Below are positions 1 to 64,000 of a stretch of 64,000 nucleotides of DNA, one piece after another. The notes below the pieces were generated by a model. The model searched no databases and was not told where the DNA came from. It was given only the letters and a program-made list of their open reading frames with translations. The DNA lies in the NCBI GenBank assembly GCA_008632985.1, contig QPGO01000217.1, forward strand, positions 1 to 64,000, read 5' to 3'. Both the position numbers and the translations under genes were made by a program. This DNA comes from Psammoneis japonica. Its lineage: Eukaryota. Numbering within the stretch: position 1 is the stretch's first letter; every line of letters starts with the position of its first letter.

Positions 1-1399
1 CGAATCTTGGATCTCTGATTGAATCGTGGAGGTCCGATGTTGTTGTAAAAACATGCAAATGTGAACATTGTCACAATCATCATGCCAACAAAGACCACAA
101 CGGCCGACAACAACATGGGGCACACTCCTTGCTGCATTGAGAACTTTGTGTTGTCATTGTGAATGATGATTCGGCATGGGTTCAGGGTCATGGTCCAAGC
201 ACTGCAGCAAAAGGCCTTGCATTGGTTGGATCGAAACGCCACCTTGGTTTGTGTTCTTGTGTGCTGCATTTCACGTTTCACTCCGAGCTGTTTCTCTTTG
301 CGGTCGACGCAAGGGCGGCGCCGCACAAAGCAGCGCACCGCACGCAACTGACATGCATCCATCGAGGGACTGGCAGTTGTCTTGGTGCTCTGGTTTGCTC
401 CAGGTTTGCAAATTGGAAAAGGGGCATCTTATGCAGTCACCCCACCAGCATGCATCTTGTCTCAGTGAGAAGCAGATGGGTGGCACCACAGTTTTAAAAC
501 TGATTGCACACAACAGCCAGCCCTCCTGCCTGCTGCTGATGCAAAACAAATCTCCGTGCAGAGGTTAGACTCCTCAACAAAACTCAAGGGGACCCACAAC
601 TTTCTCATTGGTGGAAGGCAAGAGTGCCTACAGACCTGCACATTGGTTTGCTTGTGCGGTCACTTGTTGCTTTAACAATTGGCAAAATTGAGTGTGTGTG
701 AAATCCTCTGTGATGACGCACACACACGTGTGTGTGTGCCTCTGGGTTGTTGTTCAAAGTTGTCTGGATGGCTGCAAGAGGGACGAATGGTTGCAGGCAG
801 GAGACAAAAAACATGGTTTCTTGGAGGCCACGTGTGGAGTGGCCTTGATCTCACAAACCAAAACAGAGCAAGCATGATGAAGGAATTGATCTTTCACAAG
901 TTTGTTGCACCAAGGTTGATGGCCAACTCATCACACAACATGTCAAAAGCACACACAGCCCGTTGGGACAACAGCATTGTTGGGTTTGTTTGCAAGAGGC
1001 GGTTCATTGACAGGGGGGGTGTTCAGGTGCTGCCAAGGTGTGGATGTTGTGACCAGCTTTGATGCTCAAGTGTGACCCTCATGGTGTGCTGTCTTGCCAA
1101 AACGAGTGGCAAAAAGGCCCGGCAGGCTGGTCATTGTGCCGGACCCAGATGTGGTCAAAGAGGTGCTTTTGGCCACTTGGCACAATGTCTTCAACTGTGG
1201 ATGGCAAAAACACAAAAGTCACTGTTTGGTCACAATTGCAACCCTTGTTTTGCATCTTTGACTTGCTGATGGGTGTCTTTGCTTTCACACACATGTGCAG
1301 GCCATGTGAGGTCAGTGCAGGCTGACAAGACATTCATGATGATGTCTTGGTCATTTGGTGGGCAGTGCTGTCCACTTGTCTGGGTCTCATGCTCACTGC

Positions 1400-1674
1400 T
1401 GACAGAAATTGAAGGCAAATGGCAAGAATTCAAACAACAACTCCTCACTGCTGTCTAAATGGCAGATGAGTCTCTGCTCAGAGACCGTCACAGGAGCCAA
1501 AAGACGTGTGAGTCGGTACAATCAGGCTGCTGTCATCATTCTGTGAGCCTTGTGGCTCGAAAGCAAACCACATCGCGCGCGAACGCGCGGAACTGAAGCA
1601 CACAAAACTGTGCGCGGTGAACTGAACAGCACGCAACATTTTGCGCGCACCCAAATCCTGTTCAAATCCTGTCA
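1400..1674 (-). repeat. 3' LTR (275 bp)
   Basis: TGACAG...CTGTCA termini; aligns end to end with 4486-4769. Confidence 0.95.
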
Positions 1675-2375
1675 CTCCCCAGTTTGCTTGAGGGGTCACA
1701 GAAACAGATTCGACTTCGGATTGACTGAAGAACTTTGGAGTCAAAGCACCAAAACATGAGGAGACAAGAAAGGATCAAGATCCTGGAGCAACGTTGCATT
1801 CTCCAAGTGGGTCATCTTGAGATGAGCTGCGTCTCCCCAATTGCAGATGCCATTGTGCTTTTCAAAGCTCAAGGCACACTTGGATCTTGTGGGATTCCAC
1901 ATCCGCACTTGCAATGGAAGGAGCAAAGCTTGGTCTGGTTGACAATGTTGAAGGGCGGGACAACATCACAGGACAATGCAAACAAGTTGAAATCGCCCTC
2001 ACTTCCTGAGCAAAGGTCGTAAAGACTGACAGCCGTCTGTTGGTTCTTGGAACGGTTGCCACACTGGGCTGCTGCTAGAAAAACAGAGCAATGCTCGAGC
2101 AGGGTGGCATGGCGGTTGCACAACTCGGGGAACAGAGCAAGCATGAGTTCAAAGGCACAAGCAGCGGTCTTGTGTTCCACCAATCTGACTGCAAACTCAG
2201 CTGCATCTCCTGAGAGACTGATCCAATTGGACAAACGAGTCTCAAGGTGCAAGCCTTCGGGGATCGGATTGGAGCAAGATGTCTTGTGGTGCAAGACTGC
2301 AGATGTCTGGTTGGGGCAACCAGCCCCGTGCTGCAAGACTTCTGGAATCCAAAAGGACTTGCCAGTCTTGTGACA

Positions 2376-2765
2376 CGAGTCTTCGGGGATCTAATCAGGA
2401 GGCCAAGTCTTGAGGTGCGAGACTTGGGGGATCCAATCAGGAGGCCGAGTCTCATGGCGCAAGACTTGAGGGATCCAACCAGGAGGCCTGGTCTCGAGGT
2501 GCGAGACTCGGGGGATCCAACCAGGAGGCCCAGTCTCGAGGCACGAGACTTGAGGCATCCAATCAGGAGGCCTGGTCTCGGGGTGCGAGACTTGGGGCAT
2601 CCAATCAGGAGGCCCAGTCTTGAGGTGCAAGACTTGGGGCATCCAATCAGGAGGCCCAGTCTCGAGGTACGAGACTTGAGGCATCCGATCAGGAGGCCCA
2701 GTCTCGAGGTGCGGTGCAGGGAGGATCCGAGGCCTGGTCTCAAGGTGCAAGACTTGGAGGATCCA
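2376..2765. repeat. 42-bp tandem array (~9 units) inside the LTR element
   Basis: Unit approximately gagacttggggcatccaatcaggaggcccagtctcgaggtgc; appears as 14-aa repeats in several ORF-track frames. Confidence 0.92.
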
Positions 2766-3530
2766 AAGACAACGAAGCTGCTTGGATGTCCTGAACTCCT
2801 CATCTGATGAACTGGTTGAACTGTTGTGAACAGATTCAATGATGGGAAAAGGAGGCTCCCCATCAGGAGATGCAAGAAGCAAGTTGTCATCTCCATCACT
2901 TCCCAAACGAAGGCTGTGAAGGGTGACAGCGGTCGACACGTGGAGGTTGGCAGCACGTGGTTTGCGGGGTGCAAAGGCTGCAGCTTTGGAAGCCATGGGT
3001 GGAGTGTCCCAACTGGTCTCGAAGTGCGGGCCTGCGCAAGGGTTGCAATCCTGCACTGGGCCGAGGTTGCTTGCAGGCGGGTTGGTCAAGACATGCGGGG
3101 CGCGACTGACACCAGTTCTGGGGGACACCTGAGTGGCGGCACAGTGCAAGGCTGGTGTCAAAATGGCACCGAGTTCACCTGGTTTGGATGGCAAGGGACT
3201 CGGCACAGGTGCGGAGGGTGCTGCGCCAGTGGCTGGAGAGGTCAAGTGGTCCGGACCAAGGCGGCAGTTGCGAAATTCCTCGGGTGTGAGCAACTGGGGT
3301 TCATTGGTCACATCATCACCGTTGCAAACTTTGACAAAGTAGAAGCTGATCAAAGCGGCTAGGAGGTTTCTGTGGGTGCGTGGCAAAGGCACTGCATTGG
3401 CGCCGTCTCTGCAAGCGAGGGTGTCAATTTGGGACAGGGCAGAACAAAGAGGGCTGTCATCGTCTTGATTGAGCACAGTGCCTAGAATGCATTCAAAGCT
3501 TTTGGCTTGTTGCTGTTGCGTGAGAACCAT
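2391..3530 (-). pseudogene. Degenerate CoDi-like gag N-terminal ORF running into the tandem array
   Basis: MVLTQQQQAKSFECILGTVLNQDDDSPLCSALSQ resembles the diatom copia gag start (MV..R....F.HIL..VL....DSPL..AL, recalled from memory); lies between the LTRs in the sense implied by the PPT. Confidence 0.65.
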
Positions 3531-4485
3531 GACGGAGGACGGTGCAGCAGAAACAAAAGACAGGAACCAATCTAGAGCGCGATCTTGGCTCGGAGTTTTG
3601 ACTTGGAACTTGGCTTGAAAAAGACTTGACTTGAGCTAGACTTGACTTGAAATCTTGGACTGTCTTAAAATCAGAAGTCGCCGGGTTGTGCTGTCCCGTT
3701 TGCAGTTGAGTGCCAAACTTCCCATCCGGTCCGTAGAGTTGTGCTGGCACGTCCGAACCCACGGCTGGCGGCGCTTTGGGTTGCTCACAAGCGGAGTGGC
3801 GGGTTGCAAACCCCTGCAGGTGAGCTGACCAGGGGTGGACAAGACCCCCAAACCGTTCTCATTTTACATCGGTTGGATTTCCCGATCAGGCTGGCCAGTT
3901 GATGCAGGCGTTGGGCGCTGTGGACGAAGGAACCAACGCAGAAAAAAAAACACCCTCGCCCCAACGCAGGCTGCAATCACGGCTGCTTGCTCTCACAGTC
4001 ATCCTCATGGACCCAGTGGAACTGCAGAGCACCAGCAGTCTGGGCAGATCAGGCACAATGGACTCGGTGTGCTTGTGGAGTGGTGGCAAAGCCGCAGTCC
4101 AAAGAGTGGGTTCAAGTTCTTGGCCGTGAAGATGTGTGTGTGTGCATGTGTCTTCAGCAACGCAGATCCTTGAATGTGCAGGGTTCTTGACCGTTGACCG
4201 TTGAATGGGTGCATGAAGGGATGAGGATCAAGGATGGACTTGGATGCAACCGATGAATGTGTGTCTCAGCGACAAAAGGCAGGTGGTCAATCCAGATGTC
4301 CAGCGGCAAGGAGACTTGATGGCGACGTTAACTTCCTGCCGATGCCTGGCATTGAATGCGCGCAGACTTGCCGATGTACGTAGAACACACACGGAGGTCC
4401 ACGCAGAATTGAAAAGCGTCATCGGCAAATCAACGACGATGATGGCGGTTGCTCAATGGGTTGACAATGAGCAAGACTGTCAATC

Positions 4486-4769
4486 TGACAGAAATTGAAG
4501 GCAAATGGCAAGAATTCAAACAACAACTCCTCACTGCTGTCTAAATGGCAGATGAGTCTCCGCTCAGAGACCGTTGCAGGAGCCGAAAGACGTGCAAGTC
4601 GGTGCAATCGGGCTAGGGCCCTACTGTCATTATTCTTGTGAGCCTTGTGGCTCGAAAGCAAACTGCATCGCACGCGAACGCGCGGAACTAAAGCACACAA
4701 AACTGTGCGCGGTAAACTGAACAGCGCGCGACATTTTGCGTGCACCTGAATCCTGTTCAAATCCTGTCA
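4486..4769 (-). repeat. 5' LTR (284 bp)
   Basis: TGACAG...CTGTCA termini; aligns with 1400-1674. Confidence 0.95.
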
Positions 4770-6574
4770 ACTGCACTGGATGCTGCATGCTGCCCAGCCC
4801 AAGTGGCAGCAGCAACCAAAAATCAAAGCACAGTGGAAGATTGAGGTGAGGCTCTTCCAGCCAATGAACTGCAAGACAAGATGCCCCCCTGGTGCCTGCC
4901 AATGGAAGTGATGTCAAGAAGTCAAAGGGTGTGGGGCACACCCCTGTGGTGCACAGCCAGAAGCTGCAGCAGCAGCAACAATGCCCAAGCTTTTTGCTGG
5001 TGATGCTGCACTCAACAACAGCACATTGTTGGCAAGGCCATTCTTGCAAGTGCAAAAGTTGTTGTGGAAGCAAGGAAAAGAAAACAGATCAAGGCAGCAC
5101 TTGTCTGTGTGTGTGTGTGTGCAACTTGGCACTTTTTTGTGAAACACCAACAGTGTGGAGATGATGATTTGGCATGGGCTCAGGGTCATGGTCCAAGCTC
5201 TGCAGCAAAAGACCTCGTCAGTTGGATTGAAATGCCATTTTGGTTGCATTGGTTTCACTTTTCACCACTGTGTGAGAGCTGCATTGGCTGTGGGGTGGTT
5301 CTCCACTGTTCTGTTTTTGTTGCTGTCAATGCAAGGGCAGCAGCATCACACAAAGCAGCCATCGTTCTCCACTCTAGAGCAGAGAGCATTGGAACAAAAT
5401 GGGGACTTTGAGTTGTCTTGGTGCTGGTCAACCACTGGCTCGCATCTTGTCTCAGCAAGAAGATGGGTGTGACAGCACTGCAGATCCAAAACTGATTGCA
5501 TGACAGCCCTGATGAAAATCTGGAGGTTTGCCTCACCAGATTCAGGTGAACCCACAACTTTGTCATGTTGGTGAAAGGCAAGAGTGCTTGGGGTCCTGTG
5601 AATTGGGCTGCTTGCATGGTCATTTCTTGCTTCAACAGTTGGCAGAATTGAGTGTGTGTGCTCCTCTGATGTGTGGATTGTTTTTCAAAGCTGGACAAAA
5701 ATTGTTGGACAAACCATGGTCACCTGCAGACACCAAACATGGTTTCTTGGAGGCCAGCACTTGCAGAGAGCAGTCTTGATCTTGCAGACAAAAGCAGAGA
5801 AAGCATCAAGCTGGTGCATCAAGGTTGGCTAATTTGTCACACAACATGTCATGAGCACTGCCAGCTGGGGTGACAACATTGCTGGGTTTGTCTGCAAGAG
5901 GTGGATCATTCTTGGCTGGGGGGTTTCACGTGCCACCAAGGCATGGGTGTCAGCCATGACCAACTTTGATGCTCAAATGTGGCCCTCCTGGTGTGTGGTC
6001 TTGCCAAAAAGAACAATGAAAAGTTGAGGCTGGTCATTGTGCTGGATGCAGTCAAAGAGGTGCTTTTGGCCACTTGGCAATGTCCTCAGCTGTGGGTGGC
6101 AAAAAGACAAAAGGCAGGCTGATGAACCATTTGTGTTGATTTCTTGGTCATTTGGTGGGCAGCATTTTTGTCCACTTGTCTGGCCTCAGGATCCCTGGAC
6201 ACATCATGCTGTCCAGCACAAGCAGCAGCAGCAGCCAAAAATCAAATCGCATGCTGAAAGATTGAGGCAAGGTTCCGCCGCAGCCAATGAACACCAAGAC
6301 AAGATGCCCCCCTCGTGCCCACAAATGGAAGTGAAGACAAAGAATGCAGCACTCTTGCACACACTTGCACACACTGCCCTCCTCAGCCAAGTGCATTGTC
6401 AGCCACTTCATTGCTCTAGAAGGAAAATGCACATCCCACCTCCCCACCAATGATGGTGCTGCCATCAAGATCCAGCAACCACATGTTGGCCAAAACTCTG
6501 TCACTTTTGACATCCTGCTGCTCCACATCATTTCATCCATTTCCTCTCTAGACCCAAGTGAATGTTGAAAGTTT

Positions 6575-7940
6575 AAGGATCTGACATGCCCACATCAACA
6601 AATGGCACAAAAAGACTTGTGCTTTGCAGAACATTGGTCCAAATGGGCCACTGTGACCACTGCAAGCTCTTGCAGTCACTCACAGGCCTTTGGACATGGC
6701 GGGGCGATTTTAGGGAAAAAGATGGCAACCCTGCAGCAGGGCCCCACATTGTGTGACACTGCACATGAGCAATGCAGTGCTTGGGCCATGGGTGCACATG
6801 CTCTTGACTGCTGCACAGAGAGTCTGTGTGGCACGATCACAGGACCCCCCCCAATGCCCCACTGCATCCAAAGCCCTGGTCACTGACATCAACACTGACA
6901 AAATGGCAGGCAAAATGAAAATGCAAGTGGAACAAAAGCACACACAATTGGGAATCACCAGGACACCTGTCACAGCACACTTGCCTGGCCACCTTGCAGA
7001 GGCAGCTCTGAGTCACCCTGCTGAGTTTCATGGTCTCAAAAGTGTTGCCAGCAGTTTGTGGCATCTGCACATCCAAGAGGAGGTGAGGAGTCCGGCAAAA
7101 CAACCCCCCTTCTCTCTGTCTCACCCAGCACAAAGCCCAGACTCACAGCTGCACTGCCAAGATGTGACATCTTCCAAAATGAGGTGTGTGACATCATGTC
7201 TCAGATGGCAAAGACAGTGTGGTTGCATTGCGGGAAGAAAGGGTTGGTGAAGACCAGATGCCACCAGTGTGCATGAACAAGGCAACACACAATGAACACT
7301 TGCAAGGCATGCAAGCTTCATCAAAATGGCCCCAAAACTCAATCAGTCACAGCGTGCTTTATTTTGCTCATGCACAGTGCTGTCAGAAATTGGGGTGGCA
7401 AAAAAAATGACGTGCCATCATTGTGCACTGACCAAGACCCCCCAAAAAGACACTGAGTGCATCACAAATCCATCTTGTTCAAATTGGGTGCACCAGTGGA
7501 TGCAAAGTGGAGAGAAGCACAAGGCTCTCTCAAACGGATGTGCTGTGGTGGTGCAAGTGTGCAAATGCCATCAAAAAGACACCAATGTTGCAGACACAAT
7601 GACCGGCTGCACCAGATGATTGACTTTGCAGGGTGCAACAAAAAGCCACAATGATCTTTGGCAAATGGGAAAAGGATGCCAAACAAGAAAACATGGAAAG
7701 AACTTGCCACAGCAATGTTGTTGACCATTCAGATGTCACCCGGACAGCACAGCAATTGAGTCACAAGTCAACAAGGCACAGAGCTGTTTGTGCTGTGTGT
7801 GGCAACCAAAGCCCCCCCCAGGAAACCAAACCCATGCACCAACCTCTTCACTTGTGGCAACAACAGAAAAAGAACCTGCATGAAAAATGCATTGGCTCCA
7901 TGATGTTTGCCATGTCAAAATGCGTCAAAGTGCAGTGTGC
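6575..7940 (-). mobile_element. Degenerate dispersed repeat, copy of 28239-29450; probable CRE-like non-LTR retrotransposon fragment
   Basis: Colinear shared blocks with 28239-29450: aaggatctgacat, aaatgcaagtg, ggcagctctgagt, cagcacaaagcccagactc, tgcaacaaaaagc...atgatctttggc, ccaggaaaccaaa, gtcaaagtgcag. The family is inferred only from the adjacent motif in the other copy. Confidence 0.55.
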
Positions 7941-7999
7941 CATTTTCCATGCCAAATCAGGAATGTTTGGGTCCAATTGACTTGTTCAATCACTGTGCA

Positions 8000-9112
8000 A
8001 TCCAAGGTCTGATGATTCTCCAACACATCCAGCAACAAGACTTTGCAATGGTCCCAGCTTGTCGTGCTGGCTGAGTGCTCCTCAGCTGTTTCAAGGAAGA
8101 TGAATGCTGGCCTCGTGCTGCTTGTCACAATCCGTTTTGCCAAAACAAGACTTTTGTTTTGGCCAGCTGCCATTTGGCCCCTCTTTCAAATGTCTCCACC
8201 ACCAGTGCCACCAACAAACAGAAGCTTGCCCATTGCACAAATGTTTCTGCAACATGCGAGACAAACATTCTTTTGCCATTGGACAACACAGACACTGGCG
8301 CCCTGTCTGTCCATCTTGCATGTTTACAATCAGGGACTGCAGCACATTGCAAAGCCTCCCATGCAGATGCAGATCCGATGCTGTGTGCTCTTGCAACTCC
8401 AGAATGTCTTTCATCTGTCTCCAGCCCTCATTCTGACCAAACTTGTCCACATGGAGTGCAAGAACATGAGCTCAGAGTTTTTGCATGCTGCAGCCCTTTG
8501 GATGATTTGGCTCAAGCTGTTTTGCCAACTCCATCATTTTGACAGCATGTGGCAGATGCATCCCAAGGTCCCTGCATTTCTGGTGACATCAAAGTCCACA
8601 TGTTGCCAGCTGCCGGCATGAGTTTTTGTTCTCAAGCACATGTTTCAAAGCTGGAGGTGCAGCTGATGAATTGAAAACACCCATTTTTCAGTCAAGTCAA
8701 GAACCACAACTTTGTCACACAACTCACCAGGGAAGCAAATCTGAGTTGCTTTTGTCATTGGTCTTGTTTCATCCAGATTGCACTCCAAGTTGAGACCACA
8801 AATGGCCTCACTGTCAAGATTGGAAACCTTGTTGGCCATGCTGAGGGCCCAGTTCTTGACCTCAGTTTTGGTTGAGAACACAACAAACTTGTCTTTTGCC
8901 AAAGCGGCCCAAAAAAGCCCATCTTGAGACTTGCACTGCCATGGCTTTATGTTCTTGTGCAGTTCTTGAAACACATTGGGCCACAAACTGTGGTCTCCAC
9001 CACCATTGCCTTCAGCCCTTTTCAGCTCAGCAGCCCTGCTCTTGGTTTGTGCAGTTTGGCAGAGTGCAAAATGTGGCCTGAGCTCATCATTTGATTTTGT
9101 GTGGGAAAACAA
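8000..9112 (-). pseudogene. Degenerate transposon-associated ORF remnant with a possible DEDD 3'-5' exonuclease ExoI-like motif
   Basis: ICGLNLECNLDETRPMTKATQICFP resembles VGLDxEW...xxxQL; KVLLLDVLE downstream. Heavily mutated; motif similarity only. Confidence 0.3.
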
Positions 9113-12100
9113 TTAAAGTTGACCTTGCCCTCATTTGACAGGGAATCACACATTGAGAGGAACTTTTTTCTTGCTTGCTTTGATGCTGGCACCATTTTGG
9201 CAAACTCAAATGAATGGTTGCTGCTCTCTGAGTTGTCAGGGTTCAAATGGAAGCTTTCCTGAAAATGTGACTCACAAATGTTCACAACTTGGCAAGGGAA
9301 ATTGTAAAGCCACAACAGCGTCAGTGCAGCGCAGCATGTTTTTTAAAATGTCAAGCTGCAACAAGAGATGCACCTGCAGAAACACCTTTTCAGGAGACAT
9401 GGACGGTTTCAACAGCACACCATTGCACTCATGCCAGCAGACTGAAACAAAAAAAGCTGCAGGACAAAATCACCATCTGACGCAAGAGCTTTTTGGCCTG
9501 CCACCTTGTCAGAAAGCATGTCATCCCCTTCCTCCTGGCCTCATGGTGCCATCTCATTTCTCGCCATTTCTGCAGCTGCCCTGAGATTTTCCAAGGCCTG
9601 AATTTGCTTTTCCTCTTTGCTTTTTTGCTTGCCAATCAATGTTTGCTCCAAAGCCCTGCACCTTTCCCTTGCTCTGGCCACTTGCTGCTCCACTTTGACT
9701 GCTTTCTGATGCTTGATTTCTTGTCTGGCATGTGCTTCCACTGCCATTGCCACCAGCAAATTATTTTGCTTTCATGCCATCTCTTCTTCAAGCATCATGC
9801 TCAGCCCCTGGTGGGGTTCCTTCTTGTCTCCTTTGATGTGAGCCACTCTTCTGTCAGAGCCTTTTCTGCTGCCACCGCTGCCAGTTCTGGTGCCTGTGGT
9901 GATGGGTGCTGTCATGGTGTGTTCATGCCAACATTGCAACACCCAGGTTGCTTTGGCAGCATCCTTTGCATTTGGCCATGTCACACTGCAACCAAGCCTC
10001 AACAACAAAATTTAAAATGGGATTTGCAATGCATGTGAAGCAAGGCACAGGCTTGTTGCTCCTGAGTGGTGGGGCACAAGATCAGATGGCATCTCTTGCT
10101 TTGACCACTGCACAACACAATGTTTGTTGAGGGGATGATCTTTGTGGGTTTCTTCATCAAAGGCTTGAGGATCAAAAGTGAAGCATTCTGTGGAGGGTCA
10201 TCTGGTTGTGCATGAATCCATGCACCAGCATGTCAAAATGTCTGTCATTGTGGCCAGTTGGTTTTGTCTTTGATTGTCAATTGCCTGATGCTGGCATTGC
10301 TCTTGACTGGCATGATGACGACCAATCTTGTGATCCTGCATGTTGACTTGAAAGACGACTTTTCCAAAACAATCTTGTCACCATGTGTTGCTCTCACCAC
10401 ATGGCTTGCATCATTGATTTCTGCTTCATGTGCATCTCCACCTCCCTCTGTTTGCAACATGAACAATGGTGTGCCTCCTTTGCTCCAGTGTCCAGCGGGA
10501 AATGATTGTCCCATGTGTGGCAAACATTTCCTTCCAACTTGTCTTCAACATCACCTCAGAACTCATCTGAGATGCAAACTTGCCTTTTCTCAACACATCT
10601 GTGTTTCAGGCAATGAATCAGCAGGCATTCACAGCAAAGTGGCATCATCAGAGGAGCCCAAAGATCCTCCCATTGAAATGGCTGCAACTGGGAACAGTTT
10701 GTCTCACTCAAATGTTGCACCTGCTCCACAAGTTCACTTGCAACACAACCCTTGGCCATTGAAATCCAATCATGCTGTGGCACTGGTGCAACAGTCATGT
10801 TTTCCCCTTGAGACACCACCATTTGGCCAGGCACCAACAATGTTCCAGAGTGTGCGTTCCCAGACAACAATGGATCGGTGGTTTCTGAAACATTTGGTGA
10901 CAGCAGGTCTCTTCTTGTTTCTGACATGTTTGCCACTGATGTCAACTCAGGTTCTTTTGTTGTGCTGGATTGAATTGAGCCCCATTTTGCTGATGATGAT
11001 CTTGTTGTCTGTCTAATCTTGACATTCCTTTTGAGTTGCTGTTGTCTCAGGTCCTCTCCTCTGGCAAACAGTTTCAGGTTGACAGGAGTTTGGTCGATGA
11101 GAGAAACAGAGGGAGTGATGGCAGCATTTCACCACAACAGATGCATGGCAAAACTGATGTGCTGTTGTCAGGTGCAGCTTTCTCCACTTGCTCAGCTTGG
11201 GCAACCACCATGTTGATGCAGTCCACAGGACACGGTGGCAACAGGCACAGCTCTCAACCGGCTGGCGCAGCAGTCACTGCTCAGGGAGCAACAACACCAG
11301 CCATCCTCTTCATCTGTGTCATCGGATCAAACTGGAAGCAAAAACTGTGGCCATGCCACTGCTGAATCAAGCTTGACAAGCATGAGCAGTTCCACCTCTG
11401 CACAGCTGGGAACTCAGAAAAAGAAACACAGAAGCCATGGCAGTCATCTTGGAGTGCAAGTTTTTGATGGTGCAATCTGAATCACAGCTTTTTGAATCCA
11501 TGCTTTGCATCTGGAATGGTGACAAAAAATTGTGGATCTCTCAGCCCTTCCTGTTTCTGGTTGTCAAAAGAGAAGGATCCCAACCCGGCTCATGAGATCC
11601 CACTGCAGCCTTGGTTGCACCATGCAGGCAGAAGGTGGAGTGGACCCAACTGATTGCAGGGTCAACAGGAAGGCCACTTTTGTCATTTTGTCATTGCAAA
11701 TGATGTGAAGTGAGCTGCCATCACAATTTTCTGGGACCGTTCTTGTTCTTGTGTTTGCCACAGCAGGTGAAATTGATTGGGGATGAGCAAAACATGCGGG
11801 GGGGGGGCAACAACAAAACACGCACAAAAACAACACACAGGAAAACTTGCATGACAGTTGTCACTGATGTGCAAATGGCAAGTGCAACTGCAACAGGAGA
11901 CATCAAAGAAAATGCTTCTAGTGTGGAGAGATGACAGATGGCCATTTTCAATGAATCTCATGGTCTTTTGACTGGGTTGGATGGGCAAAAACAAAAGATC
12001 GTCATCATTTCTGTCTGTCTGCAGTTCATCTGTTGGAATGATGCCGGCAGATGCAACTTAGACAGATGCTCAAGACCCATCACACTTGTGGTGGAAGCCA

Positions 12101-12932
12101 GGTGGAGGGGTGCAATTTTGGGGTGTAAAAACACGCGTCCCTTAAAAAACATTGCAGCCAACAAATCTGGCACCAGACAGAGACATGCATTTTGTGTCAT
12201 TGACCACTCAGTGGTTGGTGATTGCAGACTTTTTCATGTTGGTTTGTCAGTTTGTTGCCATTTGAAAGTGTGTCCCTTGGATTTTGGAATGGCATGGGCT
12301 CTTTAGTGTGCAAGTGAATCACTCGAATTTGTGGAATGATCATTGAGGACATTGTGGTTCATGGGGACTTCCTAAAAAATTGACAAATTCTCTGCGATGG
12401 GTGCGTGGAACTGTTTTTCAGTGGAGCTCGAAAATGCTGTAAAAGATGCATTCCAGCTCTGGGTGGGACCGCACACTGTGATGCTGAACTCATGGATGCA
12501 CCAAACTGTGACATCGACAGTTTTTTGGATCGTGCCACATGTCGTGCACGTGGAAAGGTGTGTGACTTTTGTGAAAATGTGTGTCATTTTGTGGCACACT
12601 CATTGAGCAATCTGTCCAACAGCTTTTGACATTTTTTGTTGCAGCACAACAGAATTGTGCAGGGCAGGCACATTGTTTGCAAAAATGTTGAGTGGTGAGA
12701 GGCACAATTGCACCTCAAACTTGGCAGTTTGTTTGATGTTGAAGACAAACATGTCCATTGATTTGCTCACACTGCGGAGCTGGCACGCAAAATTCCAGCG
12801 ATTTGATGTGCGCAAGGTTGCAGCGGAGCCGCCAAATGCCATGGTGTTTTGATGCAGTCTCATGAATGTTTCTTGCCATGACTTCCAGCTTGTGTCAACA
12901 ATTGATTTGCGATTTACAGTCATCCAATTTCA

Positions 12933-13389
12933 CACTTTCTCGTTCATCCTTTGGTCGACCTGGATCGGGAGGCTGGGTGGTGGGGACAGGTGGTCAGGAG
13001 TGGAGAGTGCTTCACCAGTGCGCCATGACGCCTCTCCAAATCCCAAGCTGGACAGCAGGGCCAGAGGGTGGGAGAGGTGGGAGCGATTAAAACCATCAAG
13101 TTGTTGCTTTGCTCTTCGGAAGAATGAGAGGTGCAATGGGGAAAACAATTGTCCCGAGGTCAGAGGGTCATTTTCAACGGTTTTTCTGTGGGGTGACGAT
13201 GACCAACGGTCACAGGCCCCTCTCGTCCGTTGGACTTTTCAAGGACAGCGGCTGCCACCACTTTTCTCATTCATCCTTCGGTCAACCCGGATCAGGAGGC
13301 CAGGCAGTGGGGACAGGTGGTTGGGAGTGGAGAGTGCTTTGCCAGTGCACCATGATGCCTCTCCAAATCCCAAGCTGGACGCCAGGGCC
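12933..13389 (-). repeat. Ngaro 3' repeat block B2-A2-B1 (+ strand order)
   Basis: B2 12933-13062 and B1 13259-13389 share ttcatcctt...ggggacaggtgg...ggagtggagagtgctt...cctctccaaatcccaagctggac; A2 lies between them. Confidence 0.93.
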
Positions 13390-13480
13390 GCCAGCGCCTC
13401 CCAATGAAAACAACGTGGAGTCAGAACGGGCCACGAGGCTTGGGTGGGTGGGTGGGCCCGGCTGGCGGGCTGGTGGTGAA

Positions 13481-15367
13481 TCACGGGGGTTCTGGATGAA
13501 GGGGAACCTCTGCGTTGGGGTGGAGGACAAAGTCTCCACCTGCCAGCATGCGTCTGGCAAAGTTGCGCATGATGGGTTCTGCCTGGAGATGAAGGTGACA
13601 AAGCATCTCATCCGATCGCCACCAGCCCAAGAGCCGGATGACGTCAGTGTCAACACGGGTGCAAAGCAAGGCCATGGCGCCGGCGGCGCGGAGACAACGG
13701 GCCAAAATGTCGGAAGGGTTGAAACCCAGGTTGGCAGGGCGCCAATGGCAACGACGGCGGTGCGCAGCACGGAGGAGATGTCCGCCGGTGAAACACGATG
13801 CCATCGATTGTTGGCAAAATGAACTCCCAACGGGGTGTCTGGGAGCACGCCATGAGCGCGGAGGTGTTTGACGCGTTCAACAAGAGCAAGGACAGGGCAA
13901 AGTTGTGGGTGGCCGCAGCGGCCTAAACCGACAACTTCGCCGCGGACGCCGTTCTTTTGATCGGTGAACGCAAGTGTTACGAAGGTGGCGGCATCAAGTT
14001 GGGCGTCAGTGGCTGTCCAAATGTCAAGGTAAACACCGCCCAAGGAGAGCCGTATGTCAGCTGGGCGGAAGGGGGTGGTGTCAGACGGGGTGGCGGTGTG
14101 TTCGCCAGGCCGAAGGAGAAAAAAGTGAGCCAGCGCAATCATGCTGGCAATGGCCTTGGTTCCTGTGTGGGGTGTGAAGGCGGCAGCGTGGAGGATCCAA
14201 AAGAGGATGGCAACGGGGACCAGTTTGACCCGGTCGGGTGGAGGATCCTCTTTCTTATAATGGCAAATTTGTTGGCTGAGACCCGTCGCAGGCATGTAAT
14301 TTTTGCCTGCAATTTTTAGCAAGCGCCTGTAATTTTTCGTACAAAAACAGACTCATCATCGTCCATGATGGCAACAAACATCAGAATGTTGAACAACAAT
14401 GGCAACCAACAATCAACGACGAACTTCAACCAGCAAGAGATGCAAGAACTCGTTGATGGCGAACTGTTGTGACACATGTGTGAAAGAAACAATGGCGAAA
14501 AACGATGAGATTGCCATTGTTAACGGACAACAAAATGAAGGCAAGTTCATGCCATTTCAGAAGAAAAACACGTCATGTGGTCGCTGAAACCTTGGCCACG
14601 GATGCAACAGCAACATGTGATGTTAATCACGTCATTGCAAATGGACCAGACTTGTCAGAACAATGATTTCATGTGTGCAAGGTTGCAGCGGAGCCGCCGA
14701 ATGCCATGGTGTTTTGACGCTGTCAACAGAATGTTCAGCTTCGTGCACACATGAGTTAATTAAAATTAGAGATGTGGAGTTATACCTGCTTCGATGTCAA
14801 CAATTTTTGAGGAACACACATTCCATGAATGTGTCATTCCTCGCAGAATTACAGACATCCAATTTCACACTCTCGCAGTCGTGAGAAAATCTGGTGTGAT
14901 TTTGGGGTGTAGATTTGCGCGATGCGCGTTTTTACACCCCCAAATTACACCCCGAATTACACCCCAATTTCCACGACTGCAACGGGTCTGAGGCGGAAGT
15001 CCAACTGGCCTTGGGATGTGTGTCTGGGGTCTGGGGTCCCCATTGCCAAGAACGTTTGCCCAACTGAACGCACGGCATCCTCAGCGGTGCGTGCGTGGAC
15101 GGGATTTCCGCGGGGGGCGATGGCGCCAGTCCGGCACCGATGCAGGAAGACTTGAAGGTAGACGATGGGGTTGGGAACATCTTCGAGGAGTGGGTCGAAA
15201 ACCAGTTGGGTGCTGAAGTTGGACCAGAGACTCCAGTGGGAATCGGCGGCGGAGGAACATGAAGCAGTGACACCATGGGCAACGGCGTGTTGCGCAGCAC
15301 TGAGATCACGAATGAACGCAGCGCGGGTGGTGGGGTCCACATTCACCAGGAGGAGATCTGTGGACAA
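13481..15367 (-). pseudogene. Tyrosine recombinase of the Ngaro element, split by a MITE and frameshifted
   Basis: GQLDFRL|SQQICHYKKEDPPPDRVK rejoins across the MITE. LAHFFLLRPGEHT, FTDQKNGVRGE, LRAAGAMALL and RLLGWWRSDEMLCHLHLQA are present; the catalytic Tyr now reads His. Confidence 0.9.
14280..14988. mobile_element. 709-bp MITE / non-autonomous DNA transposon (PIF/Harbinger-like)
   Basis: TIRs GACCCGTCGCAG / CTGCAACGGGTC; TGA duplicated at 14277-14279 and 14989-14991; removal restores the YR frame. Internal blocks also match 12107-12140 (inverted) and 12810-12935. Confidence 0.88.
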
Positions 15368-15399
15368 GTGGAGTCAAAATGGTGCAAGAAATCAGAGTT

Positions 15400-17388
15400 A
15401 GAGAGGCGCTGCATGCGAGAAGCATCGTCTGCTGCACTGTTGAGGGGGCCGGGTGCACAGTCGTGGAGGCCAGTGTGATGGTGACAGCGTTGGTGGTGGG
15501 CTTGGCCCCGGAGGAGATGGGAGGCCAGTTTGATGGTCGTGCTGGCTCCTTTGCGTTGCTGAAACATGGTGCCGAGGTTGTCGGCATGGGAAAGGAAAGT
15601 TCATTCCCTGATGTCGCAGCAATCCGCCATGGCACAGGACTGAATGAAGCTGCCTGTGAGCTCAAGGTCAGTGTTGGTGATGGGACCCTTGGGGTTTTCG
15701 CAGGTGCCAAGGCTGGCGGTGATGTCCTTGGGAAAGGGCATCTGCCACACAATGGGGTCCAGGCATGTGTGAGGGTGGATGCGTCCGGTGCCAGTGCGGA
15801 GTTGAGTGGCTCGTGGTGTGGCTGTGGGAGTTGGCAGTGGGACGCCCCCGGCACCATGGCCGGCTGCATCGTGACAACCCCCAACAGTGGGCTCCAACAG
15901 GACTGGCTCTTGAATGCGGGTGGGGTGTGCATCGAGCGTCGTACACAGGTCTCGAAAGTCATCGAGAATGGCGTGCACATTCTCCGCAAGCCGGAGGCGT
16001 GCGTCGGGTGTGGCGTGGCAGAGATTCTCCTGCAGAACAGAGAAGAGTCCTCGAGCTCTGGGCAAGGCAATGGCGAGCAAACGCAATTCGCCCAAGAGCT
16101 TCTGGCAATCAAGGACAGTGGTGCGGCGGCGGCTCCGGGGAAAGTCCTGGTGCAGTGTGTGGCAAAGGCGTTCTCGGCGGCGTGGTGTCAGCCGCAAGGT
16201 CATCGACTGAGTGTCGATCAACCAACCGAGGACCTCCTTCTGTGTGGTCCACGTTGCATTGCCCTTGCGGAGCTTTTTGATGGACATGGGCTCCTTGCGA
16301 GTGGGCGAGTTGTGGAAATCGGTGGGGCGGAAGATGTCGTCGATGGCGTGCATGACAACTCGGTGTACATTGCCGCGGGCAGTCTTGTCGCCCTGGGCTG
16401 CACCGATGAAGTCGTCAACACAAATGTCGATGCATGCTAGATGCCAACATTTAGAATGGTTTGGGTGTGGGTCGGATTGGGCTGGAATGGGGATGGAGAG
16501 CGCCGGGTCTGGTGGTGGCGTCGGTTGATGTGTCGGCGGATGGCTCTCAGCGAGTCGCTCCAATTGGTGTGGCGGTGCTGTGACATTGTGGAGCAAGGCC
16601 TGATTGGATGAGTCAGCCACAGTCTTGGTGCCTGCACTGAAGATTGGTGGCGAATTAGCCCAGCCCATGGGCAGGCATGTCGGCATTGCCACAAGGCGTG
16701 GCTCACCTGGCAATTGTGGGAAGGAGACACCCAACAGAGGTGCACGATCTTCAGACAGGAAAACTCGGCAGAAACCATCCGACAGGTCTATCTTCATGAG
16801 ATGGACTCACCCCTTTTTTTGGTTGGCGAGGAGAATGTGCCAAAGTGAACGGTCCAATGCTCGGCCGAATTGCATGGCCCCCATGGGGGCACTGGGCTGC
16901 ATGGCTTGATTGACCCCAAAGCAGGAGCAATCAACAATGGGACGGGGCTGTCTGGCATGTTGGGGTGCCACGCCTGTTGGACTGAGGTGCAGACCGGGAA
17001 CGGTCTTCACCTCCTCATGCGGCAACACAACCCAAAAACCTTTTGCAATGTAGCCGTGCATGTCTTCGCGCAAAAAGTCGATGTGCTCCCAAGCGGACTT
17101 GTGTGGTCCCCTGGCGACACTTGCTTCTAGCTCTTCAGCCGTCCACCGGGCATTGGCGACCATGATGGGCGCTCCCCGTGTCTGACCCCAGTCCCCTCTC
17201 TTCCTGCGATGGCGAAGGAGGTAACTGAGACCTTTTTGACGAAGTGCAAGTGCATCCTTAAGAATTTGCTTGCCCAGTTTGTCCAGCTCAGAGTTGGCAA
17301 TGGTTTGCCCATGGAGGGTGGGACGACCATGGCTCTGCTGAGCACGTGGATTCTCCACCTGTGGGGGTGGCGGGCCTGGAGCCGTCAC
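15400..17388 (-). pseudogene. Reverse transcriptase/RNase H of the Ngaro element
   Basis: KGFWVVLP, LHLSPTGVAPQHARQPRPIVDCS, AMQFGRALDR, KIDLSDGFCRV, LPMGWANSPP, CIDICVDDFIG (YVDD), KEVLGWLIDT, CHDAAGHGAGGV, ITNTDLELTG; internal stops and frameshifts. Confidence 0.92.
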
Positions 17389-17409
17389 CGGCTCCAGATG
17401 AAAAGGCTC

Positions 17410-19000
17410 TCAGCAGTCAGCCCCCGAACCGATGCTGCTGCCAAATTCTTGTTCAGTTTTCCAATGCTCCGTGGCCCATTTGAGGAGCGAGGACTGCTCT
17501 GCGTTGGTGTGGCGTCCATGGTGGTCATTGCGGGATCCACAATTGGTGTTGCATTGCCTCTTGATGTGGCAGGGAAGGCAACGGGCAGTGCCATTTGAGT
17601 CAACGGGCAAGGCAATGTTGTTGCGAGCGCAGCGCTGCTTGACATCACGCAAGCGGACGTTTGGGCGATCACGAACGGAAGAAAAACGGTCATCGCAGTT
17701 TTCATTGTGAACAATGGAATTGTCGCCCGGAGTCTGAGCTTGCCCAGCAGGTGAGGGTGCAGGTGCTTGGGCTGATCCCAGATGCTGAAGCGGTCCCGTC
17801 GAGCTGTGTGTCGGTGGGCCTTGAGGTCGAACGGCAATTGGCAGCGGACGTTGCCAATTGCCCTTGGCCGCCTCGTAAATGACATTCTTGGGCGTGAACA
17901 GAACGGGATTGTGCATGGACTCTTGATCTTTAAACCAATGATGGATTTCGATCTGAACACAGCGCTGGAAATCTGCGGGCAGCGCAGGGTGACACGTCAT
18001 CTGCAGCGCAAGATCATTGGTGCAAACGTCCAAGGAGTGGCGCAGGTCCATGAGACAACAGACGACCGGGGGTGGGCAGCGCCTGAGGCCGCGGACAGGA
18101 CCACCCAGAGTCCATCAAGTGAGTGTTGGACAGCCTGCACAGTGGCAGCAACCTTCGCATCGTCCGGTGCTTCAAGAACCACAGTGTCGGACAAAGATGG
18201 CGTGCCCATGCCACCATGAATCTGGTGGCACAGAGCCACACGGTGTGCCATCTGTTCCACCTGTTGAGGAGCAGTGAGGCCGAAAATGAAAGGGTTGACA
18301 CCTTGAGCGAGGTCATCTTTGTTGTGTCCGGCCAATGAGAGTTGGGCGAGCTTGGTGACCATGCTCACTGAGATTGGAATCTCAAAACAGACGCTTTGTG
18401 CCTGACGTTGCTCATCCACAGTGTTCTGCACTGTGGCGATCCGTCCCGTCTTGGGCGCAGCAGCCAAACGTTGCCACAAGGGCAGCAGCTGGTTCTCTTG
18501 ATGCACCTGGCACAATCACATGAGCTTTGTAACCCCGTGTTCTCCACAGAACTGCACCGGTGTCTTTCTGCGATTGGCTGCCTGCTGGCGGGCCTGGGCA
18601 TCCAAACGCTGTTGCTGTTGTTCCGCGGTGAGATCGTCAACAGCGCGAATGACCGGCTGAAATTGCGGTCCTGGCATGGCCGGTGCCCCAAATCCAGGGA
18701 GATCGTGTTGTGTGCATTGGTCGAAAAAACGAATCAGGTGCTCGTTGGGTGGTTGGGGGAGAGTGGGGTCACTCGGTGCAAACCGCCGACTCCTTGCCAT
18801 CAACTTGCATCGTGACACATGTGACACGAAGAAAATCCAGAAGTGCCCGGCAATCGGCCACTCTGTTTGCCACGTCAAGCGCTCCACACACGCGTGTGTG
18901 CACCTCCTTGGGGGTCAACGGTTCTGGTGGGAGTGACTTGACCAAATCAAATGGCACGAACATGGTCCCTCTAGTCCGCACCTCCTCCGAGTCCACGTCG
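17410..19000 (-). pseudogene. Ngaro gag-like ORF, 3' part
   Basis: Fragmented ORFs directly upstream of RT, ending in a Cys/His knuckle (RCLPCHIKRQCNTNCGSRNDH); EEVRTRGTMFVPFDLV motif. Confidence 0.7.
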
Positions 19001-20026
19001 TGTGCTGCTGCAGCAGGATGCAACCCATGTGTGGAGAGGTCGTTGGATGACAAGGAAGAGTCAAGTGCCCGATGAGCTGTTGAATGCAAATTTGCATTCC
19101 CAGAGTTGCTCCTCCTCCCGACCACTTTGACGCAAGCATTGGGTGACAGGTTGGGTCCCGATGCACCTTGTGACGCCAAGTTTGACATTTCGCAAGCAAC
19201 AGAGAGACATTGTGGATTACGATTTAAGTGACCGAGCATGCGCTGGAAGGAGCAATGGCAACAGGGACAATTGATTGCGTCTTCACCCTTGTTTTCGGAC
19301 TGCGGCAGTTCCATTTTGGTGTTTTTGTGGAAAGAAACGATCACGCATCGGCGAGAACAATTCTGCGAATGGACGCGGCTGAGGTTTGGTCGTGTGGACG
19401 GTGTGTGTTGTCAGGGTGGGCAGGATGCAAGACACAAAATTGGCGCAAAAATGGCGATCATTGATCATTTTGCATCAATGAATGCTTTTGCAGTTGCCTG
19501 ACAAAAGGATGCGTTGGGACAATTGAACACTTTCAGGTTGTGCAACAAATGAGAATGCAAAAACTTGCCAACGGAAAGGGAAGAGCAAGTTAGAACACAG
19601 TCTTCGGAACATTTTGTGATCACCGCTCACTGTCAATTCGTTGACTTGCGCACGCAGTGAAAAGGCTCGGGTTGTCCCATGTCCGTCAGTTCCACCATTG
19701 GGGCGGCGTCAATGCATCAAAAACAACACCCGTCATGCCACAGCCGTGCAAGCAACCTTCAGTTACACCATGGCTTCCATTGTCCAAAACGACACGTTGC
19801 TGGCATGCTGGCCTGATGACTGCTGGAGGAAATTGGCTGAGGTGGAGAGCAAGGGACAAGAAGCAAAAGAGGAAAAGATGGAGGCGGACTGCCACGCAGC
19901 TAAAAAAGAGCCAGGTCGCTGGTTGGGCACTGGGAGGAAGGAACCATCCAAGAACCCCTGCTTGCAAAGAGACTGCATGGACATGTGTCATTTAATCTGC
20001 TCGCACAGCAAAGTCACACGCGGTGA

Positions 20027-20825
20027 TGCTCGGTCTACAGGTGAACCGAGCCGGATCGGATCGCCGGATCGACTCCTTCATAACCCATTAAAATGTTAGT
20101 CCATCGAGTCAAAAAGTCGGTCCGTGGCCTTCGTGGGACTGATCCGCCATCTCGGATCGGATGTCGGATCCAATTTTGAAGATTCCGTGCCGTCATCACG
20201 ACAATGGCACAACATCACACGATTATGACACAGAACGGCATAAGATTCAGCCATAAGGGCAAGGGACATTCTGAGCATTATAGTCAAAGTCTTCCCATGC
20301 TCGAAATGACGATGAGAAAGGTCGCATGGCAATAGAATAGCTTGTCAAACCGATAATGCCGTATAGATTTGTTGGAGAAACATTGAATAAGCAAAATAAC
20401 AAGTATTTATTATTTAATTCGAAATTTCAATACGAAAACATTTGCATTAGTTTCCTAATTACAAAAGTGATAGCTTTTTCTTCCTTAGCGTTGCTGCGAA
20501 CACTGAGTGACAACGATTCTCAATGATGCGGTCTCATATGTATGTATAGCAGTAATAACAGTATGGTTCTGTCGTCATATCGTCACGTTATGACAAGATG
20601 TGAAGCATCATGGCCACACTTCTTGTTGTTCGCTGTTGTCAGCGCTTTGTTGTTCTTGGGAGTTTGGAATCTTGAAACTTATGTCGTTTTGCGACTCATC
20701 AAAATGTCGAATCCGATCCGCGATCCGATCCGCGATCCGATCCGGTTCCACCTGTCGACTAACGGAATTCTGACGCGATCCGATCCGTCGATCCGATCCG
20801 GCGCGGTTCACCTGTAGACCGAGCC
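20027..20825. mobile_element. 799-bp young MITE (PIF/Harbinger-like)
   Basis: ~45-bp TIR (GCTCGGTCTACAGGTGAACCG.GCCGGATCGGATCG.CGGATCG); TGA TSD at 20024-20026 and 20826-20828; removal rejoins ORF ...KVTRGD|LGAEPVDVEEMWE; normal TpA/CpG content. Confidence 0.93.
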
Positions 20826-22208
20826 TGACTTGGGCGCAGAGCCCGTGGATGTCGAAGAAATGTGGGAGATTCATTTGATGATCATGGAAAGAGATGAACA
20901 GACCATCAAGGAGAAATGGAAGGAACTGTCAGAAACCAAATACAAAATCATGAGCCGGGTCTGTGAGAACATGCATGAATGGAGCAGGGAAGTGAGGGAA
21001 TGCATGCACGCTGCACAGGCCATGTTTTCCATTCACAACAAGGACGAGCGCTCAAGTTGGAGATCATCGAGCAAGCGAGGAATGCTCACAAAACACGCCA
21101 GCATTGGAACTTGCTGGCAATGCACCCGGAGAGGCAGGGAGAACAGCACGCGGCAAACAGTTGGTTGAACAAACCAAGCGATGAGCTGATTGATGAGTTT
21201 GCAGCTGGGTCAAGGGAGGGCAAGCTTCGTCTGGCGATTGACAAGCAAGATGTTGATTCATTTAGCAGGGAATCAACCATCAGCTTGCCCACATGTGGAA
21301 TGGACAACAGCGGGAATTGCAGACCACTCGCATTGGACAACGGTTTGGGAGATGTGTGCAAACTGGTTGTGGACCGAAAGGGCGTCGTGTTTGATGCAAG
21401 GAAGCTGGCGAATTTGTTCGAGCAACAAGCAGAGCGAGACACACCTTGCAGGTTGTGGCGGTGTGACGAATTGGAGTTCTTTGAATTGACACCAAGGAAG
21501 GTCAACGGTTGGATCTTGGAAATGATCGAGAAAAGGGACTTGGGTCGGGGGTCCTGTCCTTTTCATTGGGACGATGAAAAGGACAGGAAACTGCGGAGAC
21601 AATGTTTAAAAATGAAACAGGAAACGACTCGTCGCAATTACGTCGAGCGTTTTGTCGGGTGTGTCAGTGAGGCAACCTGCATGTTTGATCACATGACTGA
21701 TTGCTCATGTGAGGGGAGGTGCAGCAATTTTGTCATTGTCCATTTAGAGGAGGATGCAATGGAAGAATTGGATCAGAGTTCGTTTTCGGCGCGAACTTTC
21801 CATGGGAGGTGAAGAGTGCATGGAGCATGGATGCGAACTTCTGACCGACAGTGATTGCTGTTCATGCACGATTCTGTGTGTTTAAGAGTTTCAAATGCAA
21901 TGATCGAGTTGCACATCTGAGTTGTCATCAACATTTAATTGTGCAAATCAAATTGAAACATTGGTCTCTTAAACTGAAACAAACACAACCAAGTGTGTTG
22001 TTTTCAAAGTCAAATGACAAAAATTGCCAATTGTGATGATTTGGGAAAGATTTGACAGTTGACAATGCACAAGGATGGAGAGGTGGCATCACCATCAAGT
22101 GTTGGGAACAGATTTGAAATTTTGCAAAGACTGTCTTCCTCGGCAGAACTGCTGCACTTGCATGACCGCGGACGGGAGGAACTGACAGCGACACAATGAG
22201 TCGAGGCG

Positions 22209-23403
22209 ATGGGGAGGAGGAAGAAAGCGTCCAAGAGGGATGCTGCAGGGGCGGAGGGAGCGCCCCACAGCCCGAGGCTTGTGGCGGCATTGCAGCAGTC
22301 GGGGGCTGCGGCGGATCACAAGTCACTAAAGAGAGAGGTGGAAGAGGTGGCACGGAGAGAGCTGTTCCCAAAGGCGAAATTCCTCGTGAAGGCGGACATG
22401 GCGAGTGATGGCAAGGTGTCACGGCTGGTGCGCAAAAACACAGCAGATGGGAACTTCAGCAAACGAGAATGGGCAGGATCATGGGAGGACTGGGCTAAAA
22501 AAAGCATGCTCAATGCGATCAACGCAAAAAGAAACACCGTGTGTCAGACGACAATGAGGAGTGCGATGAGTGGTGAGTGAAGAGGAGTGGAGCATTTCCG
22601 AAGTGAAAATAGAAAGTGGTGCTGCCAATGAATGTCTTGTTTTTCTACAGTCGTTGTGACAGAAAATCAAGCAGAGGACATCCGAGACAACAAAAGGCAA
22701 GAAGCAAGGAAGCAGAGATCCAAAAAGAAGCGGAAACAAGACACAGCCAACATTGAAGAAGAGTTCATTGCGACTTGGGAGGATGGGACAGCGGACACAA
22801 TTGTGTTTGAGAAGCGAAAGAACAGAGAGGCGTGCGCCTGGTTCTACGACAACATCCTAAAATTCACGAAGAGCACTGCGATGTGGAGGAGGATGGCAGA
22901 GTCCGGAAGCACAAAGGCCACAGAACTGGCTGCTGCAAGCGACGAGGCACTGGCCCTTTTGATGATGGAAAACCACTGGAAGATTTGGGAGCACAAGAAG
23001 ATGCAGGGGTTGGATGAGGAAGGGAGCGAAGAGGAAAAACTGGCTCCATTGCACACGGACCCGTCGCGACAGCGTGACTCTTGGAAGGATGAGGGAACAA
23101 AGCAATTCAACCAATTGCCTTAAGGAGGTAAAGGAAGACAGGGCAACAGAGCAGGGTGTGCATTTCGACACGTGGCACACAGACGAAAAGAAAAAGGAGT
23201 GCGAAGAAAAGGGAAAAAAGGCAAGAACCACTCAAGAGCCAGCAAAAACGGAGACGAGAATGCAGGCAACATTGGAACTTTCTAGTGACAATGAGGAGGA
23301 CGATGAAGCAAAGGAGAAAACAAGTGGCAAAGAAGATGAGAAGGAAGATGAAGCCAGCCAGGAAGACAGTGACGGAAGCAAAGGAAATGAGACTGCAGTG
23401 TGA
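22209..23403 (+). pseudogene. Transposon-associated spliced ORF of unknown function (SDEAxALLxxENxW motif), frameshifted near 23120
   Basis: Exon 22209-22572, GT-AG intron 22573-22650, exon from 22651; acidic C-terminal tail in a shifted frame; Tyr almost absent. Confidence 0.55.
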
Positions 23404-23805
23404 GCAGATTGGAAATGTGGGACAACCAGGACGGCAGCATCAACTCAGCATTGATTGACACCAGAGGCTAAAAAGCCACAGCGATGAGTCTTGGTTGATT
23501 GAAAAAAGTTGACTGGGTTCATTGTGTTTGTTCCTTGTGATTGCAAAACAACCACACAATGTGAAAATTGACAATCATGCTGACAATCAGCAGTTGTGGT
23601 GAACGGAGACACATGCCAAATGGGAAAAAAGGGGGGTGTTTGCATGGTTGAGGTTTTTTCTCATGGACAAAAAGAGTTCTCTGCAGTTAAAAAAATTGAC
23701 TGTCATGGATTAAATTTTTTCACCAGCTGCACAACTGATGAGGTTTGAAACTGTGAAAATTTCATCTGTCAAAGAGATGAAAATCACAATGAAAAGGTGA
23801 CGCCA

Positions 23806-24569
23806 GATCACCATGTTGCGCCCTCTGATGCAGCGTGGGTTGCCAGTGCTGCATCAGCAGGAACCCAAGTCCCTGGTGCGGCCAACGCAAAATGTGCATC
23901 CGGGAAAGTTGCAATGGTGTGCTGTCCTCAGTGCAGATCGCCAATGATCGCGAACTTCTGACCATCCCATGGCTGTGGTGGCCCTGCGACCGTGGTTGGA
24001 TGCTGCACAATGCGATGGCAGATTTGGACGCGGCCCGGATCCACCGCGTTTGCGTTGGGGTCGCGACAATGGAGTGCCATGGCCATGGGCATGTTGCGCG
24101 TCGAGGCAGCCGCAACTCGTTCCGCAAGCACGTTCGCCCCGTGCCTTGCATTGCCATTTGCAACTGCCGCAAAATCCAACATCAGATCGGCGCATTCACC
24201 GCCATGCAGATCATTGTTGGTCATGGAGCAGCATGCTTGGCATGTGTCGATGACCGGCATCGGCAAGGGCACCATCGGTGGCTGTTGGGGCGGTGTGGCG
24301 ACTGGCTGCACCGGTGGTGGTGGTGCCCCAGCTCCTCCTGGAAACGGATGAACTGGCGGGGCTGGTTGAGCTGCCCCCCTGGTTGTGGTGCGACGTGTGC
24401 GTGAGGTGCCGCGGCTTGTGCCGGTTGACCTCCCACACTCGGATTTGCCACTGGCGGCGGTCCTTGTCCTGCTCCTGGAGGTGGTGGCACGTTTGCCACA
24501 ATGGGTGCAGTGTCCCTGCTGGCGAGTGCAACAAACAGTGTGGCTGAAGGCATCCTCAGCCTCGAGATG
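23806..24569 (-). pseudogene. Ngaro gag-like ORF, 5' part
   Basis: Pro/Ala-rich start, then DLHGGECADLMLDF...QPWDGQKFAIIGDL, directly downstream of repeat A1. Confidence 0.65.
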
Positions 24570-24739
24570 GCGACCAAAACTGTCGAGTTGTTGCTTTGCT
24601 CTTCGGAAGAATGAGAGGTGCAACGGGGAAAACAATCGTCCCGAGGTCAGAGGGTCATTTTCAACGGCTTTTCTGTGGGGTAACGATGACCAACGGCATC
24701 ACAGGCCCCTCTCGTCCGTTGGACTTTTCGAGGACAGTG
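24570..24739 (-). repeat. Ngaro split direct repeat A1 (matches A2, 13083-13250)
   Basis: ttgttgctttgctcttcggaagaatgagaggtgcaa...tctcgtccgttggacttttc is present in both copies. Confidence 0.93.
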
Positions 24740-24871
24740 TAATTTTTGGCCCCACCAATCCATTCCATCCAATCCAAAAAGTCCGTTCGATGGTCTGTAC
24801 GTCCTTCCGATCATCGCCAACGAGATGAACATCAACCGGAGAGCGAGATAAAGAGGAGTGGCAGGACGACC

Positions 24872-26797
24872 ATGGCATCGAAGAACGGCAAAGATGGGGC
24901 TTGGAAACACTTCTGCACCGTATTGAACCTTTCTGATACAGAGGTTATGGCCCTCGAAGAAGAAAAAGTCGATTCGCCCGAATCGTGGTATGAGTATGGA
25001 GAAGGGTGGATGGTAGAGGAACAGCAGGAAAAAAGCATGTTTGATTTCGACAGAAAGGGTCAAATAAAATTCCTTTCCCGGCAGCGTTTGAAAAAAGCTT
25101 GGTTCTGGTTGTACGAATATAAGGAGGCGCGAAGGGGTGGAGAATTTTGCAATGCCTTCTTGGCAGATTCTTATCAGGACGGAAATGAGGAAAGGAAACG
25201 TAAATTCCTTCAACAACACGGCAGACGCGACGACGAGAACAGACAGCGAAAAAGACCTGCTTTGGAAACCAAGTCGAGTCGAATGAGTGCGTCAAGTTTT
25301 ACGGCGGACTCTAAGCACACGCTGGAGGGAGTTGGTACACTACCCCCTCACCCCTACGAGCACATGATTCCTTCTCACGTTCGGGAACTCTTCCTGGGGC
25401 TCGTTGATGAAGTCGATCCGGAATGTGACCGAGTCCGGACAATCACGGAGTTCTTCCGTGATAGAGGGGATGGATACAACCTTAAGTCGATAGGTGAAAC
25501 ACTGGGGGATCGGTCTGTTCAAAAGGATTTGCTTGACGGTCTTGTTGAAACTGGCGTGTTCAACAAGCGCGTCACGACAGAACGCAAGTACAACGATGAC
25601 CTTCCCATTGCAGATCGGGCAAGAACTCTGAAGGACCTTGATTTAGATGGTGGCGTGGCAACTTGTGGAAGTCCTCCTGATGGGTACTTTCATTCGAAGC
25701 TACTCTCTTCAAAGACACTGGGGGACAGGCATGTTCTTGTTGCGGGTATTTTCGAGTGCAAGGGTTCAGAGAGCAGTGTTCTTCGGGGTGCTGGGGAGGC
25801 AACTGCAATTGCGTCGAATGCCGCCATGGCGTTGTTCAAGATTGGTCTTCCCGTAACAGAGATTGTGATTCCAATCTTATCCTTCACGGGCACTCAAGTT
25901 CAGTTTGCGGCCGTCTATCTACTCGAACACAGCTTTCCCGCGGTGTGTTTCTTAAGTCTTCCGCTGCAAGTACAGACGGAAAGTATTCGTGTCGCAAAGT
26001 ACCTTTGTGCAATGCTCGACTTTACGGTGCAACTTGAAGTAAATGTCTCTCGCAAACACGAAGCAGGTGAACTTGTCTCTCGGAAGCAATACAAGATGGA
26101 ATTGTCGCCAGAGATGTATTACTGGAAGAAAATGGATCAATTCTTTGCATGTTACGATGGCGATCCGTCAAAGGAGAGGTCATTGAATCATTTTTTGCGC
26201 GTCACGGAAAAGCTGAAGGGTTTGAAAACAGTCTGTCTGCCCCGCACTGTCAGATTGGGCGAAACCAGGGGAGGCACCAAGTCAGCGGATATCGTTGTCT
26301 TTGATATGTTGGCTGGATACAATATTGGGTTTCCTAATGATGAAGCCGACCGACAGTCACTGCTGGAAGCAATGCGTGCAGTCGTCTCCGATCTCCACGC
26401 ATTGCATGTTGTCCATATGGACCTCTATCTATCAAACATCATGTGGAAAAAACTCGACGATGGGTCGTTCGATGTCAAGCTCATTGATTTTGATGCGGCA
26501 CAAGCCTTAGACGATAGACTTCTTACAGATAATGTTCGCAAACGCTTGGTCGAGAACGAAACAGACCTATTTGCTTTGTTTGGTCCAAGACCCACGGAGG
26601 CATATGACACGATTTATCTCGATTTGTATGAACAAAATTCAGATGATCTCGACCTTCGAGTAGTGAGGAAAGGAGAGAGTGGTTCAAACAAAGACGACGT
26701 AAAAGAACGTCTTGATAGGCGATGCACGGAGCTAAAAAAGGATTTTGTGGTGGCATTGAAGTCAGCTAGATCCGGGAAATCTAGCACTGCTGCATGA
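24872..26797 (+). CDS. Crinkler-like protein: putative PD-(D/E)xK restriction-endonuclease-fold domain plus C-terminal protein-kinase-fold domain (641 aa)
   Basis: Intronless, intact ORF with normal Tyr content. PPDGYF...AGIFECKG is REase-like; LHALHVVHMDLYLSNIMW and VKLIDFD match the kinase catalytic loop and DFx motif. Confidence 0.75.
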   Translation: MASKNGKDGAWKHFCTVLNLSDTEVMALEEEKVDSPESWYEYGEGWMVEEQQEKSMFDFDRKGQIKFLSRQRLKKAWFWLYEYKEARRGGEFCNAFLADSYQDGNEERKRKFLQQHGRRDDENRQRKRPALETKSSRMSASSFTADSKHTLEGVGTLPPHPYEHMIPSHVRELFLGLVDEVDPECDRVRTITEFFRDRGDGYNLKSIGETLGDRSVQKDLLDGLVETGVFNKRVTTERKYNDDLPIADRARTLKDLDLDGGVATCGSPPDGYFHSKLLSSKTLGDRHVLVAGIFECKGSESSVLRGAGEATAIASNAAMALFKIGLPVTEIVIPILSFTGTQVQFAAVYLLEHSFPAVCFLSLPLQVQTESIRVAKYLCAMLDFTVQLEVNVSRKHEAGELVSRKQYKMELSPEMYYWKKMDQFFACYDGDPSKERSLNHFLRVTEKLKGLKTVCLPRTVRLGETRGGTKSADIVVFDMLAGYNIGFPNDEADRQSLLEAMRAVVSDLHALHVVHMDLYLSNIMWKKLDDGSFDVKLIDFDAAQALDDRLLTDNVRKRLVENETDLFALFGPRPTEAYDTIYLDLYEQNSDDLDLRVVRKGESGSNKDDVKERLDRRCTELKKDFVVALKSARSGKSSTAA

Positions 26798-27974
26798 AGG
26801 AAAGTAGAAGCTGCCTTGAGGAAATATTATACACACTCCGTTAAAAGCAGAGGCTTCCCGGAACACAGAGTTCATGTCCCTGGCATTGGACACGTCCCAA
26901 GCGGACATGTTGGGAAAAAGTCGCGGCACCGTGGAACATCCCACTCATGTGCACACCTTTTCTTGTAGCTGTCTTTATTGAGGGCTATGCAGCGCGGACG
27001 GACCAGGACTCGTTCCTATTGGAGCAGCAGATGATCAGTACAAAAAAGTATAGGAATTACGTATACTTAGTCAGTCTTAACCTCCATCCTCCTCCTTCGT
27101 CCTGGACTCACTCTAAAATCCGCTTCCTATAGAAGAGAGACACGTTTCGAGTGCAACGACGATGCTGTAAAAGGAAGCAGGGAAACTAACTACTAGATTG
27201 CATGCACTGCTATGATCACTTTTCATCCTCCCTTCCATCTAAACTCGAAAGCATTGTTAGACTGATCTTTTGCTCGATATAGCCGATGTGCGGCGAGCAG
27301 TTCGTTCGCAGCAAGTGTGTCAGATCTGCAACTTTGCACCGAAGGTGGAACACTTCACGATATGAGCGCACAACTTCGTCGCTCAAAGATTCTGTGTTTT
27401 CTCCCTCAAGCAAAGCCTCTGTGTTGACATTGCAGGGCTCGACTTCGGAGAAAGATGGCCGACATGACGTGTGCTTCTGACTAATTCCATTAATGCAATG
27501 ATCAATTCCAGTGAGCATCAGTGCATCGATCACAAAGCCTTTTGCCGCTTTGCCGATTTGACCATCTGCAAGTGTGATTGCCACAATGGCTGTTAAGAAG
27601 AACCATCCTAGATCTGTCTGGCAGCAATGCTCTTGACCTCGTTAAATTTCTTTTCTTCCAAAGGAAATTAGTGCATCAGCTTGCAGCTTACATGAACTGC
27701 ATCTTTCATCTCATCAGACATGGCTCCACTCAATTCACAAGCTGTCTGCACCACAGTGTGCAGAAATATGTTGTGCAGTTGGGCACAACAAATGTCACCT
27801 GCCTGACAGGCCCAAACAAACTGGGAAATTCCAACTTTTCCCTCTTTGGTGCCATCAATTTGGGGATCAATTTTGGCTCCAGCATCACCAGAACAAAGAG
27901 GCTTGAATGTGTAAATGCCACAGCTTCCAGTGAGGCTTTTGCAAAACTCAAGACCACGCACAGAATTTCCTTCT

Positions 27975-29450
27975 TGCTTGTTTGAAAGAGGTGAAAACAA
28001 TGTGGTTTGAGAGGCTTGTGTGGCATGCGCAGGAAGGTTTGTAAGCCTTGCCAATTGGGTTGCCTGGTTGTCACACACTTCATCATGTCATGAGATGACT
28101 GGGCCACCCTTCTTGTTGCACTGAACAGTGTGATTGATGGAGAATTGCAGCCACATCCATCACAGTGCTCGTGGAGGTCTGGTGGAGTGCCGCCATGCCA
28201 CAAAAAGAGTGGGCCACAGAACTCTTGCATTGAAAGTTCAAGGATCTGACATCCCTGCATCAACAAATGATGTGAAAAGACTTGCATCACAATGCAGAAC
28301 ACTGGCCACTGTGGCCACTGTGAGCTCTCACAGTCACAGACATCCATGTGCTGCCTGACAAAATGACAAGCATGGTGAAAATGCAAGTGAAAAAAAAAGA
28401 ACACAATTGTGAGTCACTGGCATGTGCATCACAGCAAACTCATTGGGGCCCCTTCTAAAGGCAGCTCTGAGTGATCCTGCTAAATTTTGCAGCCCCAAGA
28501 AGTGTTGCCAGTGGTTCATGGCATCCATGCACATCCCAGAGGAGGAGGCCAGTCAGCAGGAAGAGTCTGGCAAAGCAATCCTCCCTTTCTCTCCATTTTG
28601 CCCAGCACAAAGCCCAGACTCTCACAGCTGCAATGCCAAGATTTTCCAAAACAATGTGGATGATGTCATGTCTCAGACCATGGTGAAGACAATGTGTGGT
28701 TGCATGGCAGGAAGAAAGGGTTGGGGAAGGACCAGACACCTGCACACCGCGTGAACAAGACACACAAAAAGGCTTGCAAGGCATGTGAGTTTCATCAAAA
28801 CACTCCTAAAACTCAATCAACCACAATTGATGTGCTCACAGGGTTGCCTTCTTTGGACTTCAGCAAGGCTGTCTGACAAATTCCAGTGTGATCAGCATCC
28901 CCTGGGCTCCATCGAATTTGGTGGTGTGACAGCCAAAAAATGACATGCCGTCATCATGGGCTGACCAAGACCCCAAGAAGAATGTCAAGCACATCACAAA
29001 TCCATCTTGATGTTCACAACAGGTGCACTGAAGGACGCAGAATGGGACGAAGCATGTGAGGCTCCCAAATGCCCAAATGGATGATGCACCCTGGTGGCAC
29101 AAACACCGTGAAAAAGATGCCAACATCATGGACACAGTGACCAGCCATGCAAGATGATCAGCCAACCTTGAAAGCTGCAACAAAAAGCAAAAATGATCTT
29201 TGGCGAATGTGAAAACGATGTGAAATGAGAAAACACAGAAAGAACGACTTGTCATGGCAACGTCGTCGACCACTCGGGTTTCACTGGAAGCCAGAAGCAA
29301 TCAAGCCATGAGTCCAGGCACACAACTGTTTGTGCCATGTGTCACAACCAAAGCCACCCAGGAAACCAAACAAATGCATTTCACCCATGAAATGTGCATC
29401 GACCTTGTGATGTTTGCCAGGTCCAGACATGTCAAAGTGCAGCATGCCAG
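27975..29450 (-). mobile_element. Degenerate CRE-like non-LTR retrotransposon fragment
   Basis: ELSMQEFCGPLFLWHGGTPPDLHEHCDGCG matches the LSxxEFRDAxxLRYGxxPxxLPxxCDGCG pre-zinc-knuckle motif of CRE/RLE elements; 28239-29450 is repeated at 6575-7940. Confidence 0.6.
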
Positions 29451-30086
29451 GTGCATGAGGAGAGTGGCACGTGTTCAACTGCACAATGTGTGAAAAATTT
29501 TACATGGATTGTGTAAAAAATGACAATGGGAATCATTCAAAAATGTCACAAGAGTCATGATCATCATCTCACATGAGAAAAAGTGCCAAATCGGTGCCGT
29601 GCGGAAATGTGGTGCATTGTGTCATTGTGCGAGAGAGTGGCTGGAGCTCTGCTGACTTTGCGGAAACTCAGCTGAAATGTCGATCTTGTCAAAGGCATTT
29701 TGATTTGTGTGGCAAAGAGCAACACCTTTGATCAGACAACATTTCAATTGATTTCCAGAGAAGTTGACATTCGAGTGGGGACAGGCGGACATCAAAGTGC
29801 AACATGCCGTTTTTTCATGCCACAGGGACACACGGCATTTTGTCGCATTTGGCGACATTTTCTTGGATGAATTGATGGTTTGTCGCGAAAAGACGCGAAT
29901 TGCGACAAAATGTCCGGGTTGGCAACAAACGGGACAGAAACATTGTTTGATCAAGCGATGAAATGATCAGTGTCATTTGTGACCAACCTGCACTTTGGCG
30001 ATGTCGTTTCAACAAGTGGGGCAATTGACAGAATTTGGCGATCAATGTCATCGATGAAAATTCATCCGACAAAATTTGTCGGCATG

Positions 30087-30185
30087 CGACACAACACACG
30101 ACACGACAAGACACAACAAGACACGACAAGACACGACACGACACGTCACATCACGTCACATCACATCACATCATGACACGACGAC
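30087..30185. repeat. Compound pentanucleotide microsatellite (ACACG/ACAAG/ATCAC)
   Basis: Seen directly in the sequence. Confidence 0.9.
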
Positions 30186-30437
30186 TCACGAACGAAGTCA
30201 AACACCCACGCCCCCCCCCCCCCCCGCACACTGCACCGGGACAACGTCGCACGCTTCTGCACAATGGAGCGGAGTGCACCGGCATGCACTGCTGTGCTGC
30301 ACCTTTTGTCAGCAGGCAGCTGGCTCTCTTGCAAACGGCAGGCGAATCTCGTGGAGACAGCACGTACGTCCATACGACTGGGCACTTCTGAATGTTGGGG
30401 AGCGTCATCATGTCGGCACCCATGTCGCAAACGTCCG

Positions 30438-30582
30438 TCTGTCGGCGTTTGTCGGCGTTTGTCGGCTCTTGTCGGCGTTTGTCGTATGTTGTCGGGGTTT
30501 GTCGGATACGACAAAATTTGTCGCACGTCCGACAAAATTTGTCGTACGTCCGACAAAATTTGTCGTACGTTCGACAAAATCG
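30438..30582. repeat. 10-bp (tgtcggcgtt) and 21-bp (cgacaaaatttgtcgtacgtc) tandem repeats with near-palindromic units
   Basis: About 6 units of 10 bp, then about 3.5 units of 21 bp containing CGACAAAATTTGTCG. Confidence 0.9.
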
Positions 30583-30763
30583 CCAAAACATTAATTAGAA
30601 AGTACAGTCTTCGCCGAAAGTTAAATTCATCATATAGCACTGTAGTTGACATTATTTTTCCCGCGGAACCGTGGACACCCTGCGAACCCCAAATATTTTT
30701 TTAGCTCGCAAAACTTTTTTTGCTTTTTTGCTGCCAACCCTCTCCGACACCCATTTTTCAACA

Positions 30764-31870
30764 ATGAGCACCTGGTTTCATCACTACGCGACCCTAGCTG
30801 GCCTAGAAACCAACGCCCATGGTGGCGTGTATGCCCCTGGTAAGGCCTATAGCATAGAAAAGAAAATTGAATTAGCAAACGCGTATTTTGAGCTCCTGGA
30901 ATCTACAGGTGAAAAGCCGTCCGGACGCGCCTTGGCGAAGGCGGTCAAAGTATCTCCCACTTGGGCCCTCAAGGTCGTTGACGAGCTGCTCAGCGACGAT
31001 GGATTGATTGATCCGAATCATCAACGACCTCAGCGTCTAAAGGGTCCAGGCGCCAAAACGATCGACTCTCTTGACATGCTCACACTGGTGTTGCTGCTTC
31101 GAGAATGCCCGAGTCGGACACTTTCAAATTATCAGACGGAACTGTTCAACAGGACAGGTACACTTGTATCCATCAGCACTCTCCACCGCTTTTGGAAAGA
31201 CGGTTTTGACACAAAGGCAAATCTCCGTAAAACCGACAAGGTCCCCATTGACAAATGCAAGCCTGAAAACATCCAACGAGCGATTGAATATATTCAGCTT
31301 GTGTTATCGCTGGACCATAATCGCATCAAATTTGGAGATGAAAAGTTGCTGAAGGCAGCAGAGATATTCAACAAGCGAGTCAGACGTGATCCCATTACAG
31401 GGGAGGTGTCTCCTGTCATCACCGACCCGGACTTTCGGAACACGCACACGATAATTGGATTTTGCGGTGTTGATCCAAGGTCGTATCCCATGTTCTTCAA
31501 CATCAATGATGGAACAAATGATTCAACTGCATTCGCCACTGCCATTGAAGAGGCGATTCTCTCTGCATTTTTGTTGCCTGGGGACGTTCTTGTACTCGAC
31601 AATGCTAGCATCCACGTGCATGGCGAGAACTCGGTGCTAGAAGATTGGCTCTGGGACAATTTCAACATTCATCTGCTGATGCTTCCAGCGCGCTGCCCCG
31701 AATTGAATCCTATTGAAAAGCTCTGGAGTGTATTGGTTGCAAGACTCAAGCAAATGCGGATATTGGGGACTGGGGCTGATCGGTCCGCTCATTGCGCTGC
31801 CGCCATTGTGAATGAATTCACCACGGATCTGGTGAAGAAGATGTACCGCAAATGCGGATACAATGTCTAA
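30764..31870 (+). CDS. IS630/Tc1-like DDE transposase (368 aa, DD38E)
   Basis: N-terminal HTH-like segments (SGRALAKAVKVSPTWALKVV; VSISTLHRFWK); catalytic IKFGDEK, VLDNASIH, LPARCPELNPIEKLW; 38 residues counted between D2 and E. Confidence 0.93.
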   Translation: MSTWFHHYATLAGLETNAHGGVYAPGKAYSIEKKIELANAYFELLESTGEKPSGRALAKAVKVSPTWALKVVDELLSDDGLIDPNHQRPQRLKGPGAKTIDSLDMLTLVLLLRECPSRTLSNYQTELFNRTGTLVSISTLHRFWKDGFDTKANLRKTDKVPIDKCKPENIQRAIEYIQLVLSLDHNRIKFGDEKLLKAAEIFNKRVRRDPITGEVSPVITDPDFRNTHTIIGFCGVDPRSYPMFFNINDGTNDSTAFATAIEEAILSAFLLPGDVLVLDNASIHVHGENSVLEDWLWDNFNIHLLMLPARCPELNPIEKLWSVLVARLKQMRILGTGADRSAHCAAAIVNEFTTDLVKKMYRKCGYNV

Positions 31871-32636
31871 CAGCATTGTAGTGTAAAACTTAGAAATATT
31901 TTCAACTGACTAGCTTGATACCCATGCGTTATATGATACTAATATAAAGTTCTAGATACGGAAGCTTTTGGGTAGAAGATGACCACTGTCTCGTGAAATG
32001 CTTTCAAGCTCAACAAAGTTGCTCAACGAAAAGTTGGCTCTATTTTCCAATACCCAATATCATGAACAATACATACCTATTCCATTCTCGCAAGACATTG
32101 GCTTAGAGACTAGGAGACTGACAATGCTCGTTTCTTGGGTATTTCTGTCTCTCTGGCGGGGTCAAAGTTTTTCTATTTACTGTGTCAACGATTCAAATCG
32201 AATGGATCAAATTTCAATCCCGAATCGTGACTCGTTCAATCGAACAAGTCAACAGCCATTCCCGACTCGTGATTCGAAGTCACGAGTGAAGAAAAGCTAC
32301 CGATTTCGAGATTGTAATCGCCGAGATGGACCATACTACCATCCACACCAACCCTAATTCATAACTAAACTTGTCTATCACATTTGAATCTCGTCTTTCC
32401 AACAAATATACCAGAGATCTAATACAGTTACAGTTGATTTATAGGACGTCTTCGTCCGACTCAATGTAACAAGGACAGCGCGCATTCAAGGAAAGAGCAA
32501 AGAATAGCAAAGCAAACAGTCGATTCACTCGGAGGATACAGAGGATCAACAATATACACCTGGCATAGACTTTGATCTCCTGCCAGCAGGTAAGACAGAT
32601 TGGCTTGGTCCAACAAGAAGAGTCAGTCTACACGCT

Positions 32637-34584
32637 TCATAGATCCGGGGTCTGAGCGTGATTGACAGTCGGGGGGGAACTTTCCGCTCCTGCGGCTGAT
32701 GGCATTCCCGATTGCTCTTGAGCATGATTGCCTTGCTGCAAATTGGGACTAACTTGTAACTCTTGCTGTGTTTCTTCTTGTAGCTGCCAATGTTGATGCT
32801 GGTTCTGCTGCGACGACTGGTGGGGAGGTTGTTGCTGGTTCTGCTGCAATGGCTGACACGGCGGCGGCGGCAGTTGCGGCTGCTGGTGATCCTGGTTCTG
32901 CTGTAGTTGCTGATGCAACACCTGAGGCTGATGAGTCTGTTGGTGCTGCGGCTGCGGCGGCTGATACGGCTGCTGCTGCGGCGGCTGATACGGCTGCGGT
33001 TGCTGGTATGGTCGTTGTTGACTCTGTAGCGGTTGCTGAACAAATTGTGGAGGCTGCAGACATTGTGGAGTCGATTGAAATGGTTGATGGTGCTGCTGCT
33101 GCTGCTGCTGCTGCAAAGTTGGCTGGTAATGCTGCGGCTGGAAGGGTTGAGTGACGGTAGCCACAGACTGCTGGTATGGCTGCTGGTTTGGTAGATACGC
33201 CTGCTGATACCCTTGCTGTTGCAATAGAGGTTGACACGGGGCAGACGAATAGAGTTGTTGGTATGCCGGCGGCGCGTGAGCTTGAGGATGCTGCCCGACA
33301 TTTGCACCAACGCCTTGAAGGATGCTTTCTCGGAAGCCCGAGACATTGGAAAAACCTTGGGACAATAGTTCCATGTTCTGAGCTAGCATCTGTTGCTGAT
33401 GCTGCACCTGATGCATGTATAGAACAGCAAATAAGAGAATTATTGGTAAGAACCGGCCGGTACGCCATCGTTTTGCGACGGAAATTGGAAAACATAATAC
33501 TTACATTTGGCGGTCCCTGCGACATGGTTGAGATGTGCAATCCACCTGCTCCAACACTATTCCGCAAATCCATCATGCGCAAAGTCTTGCTATGCAGTGC
33601 CTGTGCCTTTTCTTCCTTCTTGGCATTAAGCTTGATATCAGATTTCAGCTTAGCAGCTTGAACACTATTGAATTCCTTCTGCAATTGGAGCACCTTGTTG
33701 TTTTCTGCTTCAATTCTCTTACTCTCTTTTGTAGCTTCGGTTCGTTTCGTCTTCTCGATCTCACACTGGACTTTAGCATTGAACTTGTCTCTCTCCAGTT
33801 TATCTTTGTTGCTATTCAACTTGTCACTGAGTTCTCTGACTTTGCTCCGCTCTTTCTCCAACTTGTCTTCGAGAGTCGAGCGCTTGCGCTTCACGATTGC
33901 CAGCTCGTTCTTAAGAGCAGTATTATCCTTGGAGATTTCCTTATATCGTCTCTTGACTTTCTCGCCATTCTCTATCGTTCTTTGAAGGGACGTATTGCGT
34001 TTCCGTTGACGCTCGAGCGCTGTCTCACATACCCTGGTTCGATCGATAAGGTCGTTGTATGATTCGCAGTATTCCTCCAGTTTTCCCTCATAATCTAATG
34101 CAACTTCTCGGGCTTCCTCCACATAGGATAGTACCTTTTGAGCTGCCTTATTGGACTTGGCCACTCTAATCGAGCTGAACTCGTACCCAGCCATCTGCTT
34201 TCGCTTCTTTGGCAGCGGCGGAAGTTTCTTGAGTGGGCGTGGAAGCGGCGTATCCTTCATTTTCGTTTCCTCTTCTTCCAACCAGCCGTTGTATTTTTCG
34301 TTGTCGTCCTCGTCGTCATCATGACATTGTGAATCATCATTGATGTCGGACGCAATTGGAGACGTCGAGGGAGAAGCAGAAGGTCCGCGCTCGCACCCGT
34401 TGACAAGCGAGTTATCTTCGGACGAATTTTTTGATTCAGGACTCGATACCGCGTCTAAAGAACCCTTCCAGCCTTGAGAGGATTGTTCACCAGATGGCGT
34501 ACCAGGGGGCTGCTGGTTATTATTGCCTTGGAGGCGTCTGAGGATGTGTTTCGAGCCGCCCGCCATGGTGCAACGCGTTGACAT
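32637..34584 (-). CDS. Transposon cargo protein: acidic N-terminus, long coiled coil, Gln/Pro-rich low-complexity tail (~616 aa; intron 33408-33504)
   Basis: Exon 1 34584-33505 and exon 2 33407-32637 join in frame via GTAAGT...CAG; the gene lies wholly inside the TIRs. Confidence 0.75.
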
Positions 34585-35015
34585 TCCACCGCTTTGACCG
34601 CAGCGCGAAGAAAAAAATCAGCGCGAAGAAAAAAATCTGGGTTCGCGCGCGGTGTCCACGGTTCCGCGGGAAAAATAATATTATAACGTTTGTGTTTAGG
34701 ACACGCTATCGCCAATTAAATGATGATTTTGTCATATTTATCGCCAACGATTGAAATTTGTCTCAAAGGGCATTTTTCACGACAAATCGTCCAATTCATT
34801 TGAGGGGATGTCGCAATTGGCGACAAAATGCCGTGTGTCCCAGACAATCGGGAACGTTTGAGTCCAATCGACTCATTCGACTGTCGCACTTTACCGTGGT
34901 GAACGTTTGTTTGAATTGAGGTTGCTGCCGGTGTTATGCGATGACAAGCCTGCGATTGCGATTGCCACGCACCGGCTTCTGACTTCTGACCGGCTTCATC
35001 ACCACTTTGCAAAGT

Positions 35016-38000
35016 ATGATACCAGGGATGACTTCAGCATGTGCTCCTGAGAACGGCATCATTGATGGCAAGACAAGCGACAGCGAGGATGACTTGAAAG
35101 ACATGTTTGGCAGTGATGACGACTCGACTGGCGAAAGCGAGGAGGTATGCAACAACAACACATCACGACAAGAGCGCGACGAATCATCGGATCAGGACTT
35201 ACTTGACATGTTTGGTGAGAGTGACGAAGATTTCAATGTGACTGCTAAACAACAACCTCAGAATCACCAAGATGACCTTCAAACAGTAAAAGTGCCTAGA
35301 AAGAACGGAGTAGCGAAAAAGAAAGAAAATGCTCTCCTCCTTGGAAAGCGCATGGCCAAAGCAATTCTGGAACAGCAAGAAAAGAAGCAACAGGTAAAAG
35401 CAAACAAGCTCGCACGTACATCCATTACGACTAGGTCTGAGCCCATTATGCGTTCTCAGGATAGGAATGTGTACTATCGACCCGTTTCCATGGATCACTA
35501 TTTTAAGAACTTGATGGAATGGGATTTTGTTCGAGACTTGAACAAAACACAACAGCAACAACTGAACACGACACTGACTTCTAGCGAGACCGAAGGCACG
35601 GCTCTACCAGATACATTTTCATCGGTTCAAGAATACAAAGCAAAATGGTCGCCCTTGCTCCTGCAAGAGGTGAAATCACAAATCCTCTCCGAGCTTTCCT
35701 CGGAGATAATACCGCATTGGTCCAAAGGACAAGCTCTGTTTCCCGTAATTGTCGAATCCTTGTCCGCCACATCATGTCCCGTAGCAAATCAAGTCACACT
35801 GGTGATACGTACGGCAACCTCGGTCCGCGGTGGTAATAATGCTGGGAACGACGACAAATCATTCATAAATGACGCCTATGTTCTTGTGGCAGATTCTCGT
35901 TGCCTTTTCGACGCCGCCAATGGCAAGTTGGACCAGAACCAAAGTCGCCTTGGTATTGTTGGACTTGCCACTAATCGAGTTACGGCGTTGGATGGTTTGA
36001 ACCTCACTGTTTCGTTGAGAATATGGCGGGCTATGGAGAAGCGGCGAGACATGTTCATCACCAAGGTTGGTTCAAGCATTACTTGTAAGTGTTTCGATGT
36101 GACACAAGTGAAGAAAGTTTGGGCTATTTTACGCAGGTACTTACAATCAGCTTTGTCCCTTGAAACAGCTCAGCGGGAATTTGTCGCCTTGTGTCAAATG
36201 GAGAAGATATTGTTGAAAAAGAGTTTGCTAGAAGCCAAGGCGCCGTTGGAAGCCACGTTGGCTTCAGAAGATTTGTTTGGCGACTTGCTGACGGAACAAG
36301 GTGGAGATAAAGCGCTGGGTATCGGCTTTCGTATTTACATCAAGTCAAAGTTTAACCCATCGCAAATTCGTGCAATTACGGCTGCAGCTCGAGAGTACGG
36401 CCACGGAGGATTCACGCTTGTGAAGGGTCCCCCCGGCACAGGTGCGTTTCTTCACATTGCTTATCTGAATTGACAGTTCTTATACTCAATCATCTCTTTC
36501 TTCAGGAAAGACAACAACACTAGTGGCATTGCTTAATGCGATCCATTTGAAACAGTACCAGATCTACTACCAACAGATTGAGAGGATTGCCACGCAACAA
36601 AAGTTGGGTTCATCATGTACGAGTGCGGATTCCATCAACGCAGCCGCGCAAGTCAAGCCCCGAATCCTTGTCTGCGCCCCCTCCAATGCAGCCGTGGACA
36701 ATGTTATTGTGAAAATAACTAAAGATGGCTTTGTAGATGGAAATGGTGGCAGGTACAACCCTTCAATCGTCAGGGTGGGCAATCGGCAGAGCACGCAAGT
36801 TAACAATGTTTCTCTAAGGACGCTTGTCGATCAGGTTCTTGCTGAGGGAACTGATCAGAACAAACTCGAGTCCTTGATTTCTTACTGTAAAACCGAACTG
36901 AAAAGATTTAAAGTTGAGATCAATAAGGTGGAGCAAAGATTGCGTGCTCTGGTGGAGGCTTCGCCTAAGCCGTTGTCAAGTGACTGGGAGATACGGATAG
37001 ACGAAGAAACGTTTGATCATACAAAGCGGGTCCTTTTTGTCAATCACCGTCTCAAAGAAACTCGACTTGATGCCCCGTTGCCAGCAGGACCAGGTGAAGA
37101 AGCTTGTCCTACCGAAAAGATGCCGCACTACCGTTCGCTCATGGACAACCTCGTCAAATACGTCGAGCGATACAGCTCTGTGTCAAGCAAGCTGCGCCAA
37201 TACAAGCTGGTCGAGACTACGAATCAGTGCATAGTCAAGAATGGACGTTCTAGCCACGCGGCGGTATCTCTGATGGATGAGTTGGAAACGCATCTTATCA
37301 ACAACTCTCACATTGTTATGACAACTCTTGGGTCAGCCGGTTCCAAAAAGATCGAGTCAGCGCAAAAGTTTGCCGTAGTCGTTGTTGATGAAGCAGCACA
37401 ATGCTCAGAACCAGCAACATTGATAGCCTTGCAATTGGGAAGCTCTCAGGCAGTACTAATGGGCGATCCACAGCAGCTCCCCGCCACAGTATTTTCACTC
37501 TCCGGACGAAACACCAAGTATGGTCGCAGCCTCTTCCAACGACTCGAGGAGGCTGGGCATCCCGTCCATATGCTAAATACGCAATATCGAATGAATCCAG
37601 CCATTTCAGACTTTCCTCGTCGCATCTTTTATGATGGCACACTTCTGGATGGGCGAAATGTGAAGGATCCTCAGTATGGCGGTGTACTGAACAAAACGAT
37701 TCGGTTGAAGTTTCCTACGTTTAAGGTACAGTAGGCATACAACGTGCTTGCCCTGCTTTCTCTGCATCAACTGAACACCGATCCATCTAATTGAACTTTC
37801 TTAAAGCCGTTCACGATTCTAGACCTTGGAAGCTCCGAAGCTCGAGATGGCACTAGCTTGTCGAATTCAGAAGAAGTAGACCTCGCTCTCCATCTTTACA
37901 ACAGTCTGGAAGTCAAAACATCTGGGATGCTGTCCAAATGCCAGGTGGCAGTTATAACGCCGTATTCCCGGCAGGCTGCGCTGTTAAAGCAAGCGTTTAC

Positions 38001-38433
38001 GGATCATTTTGGACCGACAATGCGCATGCCGGTAGAGATCAGCACTATCGATGCGTTTCAAGGAAAGGAGGCAGATGTGGTGATTTTCTCCTGCGTCCGA
38101 GCAGCAACCGGCGGTGGTATTGGGTTCCTGAGCGATGTGCAGAGGATGAATGTTGCGTTGACGCGAGCGAAACACTACCTTTTTGTAATTGCGAGTATTC
38201 GGTGAGTCAACTTGTCTGAAATGAAGAAAGCACCACTTTTCGTTCGCTTACGCCCTCTTTTGTTCGTTTTCCTACGCAGCACAATCGTGGTCAACCCGTA
38301 TTGGAAGAACTTAGTTGAGCATGCTCGAGAGTGTGGTTCGATCTTTCAAGTATCAAGAACACCGCACTTCCCTGACCTTTCAAAGTTGACGCCGTTGGGA
38401 CCTCAGTCAGTTTCGTCATCACAACAAACTTGA
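35016..38433 (+). CDS. Sen1/senataxin-like UPF1-family SF1 helicase (introns 36085-36168, 36442-36505, 37726-37806, 38202-38279)
   Basis: Spliced GPPGTGKTT, ILVCAPSNAAVD, VVVDEAAQ, GDPQQLPAT, SLFQRL, LNTQYRM, ITPYSRQ, TIDAFQGKEAD, RMNVALTRAK; all introns are GT-AG and frame-consistent. Confidence 0.93.
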
Positions 38434-38526
38434 GTTACGCGAAGCCTTTGTTCCACGTACTTTAGCTTCGAAACTATGCCCTTGCATCAAAGCATAAACA
38501 GTTTTGTGTATCAACTTTAAAACAAC

Positions 38527-39684
38527 TTATAGCTCATTGTCGTGTTCCTCTAAGGAGTCTAGCGCAGCTTTTATTGCTACTGTTTTCGCATCAAAGAACT
38601 GGGTTAGAATATCCCATTCATTCTTTGGCACTGATCCTCTATCCTTCAGGTCTGAATCCCTCATTCCTTCAAGTTTCTTGAGATGCTGATGGAGGAAAAG
38701 GACCCCATCCTTGTCTGGCAATCCAAAAACGTCCTGCCCTGGGTGCTCGGACTCCAGTTCCCACCAAATTTCAAGTTCGAACTCTTGGCTTTCGTCGATC
38801 TCTTCGTGATCAAGAAAGATTTCGAAGTAAATATCGTGATCAAGAAAGATCCAACGCTGGGGATATTCCTCCACAAATCCAAAGTCTCGGAGGTTTTCAG
38901 CCGTACCCCAATAAGAAGCTGAATCTCCACAGTCCACGCATAGATCGTAGGTTGCGTATATTTCTTCGCCTTTACGGATCGTTTTGGAAGATCTAACGCG
39001 GAGCATTCCGTCCTTGCCATTCTCATGAAGAGGGTTATGTTCTGTGTTAATGAGTCCATTGTGATGGTTCACCATATCCCATATTGGAATGAGTGCGGTA
39101 TCATACCCCCGCTGCACGGTCATTGCCACAGCGTGCTCTTTTTCAACGTTGCCTTGCACGCAATTTTTACCATAGTGCCAATCGATGAAATCCACAACGT
39201 CACTTTTTGGAGTCAGCATTTTTCGTAGCACATCCTTTCCTGCTTTCGACCATGTTGCTGGCAATTGACCATGCTTTTGAGTCTTTAAAAATCTAACATA
39301 AGGGGCATAATTGGAGTCCTTGTCGAGTTTCATTTCATGCATCAACTTTTCTGCCAAACGGCACACATTATCATAGTAGCGAGGACCTTCAGACTCTTTA
39401 CCACTTGCTTCTTCTTCTTCGTCCCATAAGGCTATATAACAAGAGTGAGGGACATCAAATAAGCGTTCATGGGCGTCGATATCTTGCTTTGCAAACACTC
39501 CACCATAGTACGAATTTGTGTTATTATCAAACACACGCCGAATCTCTACAATACTGTCGTTGAAGAAACCTCCTTCGGAACGGACCCAATCCACAATATC
39601 GTCCATAAGTGGGTCAGGACGAACCAGAATGGGCACCAGTAGCAGCTCCAATGCGAAAAAAGAGCGTCTCATCATGGCCGTCAT
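38527..39684 (-). CDS. SET-domain protein (Rubisco-LSMT/SETD3-like) with an N-terminal signal-like peptide
   Basis: WVRSEGG, GGVFAKQDI, LIPIWDMVNHHN, IRKGEEIYATY, LRDFGFVE. Confidence 0.88.
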   Translation of the reverse strand: MTAMMRRSFFALELLLVPILVRPDPLMDDIVDWVRSEGGFFNDSIVEIRRVFDNNTNSYYGGVFAKQDIDAHERLFDVPHSCYIALWDEEEEASGKESEGPRYYDNVCRLAEKLMHEMKLDKDSNYAPYVRFLKTQKHGQLPATWSKAGKDVLRKMLTPKSDVVDFIDWHYGKNCVQGNVEKEHAVAMTVQRGYDTALIPIWDMVNHHNGLINTEHNPLHENGKDGMLRVRSSKTIRKGEEIYATYDLCVDCGDSASYWGTAENLRDFGFVEEYPQRWIFLDHDIYFEIFLDHEEIDESQEFELEIWWELESEHPGQDVFGLPDKDGVLFLHQHLKKLEGMRDSDLKDRGSVPKNEWDILTQFFDAKTVAIKAALDSLEEHDNEL

Positions 39685-39991
39685 TGCTCCTTAAATTTTC
39701 GACTTATTTCTCATTTCTCATCGACTGCGTCGAGCAATCACCAGCCTTTCAGAATCAGTCTTGTGTACTCTTATCTATCCGTGACTCAAATCTAAGTACT
39801 TTGTACGTGACTCATTATTTCTTCTTCTTCTTGAATAAGCAATCTCTCAAACAAAACCAAAATAGTCGCATTGAATAGAACGGTGTGGAAGCGTAAGCCC
39901 GCAGGCAACGCAAGCGCAACAACGCAGAAAAACGCAACAAAAACAAATAACAAAACGCAAGCAGGTGCCGGTATGCATATCAATACGTACA

Positions 39992-40849
39992 ATGTCTTCT
40001 TCTCGTCACTCCAACGCAGTCCTAAATCATAACAAAAGGATTCCCTGCTTGGACTTACACGGCAAACGCCGAGACGAAGCAATCCGTGCATTCACGTGCT
40101 TTGCGGAACAGCATTCACACGAATGGATCACAGTCGTTACAGGAACAGGACAGCACTCGTCTCATTCGGGAGGACCAGTCTTGAAGAATGCCATTGAGAA
40201 ATTATTGAAAAAGAGAGAAATGGAATATCAATACGAAAAGGGATGCTTTCTTGTCAACTGCAATTCGGGACACGAATTGACAAAGTCTGAAAAAGTCGAT
40301 ACCAAACTCCTATTTCAATCCAAGAAACATGCTTCCCAAGAAGTCAAATTGGTGAATCGACCCAAGCACGCCGCACAGAGCCATGAGCATCAAGAAACAA
40401 CAACAATCTTTACAAGTAGTGCGCAGCACGAACCGCTACCGAGCCAAGTATCACAACATGATGACACATTCCTCCAGGCCAAATTGAGGAGCGTTGCCGA
40501 ATACAACCTTGCGCGAAAGCATGCAATGAAGGATAAAAGGGAACTTGAGCGAGCCATTCATGAATCTAAAAAACCTATAATTGATCCAGAATTGGAACGA
40601 GCCATGTCCTTGTCACAGTTGGAGTTTTTGGAAAAGCAGCAAGAGGACGACGAGCTGTTGAGAAGAGTTCAGTCACTGTCGGAGCTAGAATCGAATGAGA
40701 CGGAGAGTGCCTTTGAAGCTCAATTACAAGAGGCATTGGCTTTGTCTACACAACAACAAAATGAGAGCATAAGTAATGACGAAGCCTTGTTGCAGCAAGC
40801 CATTTCTCTGTCGCTTCAAGAGCGAGTCGAAGAGTCGTCACTGTCATGA
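39992..40849 (+). CDS. Smr-domain protein with C-terminal UIM-like motifs
   Basis: LDLHG...A, VVTGTGQHS...GPVLK; repeated LERAMSLS / LQEALALS / LQQAISLS motifs. Confidence 0.85.
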   Translation: MSSSRHSNAVLNHNKRIPCLDLHGKRRDEAIRAFTCFAEQHSHEWITVVTGTGQHSSHSGGPVLKNAIEKLLKKREMEYQYEKGCFLVNCNSGHELTKSEKVDTKLLFQSKKHASQEVKLVNRPKHAAQSHEHQETTTIFTSSAQHEPLPSQVSQHDDTFLQAKLRSVAEYNLARKHAMKDKRELERAIHESKKPIIDPELERAMSLSQLEFLEKQQEDDELLRRVQSLSELESNETESAFEAQLQEALALSTQQQNESISNDEALLQQAISLSLQERVEESSLS

Positions 40850-41651
40850 TGCCTGCAGCATGATAACACATACTCTTGGATGGCTTGGTGCTTTTGCGAC
40901 CACGCCATCTCTTTGTGAATGTGCTTTGGGTGGATGGAGTCTGCCCGTAACCGCGGACACTGTGACTGGTAAAAGAGTTCTGTATTGTTGAGGTTATTGC
41001 AACCGCTTTGTCTTGTTTTGAATTGAAGAGGAATGTAGAGAGCATTATTGGGCCGTGTCTACGAAGGTTTGCCAAGCCGACTCTAGTAGCTGTCGGCAGA
41101 TGGGGCAAGAAGTGTCTGATTGTAGAGCGGAGTATACATATGGGTCCTAAAATAGTATTGGCTTTGGGTAGCTATTGGTCTTTTGCTCACTGTCGTCATT
41201 CGATTTCGGAATCGAGCATTATGTGTTTAACTGCGAAAACAGGTAGATAGGTCTTGAGTGTTGGCAGTGCCCGCACTCAATTGCATCCTTCGTCGAGACC
41301 TCTCTAGAGGATTAAAATTGCAAAAAAGTTGGATAGTTGGATGTCTAAATCAGCAATAGCTACTGTACTCTACTAAGAGAGTAGTAGGTAGGGCTCTAGT
41401 AGAGAGATACAACTCTGAGCAAGGAGTTGGAACAACTCGACTTCATTTTTTGAAAAGGACAGTCGATGCGATGGCGCGCGCGCGGACATTTATTTAGTCG
41501 GGTGACTCAAATGAGCAGTGCGTAGCCACTCAAAAACTTCCCTCCGGCAGACCGCGGCCATCATATTTTTTCTTTTCTTCACATTCAAAAAACGAAAACA
41601 ACGAGCAGTCGGAATACAACACAGAGGGTGAAAGGATCACCAATATAAGAG

Positions 41652-43632
41652 ATGATATCATGTGTGGAATGGGTACCAAAGGGTGTTGCAAACCCAAATC
41701 CGAAACGATATGAAATGAGTGCGGCAGAAGCTGAAATGATTGCACAGCTTGAGCAGCAGGAAGAGCTCGACGACGAGGAACAAGCAAATAATAATGCCGT
41801 GAATCGTAAAGGTAAATCTAAAGCTCTTCCCAAAGTGGATCCATCGTCGTTACCTGCTGATTTACGAATGGACGAGTACTCGAGTGATGATGAGGATGAT
41901 GATGATCGCAAAGGTGGTGCAATGATTGGAAATTTGTTGATTGGATCCGACCAAGCACAGGAGCACCAGGAGGAACAACAAGACCAAGACGAAGACGACA
42001 TGATGATCAACAACGACGACGAAAGCGATGACGACGGTGATGACAATCTAGAAGATATTCCGGATACAAGAGAGTATATGCCACTATCACTTGAAGGTTT
42101 GGAAGCAATGGGTTTGGGTAACGGAGGTGCTGTCGGTCCGTATAACGGAGAGGAGGAAGACTATGAAGATGCGAGCGATGCAGAAGATGTTCGATTGTCT
42201 CCTAACGATGCACTTTTGATCGTTGCAAAAACAGAAGAGGTGAGCTACTTGTATAACGCATATTGCTGTTGGGTCCCTTTGCATTGAATAGCTCTAATAC
42301 CTCTTGTCGTATAATCGAGTCATCCTCAGGACTTTGCATCACTGGAAGTGCACGTATACGAAGAGGACACGGGGAACTTGTTTGTCCATCACGATATTGC
42401 GTTGCCCTCCTTTCCATTGTGTCTAGCTCATGGAGACTTGGTGGGTAATGACTGTGGAAATTACTGTGCGGTTGGAACGTTTTCTCCTGGGATTGAAATA
42501 TGGAATCTTGACGTTTTGAATGCGTTGGAACCGACTTGTATCTTGGGTGGGTTGCATCATGAAGGTTCGTTCCAATCACGCATCATGGGAGAAGTACCAA
42601 GCAACACATTACCCGGTACCAACACTAGTCATACGGATGCTGTCATGTCATTAAGCTGGAACAAGGTACACCGGCAGGTGATTGCCTCGGGATCGGCGGA
42701 CAACACGGTCAAACTGTGGGATGTTACACAGGCTGCCAATTCCAGTTCTGTCGGAGCAACCTCTTGTCTATCTCATCATTCTGGCAAGGTTGCGGCTGTA
42801 TCGTGGCATCCATCCGAAGGAACCTTGCTTGCGACGGGATCCTACGATAAGTCTGTGGCGTTGGTCGATGCTCGATCATTGGCCAATAACTCTGTCAAAC
42901 GTGTCAAAATTACCGCGGACGTGGAAGCAATCGCTTGGGATCCTTTTGCTTCTCACTTGCTGACGGTGGCGAGTGAAGATGGGACGGTCAAGTGTTGGGA
43001 TGTACGAAACTTTCAAACCAAAACGCCCTTGTGGTCATTTGTAGCCAATGAATACGGGGGTGTCAGCGACTTGTCCTACAACAGGTGAGTCGCCCATTCA
43101 TAACATATTGTTTCATAGTTTTGCATGTCGTATGGTCAACGTCGAAATGTTTGTCACTATTATCAACAGTCAAGTTCCGGGTATGATGATGACGTGTGCT
43201 ATTGACAAGACCGTAACACTTTGGGATACTCACCAAAAACAAGAAAACAGAAGTAGCGAGTATGTCTACGAACCTCTCTCTTCACCTCCTCGTGCTTGCG
43301 GTACAAAAGAAATGGGAGTTGGAAAACTTTATTCGGTATCCTTTTATCCCTCCTCTCCGTGGCTGTTGGGTTGTGGCGGCAGTGGAAACGAGGTGGCAGT
43401 GTGGGACGTGACGCGAGAGAATGCCATTCAGAATCGATTTGGAGAACGAGTCGTCCGAAGTTCCAATATGGTCGTCGAGCCGGAACAAGGTGGAGCCACA
43501 GAAAAGGAAGCGAATTATGAGGCGATAATGGCAAAAGGCGACGCGGCTGCGACGGAAAGGGCACAACAGAAAAAGAACAAAACAAAGAAAAAGAAGGGAA
43601 AACAGAAGAAGGCGCACCGCAAGGGACGCTAG
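41652..43632 (+). CDS. PWP1: Periodic tryptophan protein 1 homolog (WD40, ribosome biogenesis); introns 42240-42329, 43085-43169
   Basis: MISCVEWVPKGVA, LRMDEYSSDDE, LEVHVYEEDTGNLFVHHDIALPSFPLCL, AVGTFSPGIEIWNLD, HTDAVMSLSWN, ASGSADNTVKLWD. Confidence 0.93.
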
Positions 43633-44421
43633 GGCTAGAGAGTCGTCTCTCAATATAGCTTCAGTGACTATATTGTACCTACGGAAAACTATAGCTTCAG
43701 TGCCGATACAAAAATTAGTCTAGATCTGCAACGTTCTTCTCTTTACCAGTACACTCTACTAGCTAGAGCTTGTAGCAACAATGTCGCACAAGCATGAAGA
43801 AACGAAACTCGGAATGTACCATGCTCACGTTTTCAACCAAAATTATTTTTAGTAGCGGAAAGTAGCTTTGACAAAATGAGTAGAGCGATTTGATTGATCT
43901 TTACTTGTCCGTATTCGATATGGAGATGCGGACGACTTGTTCCCGTTCTCCATATTCCGCCATTCCTCCGTTTCAGCGCCTCTATATCAATTTTGGAGCA
44001 TCGAGCAATTTTTGTGCATCACAAGCCCTCATTGCAAACACAGTGTAAACCAAGCATCTGCCACCGTATCCTTAGTTCTCAAGAGAAAGATTCTTTTTGC
44101 CTCTGTTGTTGGCACATTGACAAAAGAAGAACGAATAATTCTTTGGAAATACGAAAACAGAGCTTCGGACGAATGAGATGCAAGAAATCAAAATTAGAAT
44201 AAAGCTAGACAGCTCTAGACTGAACTGTTTTAAACTAAGTATCTGAAGTGGATGCATCGCATCATAATGTGCACCACAACAGGACAGGCAGCTCCAACGA
44301 AGGTCGTGACCGCTAATAGTGCTCTCCAAAAACAACGAAACCCGCCCATTACTTCCTCGAACTAAAACATTAACTCGTTTTGCGCACTTGCTCTCTCTCC
44401 TTTTGAAAAAGACACACGCGA

Positions 44422-47400
44422 TTAAACACCCCTCGCTCTCGTCAACCATTTCTCTTTGTTTCCCTTTTTCACCCATGCCCACTGGCCATCATTGTGGACA
44501 AGGTCCATCTCGTCTTCCCATGCACGATTTTCCCTTTCGGTTGCAATTTCCTGAATGTCCCGATAAGCCTGGAGTGGGAGCTCCGTCTTGGTCAGCTTTG
44601 CAATCCGATCCAAAACGTTACTGTCGTCATCAGGCGTAGATAGACAATCCTTCAGGCCATCTCTGATATCCTCAAACGCATCCTCGCCCAGGAGCATCTT
44701 TTCTTCGTAGAACTGCTGGATAAACTCCAACTTCGCATTGTCGTCACCGCCCGTCATCCAATCCGGTAGCGGGATTGGAAGGCCGTACGTTACTGCAACT
44801 GCCCGAAGAACAAGCAAACTAAACTTGAGTACTGGAAGCGATCGCTTCACCCACGTTTTGAGTTGTTTAAGCTTGATATACGACGTAATGGGCGACTGGT
44901 CGTAATCGCACAAGAACATCAACTTGTACTTTCGAGTAAAAGGGCGCTTGAGGGAGCTTGGTGCGGGGTATATGATACACAAGCGAGGACAGTTTAGCTT
45001 GGAAGTCGCCAGGAGTGATATTCCCTGGCCGACGACTTTATTAACAGATTCGATTCCAAGTCGAAACTCCCTGATAATTCGATTGATGTCATCACTCGTG
45101 GCGTGGGTCTTCCTTCGTTGATCCGCAGCTACAATGGCGTTGGCCCATCCATAAGTCGGAATCAGCTTGTAGAGACTTGTAGCAACAAAAAAGCACCCGC
45201 CGCAAGTAATTTGCCCACAAAGAACACCCTTTCGAGAGCAATCTACGCAAGAGGTACATGGACAGGGAAACTGGTTGGCTCCCAAGTTAGACTGCGCAAG
45301 ATCAGTCAAGCACTGCCTGCAAATAAAGTGGTGCAAGTCGCAGCCTTTTCCCCGATGGGAACGACCTTTGCACGATGAACATTTTCTACTCTGTGCCAGA
45401 GGCTTCTCATTGAGAGATGCGACGGATCCGGCTGCCAGGGTGCACTCGTATTGCGTCACTGTGGTCCGCTGAACCGGGGTAAGCGGCACTCTATTTTCTA
45501 GTTCAACGCACAAGTCGTCAAGAGCAAAGTAGAGTTCGTCCATGGAATATCGATCTTGTGGTACAGTGGCGGCACACTTCAAAGCAATCTCGAGAAGTTT
45601 GCTCGAGGTAGAGTCATCCTTCCAGTTAGTCCTCGCCGCTTTCACTCGTTGAAGTAGTTCGGACTTGTAGGCTCTACGTGCCTCATTGGTTGTGAGTGCA
45701 CCTTCCATCGGTGTAAAATATACATCGGACAAGATCATTACAATCATCAGCACTCCAACAGAGTAAACTTCACTCTTCTCGGTGAAATGGGGCCTTGCGG
45801 AACGGTATTCCGGCGCCATGAATGCTGGTGTTCCGGGGTTCGAGGTTAGAGTGCCACCAGGATTGGTTTGATCGACAATTTGCGCAATACCAAAGTCAAT
45901 CAATTTGGCACTCGGGGCGTCATCCCATTCCGTCTCGAGACAGATGTTGCTTGGCTTGATGTCACGATGATGAATGCCGTGGAGGTGTAGATGCCTCAAA
46001 GCAGCAACGGCATCAAGAGTAATCTTGGCAACGTGCCGGGGACTGAGCTTGGAGTTTTCATCTCTATCTTGAAGAACATCGTCCACTGTTCCATCCACGA
46101 AATACTCAACAACCAAATAATACTGATTCCTTTTCGGTACCTCCACGAACGAGTAGACCTGAACAACATTTTGATGCTGGATTTTCGACAAGTTCTAACA
46201 AGTGTAGAAGAGAATAAACGCTGGTAAGTATGCCGCAATATCAAAAGGAAGAAGAAGAACGTGGCACGACAGCTTACCTGGAGCTCTCTCTGGAATTCCT
46301 CCTCTGGATTTCGAAGTTGAGAAGTATCGAATTTCTTTACAGCGAAAAAGAGGTCGCGGTCATTTCCACGACAAACCGTACCGAATCGGCCATTTCCGAT
46401 TACCGACTTGAAATCATTGGTTGCGTTCGACAAGTACGACAAAGTCAACGGTTTAACGTCGCCTCCGCTCGAACCTTCTTCCATTGCCTTTTTCAATATC
46501 GACCGGCATTTCTCCAATTCCGCGTTGCTAGGAGCATTCAACGATCCGTGTAGCTCTATCCAATCCTTTTTCTCTGCCTCGAGCTGCTTCTCGCGTTTTT
46601 CTAATTCTCTCTGGATTCTAGCCGAAGCTTCCCAGTTACCTTTGTCACTTGCGTCAATGTACGCCTTGTTCAGCTCGTCGACTTTCGATTCAACGGATGT
46701 CCGGGTCAACAGAGAGTCCTTGTTTTTATTGTAATGGTTCTTCAACTTTTCTCTTCTTTTCTTCTTCAACTCATAATCTTTGCGTGCTTTTTGAACAGCC
46801 TTGGATGTAAAACTGCTTGCTCGCTGTACTGTGTCACGGGCCGTGGCAATATCCTGGTCCAAATTATGAATCTCCCAGTCCAGCCGCGTCCGAGTAGACG
46901 GCAACGATGGGTCGTCGTCTTTCTTTTTCTTTTCTGGTTGCGGCGGCGGCGTCGACTTGTGTGCTTTCAAGATCGACACTACTTGAGAATGGCGATTTCG
47001 TTTGGCCATGTCTAGCGCGCTCTGTTTACGAAACAGCCCAACTCTGAGATCGGCATTGGCTCCATGGTCCAAAAGAAGTTGGACGACCTCACCGTGTCCA
47101 TTCTTTGCGGCGGCCATGAGAGGCGTCTTTCCTCCTTTACAATTCGCATTTATTTTTGCGCCGCGATCCACCAAGACTTTTGCGGCATTCACATTTCCTT
47201 GTTGACTGGCGTGGTACAGCGCGGTCGAGCCATCCTGGTCGACTGCATCTACCTTTACGGCATCTTGAAGGAATCCCGCCAGCGCTTCCCAATCGCCATT
47301 GCGAGCCACATTTGGCAAATTCGTTTCCGCGTATTCTTGCCCTGAAAGAGACAACGGGAAAAAAGGTCGCATGAGAATTATCATTTTGCATGTTTATGCA

Positions 47401-48054
47401 TTTACAAAATCACACTGTAGCAATCCGGCGATGCAAAACCGAAAAACGCAATAACGTACGAGTCAATTTTGGCCGAGGCGGCGGATTTCGAGTCTTGTTC
47501 TTGTTTTGTTTCGCCAATGCCTTAATTTCGCGTTTCAACGTATCGGAAATGCCCTTGTTGCCGTCCAAGTCCAAGTCCTCCAAACTCCCATTGTGTCGTT
47601 GCAGCGTTTGCAGCAACGCTCTTGCACCGTCGTTGCCAATTTGGTTGTTCCAAAGATCGAGCTGTGTCAATGTCGTGTTGGTTTCGAGTGCCGCTGCGAA
47701 CGCTCTTGCACCGTCGTTGCCAATTTGGTTGTTCCAAAGAATGAGCTTTGTCAATGTCGTGTTGGTTTCGAGTGCCGCTGCGAACGCTCTTGCACCGTCG
47801 TTACCAATTTGGTTGTAGGAAAGATAGAGCTCTTTCAATGTCGTGTTGGTTTCGAGTACCGCTGCGAACGCTCTTGCACCGTCGTCACCAATTTGGTTGT
47901 AGGAAAAATAGAGCTCTTTCAATGTCGTGTTGTGTTTGAGTGCCGCTGCGAGCGCAATTGCACCGTCGTTACCAATTTGGTTGTCTCCAAGATCGAGCAC
48001 CGTCAATGTGGGATCATTTTCCCGGAGACGGCGACAGGCTTCTTCGAGTTTCAT
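44422..48054 (-). CDS. Multidomain protein: RI-type LRRs, ankyrin repeats, coiled coil, Ser/Thr kinase, Cys/His finger, C-terminal domain (introns 47342-47459, 46195-46277)
   Basis: 28-aa LRRs (L.L..NQIG.DGARAFAAALETNTTL); ankyrin GSTALYHA and GKTPLMAAA; kinase IGNGRFGTV, FAVKK, HRDIKPSN, DFG, GTPAFMAPE. Both GT-AG introns join the three ORF-track ORFs in frame. Confidence 0.85.
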
Positions 48055-48559
48055 GTGACTGCTGTTTGTTTTTGTTGCGCGCACACAACAATGACCAACA
48101 AAGTGCAAGGCACAAACAACAAAGAAGGAATGTCGTTTACGAGTGTGCCGTACGTGTGGTTGAATCGAGTCGAAATAGCAAGTCGATGCAACAACGAGAC
48201 GACGTAAGTAGTCTATGCAATGTGTTGCATGGAGAGTAATGATTGTGGCAACAACAAGAGCAAGAGATTGATGCGGTGGGTGTTGATGACCGCGATCGAT
48301 CCGCGAACTCTTGTTCGTGTTTTTGGATTTTTTCCAGCTCTGCTTTGATCGGAATTCGCAAAAAAGATTGGAATTCATAAGTGTCTGTTGAAGTTCCGAT
48401 TGGTACATTTGTACATGCAGGTTCACGTAGGAAACAGATGGAAGCTCGCAAAGCGTCTGTGTGTGTGTCCTGACACACGTTTCTTCCGGATTCTTCAACA
48501 ACGGAAGCAAAGACAAAAAGAACGAACGTCATTCGACACGATGACGCGATGACGCACAC

Positions 48560-51500
48560 AAAGCAAACCTCGCCCGTCCGTGCACTCTTGCCTGTCGCTC
48601 TCCTCTCTAGATGCAATAATCAAAGGTGTCGTCAGCGCATCTCCTGCTTGCAGGATTTGCACTGAAACATGCTGTGCAGAGCAACAACTCATGCGTGATG
48701 GAGCTGCCGCACTTTGGTTCTTGGAAGTCACACCAGCAGCCAGCCCAGCTTGTGCTCATCACAAAAGGTGTCATTTGCCGGGTTGTTGCCTGCGCCCAAA
48801 AGAAGAAAGAGCTCCTGCTGTTGACGTGCTCCAGCTCTGGGTGGGACCTCGCACTGCTGAGCTGTGACATCAACGGTTTTTTGGATCACGTCGCATGTCA
48901 CACACGCACATTTCTGCGTGTGACATTCTACAAAATTGTTTCATGCTCCCTGTTTTGCGAAGCCAAAGGCTTTCTGTTTTCAACACCTGTGAGAATGAAA
49001 ACACACTGGGTGTGTTCTTTGATGTCTGAAGAACATGCCCGGGCAAACTGTCAATGACACACTCCAAGCATGAAGGAGGAGATGCATTTGCAAAATTGCC
49101 TCTTTTTCTGTTGGCGATCATTTGTGTTTTCATTGCAGCGCAAATTTGCTGCAGAGCTTGCACGCAGAATTCTGCGGGCCCAATGTCACACGGAGTCCCG
49201 CCTGGGGCTGGAACCCATTGTCATCATTTGCTGCTTTGCCCTGGCAAGCCCACACACGTGTTTGTGGCATCGACCCATTTCTGGCTCAAGCATGCGCCCA
49301 TTTGTTGGTGCCTCACCTTTTTCAAATGTTTTTGCCATGTTTTTTTGTTTTTTGACCTGTGCAAGATTGTTGCTCCATGGCCAAGTGGGTGGCTGGCCAG
49401 CAGCTGTGCTGCCCGCCAAAGGCAAAATTGGCTTCCACGCAGATGATGCACATGCGCAAGGAAGGACAGCCACTCTGACCCATTTGAGCACAGATTTGGA
49501 GTGAGCTCAAAAAGCTCACTCCAGATCTGATTGCCAGCGGATCAGAGCTCCCACCCACTGCAGGGGCAATGTTGGGTTTCGTGCACTGCTGTCCTGTCAA
49601 AAAGCACGCTCATGCACTGCATCATGCACAACCAACAGAGGAACAAAAAATTCATCTCTGTGGCACTTGTTGTTGAAAAAGCAACAAGTGCAAGGCTTCT
49701 AAAGCGGTGGTGAGCTGTGATGCAACAGACTGGTTTGACATGATGGATCCAACGGCATTGTGCCATCTCAAACACACACCAGCTGGGATGTGTCATTGGT
49801 GCTCCCCACCAAAAAAGTCATGCGTGGCGCCTTTTTTGTTTCACTTGGAAACCAAAATGTCATTTTCCGTGACATTTTGTGAGGAGAAGACCACGGCGCT
49901 GACAGCACTCTCACATTCATCAGATTTGCACTGGGCTGCCCAAGTTGAAAATGAGCTTGGTGCTGACAGATTTGGGCATGCTGCTGTTGCAAAAACAATC
50001 AAAAAGTGATGAAGCCAGCAAGCACACTGCTTGTTTGCATGTCTGCACAGATGGCATGATGGCATGTGCCATTTCTGGCTGCGGCAATCCTGGCACTGAT
50101 TCTGCGAGATGTCATGTGAAATGTGCCACATTTCGTGTGCATGAAAAACAGTTGCCTGCAACTGATTTGTGCCCCCGACTCCTGCAATGGACTTGTTTCT
50201 TGTGCACTCAGAAGCCTTCAAATGCCACCACAAAAAATGGCGGTGGCTTTTTGGACTGGAGTGTCATGTGAACATCATGTTCTGCCCAAAACATGGTGCT
50301 TGCTTGTGCGGCAGGGCCCTGCAGCATTTGTCAGGCCCACCTTGCTCACAGGTTTCAACGCGCATTTACGGACAGACAACCACTGTGACTCATTTTCATT
50401 GCTGCTCCCGCAATGCTGAGTTGCCAAGAGTGAAAGCAAAGCACTCATCTCCAGCTGCTGAGTTGCTCTTTGCCACATGGCATCAACACTCTCAAGCAAC
50501 CCAGCCATTCTGAGTGTGCAGAATGTCAACAACAATGTTGACACCCCTGGGCAGTGCAGCAACATCCTCCCCCTAAAAACATTCATCACACAGCACACAG
50601 AGCATCAGGCATTGGGCACTGCAAAGAGAAACAAGGCAAATGATGATGACCATGTGTGCAAACATGTGACAATGCAGCAGGGTGCATGGAAGATGTGGAG
50701 CACTGCCAGTGTTTGGTGGAAGCTGTGCAGCACTGCAGTTGCAGCACAGTGCACACAGAAAAATTTGGAATGTTTTCCAAAAAACAGAAATTCCACCAAG
50801 TCTGAGGCAGGAGCAACCGGCTCTGAGACAAATGCGCCATGCAGCAACAGGAACAAACTTGCTTCATTGTTGTGATGGGCAGTGGTCTCCACAAGTGATG
50901 TGTGCCCTCAACAAAAAGGAGCAATGAGATGAGCATGACAGCAGCAGCAAGTGTGTTGCACACACCAATGGGTTTTCACATCAAAGTCAAAGTTTTCTGG
51001 GTCAGAAGCACCCAGAAAACTTCAATTTTGGATTTTTCAACTTTTTCTTCATGTCCGCTGTCAAATTGAAAATTGGTTTTGACAGCCAATGTGAAAAACA
51101 AAGTTGCAAAATCAAGGCAACACAACCCATCAAAAGTGGCACTCTCAACCATGTCATTCCAGTGTGTCGAGCTTCATCTGACATGCCAACAAACCATTGA
51201 ACCCATCACTTCTGGCTCCATCAGTCCAACATGCAAAAATCAAGTGTGCTTGGTTTTTGGCGCACTTGAGTTTTTAAAAATTTGTGTGTGGAATGGCTCT
51301 GAGAGCTGTGCCGCAAATTGTTTGACAGCAACAATTGCGCAACTCACATGCCCAAAGGCCAAACATTGTTGCCCAAACCAACAATCTCCCTTCCTGCAGG
51401 TGTGGTGCCAAAAATTTCATTCTGGTTGTCTGAGCTGCATTGTTGTCCCAGTCATTTCATCAAATGACCTCTGTGGTGCTCTGCTTTGCAATCATTCATG

Positions 51501-53060
51501 CGTGCAAATTGGAGCTTTGCACTGGCTGGCAGTGCATTTTTGCTTTGGCTCTGTGTGCATAAATCTCAAAGTTTGTGCCTGAAGCAACAATCATTTTTTG
51601 CGCATGTGGTGATGCGATTGTTCAGCAAGTTTGTGCCGGCAGCAAGAGCCACACAGCCAGAACAGCACACTGAGGAAAAGACACAAAACAATGGCAAAGG
51701 ATGACACAACTTCTCTCAACACCCCAAAGGAAAACCTCCTTGGCTCCTCATGTGCTGACATGCAGCATGGCATCCACCAAGGCAGACAGAGTGGCTCTGA
51801 AGGCTCTTGGAACAAGGCACCTGCCGCTGTTTTTAGTCGCAACCTCATGCCCACTCTGCAACAACTCCCCACAATTGACCAAATGCAGCCCTTGCAAGAT
51901 GACAAAGAAAACAGCAAAGATGAAGATTCAGTGATGACAATGTCCCTGGGGCAATTGACGATCAATGTGAGCCCTCCTTCAAGCTGCATGGCACCTGTCT
52001 GACATCAACACAGAAATCCAAATGATGCTCATTTGTGGGGGGACAGCACAAACAATGGGATTTGAGCACCATGTTCTCCTTTTGGAAGAGCACTGCAAAT
52101 GGCTTTTTGAAATTGTTGTCCCTTTGTTCTTGGAAGAACATTGCAAGAATGTGGAGGAGCTGGTGCTGAGATTGAAAAAGAAAAGAAGAGAGTGATGTGG
52201 AATGACAGAGAGAGTTGTGTGAAGAGATTGGGCAGGTGGACAGCACTTTGAAGCATTTTTGCCTGCCTCCCATGGTGTTTTTTTTTTTGAAAGAATTTGT
52301 CAACTTTTGCACAGCTGCATCAAGAGCACAGTGTTCTGCCACAGAGAGTTTTGCTCATTTCCAAACTGCTGAGAGTCTGTCATGATCCAGTGTCTCATGT
52401 TGACACTGGCAGATGATGAAACCATTCTCTGTGTCTGCATTGATGCATTGGAAAATTGCACAGGATTGAGTTTGCCCAGCATGTCAACTTTGCCCCAATT
52501 TCCTTGAGCCTTGATTTGGCACTGTTTGCAGTGCTGGGTTGTGCCTGGAGTTGACCGAAATCATCAAGGAAGTCATCAAAATGGATTGCTGGACTGACCC
52601 CCTCACTGCATTTGGTGAGAAGGCATTCCTGATGACATTGCTGCATTCAATGGCAAGAAGGTCACACTCTTTGACCCCGCGGAACAACGTCAAGAACAAC
52701 GGCGCATGCTGAGCCTTGCTCTCTTCGTCTCCCTGTGGCTGAGCAGCAAGCCAAATTGAGAGGCAAGCCACTCGACAACTCAGAGGAACTGGAAGAATTG
52801 TCAACAAAGGGTGGCATCTGCCAGTGCAAAATCAACTGTGGAGGCATTGCATCGCCAAAAAGGGCACGGCGGCATGGGCGGCGGTTCACACAAAGCAATT
52901 TTGAGCCGAGAAATGAACATTGATGGCGAGCACAGGTGACAACAGAAAAGAGAAAGAAGATGAGACAAGGACTGAGCAGGCAGATTCTAGTTTTAATTTA
53001 ACCATGGGATGATCATCAGCACGACCCTTGGACACATGCGCAATGCACAAAGGTTGGAAA
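48560..53060. mobile_element. TpA/CpG-depleted degenerate repeat block, family unresolved
   Basis: Same dinucleotide signature as the identified TEs; 48831-48910 matches 12452-12550 (ccagctctgggtgggacc; tgtgacatc.ac.gttttttggatc). Confidence 0.55.
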
Positions 53061-53274
53061 AACCAAGCACGTGTAAAAGACCGCAAATTCAGCATCTTTT
53101 CTCAAAGCGGCCGAACACGTCACTCTGACGTCACTCATTCGATTTCTCGGATTACAATCATGAGACATCTCTCCATGCGTTTTCCCTCATTCTCACGATG
53201 ACGAAAGCCGACACTCTTATTTTATATTTCATCGCTGCTCCCGTGGTAATATAATACTGCATCAACAGCGCACC

Positions 53275-55278
53275 ATGAAGACATCTTATAGTGTGTCGTT
53301 ACAAATTCTGTTTAGTATATCTGCAGTGAAAGCTTTCCATGGCGGTTCCTTATGGACCAAACATAATGTTCAACTTCAGCATTATGCTTGGCTGAAACAA
53401 AAGGAGCTTCATCAATGTTGCAGCTCTCGTCCGAGGCGGAGAATGAAGCTCCATCTCAGGTATTGTCGTCAAGCACAGATCTTTTAGATGAAGAAATGAA
53501 GGATACAATTCGGACTCGTCAAGAAAACAAAGAGACAACTGTCTCGCCTCCTCTTGGTAAACGACACGTTGTTGACCCAGCAACCAGGCCTGGCCGAGAC
53601 GCAAGAGGTATTTATCTCATTCGATCAGAGGCCCAGCATGCGTAAGTCTATCATGTGATATTGTCGTATCATATGCCTGTCGTTCATACCATAAAGTCGT
53701 TCGATCCACCACTTATGTGACTTTCCTCTCTATACCTGTCCAACACTATACGAGCACAGTGCATTCCTCAAAGCAAATCCAGACAAACTCATTGTTATGA
53801 AATTCACAGCCGGCTATTGTCGAGCATGTGCTGCTCACGCTCCCAAGTTTGCCGCTCTCGTCATGGACAAAAGGTATCAAGGCCTACCGATTGTGTGGGC
53901 CGACTTTGCCGTCGATCCGCGTACCAAACCGTTTTTCCGAAAGCTCGGAGTCTTGTCGTTACCAACGATTCATTTTTATGCGGGTTCCGATGGTATTGTG
54001 GAGAACTTTGCGTGTGGACCGTCCAAGATTCCACTGTTGGTTTCCAAACTGACAAATTTCATCAGCCAAAACGTCGACCCCGACACTCGACAACTCATAC
54101 CCGCATCTCTGTCTTCCCAAGAAGAATCCATAACGTCCGAGGACGCACCCTGTACGGTACGTCAAGTGAAACAAGTTTTAATTTCGGGTGAACTCATTAC
54201 ACAAAAGCATTTGGATCATTTATTGAGTGGTATGGAATTTTTCAAGGATTTGACAAACAAGGAGTTTGAAGAAATGCTCGGCAAGGCAAGTTTAGAGACA
54301 TTCATGCCTGGCGACATTGTGATTCGTCAAGGCATGCCGGGAGAAAAATTCTACGTGATTGAATCCGGCATTTTAGAAATGAGCATTCGTAGTCGCTTTG
54401 CCGACCCCATTTCAACACCACCCAGCTATTTGGGTGCGGTGGTCAATGAATTGACGGAATTGGATTTTTTTGGTGAACGAGCATTGACCACGTGTGAACC
54501 GTACGCGGCTAGCGTACGGTGTGTCGAAAAGGCACGATGCATCACGATTCGAGTAGAGGATATTCCCGCAAGTTCCATTTTGAGCAAACAACGAAAAGCT
54601 ACTCAATCCATGGTGGATCGGTTGTCCCAACGCTACGCGCTACCCAAGGACTATACAACACCACCGGAATACTCGGCCAAAGAGGACGATAGCATTTTAG
54701 AGCTCTTGGTGAGATTTCAGCAAATCCGTCAAGTTGCCAAATGCTTTGAATACGTCATGAGCGCCGAACCTCTTTTGGGCGACACGGGAGAGATTGCACG
54801 ACGGTACATGCTGGTTTCCAAATTATCACCAAGTCAACGGGAAGACTTTGTGGAGGTGTTTCGCATGATGGATGTCACCAACAAGGGTGAAATTAGTTTG
54901 TTGGATATGCGTCGATTAATGGAATCGGCACGCAAATCCATTTCGGATGAGGAATTGCTTGATATAGTAATCAAATCCAATCCTACTCACAATCAAAACA
55001 AATCGTCATCATCGAAACAATATGCCGCCGGTCTGTCACTGGATGAATTTTTGGGTGTCATGGCCGAAGCGGAACTGTACAATCTCTTTACAGCAACCTT
55101 CAAGGCACTCGATGTAGAAAAGACTGGCTATGTCCGTGCGGGTGACTTGGATGAAGTCCTTGGTGGTGTACGAGACTTGATTAGTGATGATCGAAAGAGT
55201 TTGATTGATGTAGAGGATCAAGACATTCAAGTCGATTATGAGCAGTTTGCAAGAATGTTACTCGGTGCAGCAGTGTGA
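53275..55278 (+). CDS. Thioredoxin-like, cyclic-nucleotide-binding and EF-hand protein, probably plastid-targeted (intron 53642-53759; frame discontinuity near 53370)
   Basis: KFTAGYCRAC...LGVLSLPTIHFY (Trx CxxC); IVIRQGMPGEKFYVIESG...FFGERAL (cNMP); DVTNKGEISLLDM and DVEKTGYVRAGDL (EF-hands); signal peptide ending VKA-F. Confidence 0.85.
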
Positions 55279-55739
55279 CCAATTGAAAAAAAATGATTAT
55301 TAATAATAGAGCTAGCTTTTAACTTTACTTTTCGCCGTTTTTGGAGCGGTAGTGTAGCTGGACGTACAGTAGGGAAAGAAAGAAGCTCATAGCTAGCTAC
55401 CGGTATGCGGCTGGTATCTTCTAGAGAGGTAGAGTCGTCTACCGGTAGGCTTTAGCTAGCTAGAGACTCTACTTCTACTGCTAGACTAGAGAGCAGGAGC
55501 TCTGAAACCCTTGCTCTAAACGAAGTAACTAGGCCTAATCTTCACTATTGTATCGGCTACCGGTAGATCTATCGGCTTGCATTGCGTGCCTCTTGACGCT
55601 CGACAATAGCACAGATTCCTACTTCATATCAATCGTCGGGGGGTTCATGCGTAGATTCTACGTAAAAAGTGTATGGAGGAGAGCACGATCCTCAGCCCAC
55701 CATTTTTTTTATTTCACAGACTACGACGATCGAGACACC

Positions 55740-56750
55740 ATGGCAGCATCCGAAGAAGCCAAGAACAACGACAACGACAACGACACTACCTTTCGTGTCT
55801 TTTTGGGTGATGATCATTCCAATTTGGAGTGTCGTTTCTACGAGAATGCCTTTCCCGAAGTCGAATCGGTCGTCATGGTCAATGTCCGTAACATTGCCGA
55901 TATGGGTGCCTATGTGAGTTTGCTCGAATACAACAACATTGAGGGTATGATTCTCTTGTCGGAACTCAGTAGGAGACGCATCCGTTCGATTCACAAGTTG
56001 ATTCGTGTCAATCGTAACGAAGTCGTCATGGTATTACGAGTTGATAAGATAAGGGTTATATTGATTTGAGTAAACGCCGTGTCAGTCCCGAAGACGTGGC
56101 GGCGTGTGAAGATCGTTTCAACAAGGCCAAGGCTGTGCACGGCGTCCTTCGTCATTTGGCTGAACGGAACAAGCTGTACTTGCAAGACTTGTACGAAGCC
56201 ATTGGATGGCCATTGTATCGAAAGTACGGACACGCGTACGATGCCTTTAAACTCACCATTAGTGAGGACCGTACCGGACCGGATCCTCTCGATGAACTAC
56301 AGCCCAAATTACCGGAAGACCTCAAGGAGGAATTGAAAACGTACATTCGACGTCGACTTGCACCACAACCCATCAAGATTCGTTCCGATATTGAAGTGTC
56401 GTGCTTTACCTACCGTGGTATTGATGCGATTCGTGACGCACTCTTGTCCGCCACGGAAACGACGTCGTCCGAAACCAATAAGGGCGGAGGCGAAGAAATC
56501 AAAATTAAACTCATTGCTCCTCCCATTATGTCTTGTCGACACAAACATTGGAAAAGGATGCTGGAATTGCGCATTTGCAAAAAGCCATTGATACGATTGA
56601 AGAAAAAATTACGGCGACGGAGGAAAGATTGATGTCAAGATGGCACCCAAGGCTATTAGTGTCAAGGAGGAGAACGAGTTGAAAAACATGATGGATCGTC
56701 TAGCCATGGATAATGAGGAAGTTGATGGTGATGCTCCTGAAGATGACTAA
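55740..56750 (+). CDS. EIF2S1: Translation initiation factor eIF2 alpha; three apparent 1-nt deletions (~56049, ~56527, ~56616)
   Basis: [78 protein letters not shown]. Confidence 0.95.
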
Positions 56751-57504
56751 AGAGTCTCGAATATTTGTTCCATATAATATAGTATCTCTTGTTGCATTCA
56801 GTTTCTTTTTAAGTAAAATTGCGAAAGCAAAATCCGTTCCAATCTTCCTTGTCTGTCCTCGTGCTGTGTTAAAGTTCAGTTTGTTTCGGAAATCAAACAA
56901 GTTGAAATCGCACGCTTCTCGTTGTATGAAACAGTTTCGCATTCAGTCTTTAGGCCTTCGATAGATTGTCGGAACATTCATCCCGCGGAGCAACAAGCTC
57001 ATAATGGCGGGATGCGATGATTGAATCGGAAACAGCCGCCGCCGCCGCCGCCGCCAGTATGTGAGCGTCGCCCAGCTTTTTTTTTTTATCCGCAATTTGA
57101 TCCTCGACTCCTCTTGGATAACGACAGCTACGCCATGCGGTGCTGTGAAAGCACAAAAGAAGCCTCAATGTCGATGTTTCATGTGCGCTTCATCGAGTTG
57201 GACAGAAGTGCGTTTACGTTCCCTTGGGGCATGGCACATGCATTTATGGCTCGTTGGAGCTGCGACAAGGAAGCCTTACAAGGAACGTTAAAAATGCTCC
57301 TTGCCGTTGACACAGTCATTGGAGTGCGGGATCTTTGGATTGGCGGCAGTGGTTGTCAAAAGTGAGCCTTTCGACGGAGCTCAGTTCTCAACGCGAGAAA
57401 CCAAAGGGCCCTCTAACACTACGAAGTCAATTTCCAGAGAGTCGGAGTAGAGCGAATAAACCAAAATCTTGAAAATTTCATTTAAACTGTTGTCGCCATT
57501 TGGC

Positions 57505-57740
57505 ACATTGTTTGCGATTTGCAACTCGAGCTTTTAGTGTTTGTGCGAGACAAGAGCCAACAAAGAAGGTTGGCAACCATTGGTGGATGCAAGCTTCTGA
57601 TCCAGCTGCTGCAGCAAATGGCGCGGGACCCGGGCACACTCCAGCAATGCCCCATCCCATCCCAAACAGCATGGAGCCCACAGCGGGCATTGCATCAATT
57701 GTGGCGGCATTGTTGGGCTCTCCGTCAAAGGTCACATCAC
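57505..57740 (-). pseudogene. Mutated partial duplicate of the 3' end of the YeeE/YedE gene
   Basis: Aligns with 58559-58790; 7 of the 8 TpA sites in the intact copy are changed to CA or TG. Confidence 0.92.
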
Positions 57741-58555
57741 CGACAGACTGCATTGGAGAGGGGGCCAAAAGAGCAAAGCAGCAAAATCATTCTGTGTCCT
57801 CCTTTGAATTTGCCAGAAGTGGAAAAAAAGACACACGGCTGAGGAAGTGTGACACAAGCGAGTTGAGTTTGCAGAGGAATGGTCCGAGATCTAGAAGAAT
57901 CATCAACATCGACGTCTCATGGTTCGAGGTGCCGGTTTCTGGCAAATTGCACACGGTGGTGCTGTTGTGCACTTTCGAAAGCAGCAAGCCATGTGAGCAG
58001 AGAGGCCAGCACACAAAGTGAGACATTGTCGATCCCTTCGTTTTTGAACAAGAAACAAGTAAAAAAACAGAAAAAAGAGTTTGCAAAAAGGAAACAGGCA
58101 GCATTTCGAAGTCTCGAAAATGACTGTAGTTGTTGTTTTGCTGTGTGCTGCCTGATGTCGTAACAAGCTTTGAAATACATAAAGAGACAGGAGACACTCG
58201 TAATAAATGGGACGAACAAAAAAGAAGTGGCATGCACGACTGAAAAAGCCGTCAGAGGCTCGCGAAGTAAGTAAAGGACGGACGGTGGGCTACTGAGCAT
58301 CGCGTCGTACGTACAGAAGGCGTGAAAAATGGGCCGACGGCGACGATGTTTCGTCGGAGGTACGACAAGGAATATGTAGCCTTGGGCGGTGGTTATCAAA
58401 ATTAAGCCTCTACTCTCTAGAGTAGCGACGGAGCTCAACGCGAACAAACCAAAAGGCACTAGTAGGAGAAACAAGGAAACCAATTTCCAGACAGGGCAAC
58501 TCTCTAGAGAGAAGAAACCAAAAGCTTGAAAAGTAGTTACGCTATTTGTCACTTT

Positions 58556-59638
58556 TTAACATTGTTTGCGATTTGCAACTCGAGCTTTTAGTGTTTGTGC
58601 GAGATAAGAGCCAGCAAAAAATGTTGGCAACCATTGGTGGATGCAAGCTTCCGATCCAGCTGCTGCAGCAAATAACGCGGGACCGGGGCATATTCCAGCA
58701 ATACCCCATCCCATCCCAAACAGTATGGAACCCATAATGAGCATTGCATCAATTGTGGTATTGTTGGGCACTCCGTCAAAGGTCACGTCATTTTCGCTCT
58801 TGACACGAGCCATGGGAGCCGGGACGAGTCGGCACGAGGAGCTGCCGAGGCAAAGCAAATTGGGGTGTCCCGAAATGTAGTACGACAAGGCACTCACAAC
58901 AACGCCACCACCCATGACAGTCATGAGGGTAGGGTCATATGTTCCACTGGCAATACGAGTGAGATCCAGAAATCCTCGAACTTTGTCGACGCTCACCATT
59001 TGTGAAATGGCCAAGCCAATGGCAAAAAGTGAACCCGACAGGACTGCTCCAAACAGTTTTGACTTGTTCACCTTGCGTTGCTTTTCACCGTCTTGTCCAC
59101 TAACTTGCAAAGGAAACAGTGTACGAAACAAGACCCAAGCGGTCAAGAGATATCCAAGCAGTGGATTAAATGTGGGTGTCTCTTCTGTTTGCGCAAACTC
59201 GATTATTCCAAAGTGTGAAATGGCATAGACCGTGGCGACTGCCGTCACCATGAATACCCCGACTGCCACAAACGATCGAAGACTCAGTCTTGCAAGGCCA
59301 CAAATACCGTGTCCCGACGTGCAGCCATTGCCGAGCTTGGTTCCGGCACCCACCAAGAATCCTCCAATGGCGTGTCCCAGCGGTGATACAGTTGGAACGT
59401 TCTCAAGCTTGAGTATCGGAATCAAATTGGAGTCTTGATAAACAAGGAATTGTGCAGTAAGAAGGAATGCAGTTAAAAAGGCAAACTTCCATTGTTGCGA
59501 ACCGGCGTTTGGAAGAAAGCTCGAGCTCAATATGCCGCTCGCCCCCATGACGTCTCCATTGAGAAGAAGCAAAGTGGAAGCTGCGAGTCCAATCAAGGCG
59601 CCTCCCGCGAGTCCAGATATAGGTGTGAATAGTTCCAT
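58556..59638 (-). CDS. YeeE/YedE-family sulfur-compound (thiosulfate-type) transporter, two-module fusion
   Basis: GLAGGALIG, GFLVGAGTKLGNGCTSGHGICGLARLSLRS, GLAISQM...KVRGFLD, LFGMGWGIAGICPGPA. Confidence 0.93.
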   Translation of the reverse strand: MELFTPISGLAGGALIGLAASTLLLLNGDVMGASGILSSSFLPNAGSQQWKFAFLTAFLLTAQFLVYQDSNLIPILKLENVPTVSPLGHAIGGFLVGAGTKLGNGCTSGHGICGLARLSLRSFVAVGVFMVTAVATVYAISHFGIIEFAQTEETPTFNPLLGYLLTAWVLFRTLFPLQVSGQDGEKQRKVNKSKLFGAVLSGSLFAIGLAISQMVSVDKVRGFLDLTRIASGTYDPTLMTVMGGGVVVSALSYYISGHPNLLCLGSSSCRLVPAPMARVKSENDVTFDGVPNNTTIDAMLIMGSILFGMGWGIAGICPGPALFAAAAGSEACIHQWLPTFFAGSYLAQTLKARVANRKQC

Positions 59639-60501
59639 AGTGTCTTGTGCAAGAGTTGCGTTTTGCTTGAGGATAAAGTTTGAACGATTGAATTTCCAAA
59701 TTATGTGTTCGAAAATGCCGACACCATACTGAGAGGGGGCGGTGCGCGGAGTTTCTCATTGATGATTGAGGCTATTCAATGCGAAGGCCACGTCAGATGG
59801 AAACTAGGCCTATGATTATTCACATGCATGTACATATGCCCTTCTCATTCTAAGTTTTTATCCGAGACGTCATAGGGCCTACGTTCCATACATTCCTACA
59901 GCACCGTATGATAGAGTATGGTATGAGCTGATGTGAGCTCGGCGGAGCGAGAAGAATGCATCTTGGATTTTTGCAAGATCGAGTTTGTTTGCACCGACAG
60001 CCGACCAACAACACAACGCCGTAGACAATGCCATGGATGCGAGATGCTCTGCGGTCGTGGTGCACACTTACCATGCGCTTTGCTGTATCATCATCATTTG
60101 CTGCTGTTTTGTTGCCTTTTATGTGACTCTTCACAATGACAAAAGTTCTGGTTTTTCAATTTGGGGGTCCGAGTTGGAACTCTCACAACAACGTTGGTTC
60201 TGGTGGTGGTGGTGGACACGAGACTTTGTTTTGCAGAGATGTCAGCAAAAATGCACGTGACAGCTCTTTCCAACAATGTGTCATTTCTAGCTTTACCTCT
60301 CAGTCGCATGAGCAGAGAGTTTGGGAAAAGTGTTTGGAATACTCTGGCCTCTGCTCAGTGGGTGGCGTCAATTTGAGCGCGTGTGTGTCTTGGCGCTCTT
60401 GAGAAACACTGGAGAGCAGGTGGTGTAATCTCTCCCATTGACTGGAACCCTTCAAGAATTGGAAGGTTCTGAGAAGCATCAGAGGGATCACCCGCAATGT
60501 C

Positions 60502-60855
60502 GGAGAACGACAGCTGCACTTGGCTTGTTGGCTGACGAATCGTTAATTGGTGCTCCGTGGAGAGAAAAGTGTACATGGCTGGTCTTGGGCAGAGTTGATG
60601 TAGTCTATCTGCAGATAACATGGAACCACATGTGAATGCCAACGAAGTCGGACAAGAATTGCCAACTAAATAAATGTGATGAAAACAGCAGCTGGGCTGA
60701 GAACGATAGCAGCACTTGGCCTTTTTGGCGAATGAATCAATCGTTCACTGGCGGTCCTTCGAGAGAAAAGTATACCTGGCTGGTTTTGGGAGAGTCGACA
60801 CATCCGCCGACAACATGGAACTGCATGTGAATGACAACGAAGTCGGGCGAGAATG
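60502..60855. repeat. Two diverged tandem copies, ~197-bp period
   Basis: gagaacga.agc.gcacttggc, gagagaaaagt.tac.tggctggt and aacatggaac..catgtgaatg.caacgaagtcgg each occur twice (from 60502 and 60699). Confidence 0.8.
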
Positions 60856-60976
60856 GCTGGCAAAGTTGTTCACTAGCAAGAAGAAACTATAAACTCCGTA
60901 TCTTCGTTGTGTTTTTTATGTTATGCATGTTAACAACACTCGCTCCATTCAGCAAGGTTGTCAGTTAAACTACACT

Positions 60977-62641
60977 CTACGGCGGGCTCGTATGGTACTT
61001 GATGTCAAAATCCATTCCATCAAATGTACCTCCATCGCACCGGTGGATTCTGAATATATGTCCTGGACCTTGAAAGGACACGAACATGAACCTTTTGGTA
61101 TGATCAAAGGCCAGTCCTGTCGTCTCCGTGTTATAGAGGTTGCCAGAAGATTCCAGGATAGTAAAGTACTCCCCCGACGTGCCATCACGACCGTGAACTC
61201 CGCAGTGCGACCCACCGTCCTCGCAAAAGTAGAGGATCCCGCGCTGGCCGCCCATGATGAACTTGATCTGGTCCGGTTGCAGATCGAAACTTCCACGACC
61301 GTTGCTGTTGCCGTTCGATACGGTTGGCGTTACGGTGTACGTGAAGGCGTCGAGATCGAGATCAAACAACTCCTTCTGCGTCTTTGACACAAAGTACAGG
61401 TGCCTAGACAAAAAAAAAATAGTGCACGAGGAATGTGTGAGACGATCGAATTGAAAATTTGATTTAGTGCATGTAATTACGTACCCGTTTTTCACGTCAG
61501 TTCCCTCCGCATACTGATAATAGCTTGGCGATCCTGTATAGGTGCTCGACCACTCAAATGTACTGTTGTCGAGTATGTTGAGGTAAGAGAGAGCACCACT
61601 GCAAGGCGGAGCGAGCATGTCTCCGTACGCTAACCCTCTTCCGGAAGGTGGTTCGTACTTCTGAATCACACCCGAAGACGAATCTTCCGTAAGGAAGAAG
61701 ACGGGTGCGTTGGGATTGCGGTTGTCGACGCTTGCAGATTCCCAATTTCCACCTCCCTGACCAAGGCAGGTTTCCCTGACGTAGCCGCAGGGCGGCCGAT
61801 TGTCCCCACTGGAACACGGTACGATTGTGCTAGTTCCGCAAGAGCCGAGCGGATCGACCTCAAAGACTCGTCCGGCGCTCCCATTCTCCTCGCACGTCAG
61901 GAAGGTGTTCCACGGCGTCTTGCCTGCTCCGCAGTTCCAATAAGTGTAGCGGAGGAGTCGCTCGTACTTGACCACCTTGCCATCGGCGTCAAAGTGAATG
62001 GCTCCGACACCGCCCTCCCGTTGGTTGTTCCCTTTGAGGTGAGTCCGCTGTTCCGCGTTGGAGGCGTAGACAAAGCCACCGGGACCGCCACAGCCGCCGG
62101 GGAAGCACGCCCCAGCGTCGGGAAAGTCATGAAAGACCTCCGTGCTGCTCCCACCTCCAACTTCGTACGCGACGGTCTGACCGCTTCGGGCAATAATGTC
62201 CCAACAGAGTCCACGAGAGAAGTAAATGCCCGTTCCGGCGTCATACTGGAGGTTTCCCGGTTCGTAGGGCTCCCCCATGGGCGGTTCCACCGGAGAAGAA
62301 GTGGGTGGTGCTGTTGTGGGTGGCCCTTCGGTTGGAAATGGAGTGGGCACCGATGGGGCCGTGCATATATTTCCGGTGGTCGGGCTGCACGTCGAGACAG
62401 GGTTGCAGCAGTCACGTTGCTTGTTGCCTTGGATGCAGCTCTGGCCGTCCGTCTTGCAGGGAGCAAGCCTACGCGTACGGCCATGAAGGGGAAAGAGGCG
62501 CTGGACTTCCGCGTGATACTTGGAGGAAGCTTGCTCCGCCAAAGACAACGGTCCTCCATGTAAATCTTGTCCTGAAACCACGGACGAGGAGGATAACAAC
62601 AAGGAGATGCAGCTGCAAAGAAGCAACATCAGTGAAGGCAT
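60977..62641 (-). CDS. Secreted PhoX-like alkaline phosphatase (DUF839 beta-propeller); in-frame intron 61404-61484
   Basis: Signal peptide, Cys-rich segment and Pro/Thr linker; FHDFPDAGACF, NCGAGKTPWNTFLTCEE, WESASVD, LTED, QPDQI, FCEDGG, ETTGLAF, VSFQGPG. Confidence 0.88.
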   Translation of the reverse strand: MPSLMLLLCSCISLLLSSSSVVSGQDLHGGPLSLAEQASSKYHAEVQRLFPLHGRTRRLAPCKTDGQSCIQGNKQRDCCNPVSTCSPTTGNICTAPSVPTPFPTEGPPTTAPPTSSPVEPPMGEPYEPGNLQYDAGTGIYFSRGLCWDIIARSGQTVAYEVGGGSSTEVFHDFPDAGACFPGGCGGPGGFVYASNAEQRTHLKGNNQREGGVGAIHFDADGKVVKYERLLRYTYWNCGAGKTPWNTFLTCEENGSAGRVFEVDPLGSCGTSTIVPCSSGDNRPPCGYVRETCLGQGGGNWESASVDNRNPNAPVFFLTEDSSSGVIQKYEPPSGRGLAYGDMLAPPCSGALSYLNILDNSTFEWSSTYTGSPSYYQYAEGTDVKNGYVITCTKSNFQFDRLTHSSCTIFFLSRHLYFVSKTQKELFDLDLDAFTYTVTPTVSNGNSNGRGSFDLQPDQIKFIMGGQRGILYFCEDGGSHCGVHGRDGTSGEYFTILESSGNLYNTETTGLAFDHTKRFMFVSFQGPGHIFRIHRCDGGTFDGMDFDIKYHTSPP

Positions 62642-63119
62642 AGTTTGTTTTCCGATAGATTGCTTCTTGATGTTCGTCTTTGTTGCCGACCTTGTGTGGA
62701 TTTTCAATTTGCGTCGTTCTGAAAAATTCTCGGCACAGGATTTCTCCTCGGCTCTTTCTTATTTGGACTTGCACTTGCTCGAGTATCGCAAATTATTGTA
62801 CGTAAGTTGTATGTGTGTGACAAATTTTCTTAAAGCACTCAACAATTAAGTGGAAAATGTTAAATCAGAGATGTCTGAAGGTGAAAAATGACTCGAAACG
62901 CATAAAGAGGATTTCAAAGAGATGTCAAAATGGGCAATATTGATCGTTTCAAAAAGAACAGCATTCCGATACTGAAGCAGATTTTATATATATTTTGTAT
63001 GGCCCATGTTAAAAATGTGAAATGTGTAGTAAATGAACCGCGGGCGTGTCTTTGCTGCGGTACGCAGCTGTGCAGGATGAACAGTCGCACTGAACTTGCG
63101 ACGTTTCGCAAAGCATCTC

Positions 63120-64000
63120 TGCCATGAAGTTGACAACCTCAACGACAACGCCTGCGGAGTTTGCTCCCCAGTCAAGCAGCGCTGCGCTGCACCTGTTAAA
63201 ATGGCCCCCGACCCACTGCCGTGCCTTGGACCATTTTTCTTGTGACATCTCCTCCGCGTTGTCTTGCTTTTTGCCATTTTCTCCATTGCCTCCAACCTCA
63301 GCACAGCTTTGACAACCCCCTTCTTTCCGCCTTCCTGCCCTTGAGCACCGGCCCTTTGCTTTTTTCTTTTTCTTCAACCGCAACACAGCTCCACACACAC
63401 CCATTTGGTCATGTTTCATCCAATCATGCACGATCACTTTTTTGGCTCTCTGCACCGCCCCTCTCACACCACCAGCTGCCCCTCCCAAATTCCTCAACCC
63501 TGACACCCCCTTCTCACATTTGTTCCCACAACACCAGTCACAATGCCAGCAATGGCCCTGTGTTGCTGTCCTTCTCCAAGCATGATCCCCTTTCTCGCTC
63601 ACCAGCCATGACCCCCTGACTGCAAACATGACACCTCAAAAAGCCCTCCGTCGACAACCTTCTTCCACGTCACGCCCTCCCTTGACAACCCCAACTGCTG
63701 ACCCCTGCAAACATCCACCCAACCTGACACCCATTCAATTGTGCCCCCAAATGGCCTTCTCTTTTCAGTGACTCACAAATTAACAACCCAGTGCGTCAAC
63801 CAAGACACCACTTTTGACTCTGCTTTCCGTGCTCTTCTCCACTCCGTGATGTCCTCCCTTTCTGACAAATTCAATTGGCCATCCCTTCAGGACAGCACCT
63901 GAAACTCTCAAGACTTCCAACCCCTCCTCTTGACCCCTGCTGCTGTGCCAGACCCCAGCTTGTCACCCAACCCTGCCTGAATCTCCGCCCCAGTCTCCAC
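63120..64000. other. Start of another TpA/CpG-depleted degenerate block (probable TE remnant)
   Basis: Almost no TpA after ~63120 (survivors in TTAA), compared with TpA-rich 62750-63060. Confidence 0.55.

Follow-up and report, generated by a model that had tools for sequence, protein, structure and literature searches.

TpA-poor, TpG/CpA-rich blocks of selfish DNA in the diatom Psammoneis japonica: evidence for hypermutation at TpA

TpA-poor blocks and the elements within them

The window analysed here is a 64-kb stretch of Psammoneis japonica DNA (QPGO01000217.1:1–64000; GCA_008632985.1) in which genes lie next to blocks almost devoid of the dinucleotide TpA. Two-state segmentation placed six segments in the low-TpA state (1–13923, 14959–19992, 20816–24680, 27768–30364, 48429–52987 and 63062–64000), which together span 30,917 bp, contain 112 TA in all and have observed/expected (O/E) TpA ratios of 0.03–0.09; the remaining 33,083 bp contain 1259 TA, and three genic segments have ratios of 0.49–0.56. 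In dinucleotide counts per kilobase, TpA O/E is 0.01–0.17 over most of 1–24, 28–30, 49–53 and 63–64 kb and 0.37–0.84 in genic kilobases, and TG and CA stand at 1.3–2.3 in the blocks, where GC content is raised. A preliminary description of this DNA, which reported blocks nearly free of TpA and saturated with TG and CA beside genes with normal TpA, is borne out by both analyses. Its block coordinates need correcting in two places: the block given as 1–24.7 kb is interrupted by islands at 13924–14958 and 19993–20815 (TpA O/E 0.30 and 0.61), and a patch placed at 57.2–58.1 kb consists mainly of a single TA-free run at 57536–57891. Runs of at least 250 bp without TA number 45, the longest being 1154 bp; because TA occurs about every 26 bp in the normal DNA of the window, such runs lie far beyond chance. 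The depletion is confined to discrete regions, found as the six segments, and their edges are sharp (for example, 52987/52988). The border at 24737 is the end of a retroelement, and a gene ORF lies 6 bp further on.

This retroelement (13083–24737, minus strand) is roughly 6 kb long, has three ORFs, is interrupted by nested insertions and is hypermutated at TpA. Its direct terminal repeats (13083–13248 and 24570–24737) are 93% identical. Using the ORFs of 80 metagenomic relatives as tblastn queries, we mapped ORF1 to 24341–23934 and 18999–17449, ORF2, the reverse transcriptase (RT), to 17505–15028, and ORF3 to 15382–14987 and 14280–13496, all on the minus strand; the element also gave a weak RVT_1 match. 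Protein homologues number 144, with 38–62% identity in the best 120 of the 144. A 706-bp insertion (14281–14986), recognized as a gap between contiguous protein matches, splits ORF3 and has intermediate TpA (O/E 0.29; CpG 0.95). ORF1 is split by a nested insertion (19000–23933), across which its match jumps from 18999 to 23934. This insertion is TpA-poor too, with an O/E of 0.10 on both sides of a MITE-like element (20028–20824) that has 44-bp terminal inverted repeats (20028–20071 and 20781–20824; 95%) and is not hypermutated (TpA O/E 0.63, CpG 1.46). Because the MITE-like element is unmutated and the 706-bp insertion half-mutated, although both lie within a mutated element, the process is not simply domain-wide and continuous.

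The first TpA-poor block (1–13923; TpA O/E 0.06, 53 TA in 13.9 kb) contains repeat families paired by self-BLAST (163–1674, 4485–6340 and 6565–7838) and a tandem array with a 42-bp unit (2333–2713), and its ORFs gave no credible Pfam match. The block at 27768–30364 (TpA O/E 0.04) resembles 6565–7838 at 70–73%, and its self-BLAST pairs hold 6, 14 and 17 CA/TG doublets. Copy-to-copy doublets of this sort, taken alone, could also arise if every copy were edited separately before insertion. Adjoining this mutated block is an open DDE_3 (Tc1/mariner-type) transposase ORF (30650–31870, plus strand; Pfam DDE_3, E=1.3e-13) with normal TpA (O/E 0.57 over 30365–32000). The block at 48429–52987 (TpA O/E 0.03, 9 TA in 4.6 kb) includes, at 48.7–49.3 kb, a dispersed repeat of very high copy number, with a word depth of 72,313 against about 60 nearby and matches in 2422 contigs; a search for a tandem array at 48.7–49.3 kb found none. 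The last block (63062–64000; O/E 0.04, 2 TA in 939 bp) reaches the end of the window. When 243 ORF entries from the blocks were compared with Pfam, one real match emerged, to a gene pseudo-copy, together with four sub-threshold matches at chance level; none of the 243 gave a credible viral match, the three matches to viral families all being sub-threshold. The earlier label of the blocks as transposon-derived therefore stands for the retroelement at 13083–24737, the repeat at 48.7–49.3 kb and the stretches that recur within the window, whereas the remaining block ORFs are without a credible Pfam match.

TpA is lost to TpG and CpA on either strand

Internal copies alone cannot polarise the change, because both copies are mutated. 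The preliminary description had taken its direction, from TA to TG or CA, from such comparisons; outgroups now supply it. At 721 conserved codon positions in the retroelement, judged against relatives at 80 metagenome loci, none of the 15 conserved Tyr codons was kept (5 read TGY, 5 CAY and 5 something else), compared with 519 of 706 non-Tyr residues (Fisher p=3.5e-9). A second, independent count based on 60 protein homologues found TGY or CAY at all eight of eight Tyr positions, and the RT motif YVDD reads CVDD in ORF2. Outside TpA, A-to-G change in the retroelement was rare: Lys became Arg or Glu at 2/26 positions, Asn was changed at 1/12 and Asp became Gly at 1/46. Codons for K, N, D, T and I were retained at 65–92%, about like other residues. 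Low TpA is not intrinsic to the retroelement family, because all 80 of the 80 related loci have TpA O/E ratios of 0.41–0.87, against 0.09 in the retroelement here.

Host-derived sequence gives a second polarised comparison. A pseudo-copy of the 3′ end of a sulphur-transport-like gene (57387–57739, minus strand; DUF6691, E=3e-9) has 82% DNA identity and 79% protein identity to the neighbouring gene at 58434–58790. The gene copy has normal TA density; only part of 57387–57739 is TA-free, and the coding part of the pseudo-copy falls in the run at 57536–57891. The 12 TA of the gene copy correspond in the pseudo-copy to 5 CA, 3 TG, 1 retained TA and 3 other dinucleotides. A>G or T>C changes are found at 9 of 24 TpA bases, against 10 of the 126 A/T bases outside TpA (p=5e-4), and the protein changes include Y to C, I to M and L to P. 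The pair also differs by 20 transversions, so the pseudo-copy is old as well as edited. In these polarised samples, which are small (15 Tyr codons and the 12 TA of the gene pair), the TpA poverty is mutational in origin and the change runs from TA to TG or CA, as first proposed; the excess at TpA in both counts likewise upholds the proposal of an A:T-to-G:C process specific to TpA that acts, in DNA that is selfish or silent, besides CpG decay. Per kilobase, the losses of TA (69.3) and CG (51.4) approximately balance the gain of TG plus CA (129.0).

The two products occur in nearly equal numbers and are mixed at random (runs test, absolute z < 1.5), and both occur on one coding strand, as in the five TGY and five CAY codons. 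Survival of NTAN sites relative to normal DNA ranges from 0 for ATAT and 0.005 for ATAC to 0.26 for CTAG and 0.41 for TTAA (chi-square p=1.7e-24), a strong preference for RTAY over YTAR. Near-equal use of the strands, together with this palindrome-like preference, points to recognition of duplex DNA.

Tempo, CpG decay and likeness to known systems

Methyl-CpG decay has left a signature in the same blocks, with CpG O/E ratios of 0.19–0.83. It is uneven: the CpG poverty reported earlier is real at 4.4–12.9 kb (0.19 at 4401–12900, and 0.53 at 1–4400) and weak in the retroelement at 13–24.7 kb (0.66–0.83). The two kinds of loss are alike in that a symmetric YR dinucleotide gives way to TG or CA on either strand, but methyl-CpG decay accounts for the loss of CG only and cannot remove TpA. 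Arg CGN codons read H, Q, W or C at 12 positions in the retroelement, and only about one quarter show CpG decay, while conserved Tyr codons were kept in 0/15 cases. TpA loss does not, therefore, ride on CpG loss, because the Tyr codons are gone while CGN codons are mostly intact, and the coupling to CpG methylation suggested earlier is not supported. The youngest repeat pair (285 bp) has 16 differing sites, amounting to 20 bases, of which 7 are CG-type, 5 TA-type and 4 CA/TG doublets, and the pair shows no change of any other type (0 at about 223 other sites). From this pair the loss per lineage is estimated at 0.71 for TA and 0.20 for CG. TpA loss is thus faster than CpG decay and far above background, and it is complete where CpG is largely kept. 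Control tandem repeats within a gene have 0–1 doublets and differ mostly by transversions.

Two observations argue for change in place, after insertion. All 10 differences between the terminal repeats of the retroelement are transitions; two TA-type sites and one CA/TG doublet are among them. For the same locus in sequencing run X1, a read set that may share its source culture with the assembly, 19 events are listed against the window over the 49–52 kb block (40 of 391 variant rows), and 5 of them are CA/TG doublets.

RIP changes C:G to T:A, mainly at CpA, creating TpA. The pattern here is like RIP in consisting of chromosomal transitions that kill repeated or selfish DNA, with sharp borders and near saturation. 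It differs in that TpA is destroyed, not created (O/E 0.03–0.09), GC content goes up, only one of the two copies of a gene fragment has been mutated, and a MITE-like element within the mutated retroelement is spared. The terms 'repeat-targeted' and 'reverse RIP' used earlier are accordingly dropped: with one of two gene-fragment copies and the MITE-like insertion untouched, a RIP-like pairing of duplicates is not indicated. ADAR hyperediting and APOBEC3 also inactivate retroelements by deamination-type transitions, but their substrate is RNA or single-stranded cDNA and their mark is left on a single strand, whereas here both strands are changed equally and in place, DNA other than retroelements is affected, including a host gene fragment, and TpA specificity is strict.

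The preliminary description knew of no established account of such a signature. We found one earlier report of such a footprint, in an unrelated alga: the main text of a preprint describes A:T-to-G:C hypermutation restricted to TpA in integrated viruses of Bigelowiella natans, observed in mutation-accumulation lines (Mettrop et al., bioRxiv 10.64898/2026.01.13.699255). Two integrated viral regions there yielded 231 de novo mutations, 230 of them A>G or T>C; every GC-biased mutation fell at TpA, at a rate about 1000-fold that of the background, and RT and DDE domains were enriched among TpA-poor coding sequences (bioRxiv 10.64898/2026.01.13.699255). As far as that text goes, the two cases share A:T-to-G:C change at TpA giving TpG and CpA on either strand, restriction to certain selfish or foreign integrated regions, where rates exceed the background by orders of magnitude, and a long-term trace of clusters poor in TpA and rich in CpA and TpG. 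They differ in lineage (a diatom, of the Stramenopiles, here; a chlorarachniophyte, of the Rhizaria, there) and in targets, those identified here being a retroelement and repeats, viral genes not having been found, and in B. natans are integrated viral genomes (NCLDV and virophage). Depletion is near saturation here (O/E 0.03–0.09) compared with 0.45 for the B. natans NCLDV insert. CpG decay coexists with TpA loss here and receives no mention in the preprint's main text, nor does that text contain the RTAY-over-YTAR hierarchy. The B. natans events were caught live; those described here are known from standing sequence differences. New here are the lineage, the transposon targets, the near saturation and the independence from CpG loss.

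A proposed editing process and its rivals

We consider it probable that a host process turns TpA into TpG or CpA in place, on the chromosomal duplex DNA of selfish elements. In the diatom, such a process would effect an A:T-to-G:C change on double-stranded DNA, directed at certain elements that are selfish or look foreign and sparing the genes beside them, perhaps with guidance by chromatin or small RNA. Repeated rounds would continue until TpA was almost exhausted, and would inactivate the elements by turning Tyr into Cys or His, as in the change of YVDD to CVDD. Ordinary methyl-CpG decay would proceed alongside, independently. The process would be of the same kind as the TpA-only hypermutation of B. 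natans. For its chemistry we tentatively place first the enzymatic deamination of adenine to hypoxanthine, which is read as G, at 5′-TA-3′; we know of no natural enzyme that deaminates adenine specifically at TpA in double-stranded DNA. It is possible, if doubtful, that diatoms have a dedicated defence enzyme which recognizes duplex 5′-RTAY-3′ in marked selfish DNA, edits the adenine of either strand to a base read as G, works independently of cytosine methylation and is homologous to the B. natans system. If true, immunity by DNA editing would be ancient in the SAR (Stramenopiles–Alveolates–Rhizaria) lineages, and the enzyme would be a naturally occurring adenine editor of double-stranded DNA.

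Error-prone repair might produce the same change if silent methylated DNA were repeatedly excised and resynthesized by a polymerase-eta-like enzyme placing G opposite T at WA. Polymerase eta has a WA-to-WG bias in antibody hypermutation, and CpG decay in the same blocks would supply T:G mismatches. Such an origin is unlikely given the TA-only specificity, with no other transition in the youngest pair, and the retention of AA-type codons (K and N) like the average residue or better; moreover, TpA has gone completely from sequence that retains most of its CpG, and a palindrome-like RTAY preference is not a known polymerase context. We give equally little weight to modification of the T in TpA by a TET/JBP-type enzyme to 5-hydroxymethyluracil (5hmU) or a derivative, with mispairing or mis-repair yielding T-to-C. 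The symmetric dinucleotide and equal strand use would fit any modifier of duplex DNA, and dinoflagellate 5hmU prefers TpA; on the other hand, nothing in the window bears on thymine modification, 5hmU pairs with A, and we know of no high-yield route from it to T-to-C.

Slightly less probable again is editing of intermediates before integration, as RNA by an ADAR- or ADAT-like enzyme or as cDNA in the manner of APOBEC3, with the chromosome untouched. Block borders that coincide with element ends would suit it, and each new copy, edited independently, would also yield CA/TG doublets. The neighbour preference of ADAR is weak, however, and not exclusive to TpA, and if one strand were edited a single product would be expected, whereas the sense strand has TGY and CAY at 5:5 and TG and CA mixed. 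A duplicated host-gene fragment is affected as well, and differences at TA-derived sites separate the two terminal repeats of a single insertion and also separate the window from X1 at one and the same locus. ADAR and ADAT favour U before the edited A, as the preprint also notes. In B. natans, according to its main text, the DNA that changes is integrated and single-copy, and it does so in culture and in some lines only (bioRxiv 10.64898/2026.01.13.699255).

Selection or composition, in which TpA-free sequence is beneficial (for instance by escaping an RNase that cuts at UpA, or insertions targeted to TA) or derives from a source poor in TpA, is very improbable and already largely refuted: a very high-copy family that is TpA-free does show that such sequence can be abundant, but 80 of 80 relatives have normal TpA, conserved Tyr codons are destroyed, including that of the RT catalytic motif, and the choices between TG and CA are independent between copies. 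A sequencing or assembly artefact, such as a modified base misread as G, is scarcely credible: single-base indels between the window and runs X1 and X2 do point to an imperfect assembly or another genotype, but TA is restored in only 1 of the 19 events listed (40 of 391 variant rows), the mutated copies also show the indels and transversions expected of genuine divergence, and separately assembled contigs from a public DNA run, at a word depth of about 50–60x, reproduce the TA-free blocks, those of X1 covering 49–53 kb at about 1% difference, also without TA.

TpA-erased blocks and the elements they cover

The 1,371 TA dinucleotides of the window are spread very unevenly. Two-state segmentation delimited six low-TpA segments (1–13923, 14959–19992, 20816–24680, 27768–30364, 48429–52987 and 63062–64000), which together span 30,917 bp and hold just 112 TA (observed/expected ratio (O/E) 0.03–0.09), compared with 1,259 in the remaining 33,083 bp. 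These counts bear out the preliminary description of TpA-erased blocks beside genes with normal TpA: the three genic segments have O/E of 0.49–0.56, and two islands within the first block reach 0.30 and 0.61. The window has 45 TA-free runs 250 bp or longer (maximum 1,154 bp), and 43 of them lie inside low-TpA segments; the other two fall in a leucine-rich-repeat gene and in a gene pseudo-copy (57536–57891). The first of these (47542–47801) sits within 84-bp tandem repeats (47615–48009) encoding LRR_6 units of the gene, and hypermutation was rejected as its source because the units differ mostly by transversions. Block borders are sharp, being resolved to tens of bases. TG and CA reach 1.5–2.0 times expectation in the blocks and, per kilobase, counted from trinucleotides on both strands, losses of 69.3 TA and 51.4 CG approximately equal the gain of 129.0 TG plus CA. 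CpG, earlier described as poor in the blocks, is indeed lowered but unevenly so, with O/E of 0.19 at 4.4–12.9 kb versus 0.66–0.83 in the element at 13–24.7 kb.

That element is a single retroelement (13083–24737, minus strand) with a direct repeat of about 168 bp at either end (13083–13248 and 24570–24737), three open reading frames (ORFs) and nested insertions. ORF1 (24341–23934 and 18999–17449), ORF2, which carries the reverse transcriptase (17505–15028), and ORF3 (15382–14987 and 14280–13496) all lie on the minus strand; one insertion of 4.9 kb is nested at 19000–23933, and another of 706 bp splits ORF3 at 14281–14986. Minus both insertions, the element measures about 6 kb, as do its numerous relatives. 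Searches returned 144 protein homologues (38–62% identity among the 120 listed) and 80 related metagenome loci, a large number of which lie on contigs of roughly this size (about 6 kb). A retroelement ORF gave a weak Pfam match to RVT_1 (E = 0.003). Because the proteins of all three ORFs in two complete relatives (metagenome loci L001 and L035) had no Pfam match at E ≤ 0.001, this large family of three-ORF elements, common in metagenome contigs, looks uncharacterized; it may be LTR-like or DIRS-like.

Outside the retroelement, the stretch at 48.7–49.3 kb has a word depth of 72,313, against about 60 nearby, and occurs in 2,422 contigs; it is part of a very high-copy dispersed family, and no tandem array was found there. 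Further block stretches are repeated within the window at 69–90% identity. A Pfam scan of 243 stop-free ORF entries, taken within the blocks and at their edges, matched five, namely the gene pseudo-copy (DUF6691) and four entries with sub-threshold, chance-level hits. The claim that the blocks derive from transposable elements thus holds for part of them and is likely for the rest, where these entries yielded no credible Pfam match. Long open frames are expected in the blocks anyway, because TGA is the sole stop codon in TA-free DNA. One TpA-free block also contains a tandem array of 42-bp units (126-bp higher-order; 2333–2713), the copies of which differ largely by CG-type changes and by CA in one copy facing TG in another.

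Block borders coincide with element ends: the retroelement end at 24737 is a block border, 6 bp short of a gene ORF. Inside the hypermutated retroelement, a MITE-like element (20028–20824) bounded by 44-bp inverted repeats of 95% identity has normal TpA (O/E 0.63) and high CpG (1.46), and either inserted later or escapes the process. The 706-bp insertion in ORF3 is intermediate (TpA O/E 0.29), possibly an erasure caught part-way. Adjoining a mutated block, an open DDE_3 (Tc1/mariner-type) transposase ORF (30650–31870) lies in a region (30365–32000) with a TpA O/E of 0.57; short tandem arrays of 10–21-bp units occur just upstream (30436–30580). Given that the MITE-like and DDE_3 elements are unmutated and the 706-bp insertion is half-mutated, particular elements or periods are targeted rather than a whole chromatin neighbourhood.

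Direction, strand use and site preference

The direction of change was read from three outgroup tests: retroelement codons, the composition of relatives, and a gene compared with its pseudo-copy. For the codon test, 226 ORFs of at least 200 amino acids from the 80 loci were aligned by tblastn, and matches at 13000–19500 were kept, leaving aside those at about 23.9–24.3 kb and 32.5 kb; the 721 positions used had coverage from 10 or more loci and a majority residue reaching 60% or more, to the exclusion of less conserved ones. None of the 15 conserved tyrosines is retained in the window retroelement, whereas 519 of 706 other residues are (58–92% per residue; Fisher P = 3.5 × 10−9). Five tyrosine codons have become TGY, five CAY and five something else, a TGY:CAY ratio of 5:5 on the coding strand. 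With 60 protein homologues as reference (the first among the 120 listed), tyrosine has changed to TGY or CAY at eight of eight positions. The reverse transcriptase motif YVDD now reads CVDD. Replacements of Leu by Pro (CCA), Ile by Thr (ACA) and Val or Ile by Ala (GCA) are consistent with NTA→NCA. Outside TpA, A→G is rare (K→R/E at 2 of 26 positions, N changed at 1 of 12, D→G at 1 of 46), and CpG decay is visible but partial, arginine having given way to H, Q, W or C at 12 positions while 41 are still CGN.

Relatives as TpA-free as the window copy, which the preliminary description had named as grounds against its reading, did not appear: TpA O/E is 0.41–0.87 in all 80 related loci, compared with 0.09 here, so low TpA is not an intrinsic property of the family. 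The third test used a partial duplicate (57387–57739) of the adjoining sulphur-transport-like gene (gene copy at 58434–58790), with DNA identity of 82% and protein identity of 79%, in which DUF6691 is still detectable. Of the gene copy's 12 TA, five are CA in the pseudo-copy, three are TG, three have another fate and one is kept; A→G or T→C differences affect 9 of 24 TpA bases but 10 of 126 other A/T bases (P = 5 × 10−4). Together with the tyrosine result, this supports the second process proposed earlier, an A:T→G:C change at TpA. The gene copy itself keeps a normal TA density, so the process neither needs nor affects both copies of a duplication, and the claimed targeting of repeats, by a duplicate rule as in fungal repeat-induced point mutation (RIP), is not supported.

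In every block TG and CA are approximately equal in number and interspersed at random (runs test, |z| < 1.5), with no clustering into strand patches. The 112 surviving TA show a strong context bias relative to normal DNA (chi-square P = 1.7 × 10−24). Survival is lowest for ATAT (0; 0 versus 97), ATAC/GTAT (0.005) and ATAG/CTAT (0.016), intermediate for ATAA/TTAT (0.04), GTAC (0.05), CTAC/GTAG (0.07) and GTAA/TTAC (0.15), and highest for CTAG (0.26), CTAA/TTAG (0.31) and TTAA (0.41), which indicates a preference of RTAY >> YTAR. By hand arithmetic on the survival ratios, the two half-sites contribute to the context effect in a roughly multiplicative way. Gains of N-TG nearly equal those of N-CA for every N; trinucleotide gains fit both half-site models alike and do not reveal the edited strand at a favourable flank.

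Action in place, known systems and candidate mechanisms

Four old mutated copy pairs contain 14, 17, 14 and 6 doublets, sites with CA in one copy and TG in the other, meaning that the two copies resolved one ancestral YR step in different ways; three control alignments of intragenic tandem repeats gave 0–1, with transversions dominant. In the youngest pair (4485–4769 and 1399–1674, 285 bp), the 16 differing sites, covering 20 bases, comprise seven CG-type changes, five TA-type changes and four doublets; transversions and further transitions are absent. An estimate with two lineages, kept simple, puts the loss per lineage at 0.71 for TA and 0.20 for CG, with no change at about 223 other sites, and predicts 3.1 TA-derived doublets against the four observed. 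The terminal repeats of the retroelement differ at 10 bases by transitions only (four CG-type sites, two TA-type, one doublet and two other transitions). Terminal repeats of LTR elements are identical at integration, and if this applies here the changes arose in the chromosome.

Contigs from X1, a public DNA sequencing run on a platform not on record, span the block at 49–53 kb at a word depth of about 57–63. Among the 40 of 391 variant rows listed, at least 19 events at 25 positions separate X1 from the window block: five CA/TG doublets, five CpG-type (one double), one TA/CA, six other transitions and two transversions, with only one variant restoring TA. X1 shows reproducibility and same-locus variation, short of full independence; its culture may be that of the assembly. 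Taken together, the process is mutational, TpA-specific, strand-symmetric and element-targeted, acts in place and outpaces methyl-CpG decay.

The preliminary description took this process to be undescribed, but one 2026 preprint already reports the TpA signature, in the chlorarachniophyte Bigelowiella natans (Mettrop et al., bioRxiv 10.64898/2026.01.13.699255). In mutation-accumulation lines, 231 of 302 mutations fell within two integrated viral regions; 230 of these were A>G or T>C. The GC-biased changes were all at TpA, and the rate was about 6 × 10−7 per site per generation, roughly 1,000 times background, in some lines only. The same source describes 124 clusters of TpA-poor, CpA- and TpG-rich windows in the genome, with TpA-poor coding sequences enriched in RT and DDE domains, and offers an ADAT2-like deaminase as an untested proposal; its main text makes no mention of diatoms, stramenopiles or CpG. 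For diatoms, the accessible text of Hoguin et al. 2023 (PMC9998398) notes a RID-like DNMT4 but not hypermutation. Our literature searches turned up no description of TpA-erasing mutation in any stramenopile, diatoms included, and the direct precedent, its supplement aside, is the B. natans preprint. The window is a further case of that type of process, with an identical signature but in a different supergroup branch, and adds descriptive detail: a retroelement and repeats as identified targets, and near-saturated depletion with ordinary CpG decay alongside.

As to mechanism, we tentatively favour enzymatic deamination of adenine on DNA at TA. ADAT and TadA enzymes edit A34 of tRNA directly 3′ of the conserved U33, which would provide a natural preference for T before A. 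Error-prone repair of the polymerase-eta type is an unlikely source of the change, and modification of thymine is similarly doubtful. Editing before insertion is improbable: ADAR- or APOBEC-type editing of intermediates, and the RNA-editing reading, were rejected because the mutations mark both strands, occurred in place, extend to a host gene fragment and are strictly specific to TpA. RIP was likewise rejected, its base change being the opposite one and its rule that duplicates are mutated together not holding here. Selection or intrinsic composition is very improbable, the latter rejected because the retroelement's relatives are not TpA-poor, and a sequencing or assembly artefact, also rejected, is scarcely credible.

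Fewer enzymes come into question given the RTAY preference, the strand symmetry and the independence from CpG decay; an enzyme that naturally edits adenine in double-stranded DNA, if adenine deamination is correct, would be new biochemistry with a clear base-editing use. If a TpA-specific A:T→G:C editing defence operates in both diatoms and a chlorarachniophyte, its distribution among marine protists is probably wide. In that case it would shape the transposon load, GC content and gene birth of algae with a dominant ecological role. Near-saturated blocks provide a simple genome-wide marker, TpA-free runs rich in TG/CA, that could map targets, date activity and screen other genomes. Some diatoms are transformable; if this one is too, the question is directly testable.

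Flanking genes and minor sequence differences

The best named relatives of two conserved window genes are from diatoms only, at no more than 62% identity (Ditylum, Coscinodiscus and Attheya in one comparison; Seminavis, Nitzschia, Cylindrotheca, Cyclostephanos, Extubocellulus and Minutocellus in another), and the long, intron-poor ORFs of the window fit a diatom nuclear genome. In X2, a second run, 83 bases are skipped at 46194–46278 with CT..AC ends, equivalent to GT..AG on the minus strand; this is a probable intron of the ankyrin/kinase gene and makes X2 look RNA-derived, though not recorded as such; its depth on the block at 48.7–53 kb is almost nil. X1 and X2 share single-base insertions relative to the window (56045, 56525, 56614 and elsewhere), so the window may carry small indel errors or represent a different haplotype; the insertion at 56045 may join the ORFs at 55539–56069 and 56048–56632.

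Follow-up and report, generated by a model that had tools for sequence, protein, structure and literature searches.

Introduction

RIP, in Neurospora and other ascomycetes, makes TpA out of CpA by a G:C to A:T change, with AT enrichment as its footprint. A hypermutation restricted to TpA and directed from A:T to G:C, at about 1000 times background in integrated viral DNA, is reported in a preprint on Bigelowiella natans, which names integrated giant-virus and virophage DNA as the targets (Mettrop et al., bioRxiv 10.64898/2026.01.13.699255). Diatom transposons are methylated through DNMT5a, according to PMC9998398. Literature searches returned no paper that describes TpA-directed mutation for a diatom, and the signature was found described only in the B. 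natans preprint. Here, an LTR-type element of the diatom Psammoneis japonica was analyzed within a window of 64,000 bp (contig QPGO01000217.1, positions 1 to 64,000), to which all coordinates below refer. The best explanation for its unequal LTRs, with a probability of about 0.8, is that an LTR element was inserted and that its LTRs were eroded after integration by two context-bound transition processes.

The element and its insertion site

The element spans 3,370 bp (1400-4769). Its left LTR of 275 bp (1400..1674) has the ends TGACA...TGTCA and contains, by alignment and composition, two TA and 16 CG steps; the right LTR of 284 bp (4486..4769) contains six TA and 19 CG, the left being the copy with the greater TA/CG loss. 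The LTRs enclose an internal region of 2,811 bp (1675..4485), in which 15 TA steps were counted versus 146 expected and 118 CG versus 203 expected, and which harbors a tandem array of about 13 units of 42 bp (2236..2781) that is probably older than the insertion. Two exact occurrences of the first 23 bases of the left LTR are present in the window, where zero would be expected.

As read from the letters, the five bases ACTGC lie directly 5' of the left LTR (1395..1399) and again 3' of the right LTR (4770..4774), forming identical target-site duplications. An older duplicate of both flanks at 6114..6251 runs unbroken across the insertion point and represents a paralogous empty site. Paired direct terminal repeats with TG..CA ends, the 5-bp duplication and the empty paralogous site are the marks of an LTR-retrotransposon insertion, and all of them were found here. 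Since the two LTRs are a genuine single-insertion pair, their differences arose after integration, as the preliminary description of this DNA had proposed. Both junctions between flank and LTR were confirmed by unique contigs with zero differences, and only these two were confirmed in this way.

None of the eight ORFs of the element matched a retroelement Pfam family (best hit a sub-threshold LSM_int_assoc, E = 0.019), and an Atlas search with its 414-aa ORF gave a best score of 0.86 and none of at least 0.9. Because no gag or pol was recognizable in these searches, the element is classed as a non-autonomous or degraded one. In the eroded tracts, long ORFs are artefacts that are expected by chance, because TAA and TAG stop codons have been erased. 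A minus-strand GGGGAG purine run adjoins the left LTR at 1674 and hints at an orientation on the minus strand; TA/CG erosion may have altered the PBS and PPT signals.

With 4,939 contig pieces of the sequencing run X1 placed on it at a likeness of at least 80%, the element is present in multiple copies. X1 depth was highest on the LTRs and there exceeded that of the central internal region 10-90-fold. No second copy was found within the window, and a metagenome scan for family copies with a 28-mer gave zero loci. When the same scan was run with a 21-mer, two loci were obtained, whose similarity was restricted to 21-22 bases, and they were rejected as chance matches.

LTR differences are transitions in pyrimidine-purine steps

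A global alignment of 1400-1674 with 4486-4769 gave 275 aligned columns with 20 substituted positions at 16 dinucleotide sites and two indels, which agrees with the earlier estimate by eye of about 16 sites and two indels; the example differences quoted there were also correct. One indel is an insertion of 8 bp private to the right LTR (about 4613-4623, placement ambiguous), with two TA inside or abutting it and with family contigs 7-8 bases shorter at this position. The other is a single T missing from the left LTR after 1541.

Five sites (given as left/right) are TA versus TG or CA: TA/TG at 1518, TG/TA at 1529, CA/TA at 1537, TG/TA at 1595 and TG/TA at 1619, where the alignment at 1529 is ambiguous as this site adjoins the 8-bp indel. 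Seven are CG versus TG or CA: TG/CG at 1475, CA/CG at 1499, CA/CG at 1524, CG/CA at 1577, CA/CG at 1631, CA/CG at 1635 and CG/TG at 1646. The remaining four are doubles of CA versus TG: CA/TG at 1489-90, TG/CA at 1509-10, CA/TG at 1569-70 and CA/TG at 1652-53.

All 20 differences are transitions, and the claimed lack of transversions was thus borne out. All 20 also lie in pyrimidine-purine (YpR) steps, which make up 144 of the 275 aligned positions, while none of the 131 non-YpR positions differs. With doubles counted once, the chance that all sites are YpR is 0.524^16 = 3e-5. In three repeat pairs located mostly outside the mutated tracts, YpR transitions accounted for 27 of 88 differences, and against this reference 16 of 16 gives P ~6e-9. 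A chance origin of the spectrum (P ~3e-5 to 6e-9) was therefore rejected. Four double steps were seen versus an expectation of 1.3 (P = 0.046); each was CA|TG and none TA|CG (combined P ~0.003). Within each LTR hits occurred on both strands, and the states of the two LTRs alternate along 190 bp without a block pattern.

The sorting of sites into three categories in the preliminary description follows automatically once all changes are YpR transitions; its real content is that only transitions occur, that they occur only in YpR steps and that CA|TG doubles are in excess.

Direction of change

Family letters were taken from X1 contigs, which represent a single sample and possibly the one behind the assembly of the window itself. 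Among the best-supported rows with another letter (best 40 of 241), they covered 10 sites out of 16. At seven of the ten covered sites, they fit TA (three sites) or CG (four sites) as the ancestral state, and two are uninformative. At 1518, TA, TG and CA are all present among the LTRs and family contigs, and at 1569-70 CA in the left and TG in the right LTR are accompanied by TA in one family contig. These are the two sites to which strict three-state parsimony can be applied, and both directly support the proposal that a single ancestral TA or CG changed on one strand in one LTR and on the other strand in its partner. At 1619, A was found in 35% of X1 depth; at 1631 and 1635, G was found in 93% and 98%; at 1524 and 1577, family contigs have CG. 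One family consensus has CA at 1499. TG or CA as the ancestral state at TA sites, named beforehand as the outcome contrary to the proposal, was thus not what the seven sites displayed; the exception is 1529, where family contigs have TG and match the left LTR. The TA of the right LTR at 1529 may belong to the neighboring 8-bp indel.

Among 39 classified rows (the best of 241), the family has TA where the element has TG or CA in 15 rows, and the reverse in none. Both LTRs share TG at 1624 and 1642, where family contigs have TA and CG, respectively. Over nine repeat pairs, 39 doubles were CA|TG and none TA|CG. In a pair formed by a gene (58434-58790, within an ORF with a DUF6691 match) and its partial copy (57387-57739), all eight TA versus TG/CA differences have TA in 58434-58790. 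From these comparisons and from the TA depletion of the element described below we infer the direction TA to TG/CA and CG to TG/CA, which at individual sites is a probable assignment. Under this direction, nine single hits fall in the left and three in the right LTR, a difference that is not significant (two-sided P = 0.15). Polarizing by a majority rule over the 42-bp array gave noisy and mixed results (for example, TG>CG 4 and CG>TG 3) and was set aside.

TA and CG erosion extends beyond the element

Over the whole element, 23 TA steps were counted versus 179 expected, an about 8-fold depletion, together with 153 CG versus 239 expected (rho 0.64) and 612 TG+CA versus 414 expected, and G+C was not lowered. 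The flank at 4770-12000 has a TA rho of 0.03 and a CG rho of 0.11, versus 0.55-0.63 and 1.0-1.1 in genic parts. The element and its 20-kb tract have a TA rho of 0.02-0.17 and a G+C content of 0.48-0.56, compared to 0.45-0.47 in genic parts. In 1-kb bins, a TA rho of 0.01-0.20 was found at 1-20 kb (except bin 14-15 kb, 0.30), 21-25, 28-30 and 49-53 kb, versus 0.37-0.84 in the gene-bearing parts at 30-48 kb and 53-57 kb; bins 48-49 and 57-58 kb are intermediate (0.21 and 0.26). The non-transposon flanks, the old duplicate and the gene copy carry the same erosion as the element. CG depletion is confined to TA-depleted bins. Tracts at 13-20 kb are TA-poor (rho 0.13) yet have kept CG (rho 0.74), and TA loss is therefore independent of prior CG loss.

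Rates of loss and LTR dating

Since insertion, the loss of TA per LTR is estimated at q_TA 0.71-0.75 (95% interval 0.47-0.89) and that of CG at q_CG 0.18-0.23 (0.08-0.38), whereas the background from 0 of 131 is below 0.011 per non-YpR site per copy. Expressed as -ln(1-q_TA), this corresponds to about 1.2-1.4 per TA compared to less than 0.011 per non-YpR site. TA would thus be lost about 5-7 times as fast as CG and at least about 60 times as fast as everything else changes.

The naive K2P divergence of the LTRs is 7.9%, versus a 95% upper bound of 2.3% at non-YpR positions. Because none of the 131 non-YpR positions differs, naive LTR dating overestimates the age of the element more than 3-fold, which upholds the earlier statement that divergence dating overestimates ages here. 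The CG part of this is the ordinary methyl-CpG effect, a recognized source of overestimated LTR ages, and what is unusual is the TA part alone. Ages derived from LTR divergence are too high in genomes of this kind and do not behave like a clock; they should be calculated from non-YpR sites only.

Proposed mechanism and alternatives

In the proposed sequence of events, a non-autonomous or degraded LTR retrotransposon would have entered a diatom chromosome within a repeat tract that had been eroded before. Its initially identical LTRs would then have changed by two transition processes alone, both ending in TG/CA. The dominant and unusual one would convert TpA to TpG or CpA, that is A:T to G:C on either strand; each LTR would have lost about 70% of its TA steps in this way, and the element as a whole about 87% of those expected. 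The other would convert CpG to TpG or CpA, as methylated CpG commonly decays in silenced transposons, at a rate per site about 5-7 times lower. Where the same TA or CG was lost on opposite strands in the two LTRs, CA would now face TG. The chemistries of both processes we infer from the pattern of change. For the TA process, an enzymatic deamination of adenine after T in silenced DNA, by analogy with the proposal for B. natans, is the speculative reading that we prefer, with somewhat less than an even chance of being right. A single repeat-directed editing system responsible for both losses, acting in silenced DNA on the two YpR steps that are self-complementary, is unlikely; an example would be a TadA/ADAT-like deaminase acting on A after T and on C before G and recruited by the same chromatin mark. 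If it were true, the LTR pair would give the relative activities of that system as about 5-7 to 1, and diatoms would possess a RIP-like genome defense of opposite main chemistry, shared with Rhizaria.

An alternative reading is that family polymorphism was imported into this copy, either by ectopic gene conversion from other, differently eroded copies or by assembly and polishing of the high-copy LTR with reads of other copies. In that case the spectrum would still hold for the family, but the rates and the use of the pair as a post-insertion control would be lost. The family is indeed very abundant, and most of its polymorphism is at sites of this same type (199 transition versus 21 transversion places in X1), 917 X1 pieces fit two places of the stretch, and unique contigs confirm just the two flank-LTR junctions. 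Imported tracts are nevertheless hard to reconcile with LTR states that alternate over 190 bp without blocks, with an 8-bp insertion private to one LTR and absent from family contigs, and with identical target duplications, which argue against recombination between elements; moreover, no transversion was brought in although 21 of 220 variable family places are transversions. We consider such an import quite improbable. Error-prone repair synthesis, in which T:G mismatches from methyl-CpG deamination are followed by errors of a polymerase-eta type at WA motifs, would tie the two components, CG and TA, together and agrees with CG depletion being found only inside TA-depleted bins. Polymerase eta prefers WA motifs, but neither AA to AG nor any other non-YpR change was seen (0 of 131), and the tracts at 13-20 kb lost TA while keeping CG, so that this explanation is very unlikely.

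Two further readings were rejected, each retaining only a minimal probability. Reverse transcription derives the two LTRs from one U3-R-U5 template, and edits made before integration, on element RNA by an ADAR-type enzyme or on cDNA by a deaminase during reverse transcription, would therefore be common to both LTRs and not different. Animals do edit retrotransposon RNA and cDNA (APOBEC on LTR elements, as described in PMC4866542), and the shared TG at 1624 and 1642 could come from an edited template. However, the LTRs differ, each carries hits on both strands, and DNA outside the element (flanks, old duplicate and gene copy) is eroded alike. The other rejected reading reverses the direction: C to T change at CpR, RIP-like or by non-CpG methylation, would turn CG into TG/CA and then TG/CA into TA, with TA as the derived state. 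A single chemistry would then cover all 16 sites, single hits would divide 6:6 between the LTRs, and many diatoms have, as stated in PMC9998398, a DNMT4 related to fungal RID. Composition contradicts it, as TA enrichment and lower G+C are predicted while TA is depleted and G+C equals or exceeds that of genic parts; the 8:0 direction in the gene/copy pair and the 15:0 ratio of family-TA to window-TA rows (39 rows, best of 241) would also be left unexplained.

Under the preferred reading of post-integration erosion, the differing end-repeats cleanly document a rare mutation process that targets TA in silent DNA. The pair places the changes after integration and thereby excludes editing of RNA or cDNA, shows that each TA is open to hits on either strand, and supplies the relative rates of TA, CG and other changes. 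A TpA mutator signature in a diatom suggests a widespread genome-defense or chromatin-linked mutator among SAR algae.

Comparison with known systems

Methyl-CpG decay resembles part of the pattern: seven of 16 sites are CG versus TG/CA, the family has CG at 1524, 1577, 1631 and 1635, and the CG rho values are 0.64 for the element and 0.11 for the older flank. The CG component fits ordinary methyl-CpG decay, which covers the CG sites only and not the TA sites. With APOBEC/ADAR editing of animal LTR retrotransposons, as presented in PMC4866542, the locus shares context-biased transitions of deaminase type in retroelement copies; such editing acts on RNA or cDNA prior to integration and leaves the same changes in both LTRs, whereas here the LTRs differ and surrounding DNA is affected. 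RIP is similar in being transition-only and dinucleotide-specific, in acting on repeated or mobile DNA with genes spared, and in its sharp composition domains. It creates TpA, however, while here TpA is destroyed (A:T to G:C), opposite in direction and product, and the fungal signature of TpA excess and AT enrichment is absent from the element, where TA is about 8-fold depleted.

Closest is the hypermutation in B. natans, reported so far only in the one 2026 preprint, which the TA component matches. The match is partial: B. natans is a chlorarachniophyte and P. japonica a diatom (stramenopile); the target highlighted in the preprint is a giant-virus insert, compared to an LTR retrotransposon and old repeats here; its evidence comes from mutation-accumulation lines, whereas ours is comparative and from one LTR pair; and the change it describes is almost exclusively A:T to G:C with no CpG component, whereas here CpG is eroded too. 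According to the same source, TA-poor CDS in B. natans are enriched in reverse-transcriptase and DDE domains, which we count as a likeness. As in the preprint's account, TpA changes to TpG or CpA depending on the strand; other substitutions are essentially absent, the affected DNA is silent or foreign and lies next to genes that evolve normally, and the rates exceed background by orders of magnitude. The B. natans type is also marked by de novo events in mutation-accumulation lines and by episodic activity. Three of its features, A:T to G:C change at TpA, confinement beside spared genes and a rate far above background, were found at this locus, and the long-term footprint, TA depletion with CA+TG enrichment, is common to both.

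Structure and copy number of the element

Direct repeats form both ends of the element at 1400-4769: a left LTR of 275 bp (1400-1674) and a right LTR of 284 bp (4486-4769), both of which start with TGACA and finish with TGTCA. A 5-base target duplication, ACTGC, abuts their outer ends (1395-1399 and 4770-4774). An older, diverged duplicate of both flanks was detected about 4.8-5 kb downstream of the originals, with 163-1365 pairing with 5161-6162 and 4776-4917 with 6195-6340. Since the two flanks are adjacent in this duplicate, it represents an empty site for the element. The first 23 bases of the element occur twice in the window (0 expected), both times as an LTR start, and no further copy was found within the 64 kb.

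Four sequencing runs from one sample and one study cover the stretch, and contigs of one of them (X1) were used to read the states of other family copies. At a threshold of at least 80% likeness, 4,939 contig pieces were placed on the element. The LTRs were covered 10-90 times as deeply as the centre of the internal region, and some contigs passed from the LTR end into different internal sequence, demonstrating that the LTR family is highly repeated. None of the eight ORFs of the element matched a retroelement Pfam family and an Atlas search with an element ORF gave no usable match, from which the element is read as a putative non-autonomous or degraded LTR retrotransposon. A 42-bp tandem array lies inside it (2236-2781).

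Differences between the two LTRs

Global alignment of the LTRs yielded 275 aligned columns with two indels and 20 substituted positions, all of them transitions. These positions form 16 dinucleotide sites: five TA-vs-TG/CA, seven CG-vs-TG/CA and four CA-vs-TG, the latter being doubles in which both bases differ. The preliminary description, which had counted about 16 sites plus two indels and seen no transversions, was thus accurate. All 20 substitutions lie in pyrimidine-purine (YpR) steps, although these cover just 144 of the 275 aligned positions, and the 131 non-YpR positions are identical. With each double scored once, the placement of 16 of 16 events within YpR steps has P = 3e-5; compared with the YpR-transition share of three repeat pairs mostly outside the eroded tracts (27/88), P is about 6e-9. 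Double steps exceeded expectation (4 observed, 1.3 expected; P = 0.046), and all four were CA-vs-TG and none TA-vs-CG (P about 0.003 when combined with the excess). The three site categories proposed before do accommodate all 16 sites, but this follows automatically once the changes are YpR transitions. The informative content of the pair is the YpR restriction, the lack of transversions and the excess of CA-vs-TG doubles.

Direction of change

Four lines of evidence agree that TA and CG were converted to TG/CA. A TA-making process would enrich TA, and as the element and its tract are nearly devoid of it, composition points to TA loss. Family states were visible at 10 of the 16 LTR sites (six without). 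At 1518 the LTRs carry TA and TG and family contigs CA, and at 1569-70, where the LTRs differ as CA versus TG, TA occurs in one family contig; these three-state sites indicate a TA ancestor, or CG with additional steps. A accounted for 35% of X1 depth at 1619, G for 93% at 1631 and 98% at 1635, and family contigs were CG at 1524 and 1577. Of the 241 rows with another letter in the family, 39 from among the best supported were classified: in 15 the family has TA and the element TG/CA (the reverse in none), in five the family and in two the window has CG, three adjacent pairs resemble CA/TG doubles, and the remaining 11 rows show changes of other kinds. The variable places in X1 comprised 199 transitions and 21 transversions. 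Nine repeat pairs in the window contained 39 CA-vs-TG doubles and no TA-vs-CG doubles, as predicted if TA and CG, being self-complementary, decay independently on one strand or the other. The fourth line comes from a gene and its partial copy (58434-58790 and 57387-57739, described below), whose eight TA-vs-TG/CA differences all place TA on the 58434-58790 side.

Some observations run against this direction. At 1529 family contigs carry TG, matching the left LTR, so that the TA of the right LTR may be part of its private 8-bp insertion, and at 1499 one family consensus has CA. Under the proposed direction, nine single hits fall in the left and three in the right LTR (P = 0.15), whereas a pure C->T model would split them 6:6.

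At 1517-1521 (4603-4607 in the right LTR), two adjoining YpR steps show multiple states each: TA+CA in the left LTR, TG+CA in the right, and CA+CA or CA+TG in family contigs. Two consecutive TA steps, perhaps belonging to a TATA-like promoter motif, may have stood here in the ancestral LTR. Both LTRs carry TG at 1624 and 1642, where family contigs have TA (100% of X1 depth) and CG (97%), respectively; these changes either came with a source copy that had been eroded before the insertion or arose by parallel losses.

Regional composition and other repeat pairs

The window is a mosaic of TA-poor and TA-normal tracts. By bin, the TA odds ratio is 0.01-0.20 at 1-20 kb (one bin excepted, 0.30), 21-25, 28-30 and 49-53 kb, and 0.37-0.84 at 30-48 and 53-57 kb, where ORFs with cellular domains reside (kinase, helicase, SET, Smr, ankyrin, LRR, cNMP-binding). 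In the element TA was observed 23 times (179 expected), CG 153 times (239 expected) and TG+CA 612 times (414 expected). TA rho and CG rho are 0.03 and 0.11 in the older right flank (4770-12000) and 0.13 and 0.74 at 13-20 kb. Comparison of these regions indicates that TA loss is faster than CG loss and possible without it; CG depletion was present only within TA-poor DNA. The helicase ORF (36469-37734) has 74 best relatives at 49-59% identity, of which all organism-named ones are diatoms from more than 12 genera, followed by other ochrophytes at about 40%. This places the host among the diatoms and sets it apart from Bigelowiella natans.

Not all mobile-element genes of the window are eroded, as ORF 30650-31870 (+), which encodes a DDE_3 transposase domain (E = 1.3e-13), is embedded in DNA of normal TA content (rho about 0.46-0.51). 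Many long stop-free frames without family match occur on both strands of 1-20000 (e.g. 2391-3635, 414 aa). Because TA loss deletes TAA and TAG, long ORFs in eroded tracts are not evidence of genes, and those of the element are as expected.

The segment 57387-57739 partially duplicates the 3' end of a DUF6691/sulphur-transport gene; its counterpart, 58434-58790, falls within an ORF that matches DUF6691. At all eight TA-vs-TG/CA differences TA is in the gene copy, and the duplicate has CA (six) or TG (two). For about 235 nt the duplicate keeps its reading frame, and it borders a TA-poor patch (one TA in 57601-58000). A direct repeat at 13083-13248 and 24570-24737 (166/168 bp, 92.9% identical, 11.5 kb apart) brackets a TA-poor, CG-rich block; all ten differences are transitions, and eight fall in YpR steps. 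The repeat may represent the LTRs, or the termini, of a larger element, but three long ORFs in between had no Pfam match. Two old dispersed duplicates, 584-1221/5542-6116 and 6895-7838/28355-29378, are 69-73% identical and fully eroded, with scarcely any TA or CG left, 10 and 23 CA-vs-TG doubles, respectively, and no TA-vs-CG doubles. They resemble what the process acting on the LTR pair would finally leave behind.

Rates of loss and LTR dating

Rates were estimated under a simple model of independent loss per copy with the strand chosen at random, so that one in two double losses leaves no visible difference. Since insertion, TA loss per LTR amounts to 0.71-0.75 (95% interval 0.47-0.89) and CG loss to 0.18-0.23 (0.08-0.38), a per-site rate ratio of about 5-7. 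The model implies about 12-14 ancestral TA steps, near the 16-17 that base composition predicts and not far above the ~10 given by the genic TA odds ratio. Naive LTR divergence is 7.3% (K2P 7.9%), and non-YpR divergence (0/131) has a 95% upper bound of 2.3%, or <0.011 per copy. The earlier suggestion that LTR dating would overestimate ages is thereby borne out, here by more than 3-fold. If the TA process is episodic, as reported for Bigelowiella natans (bioRxiv 10.64898/2026.01.13.699255), LTR divergence would not be clock-like at all.

Mechanism and comparison with known systems

As both LTRs derive from one template and yet differ, RNA editing before integration is excluded, and cDNA editing before integration largely so. 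Erosion of TA and CG affects non-element DNA too. Composition speaks against a RIP-like C->T process. At the CG sites, methyl-CpG deamination would be the ordinary explanation, and transposon methylation via DNMT5a has been reported in diatoms (PMC9998398). For the TA sites an adenosine-deaminase-type activity, as proposed by the B. natans authors (bioRxiv 10.64898/2026.01.13.699255), would be the likeliest chemistry, to which we assign a little over one chance in three; error-prone repair and thymine modification are the alternatives.

The literature searches yielded no paper describing TpA-directed mutation for diatoms. The sole parallel described for the TA sites is the TpA-restricted A:T->G:C hypermutation reported in integrated viral DNA of B. 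natans (bioRxiv 10.64898/2026.01.13.699255). The kind of process is known from that very recent description, whereas the host here is a diatom, and the particularly clean and quantifiable LTR pair contributes TA and CG decay measured side by side.
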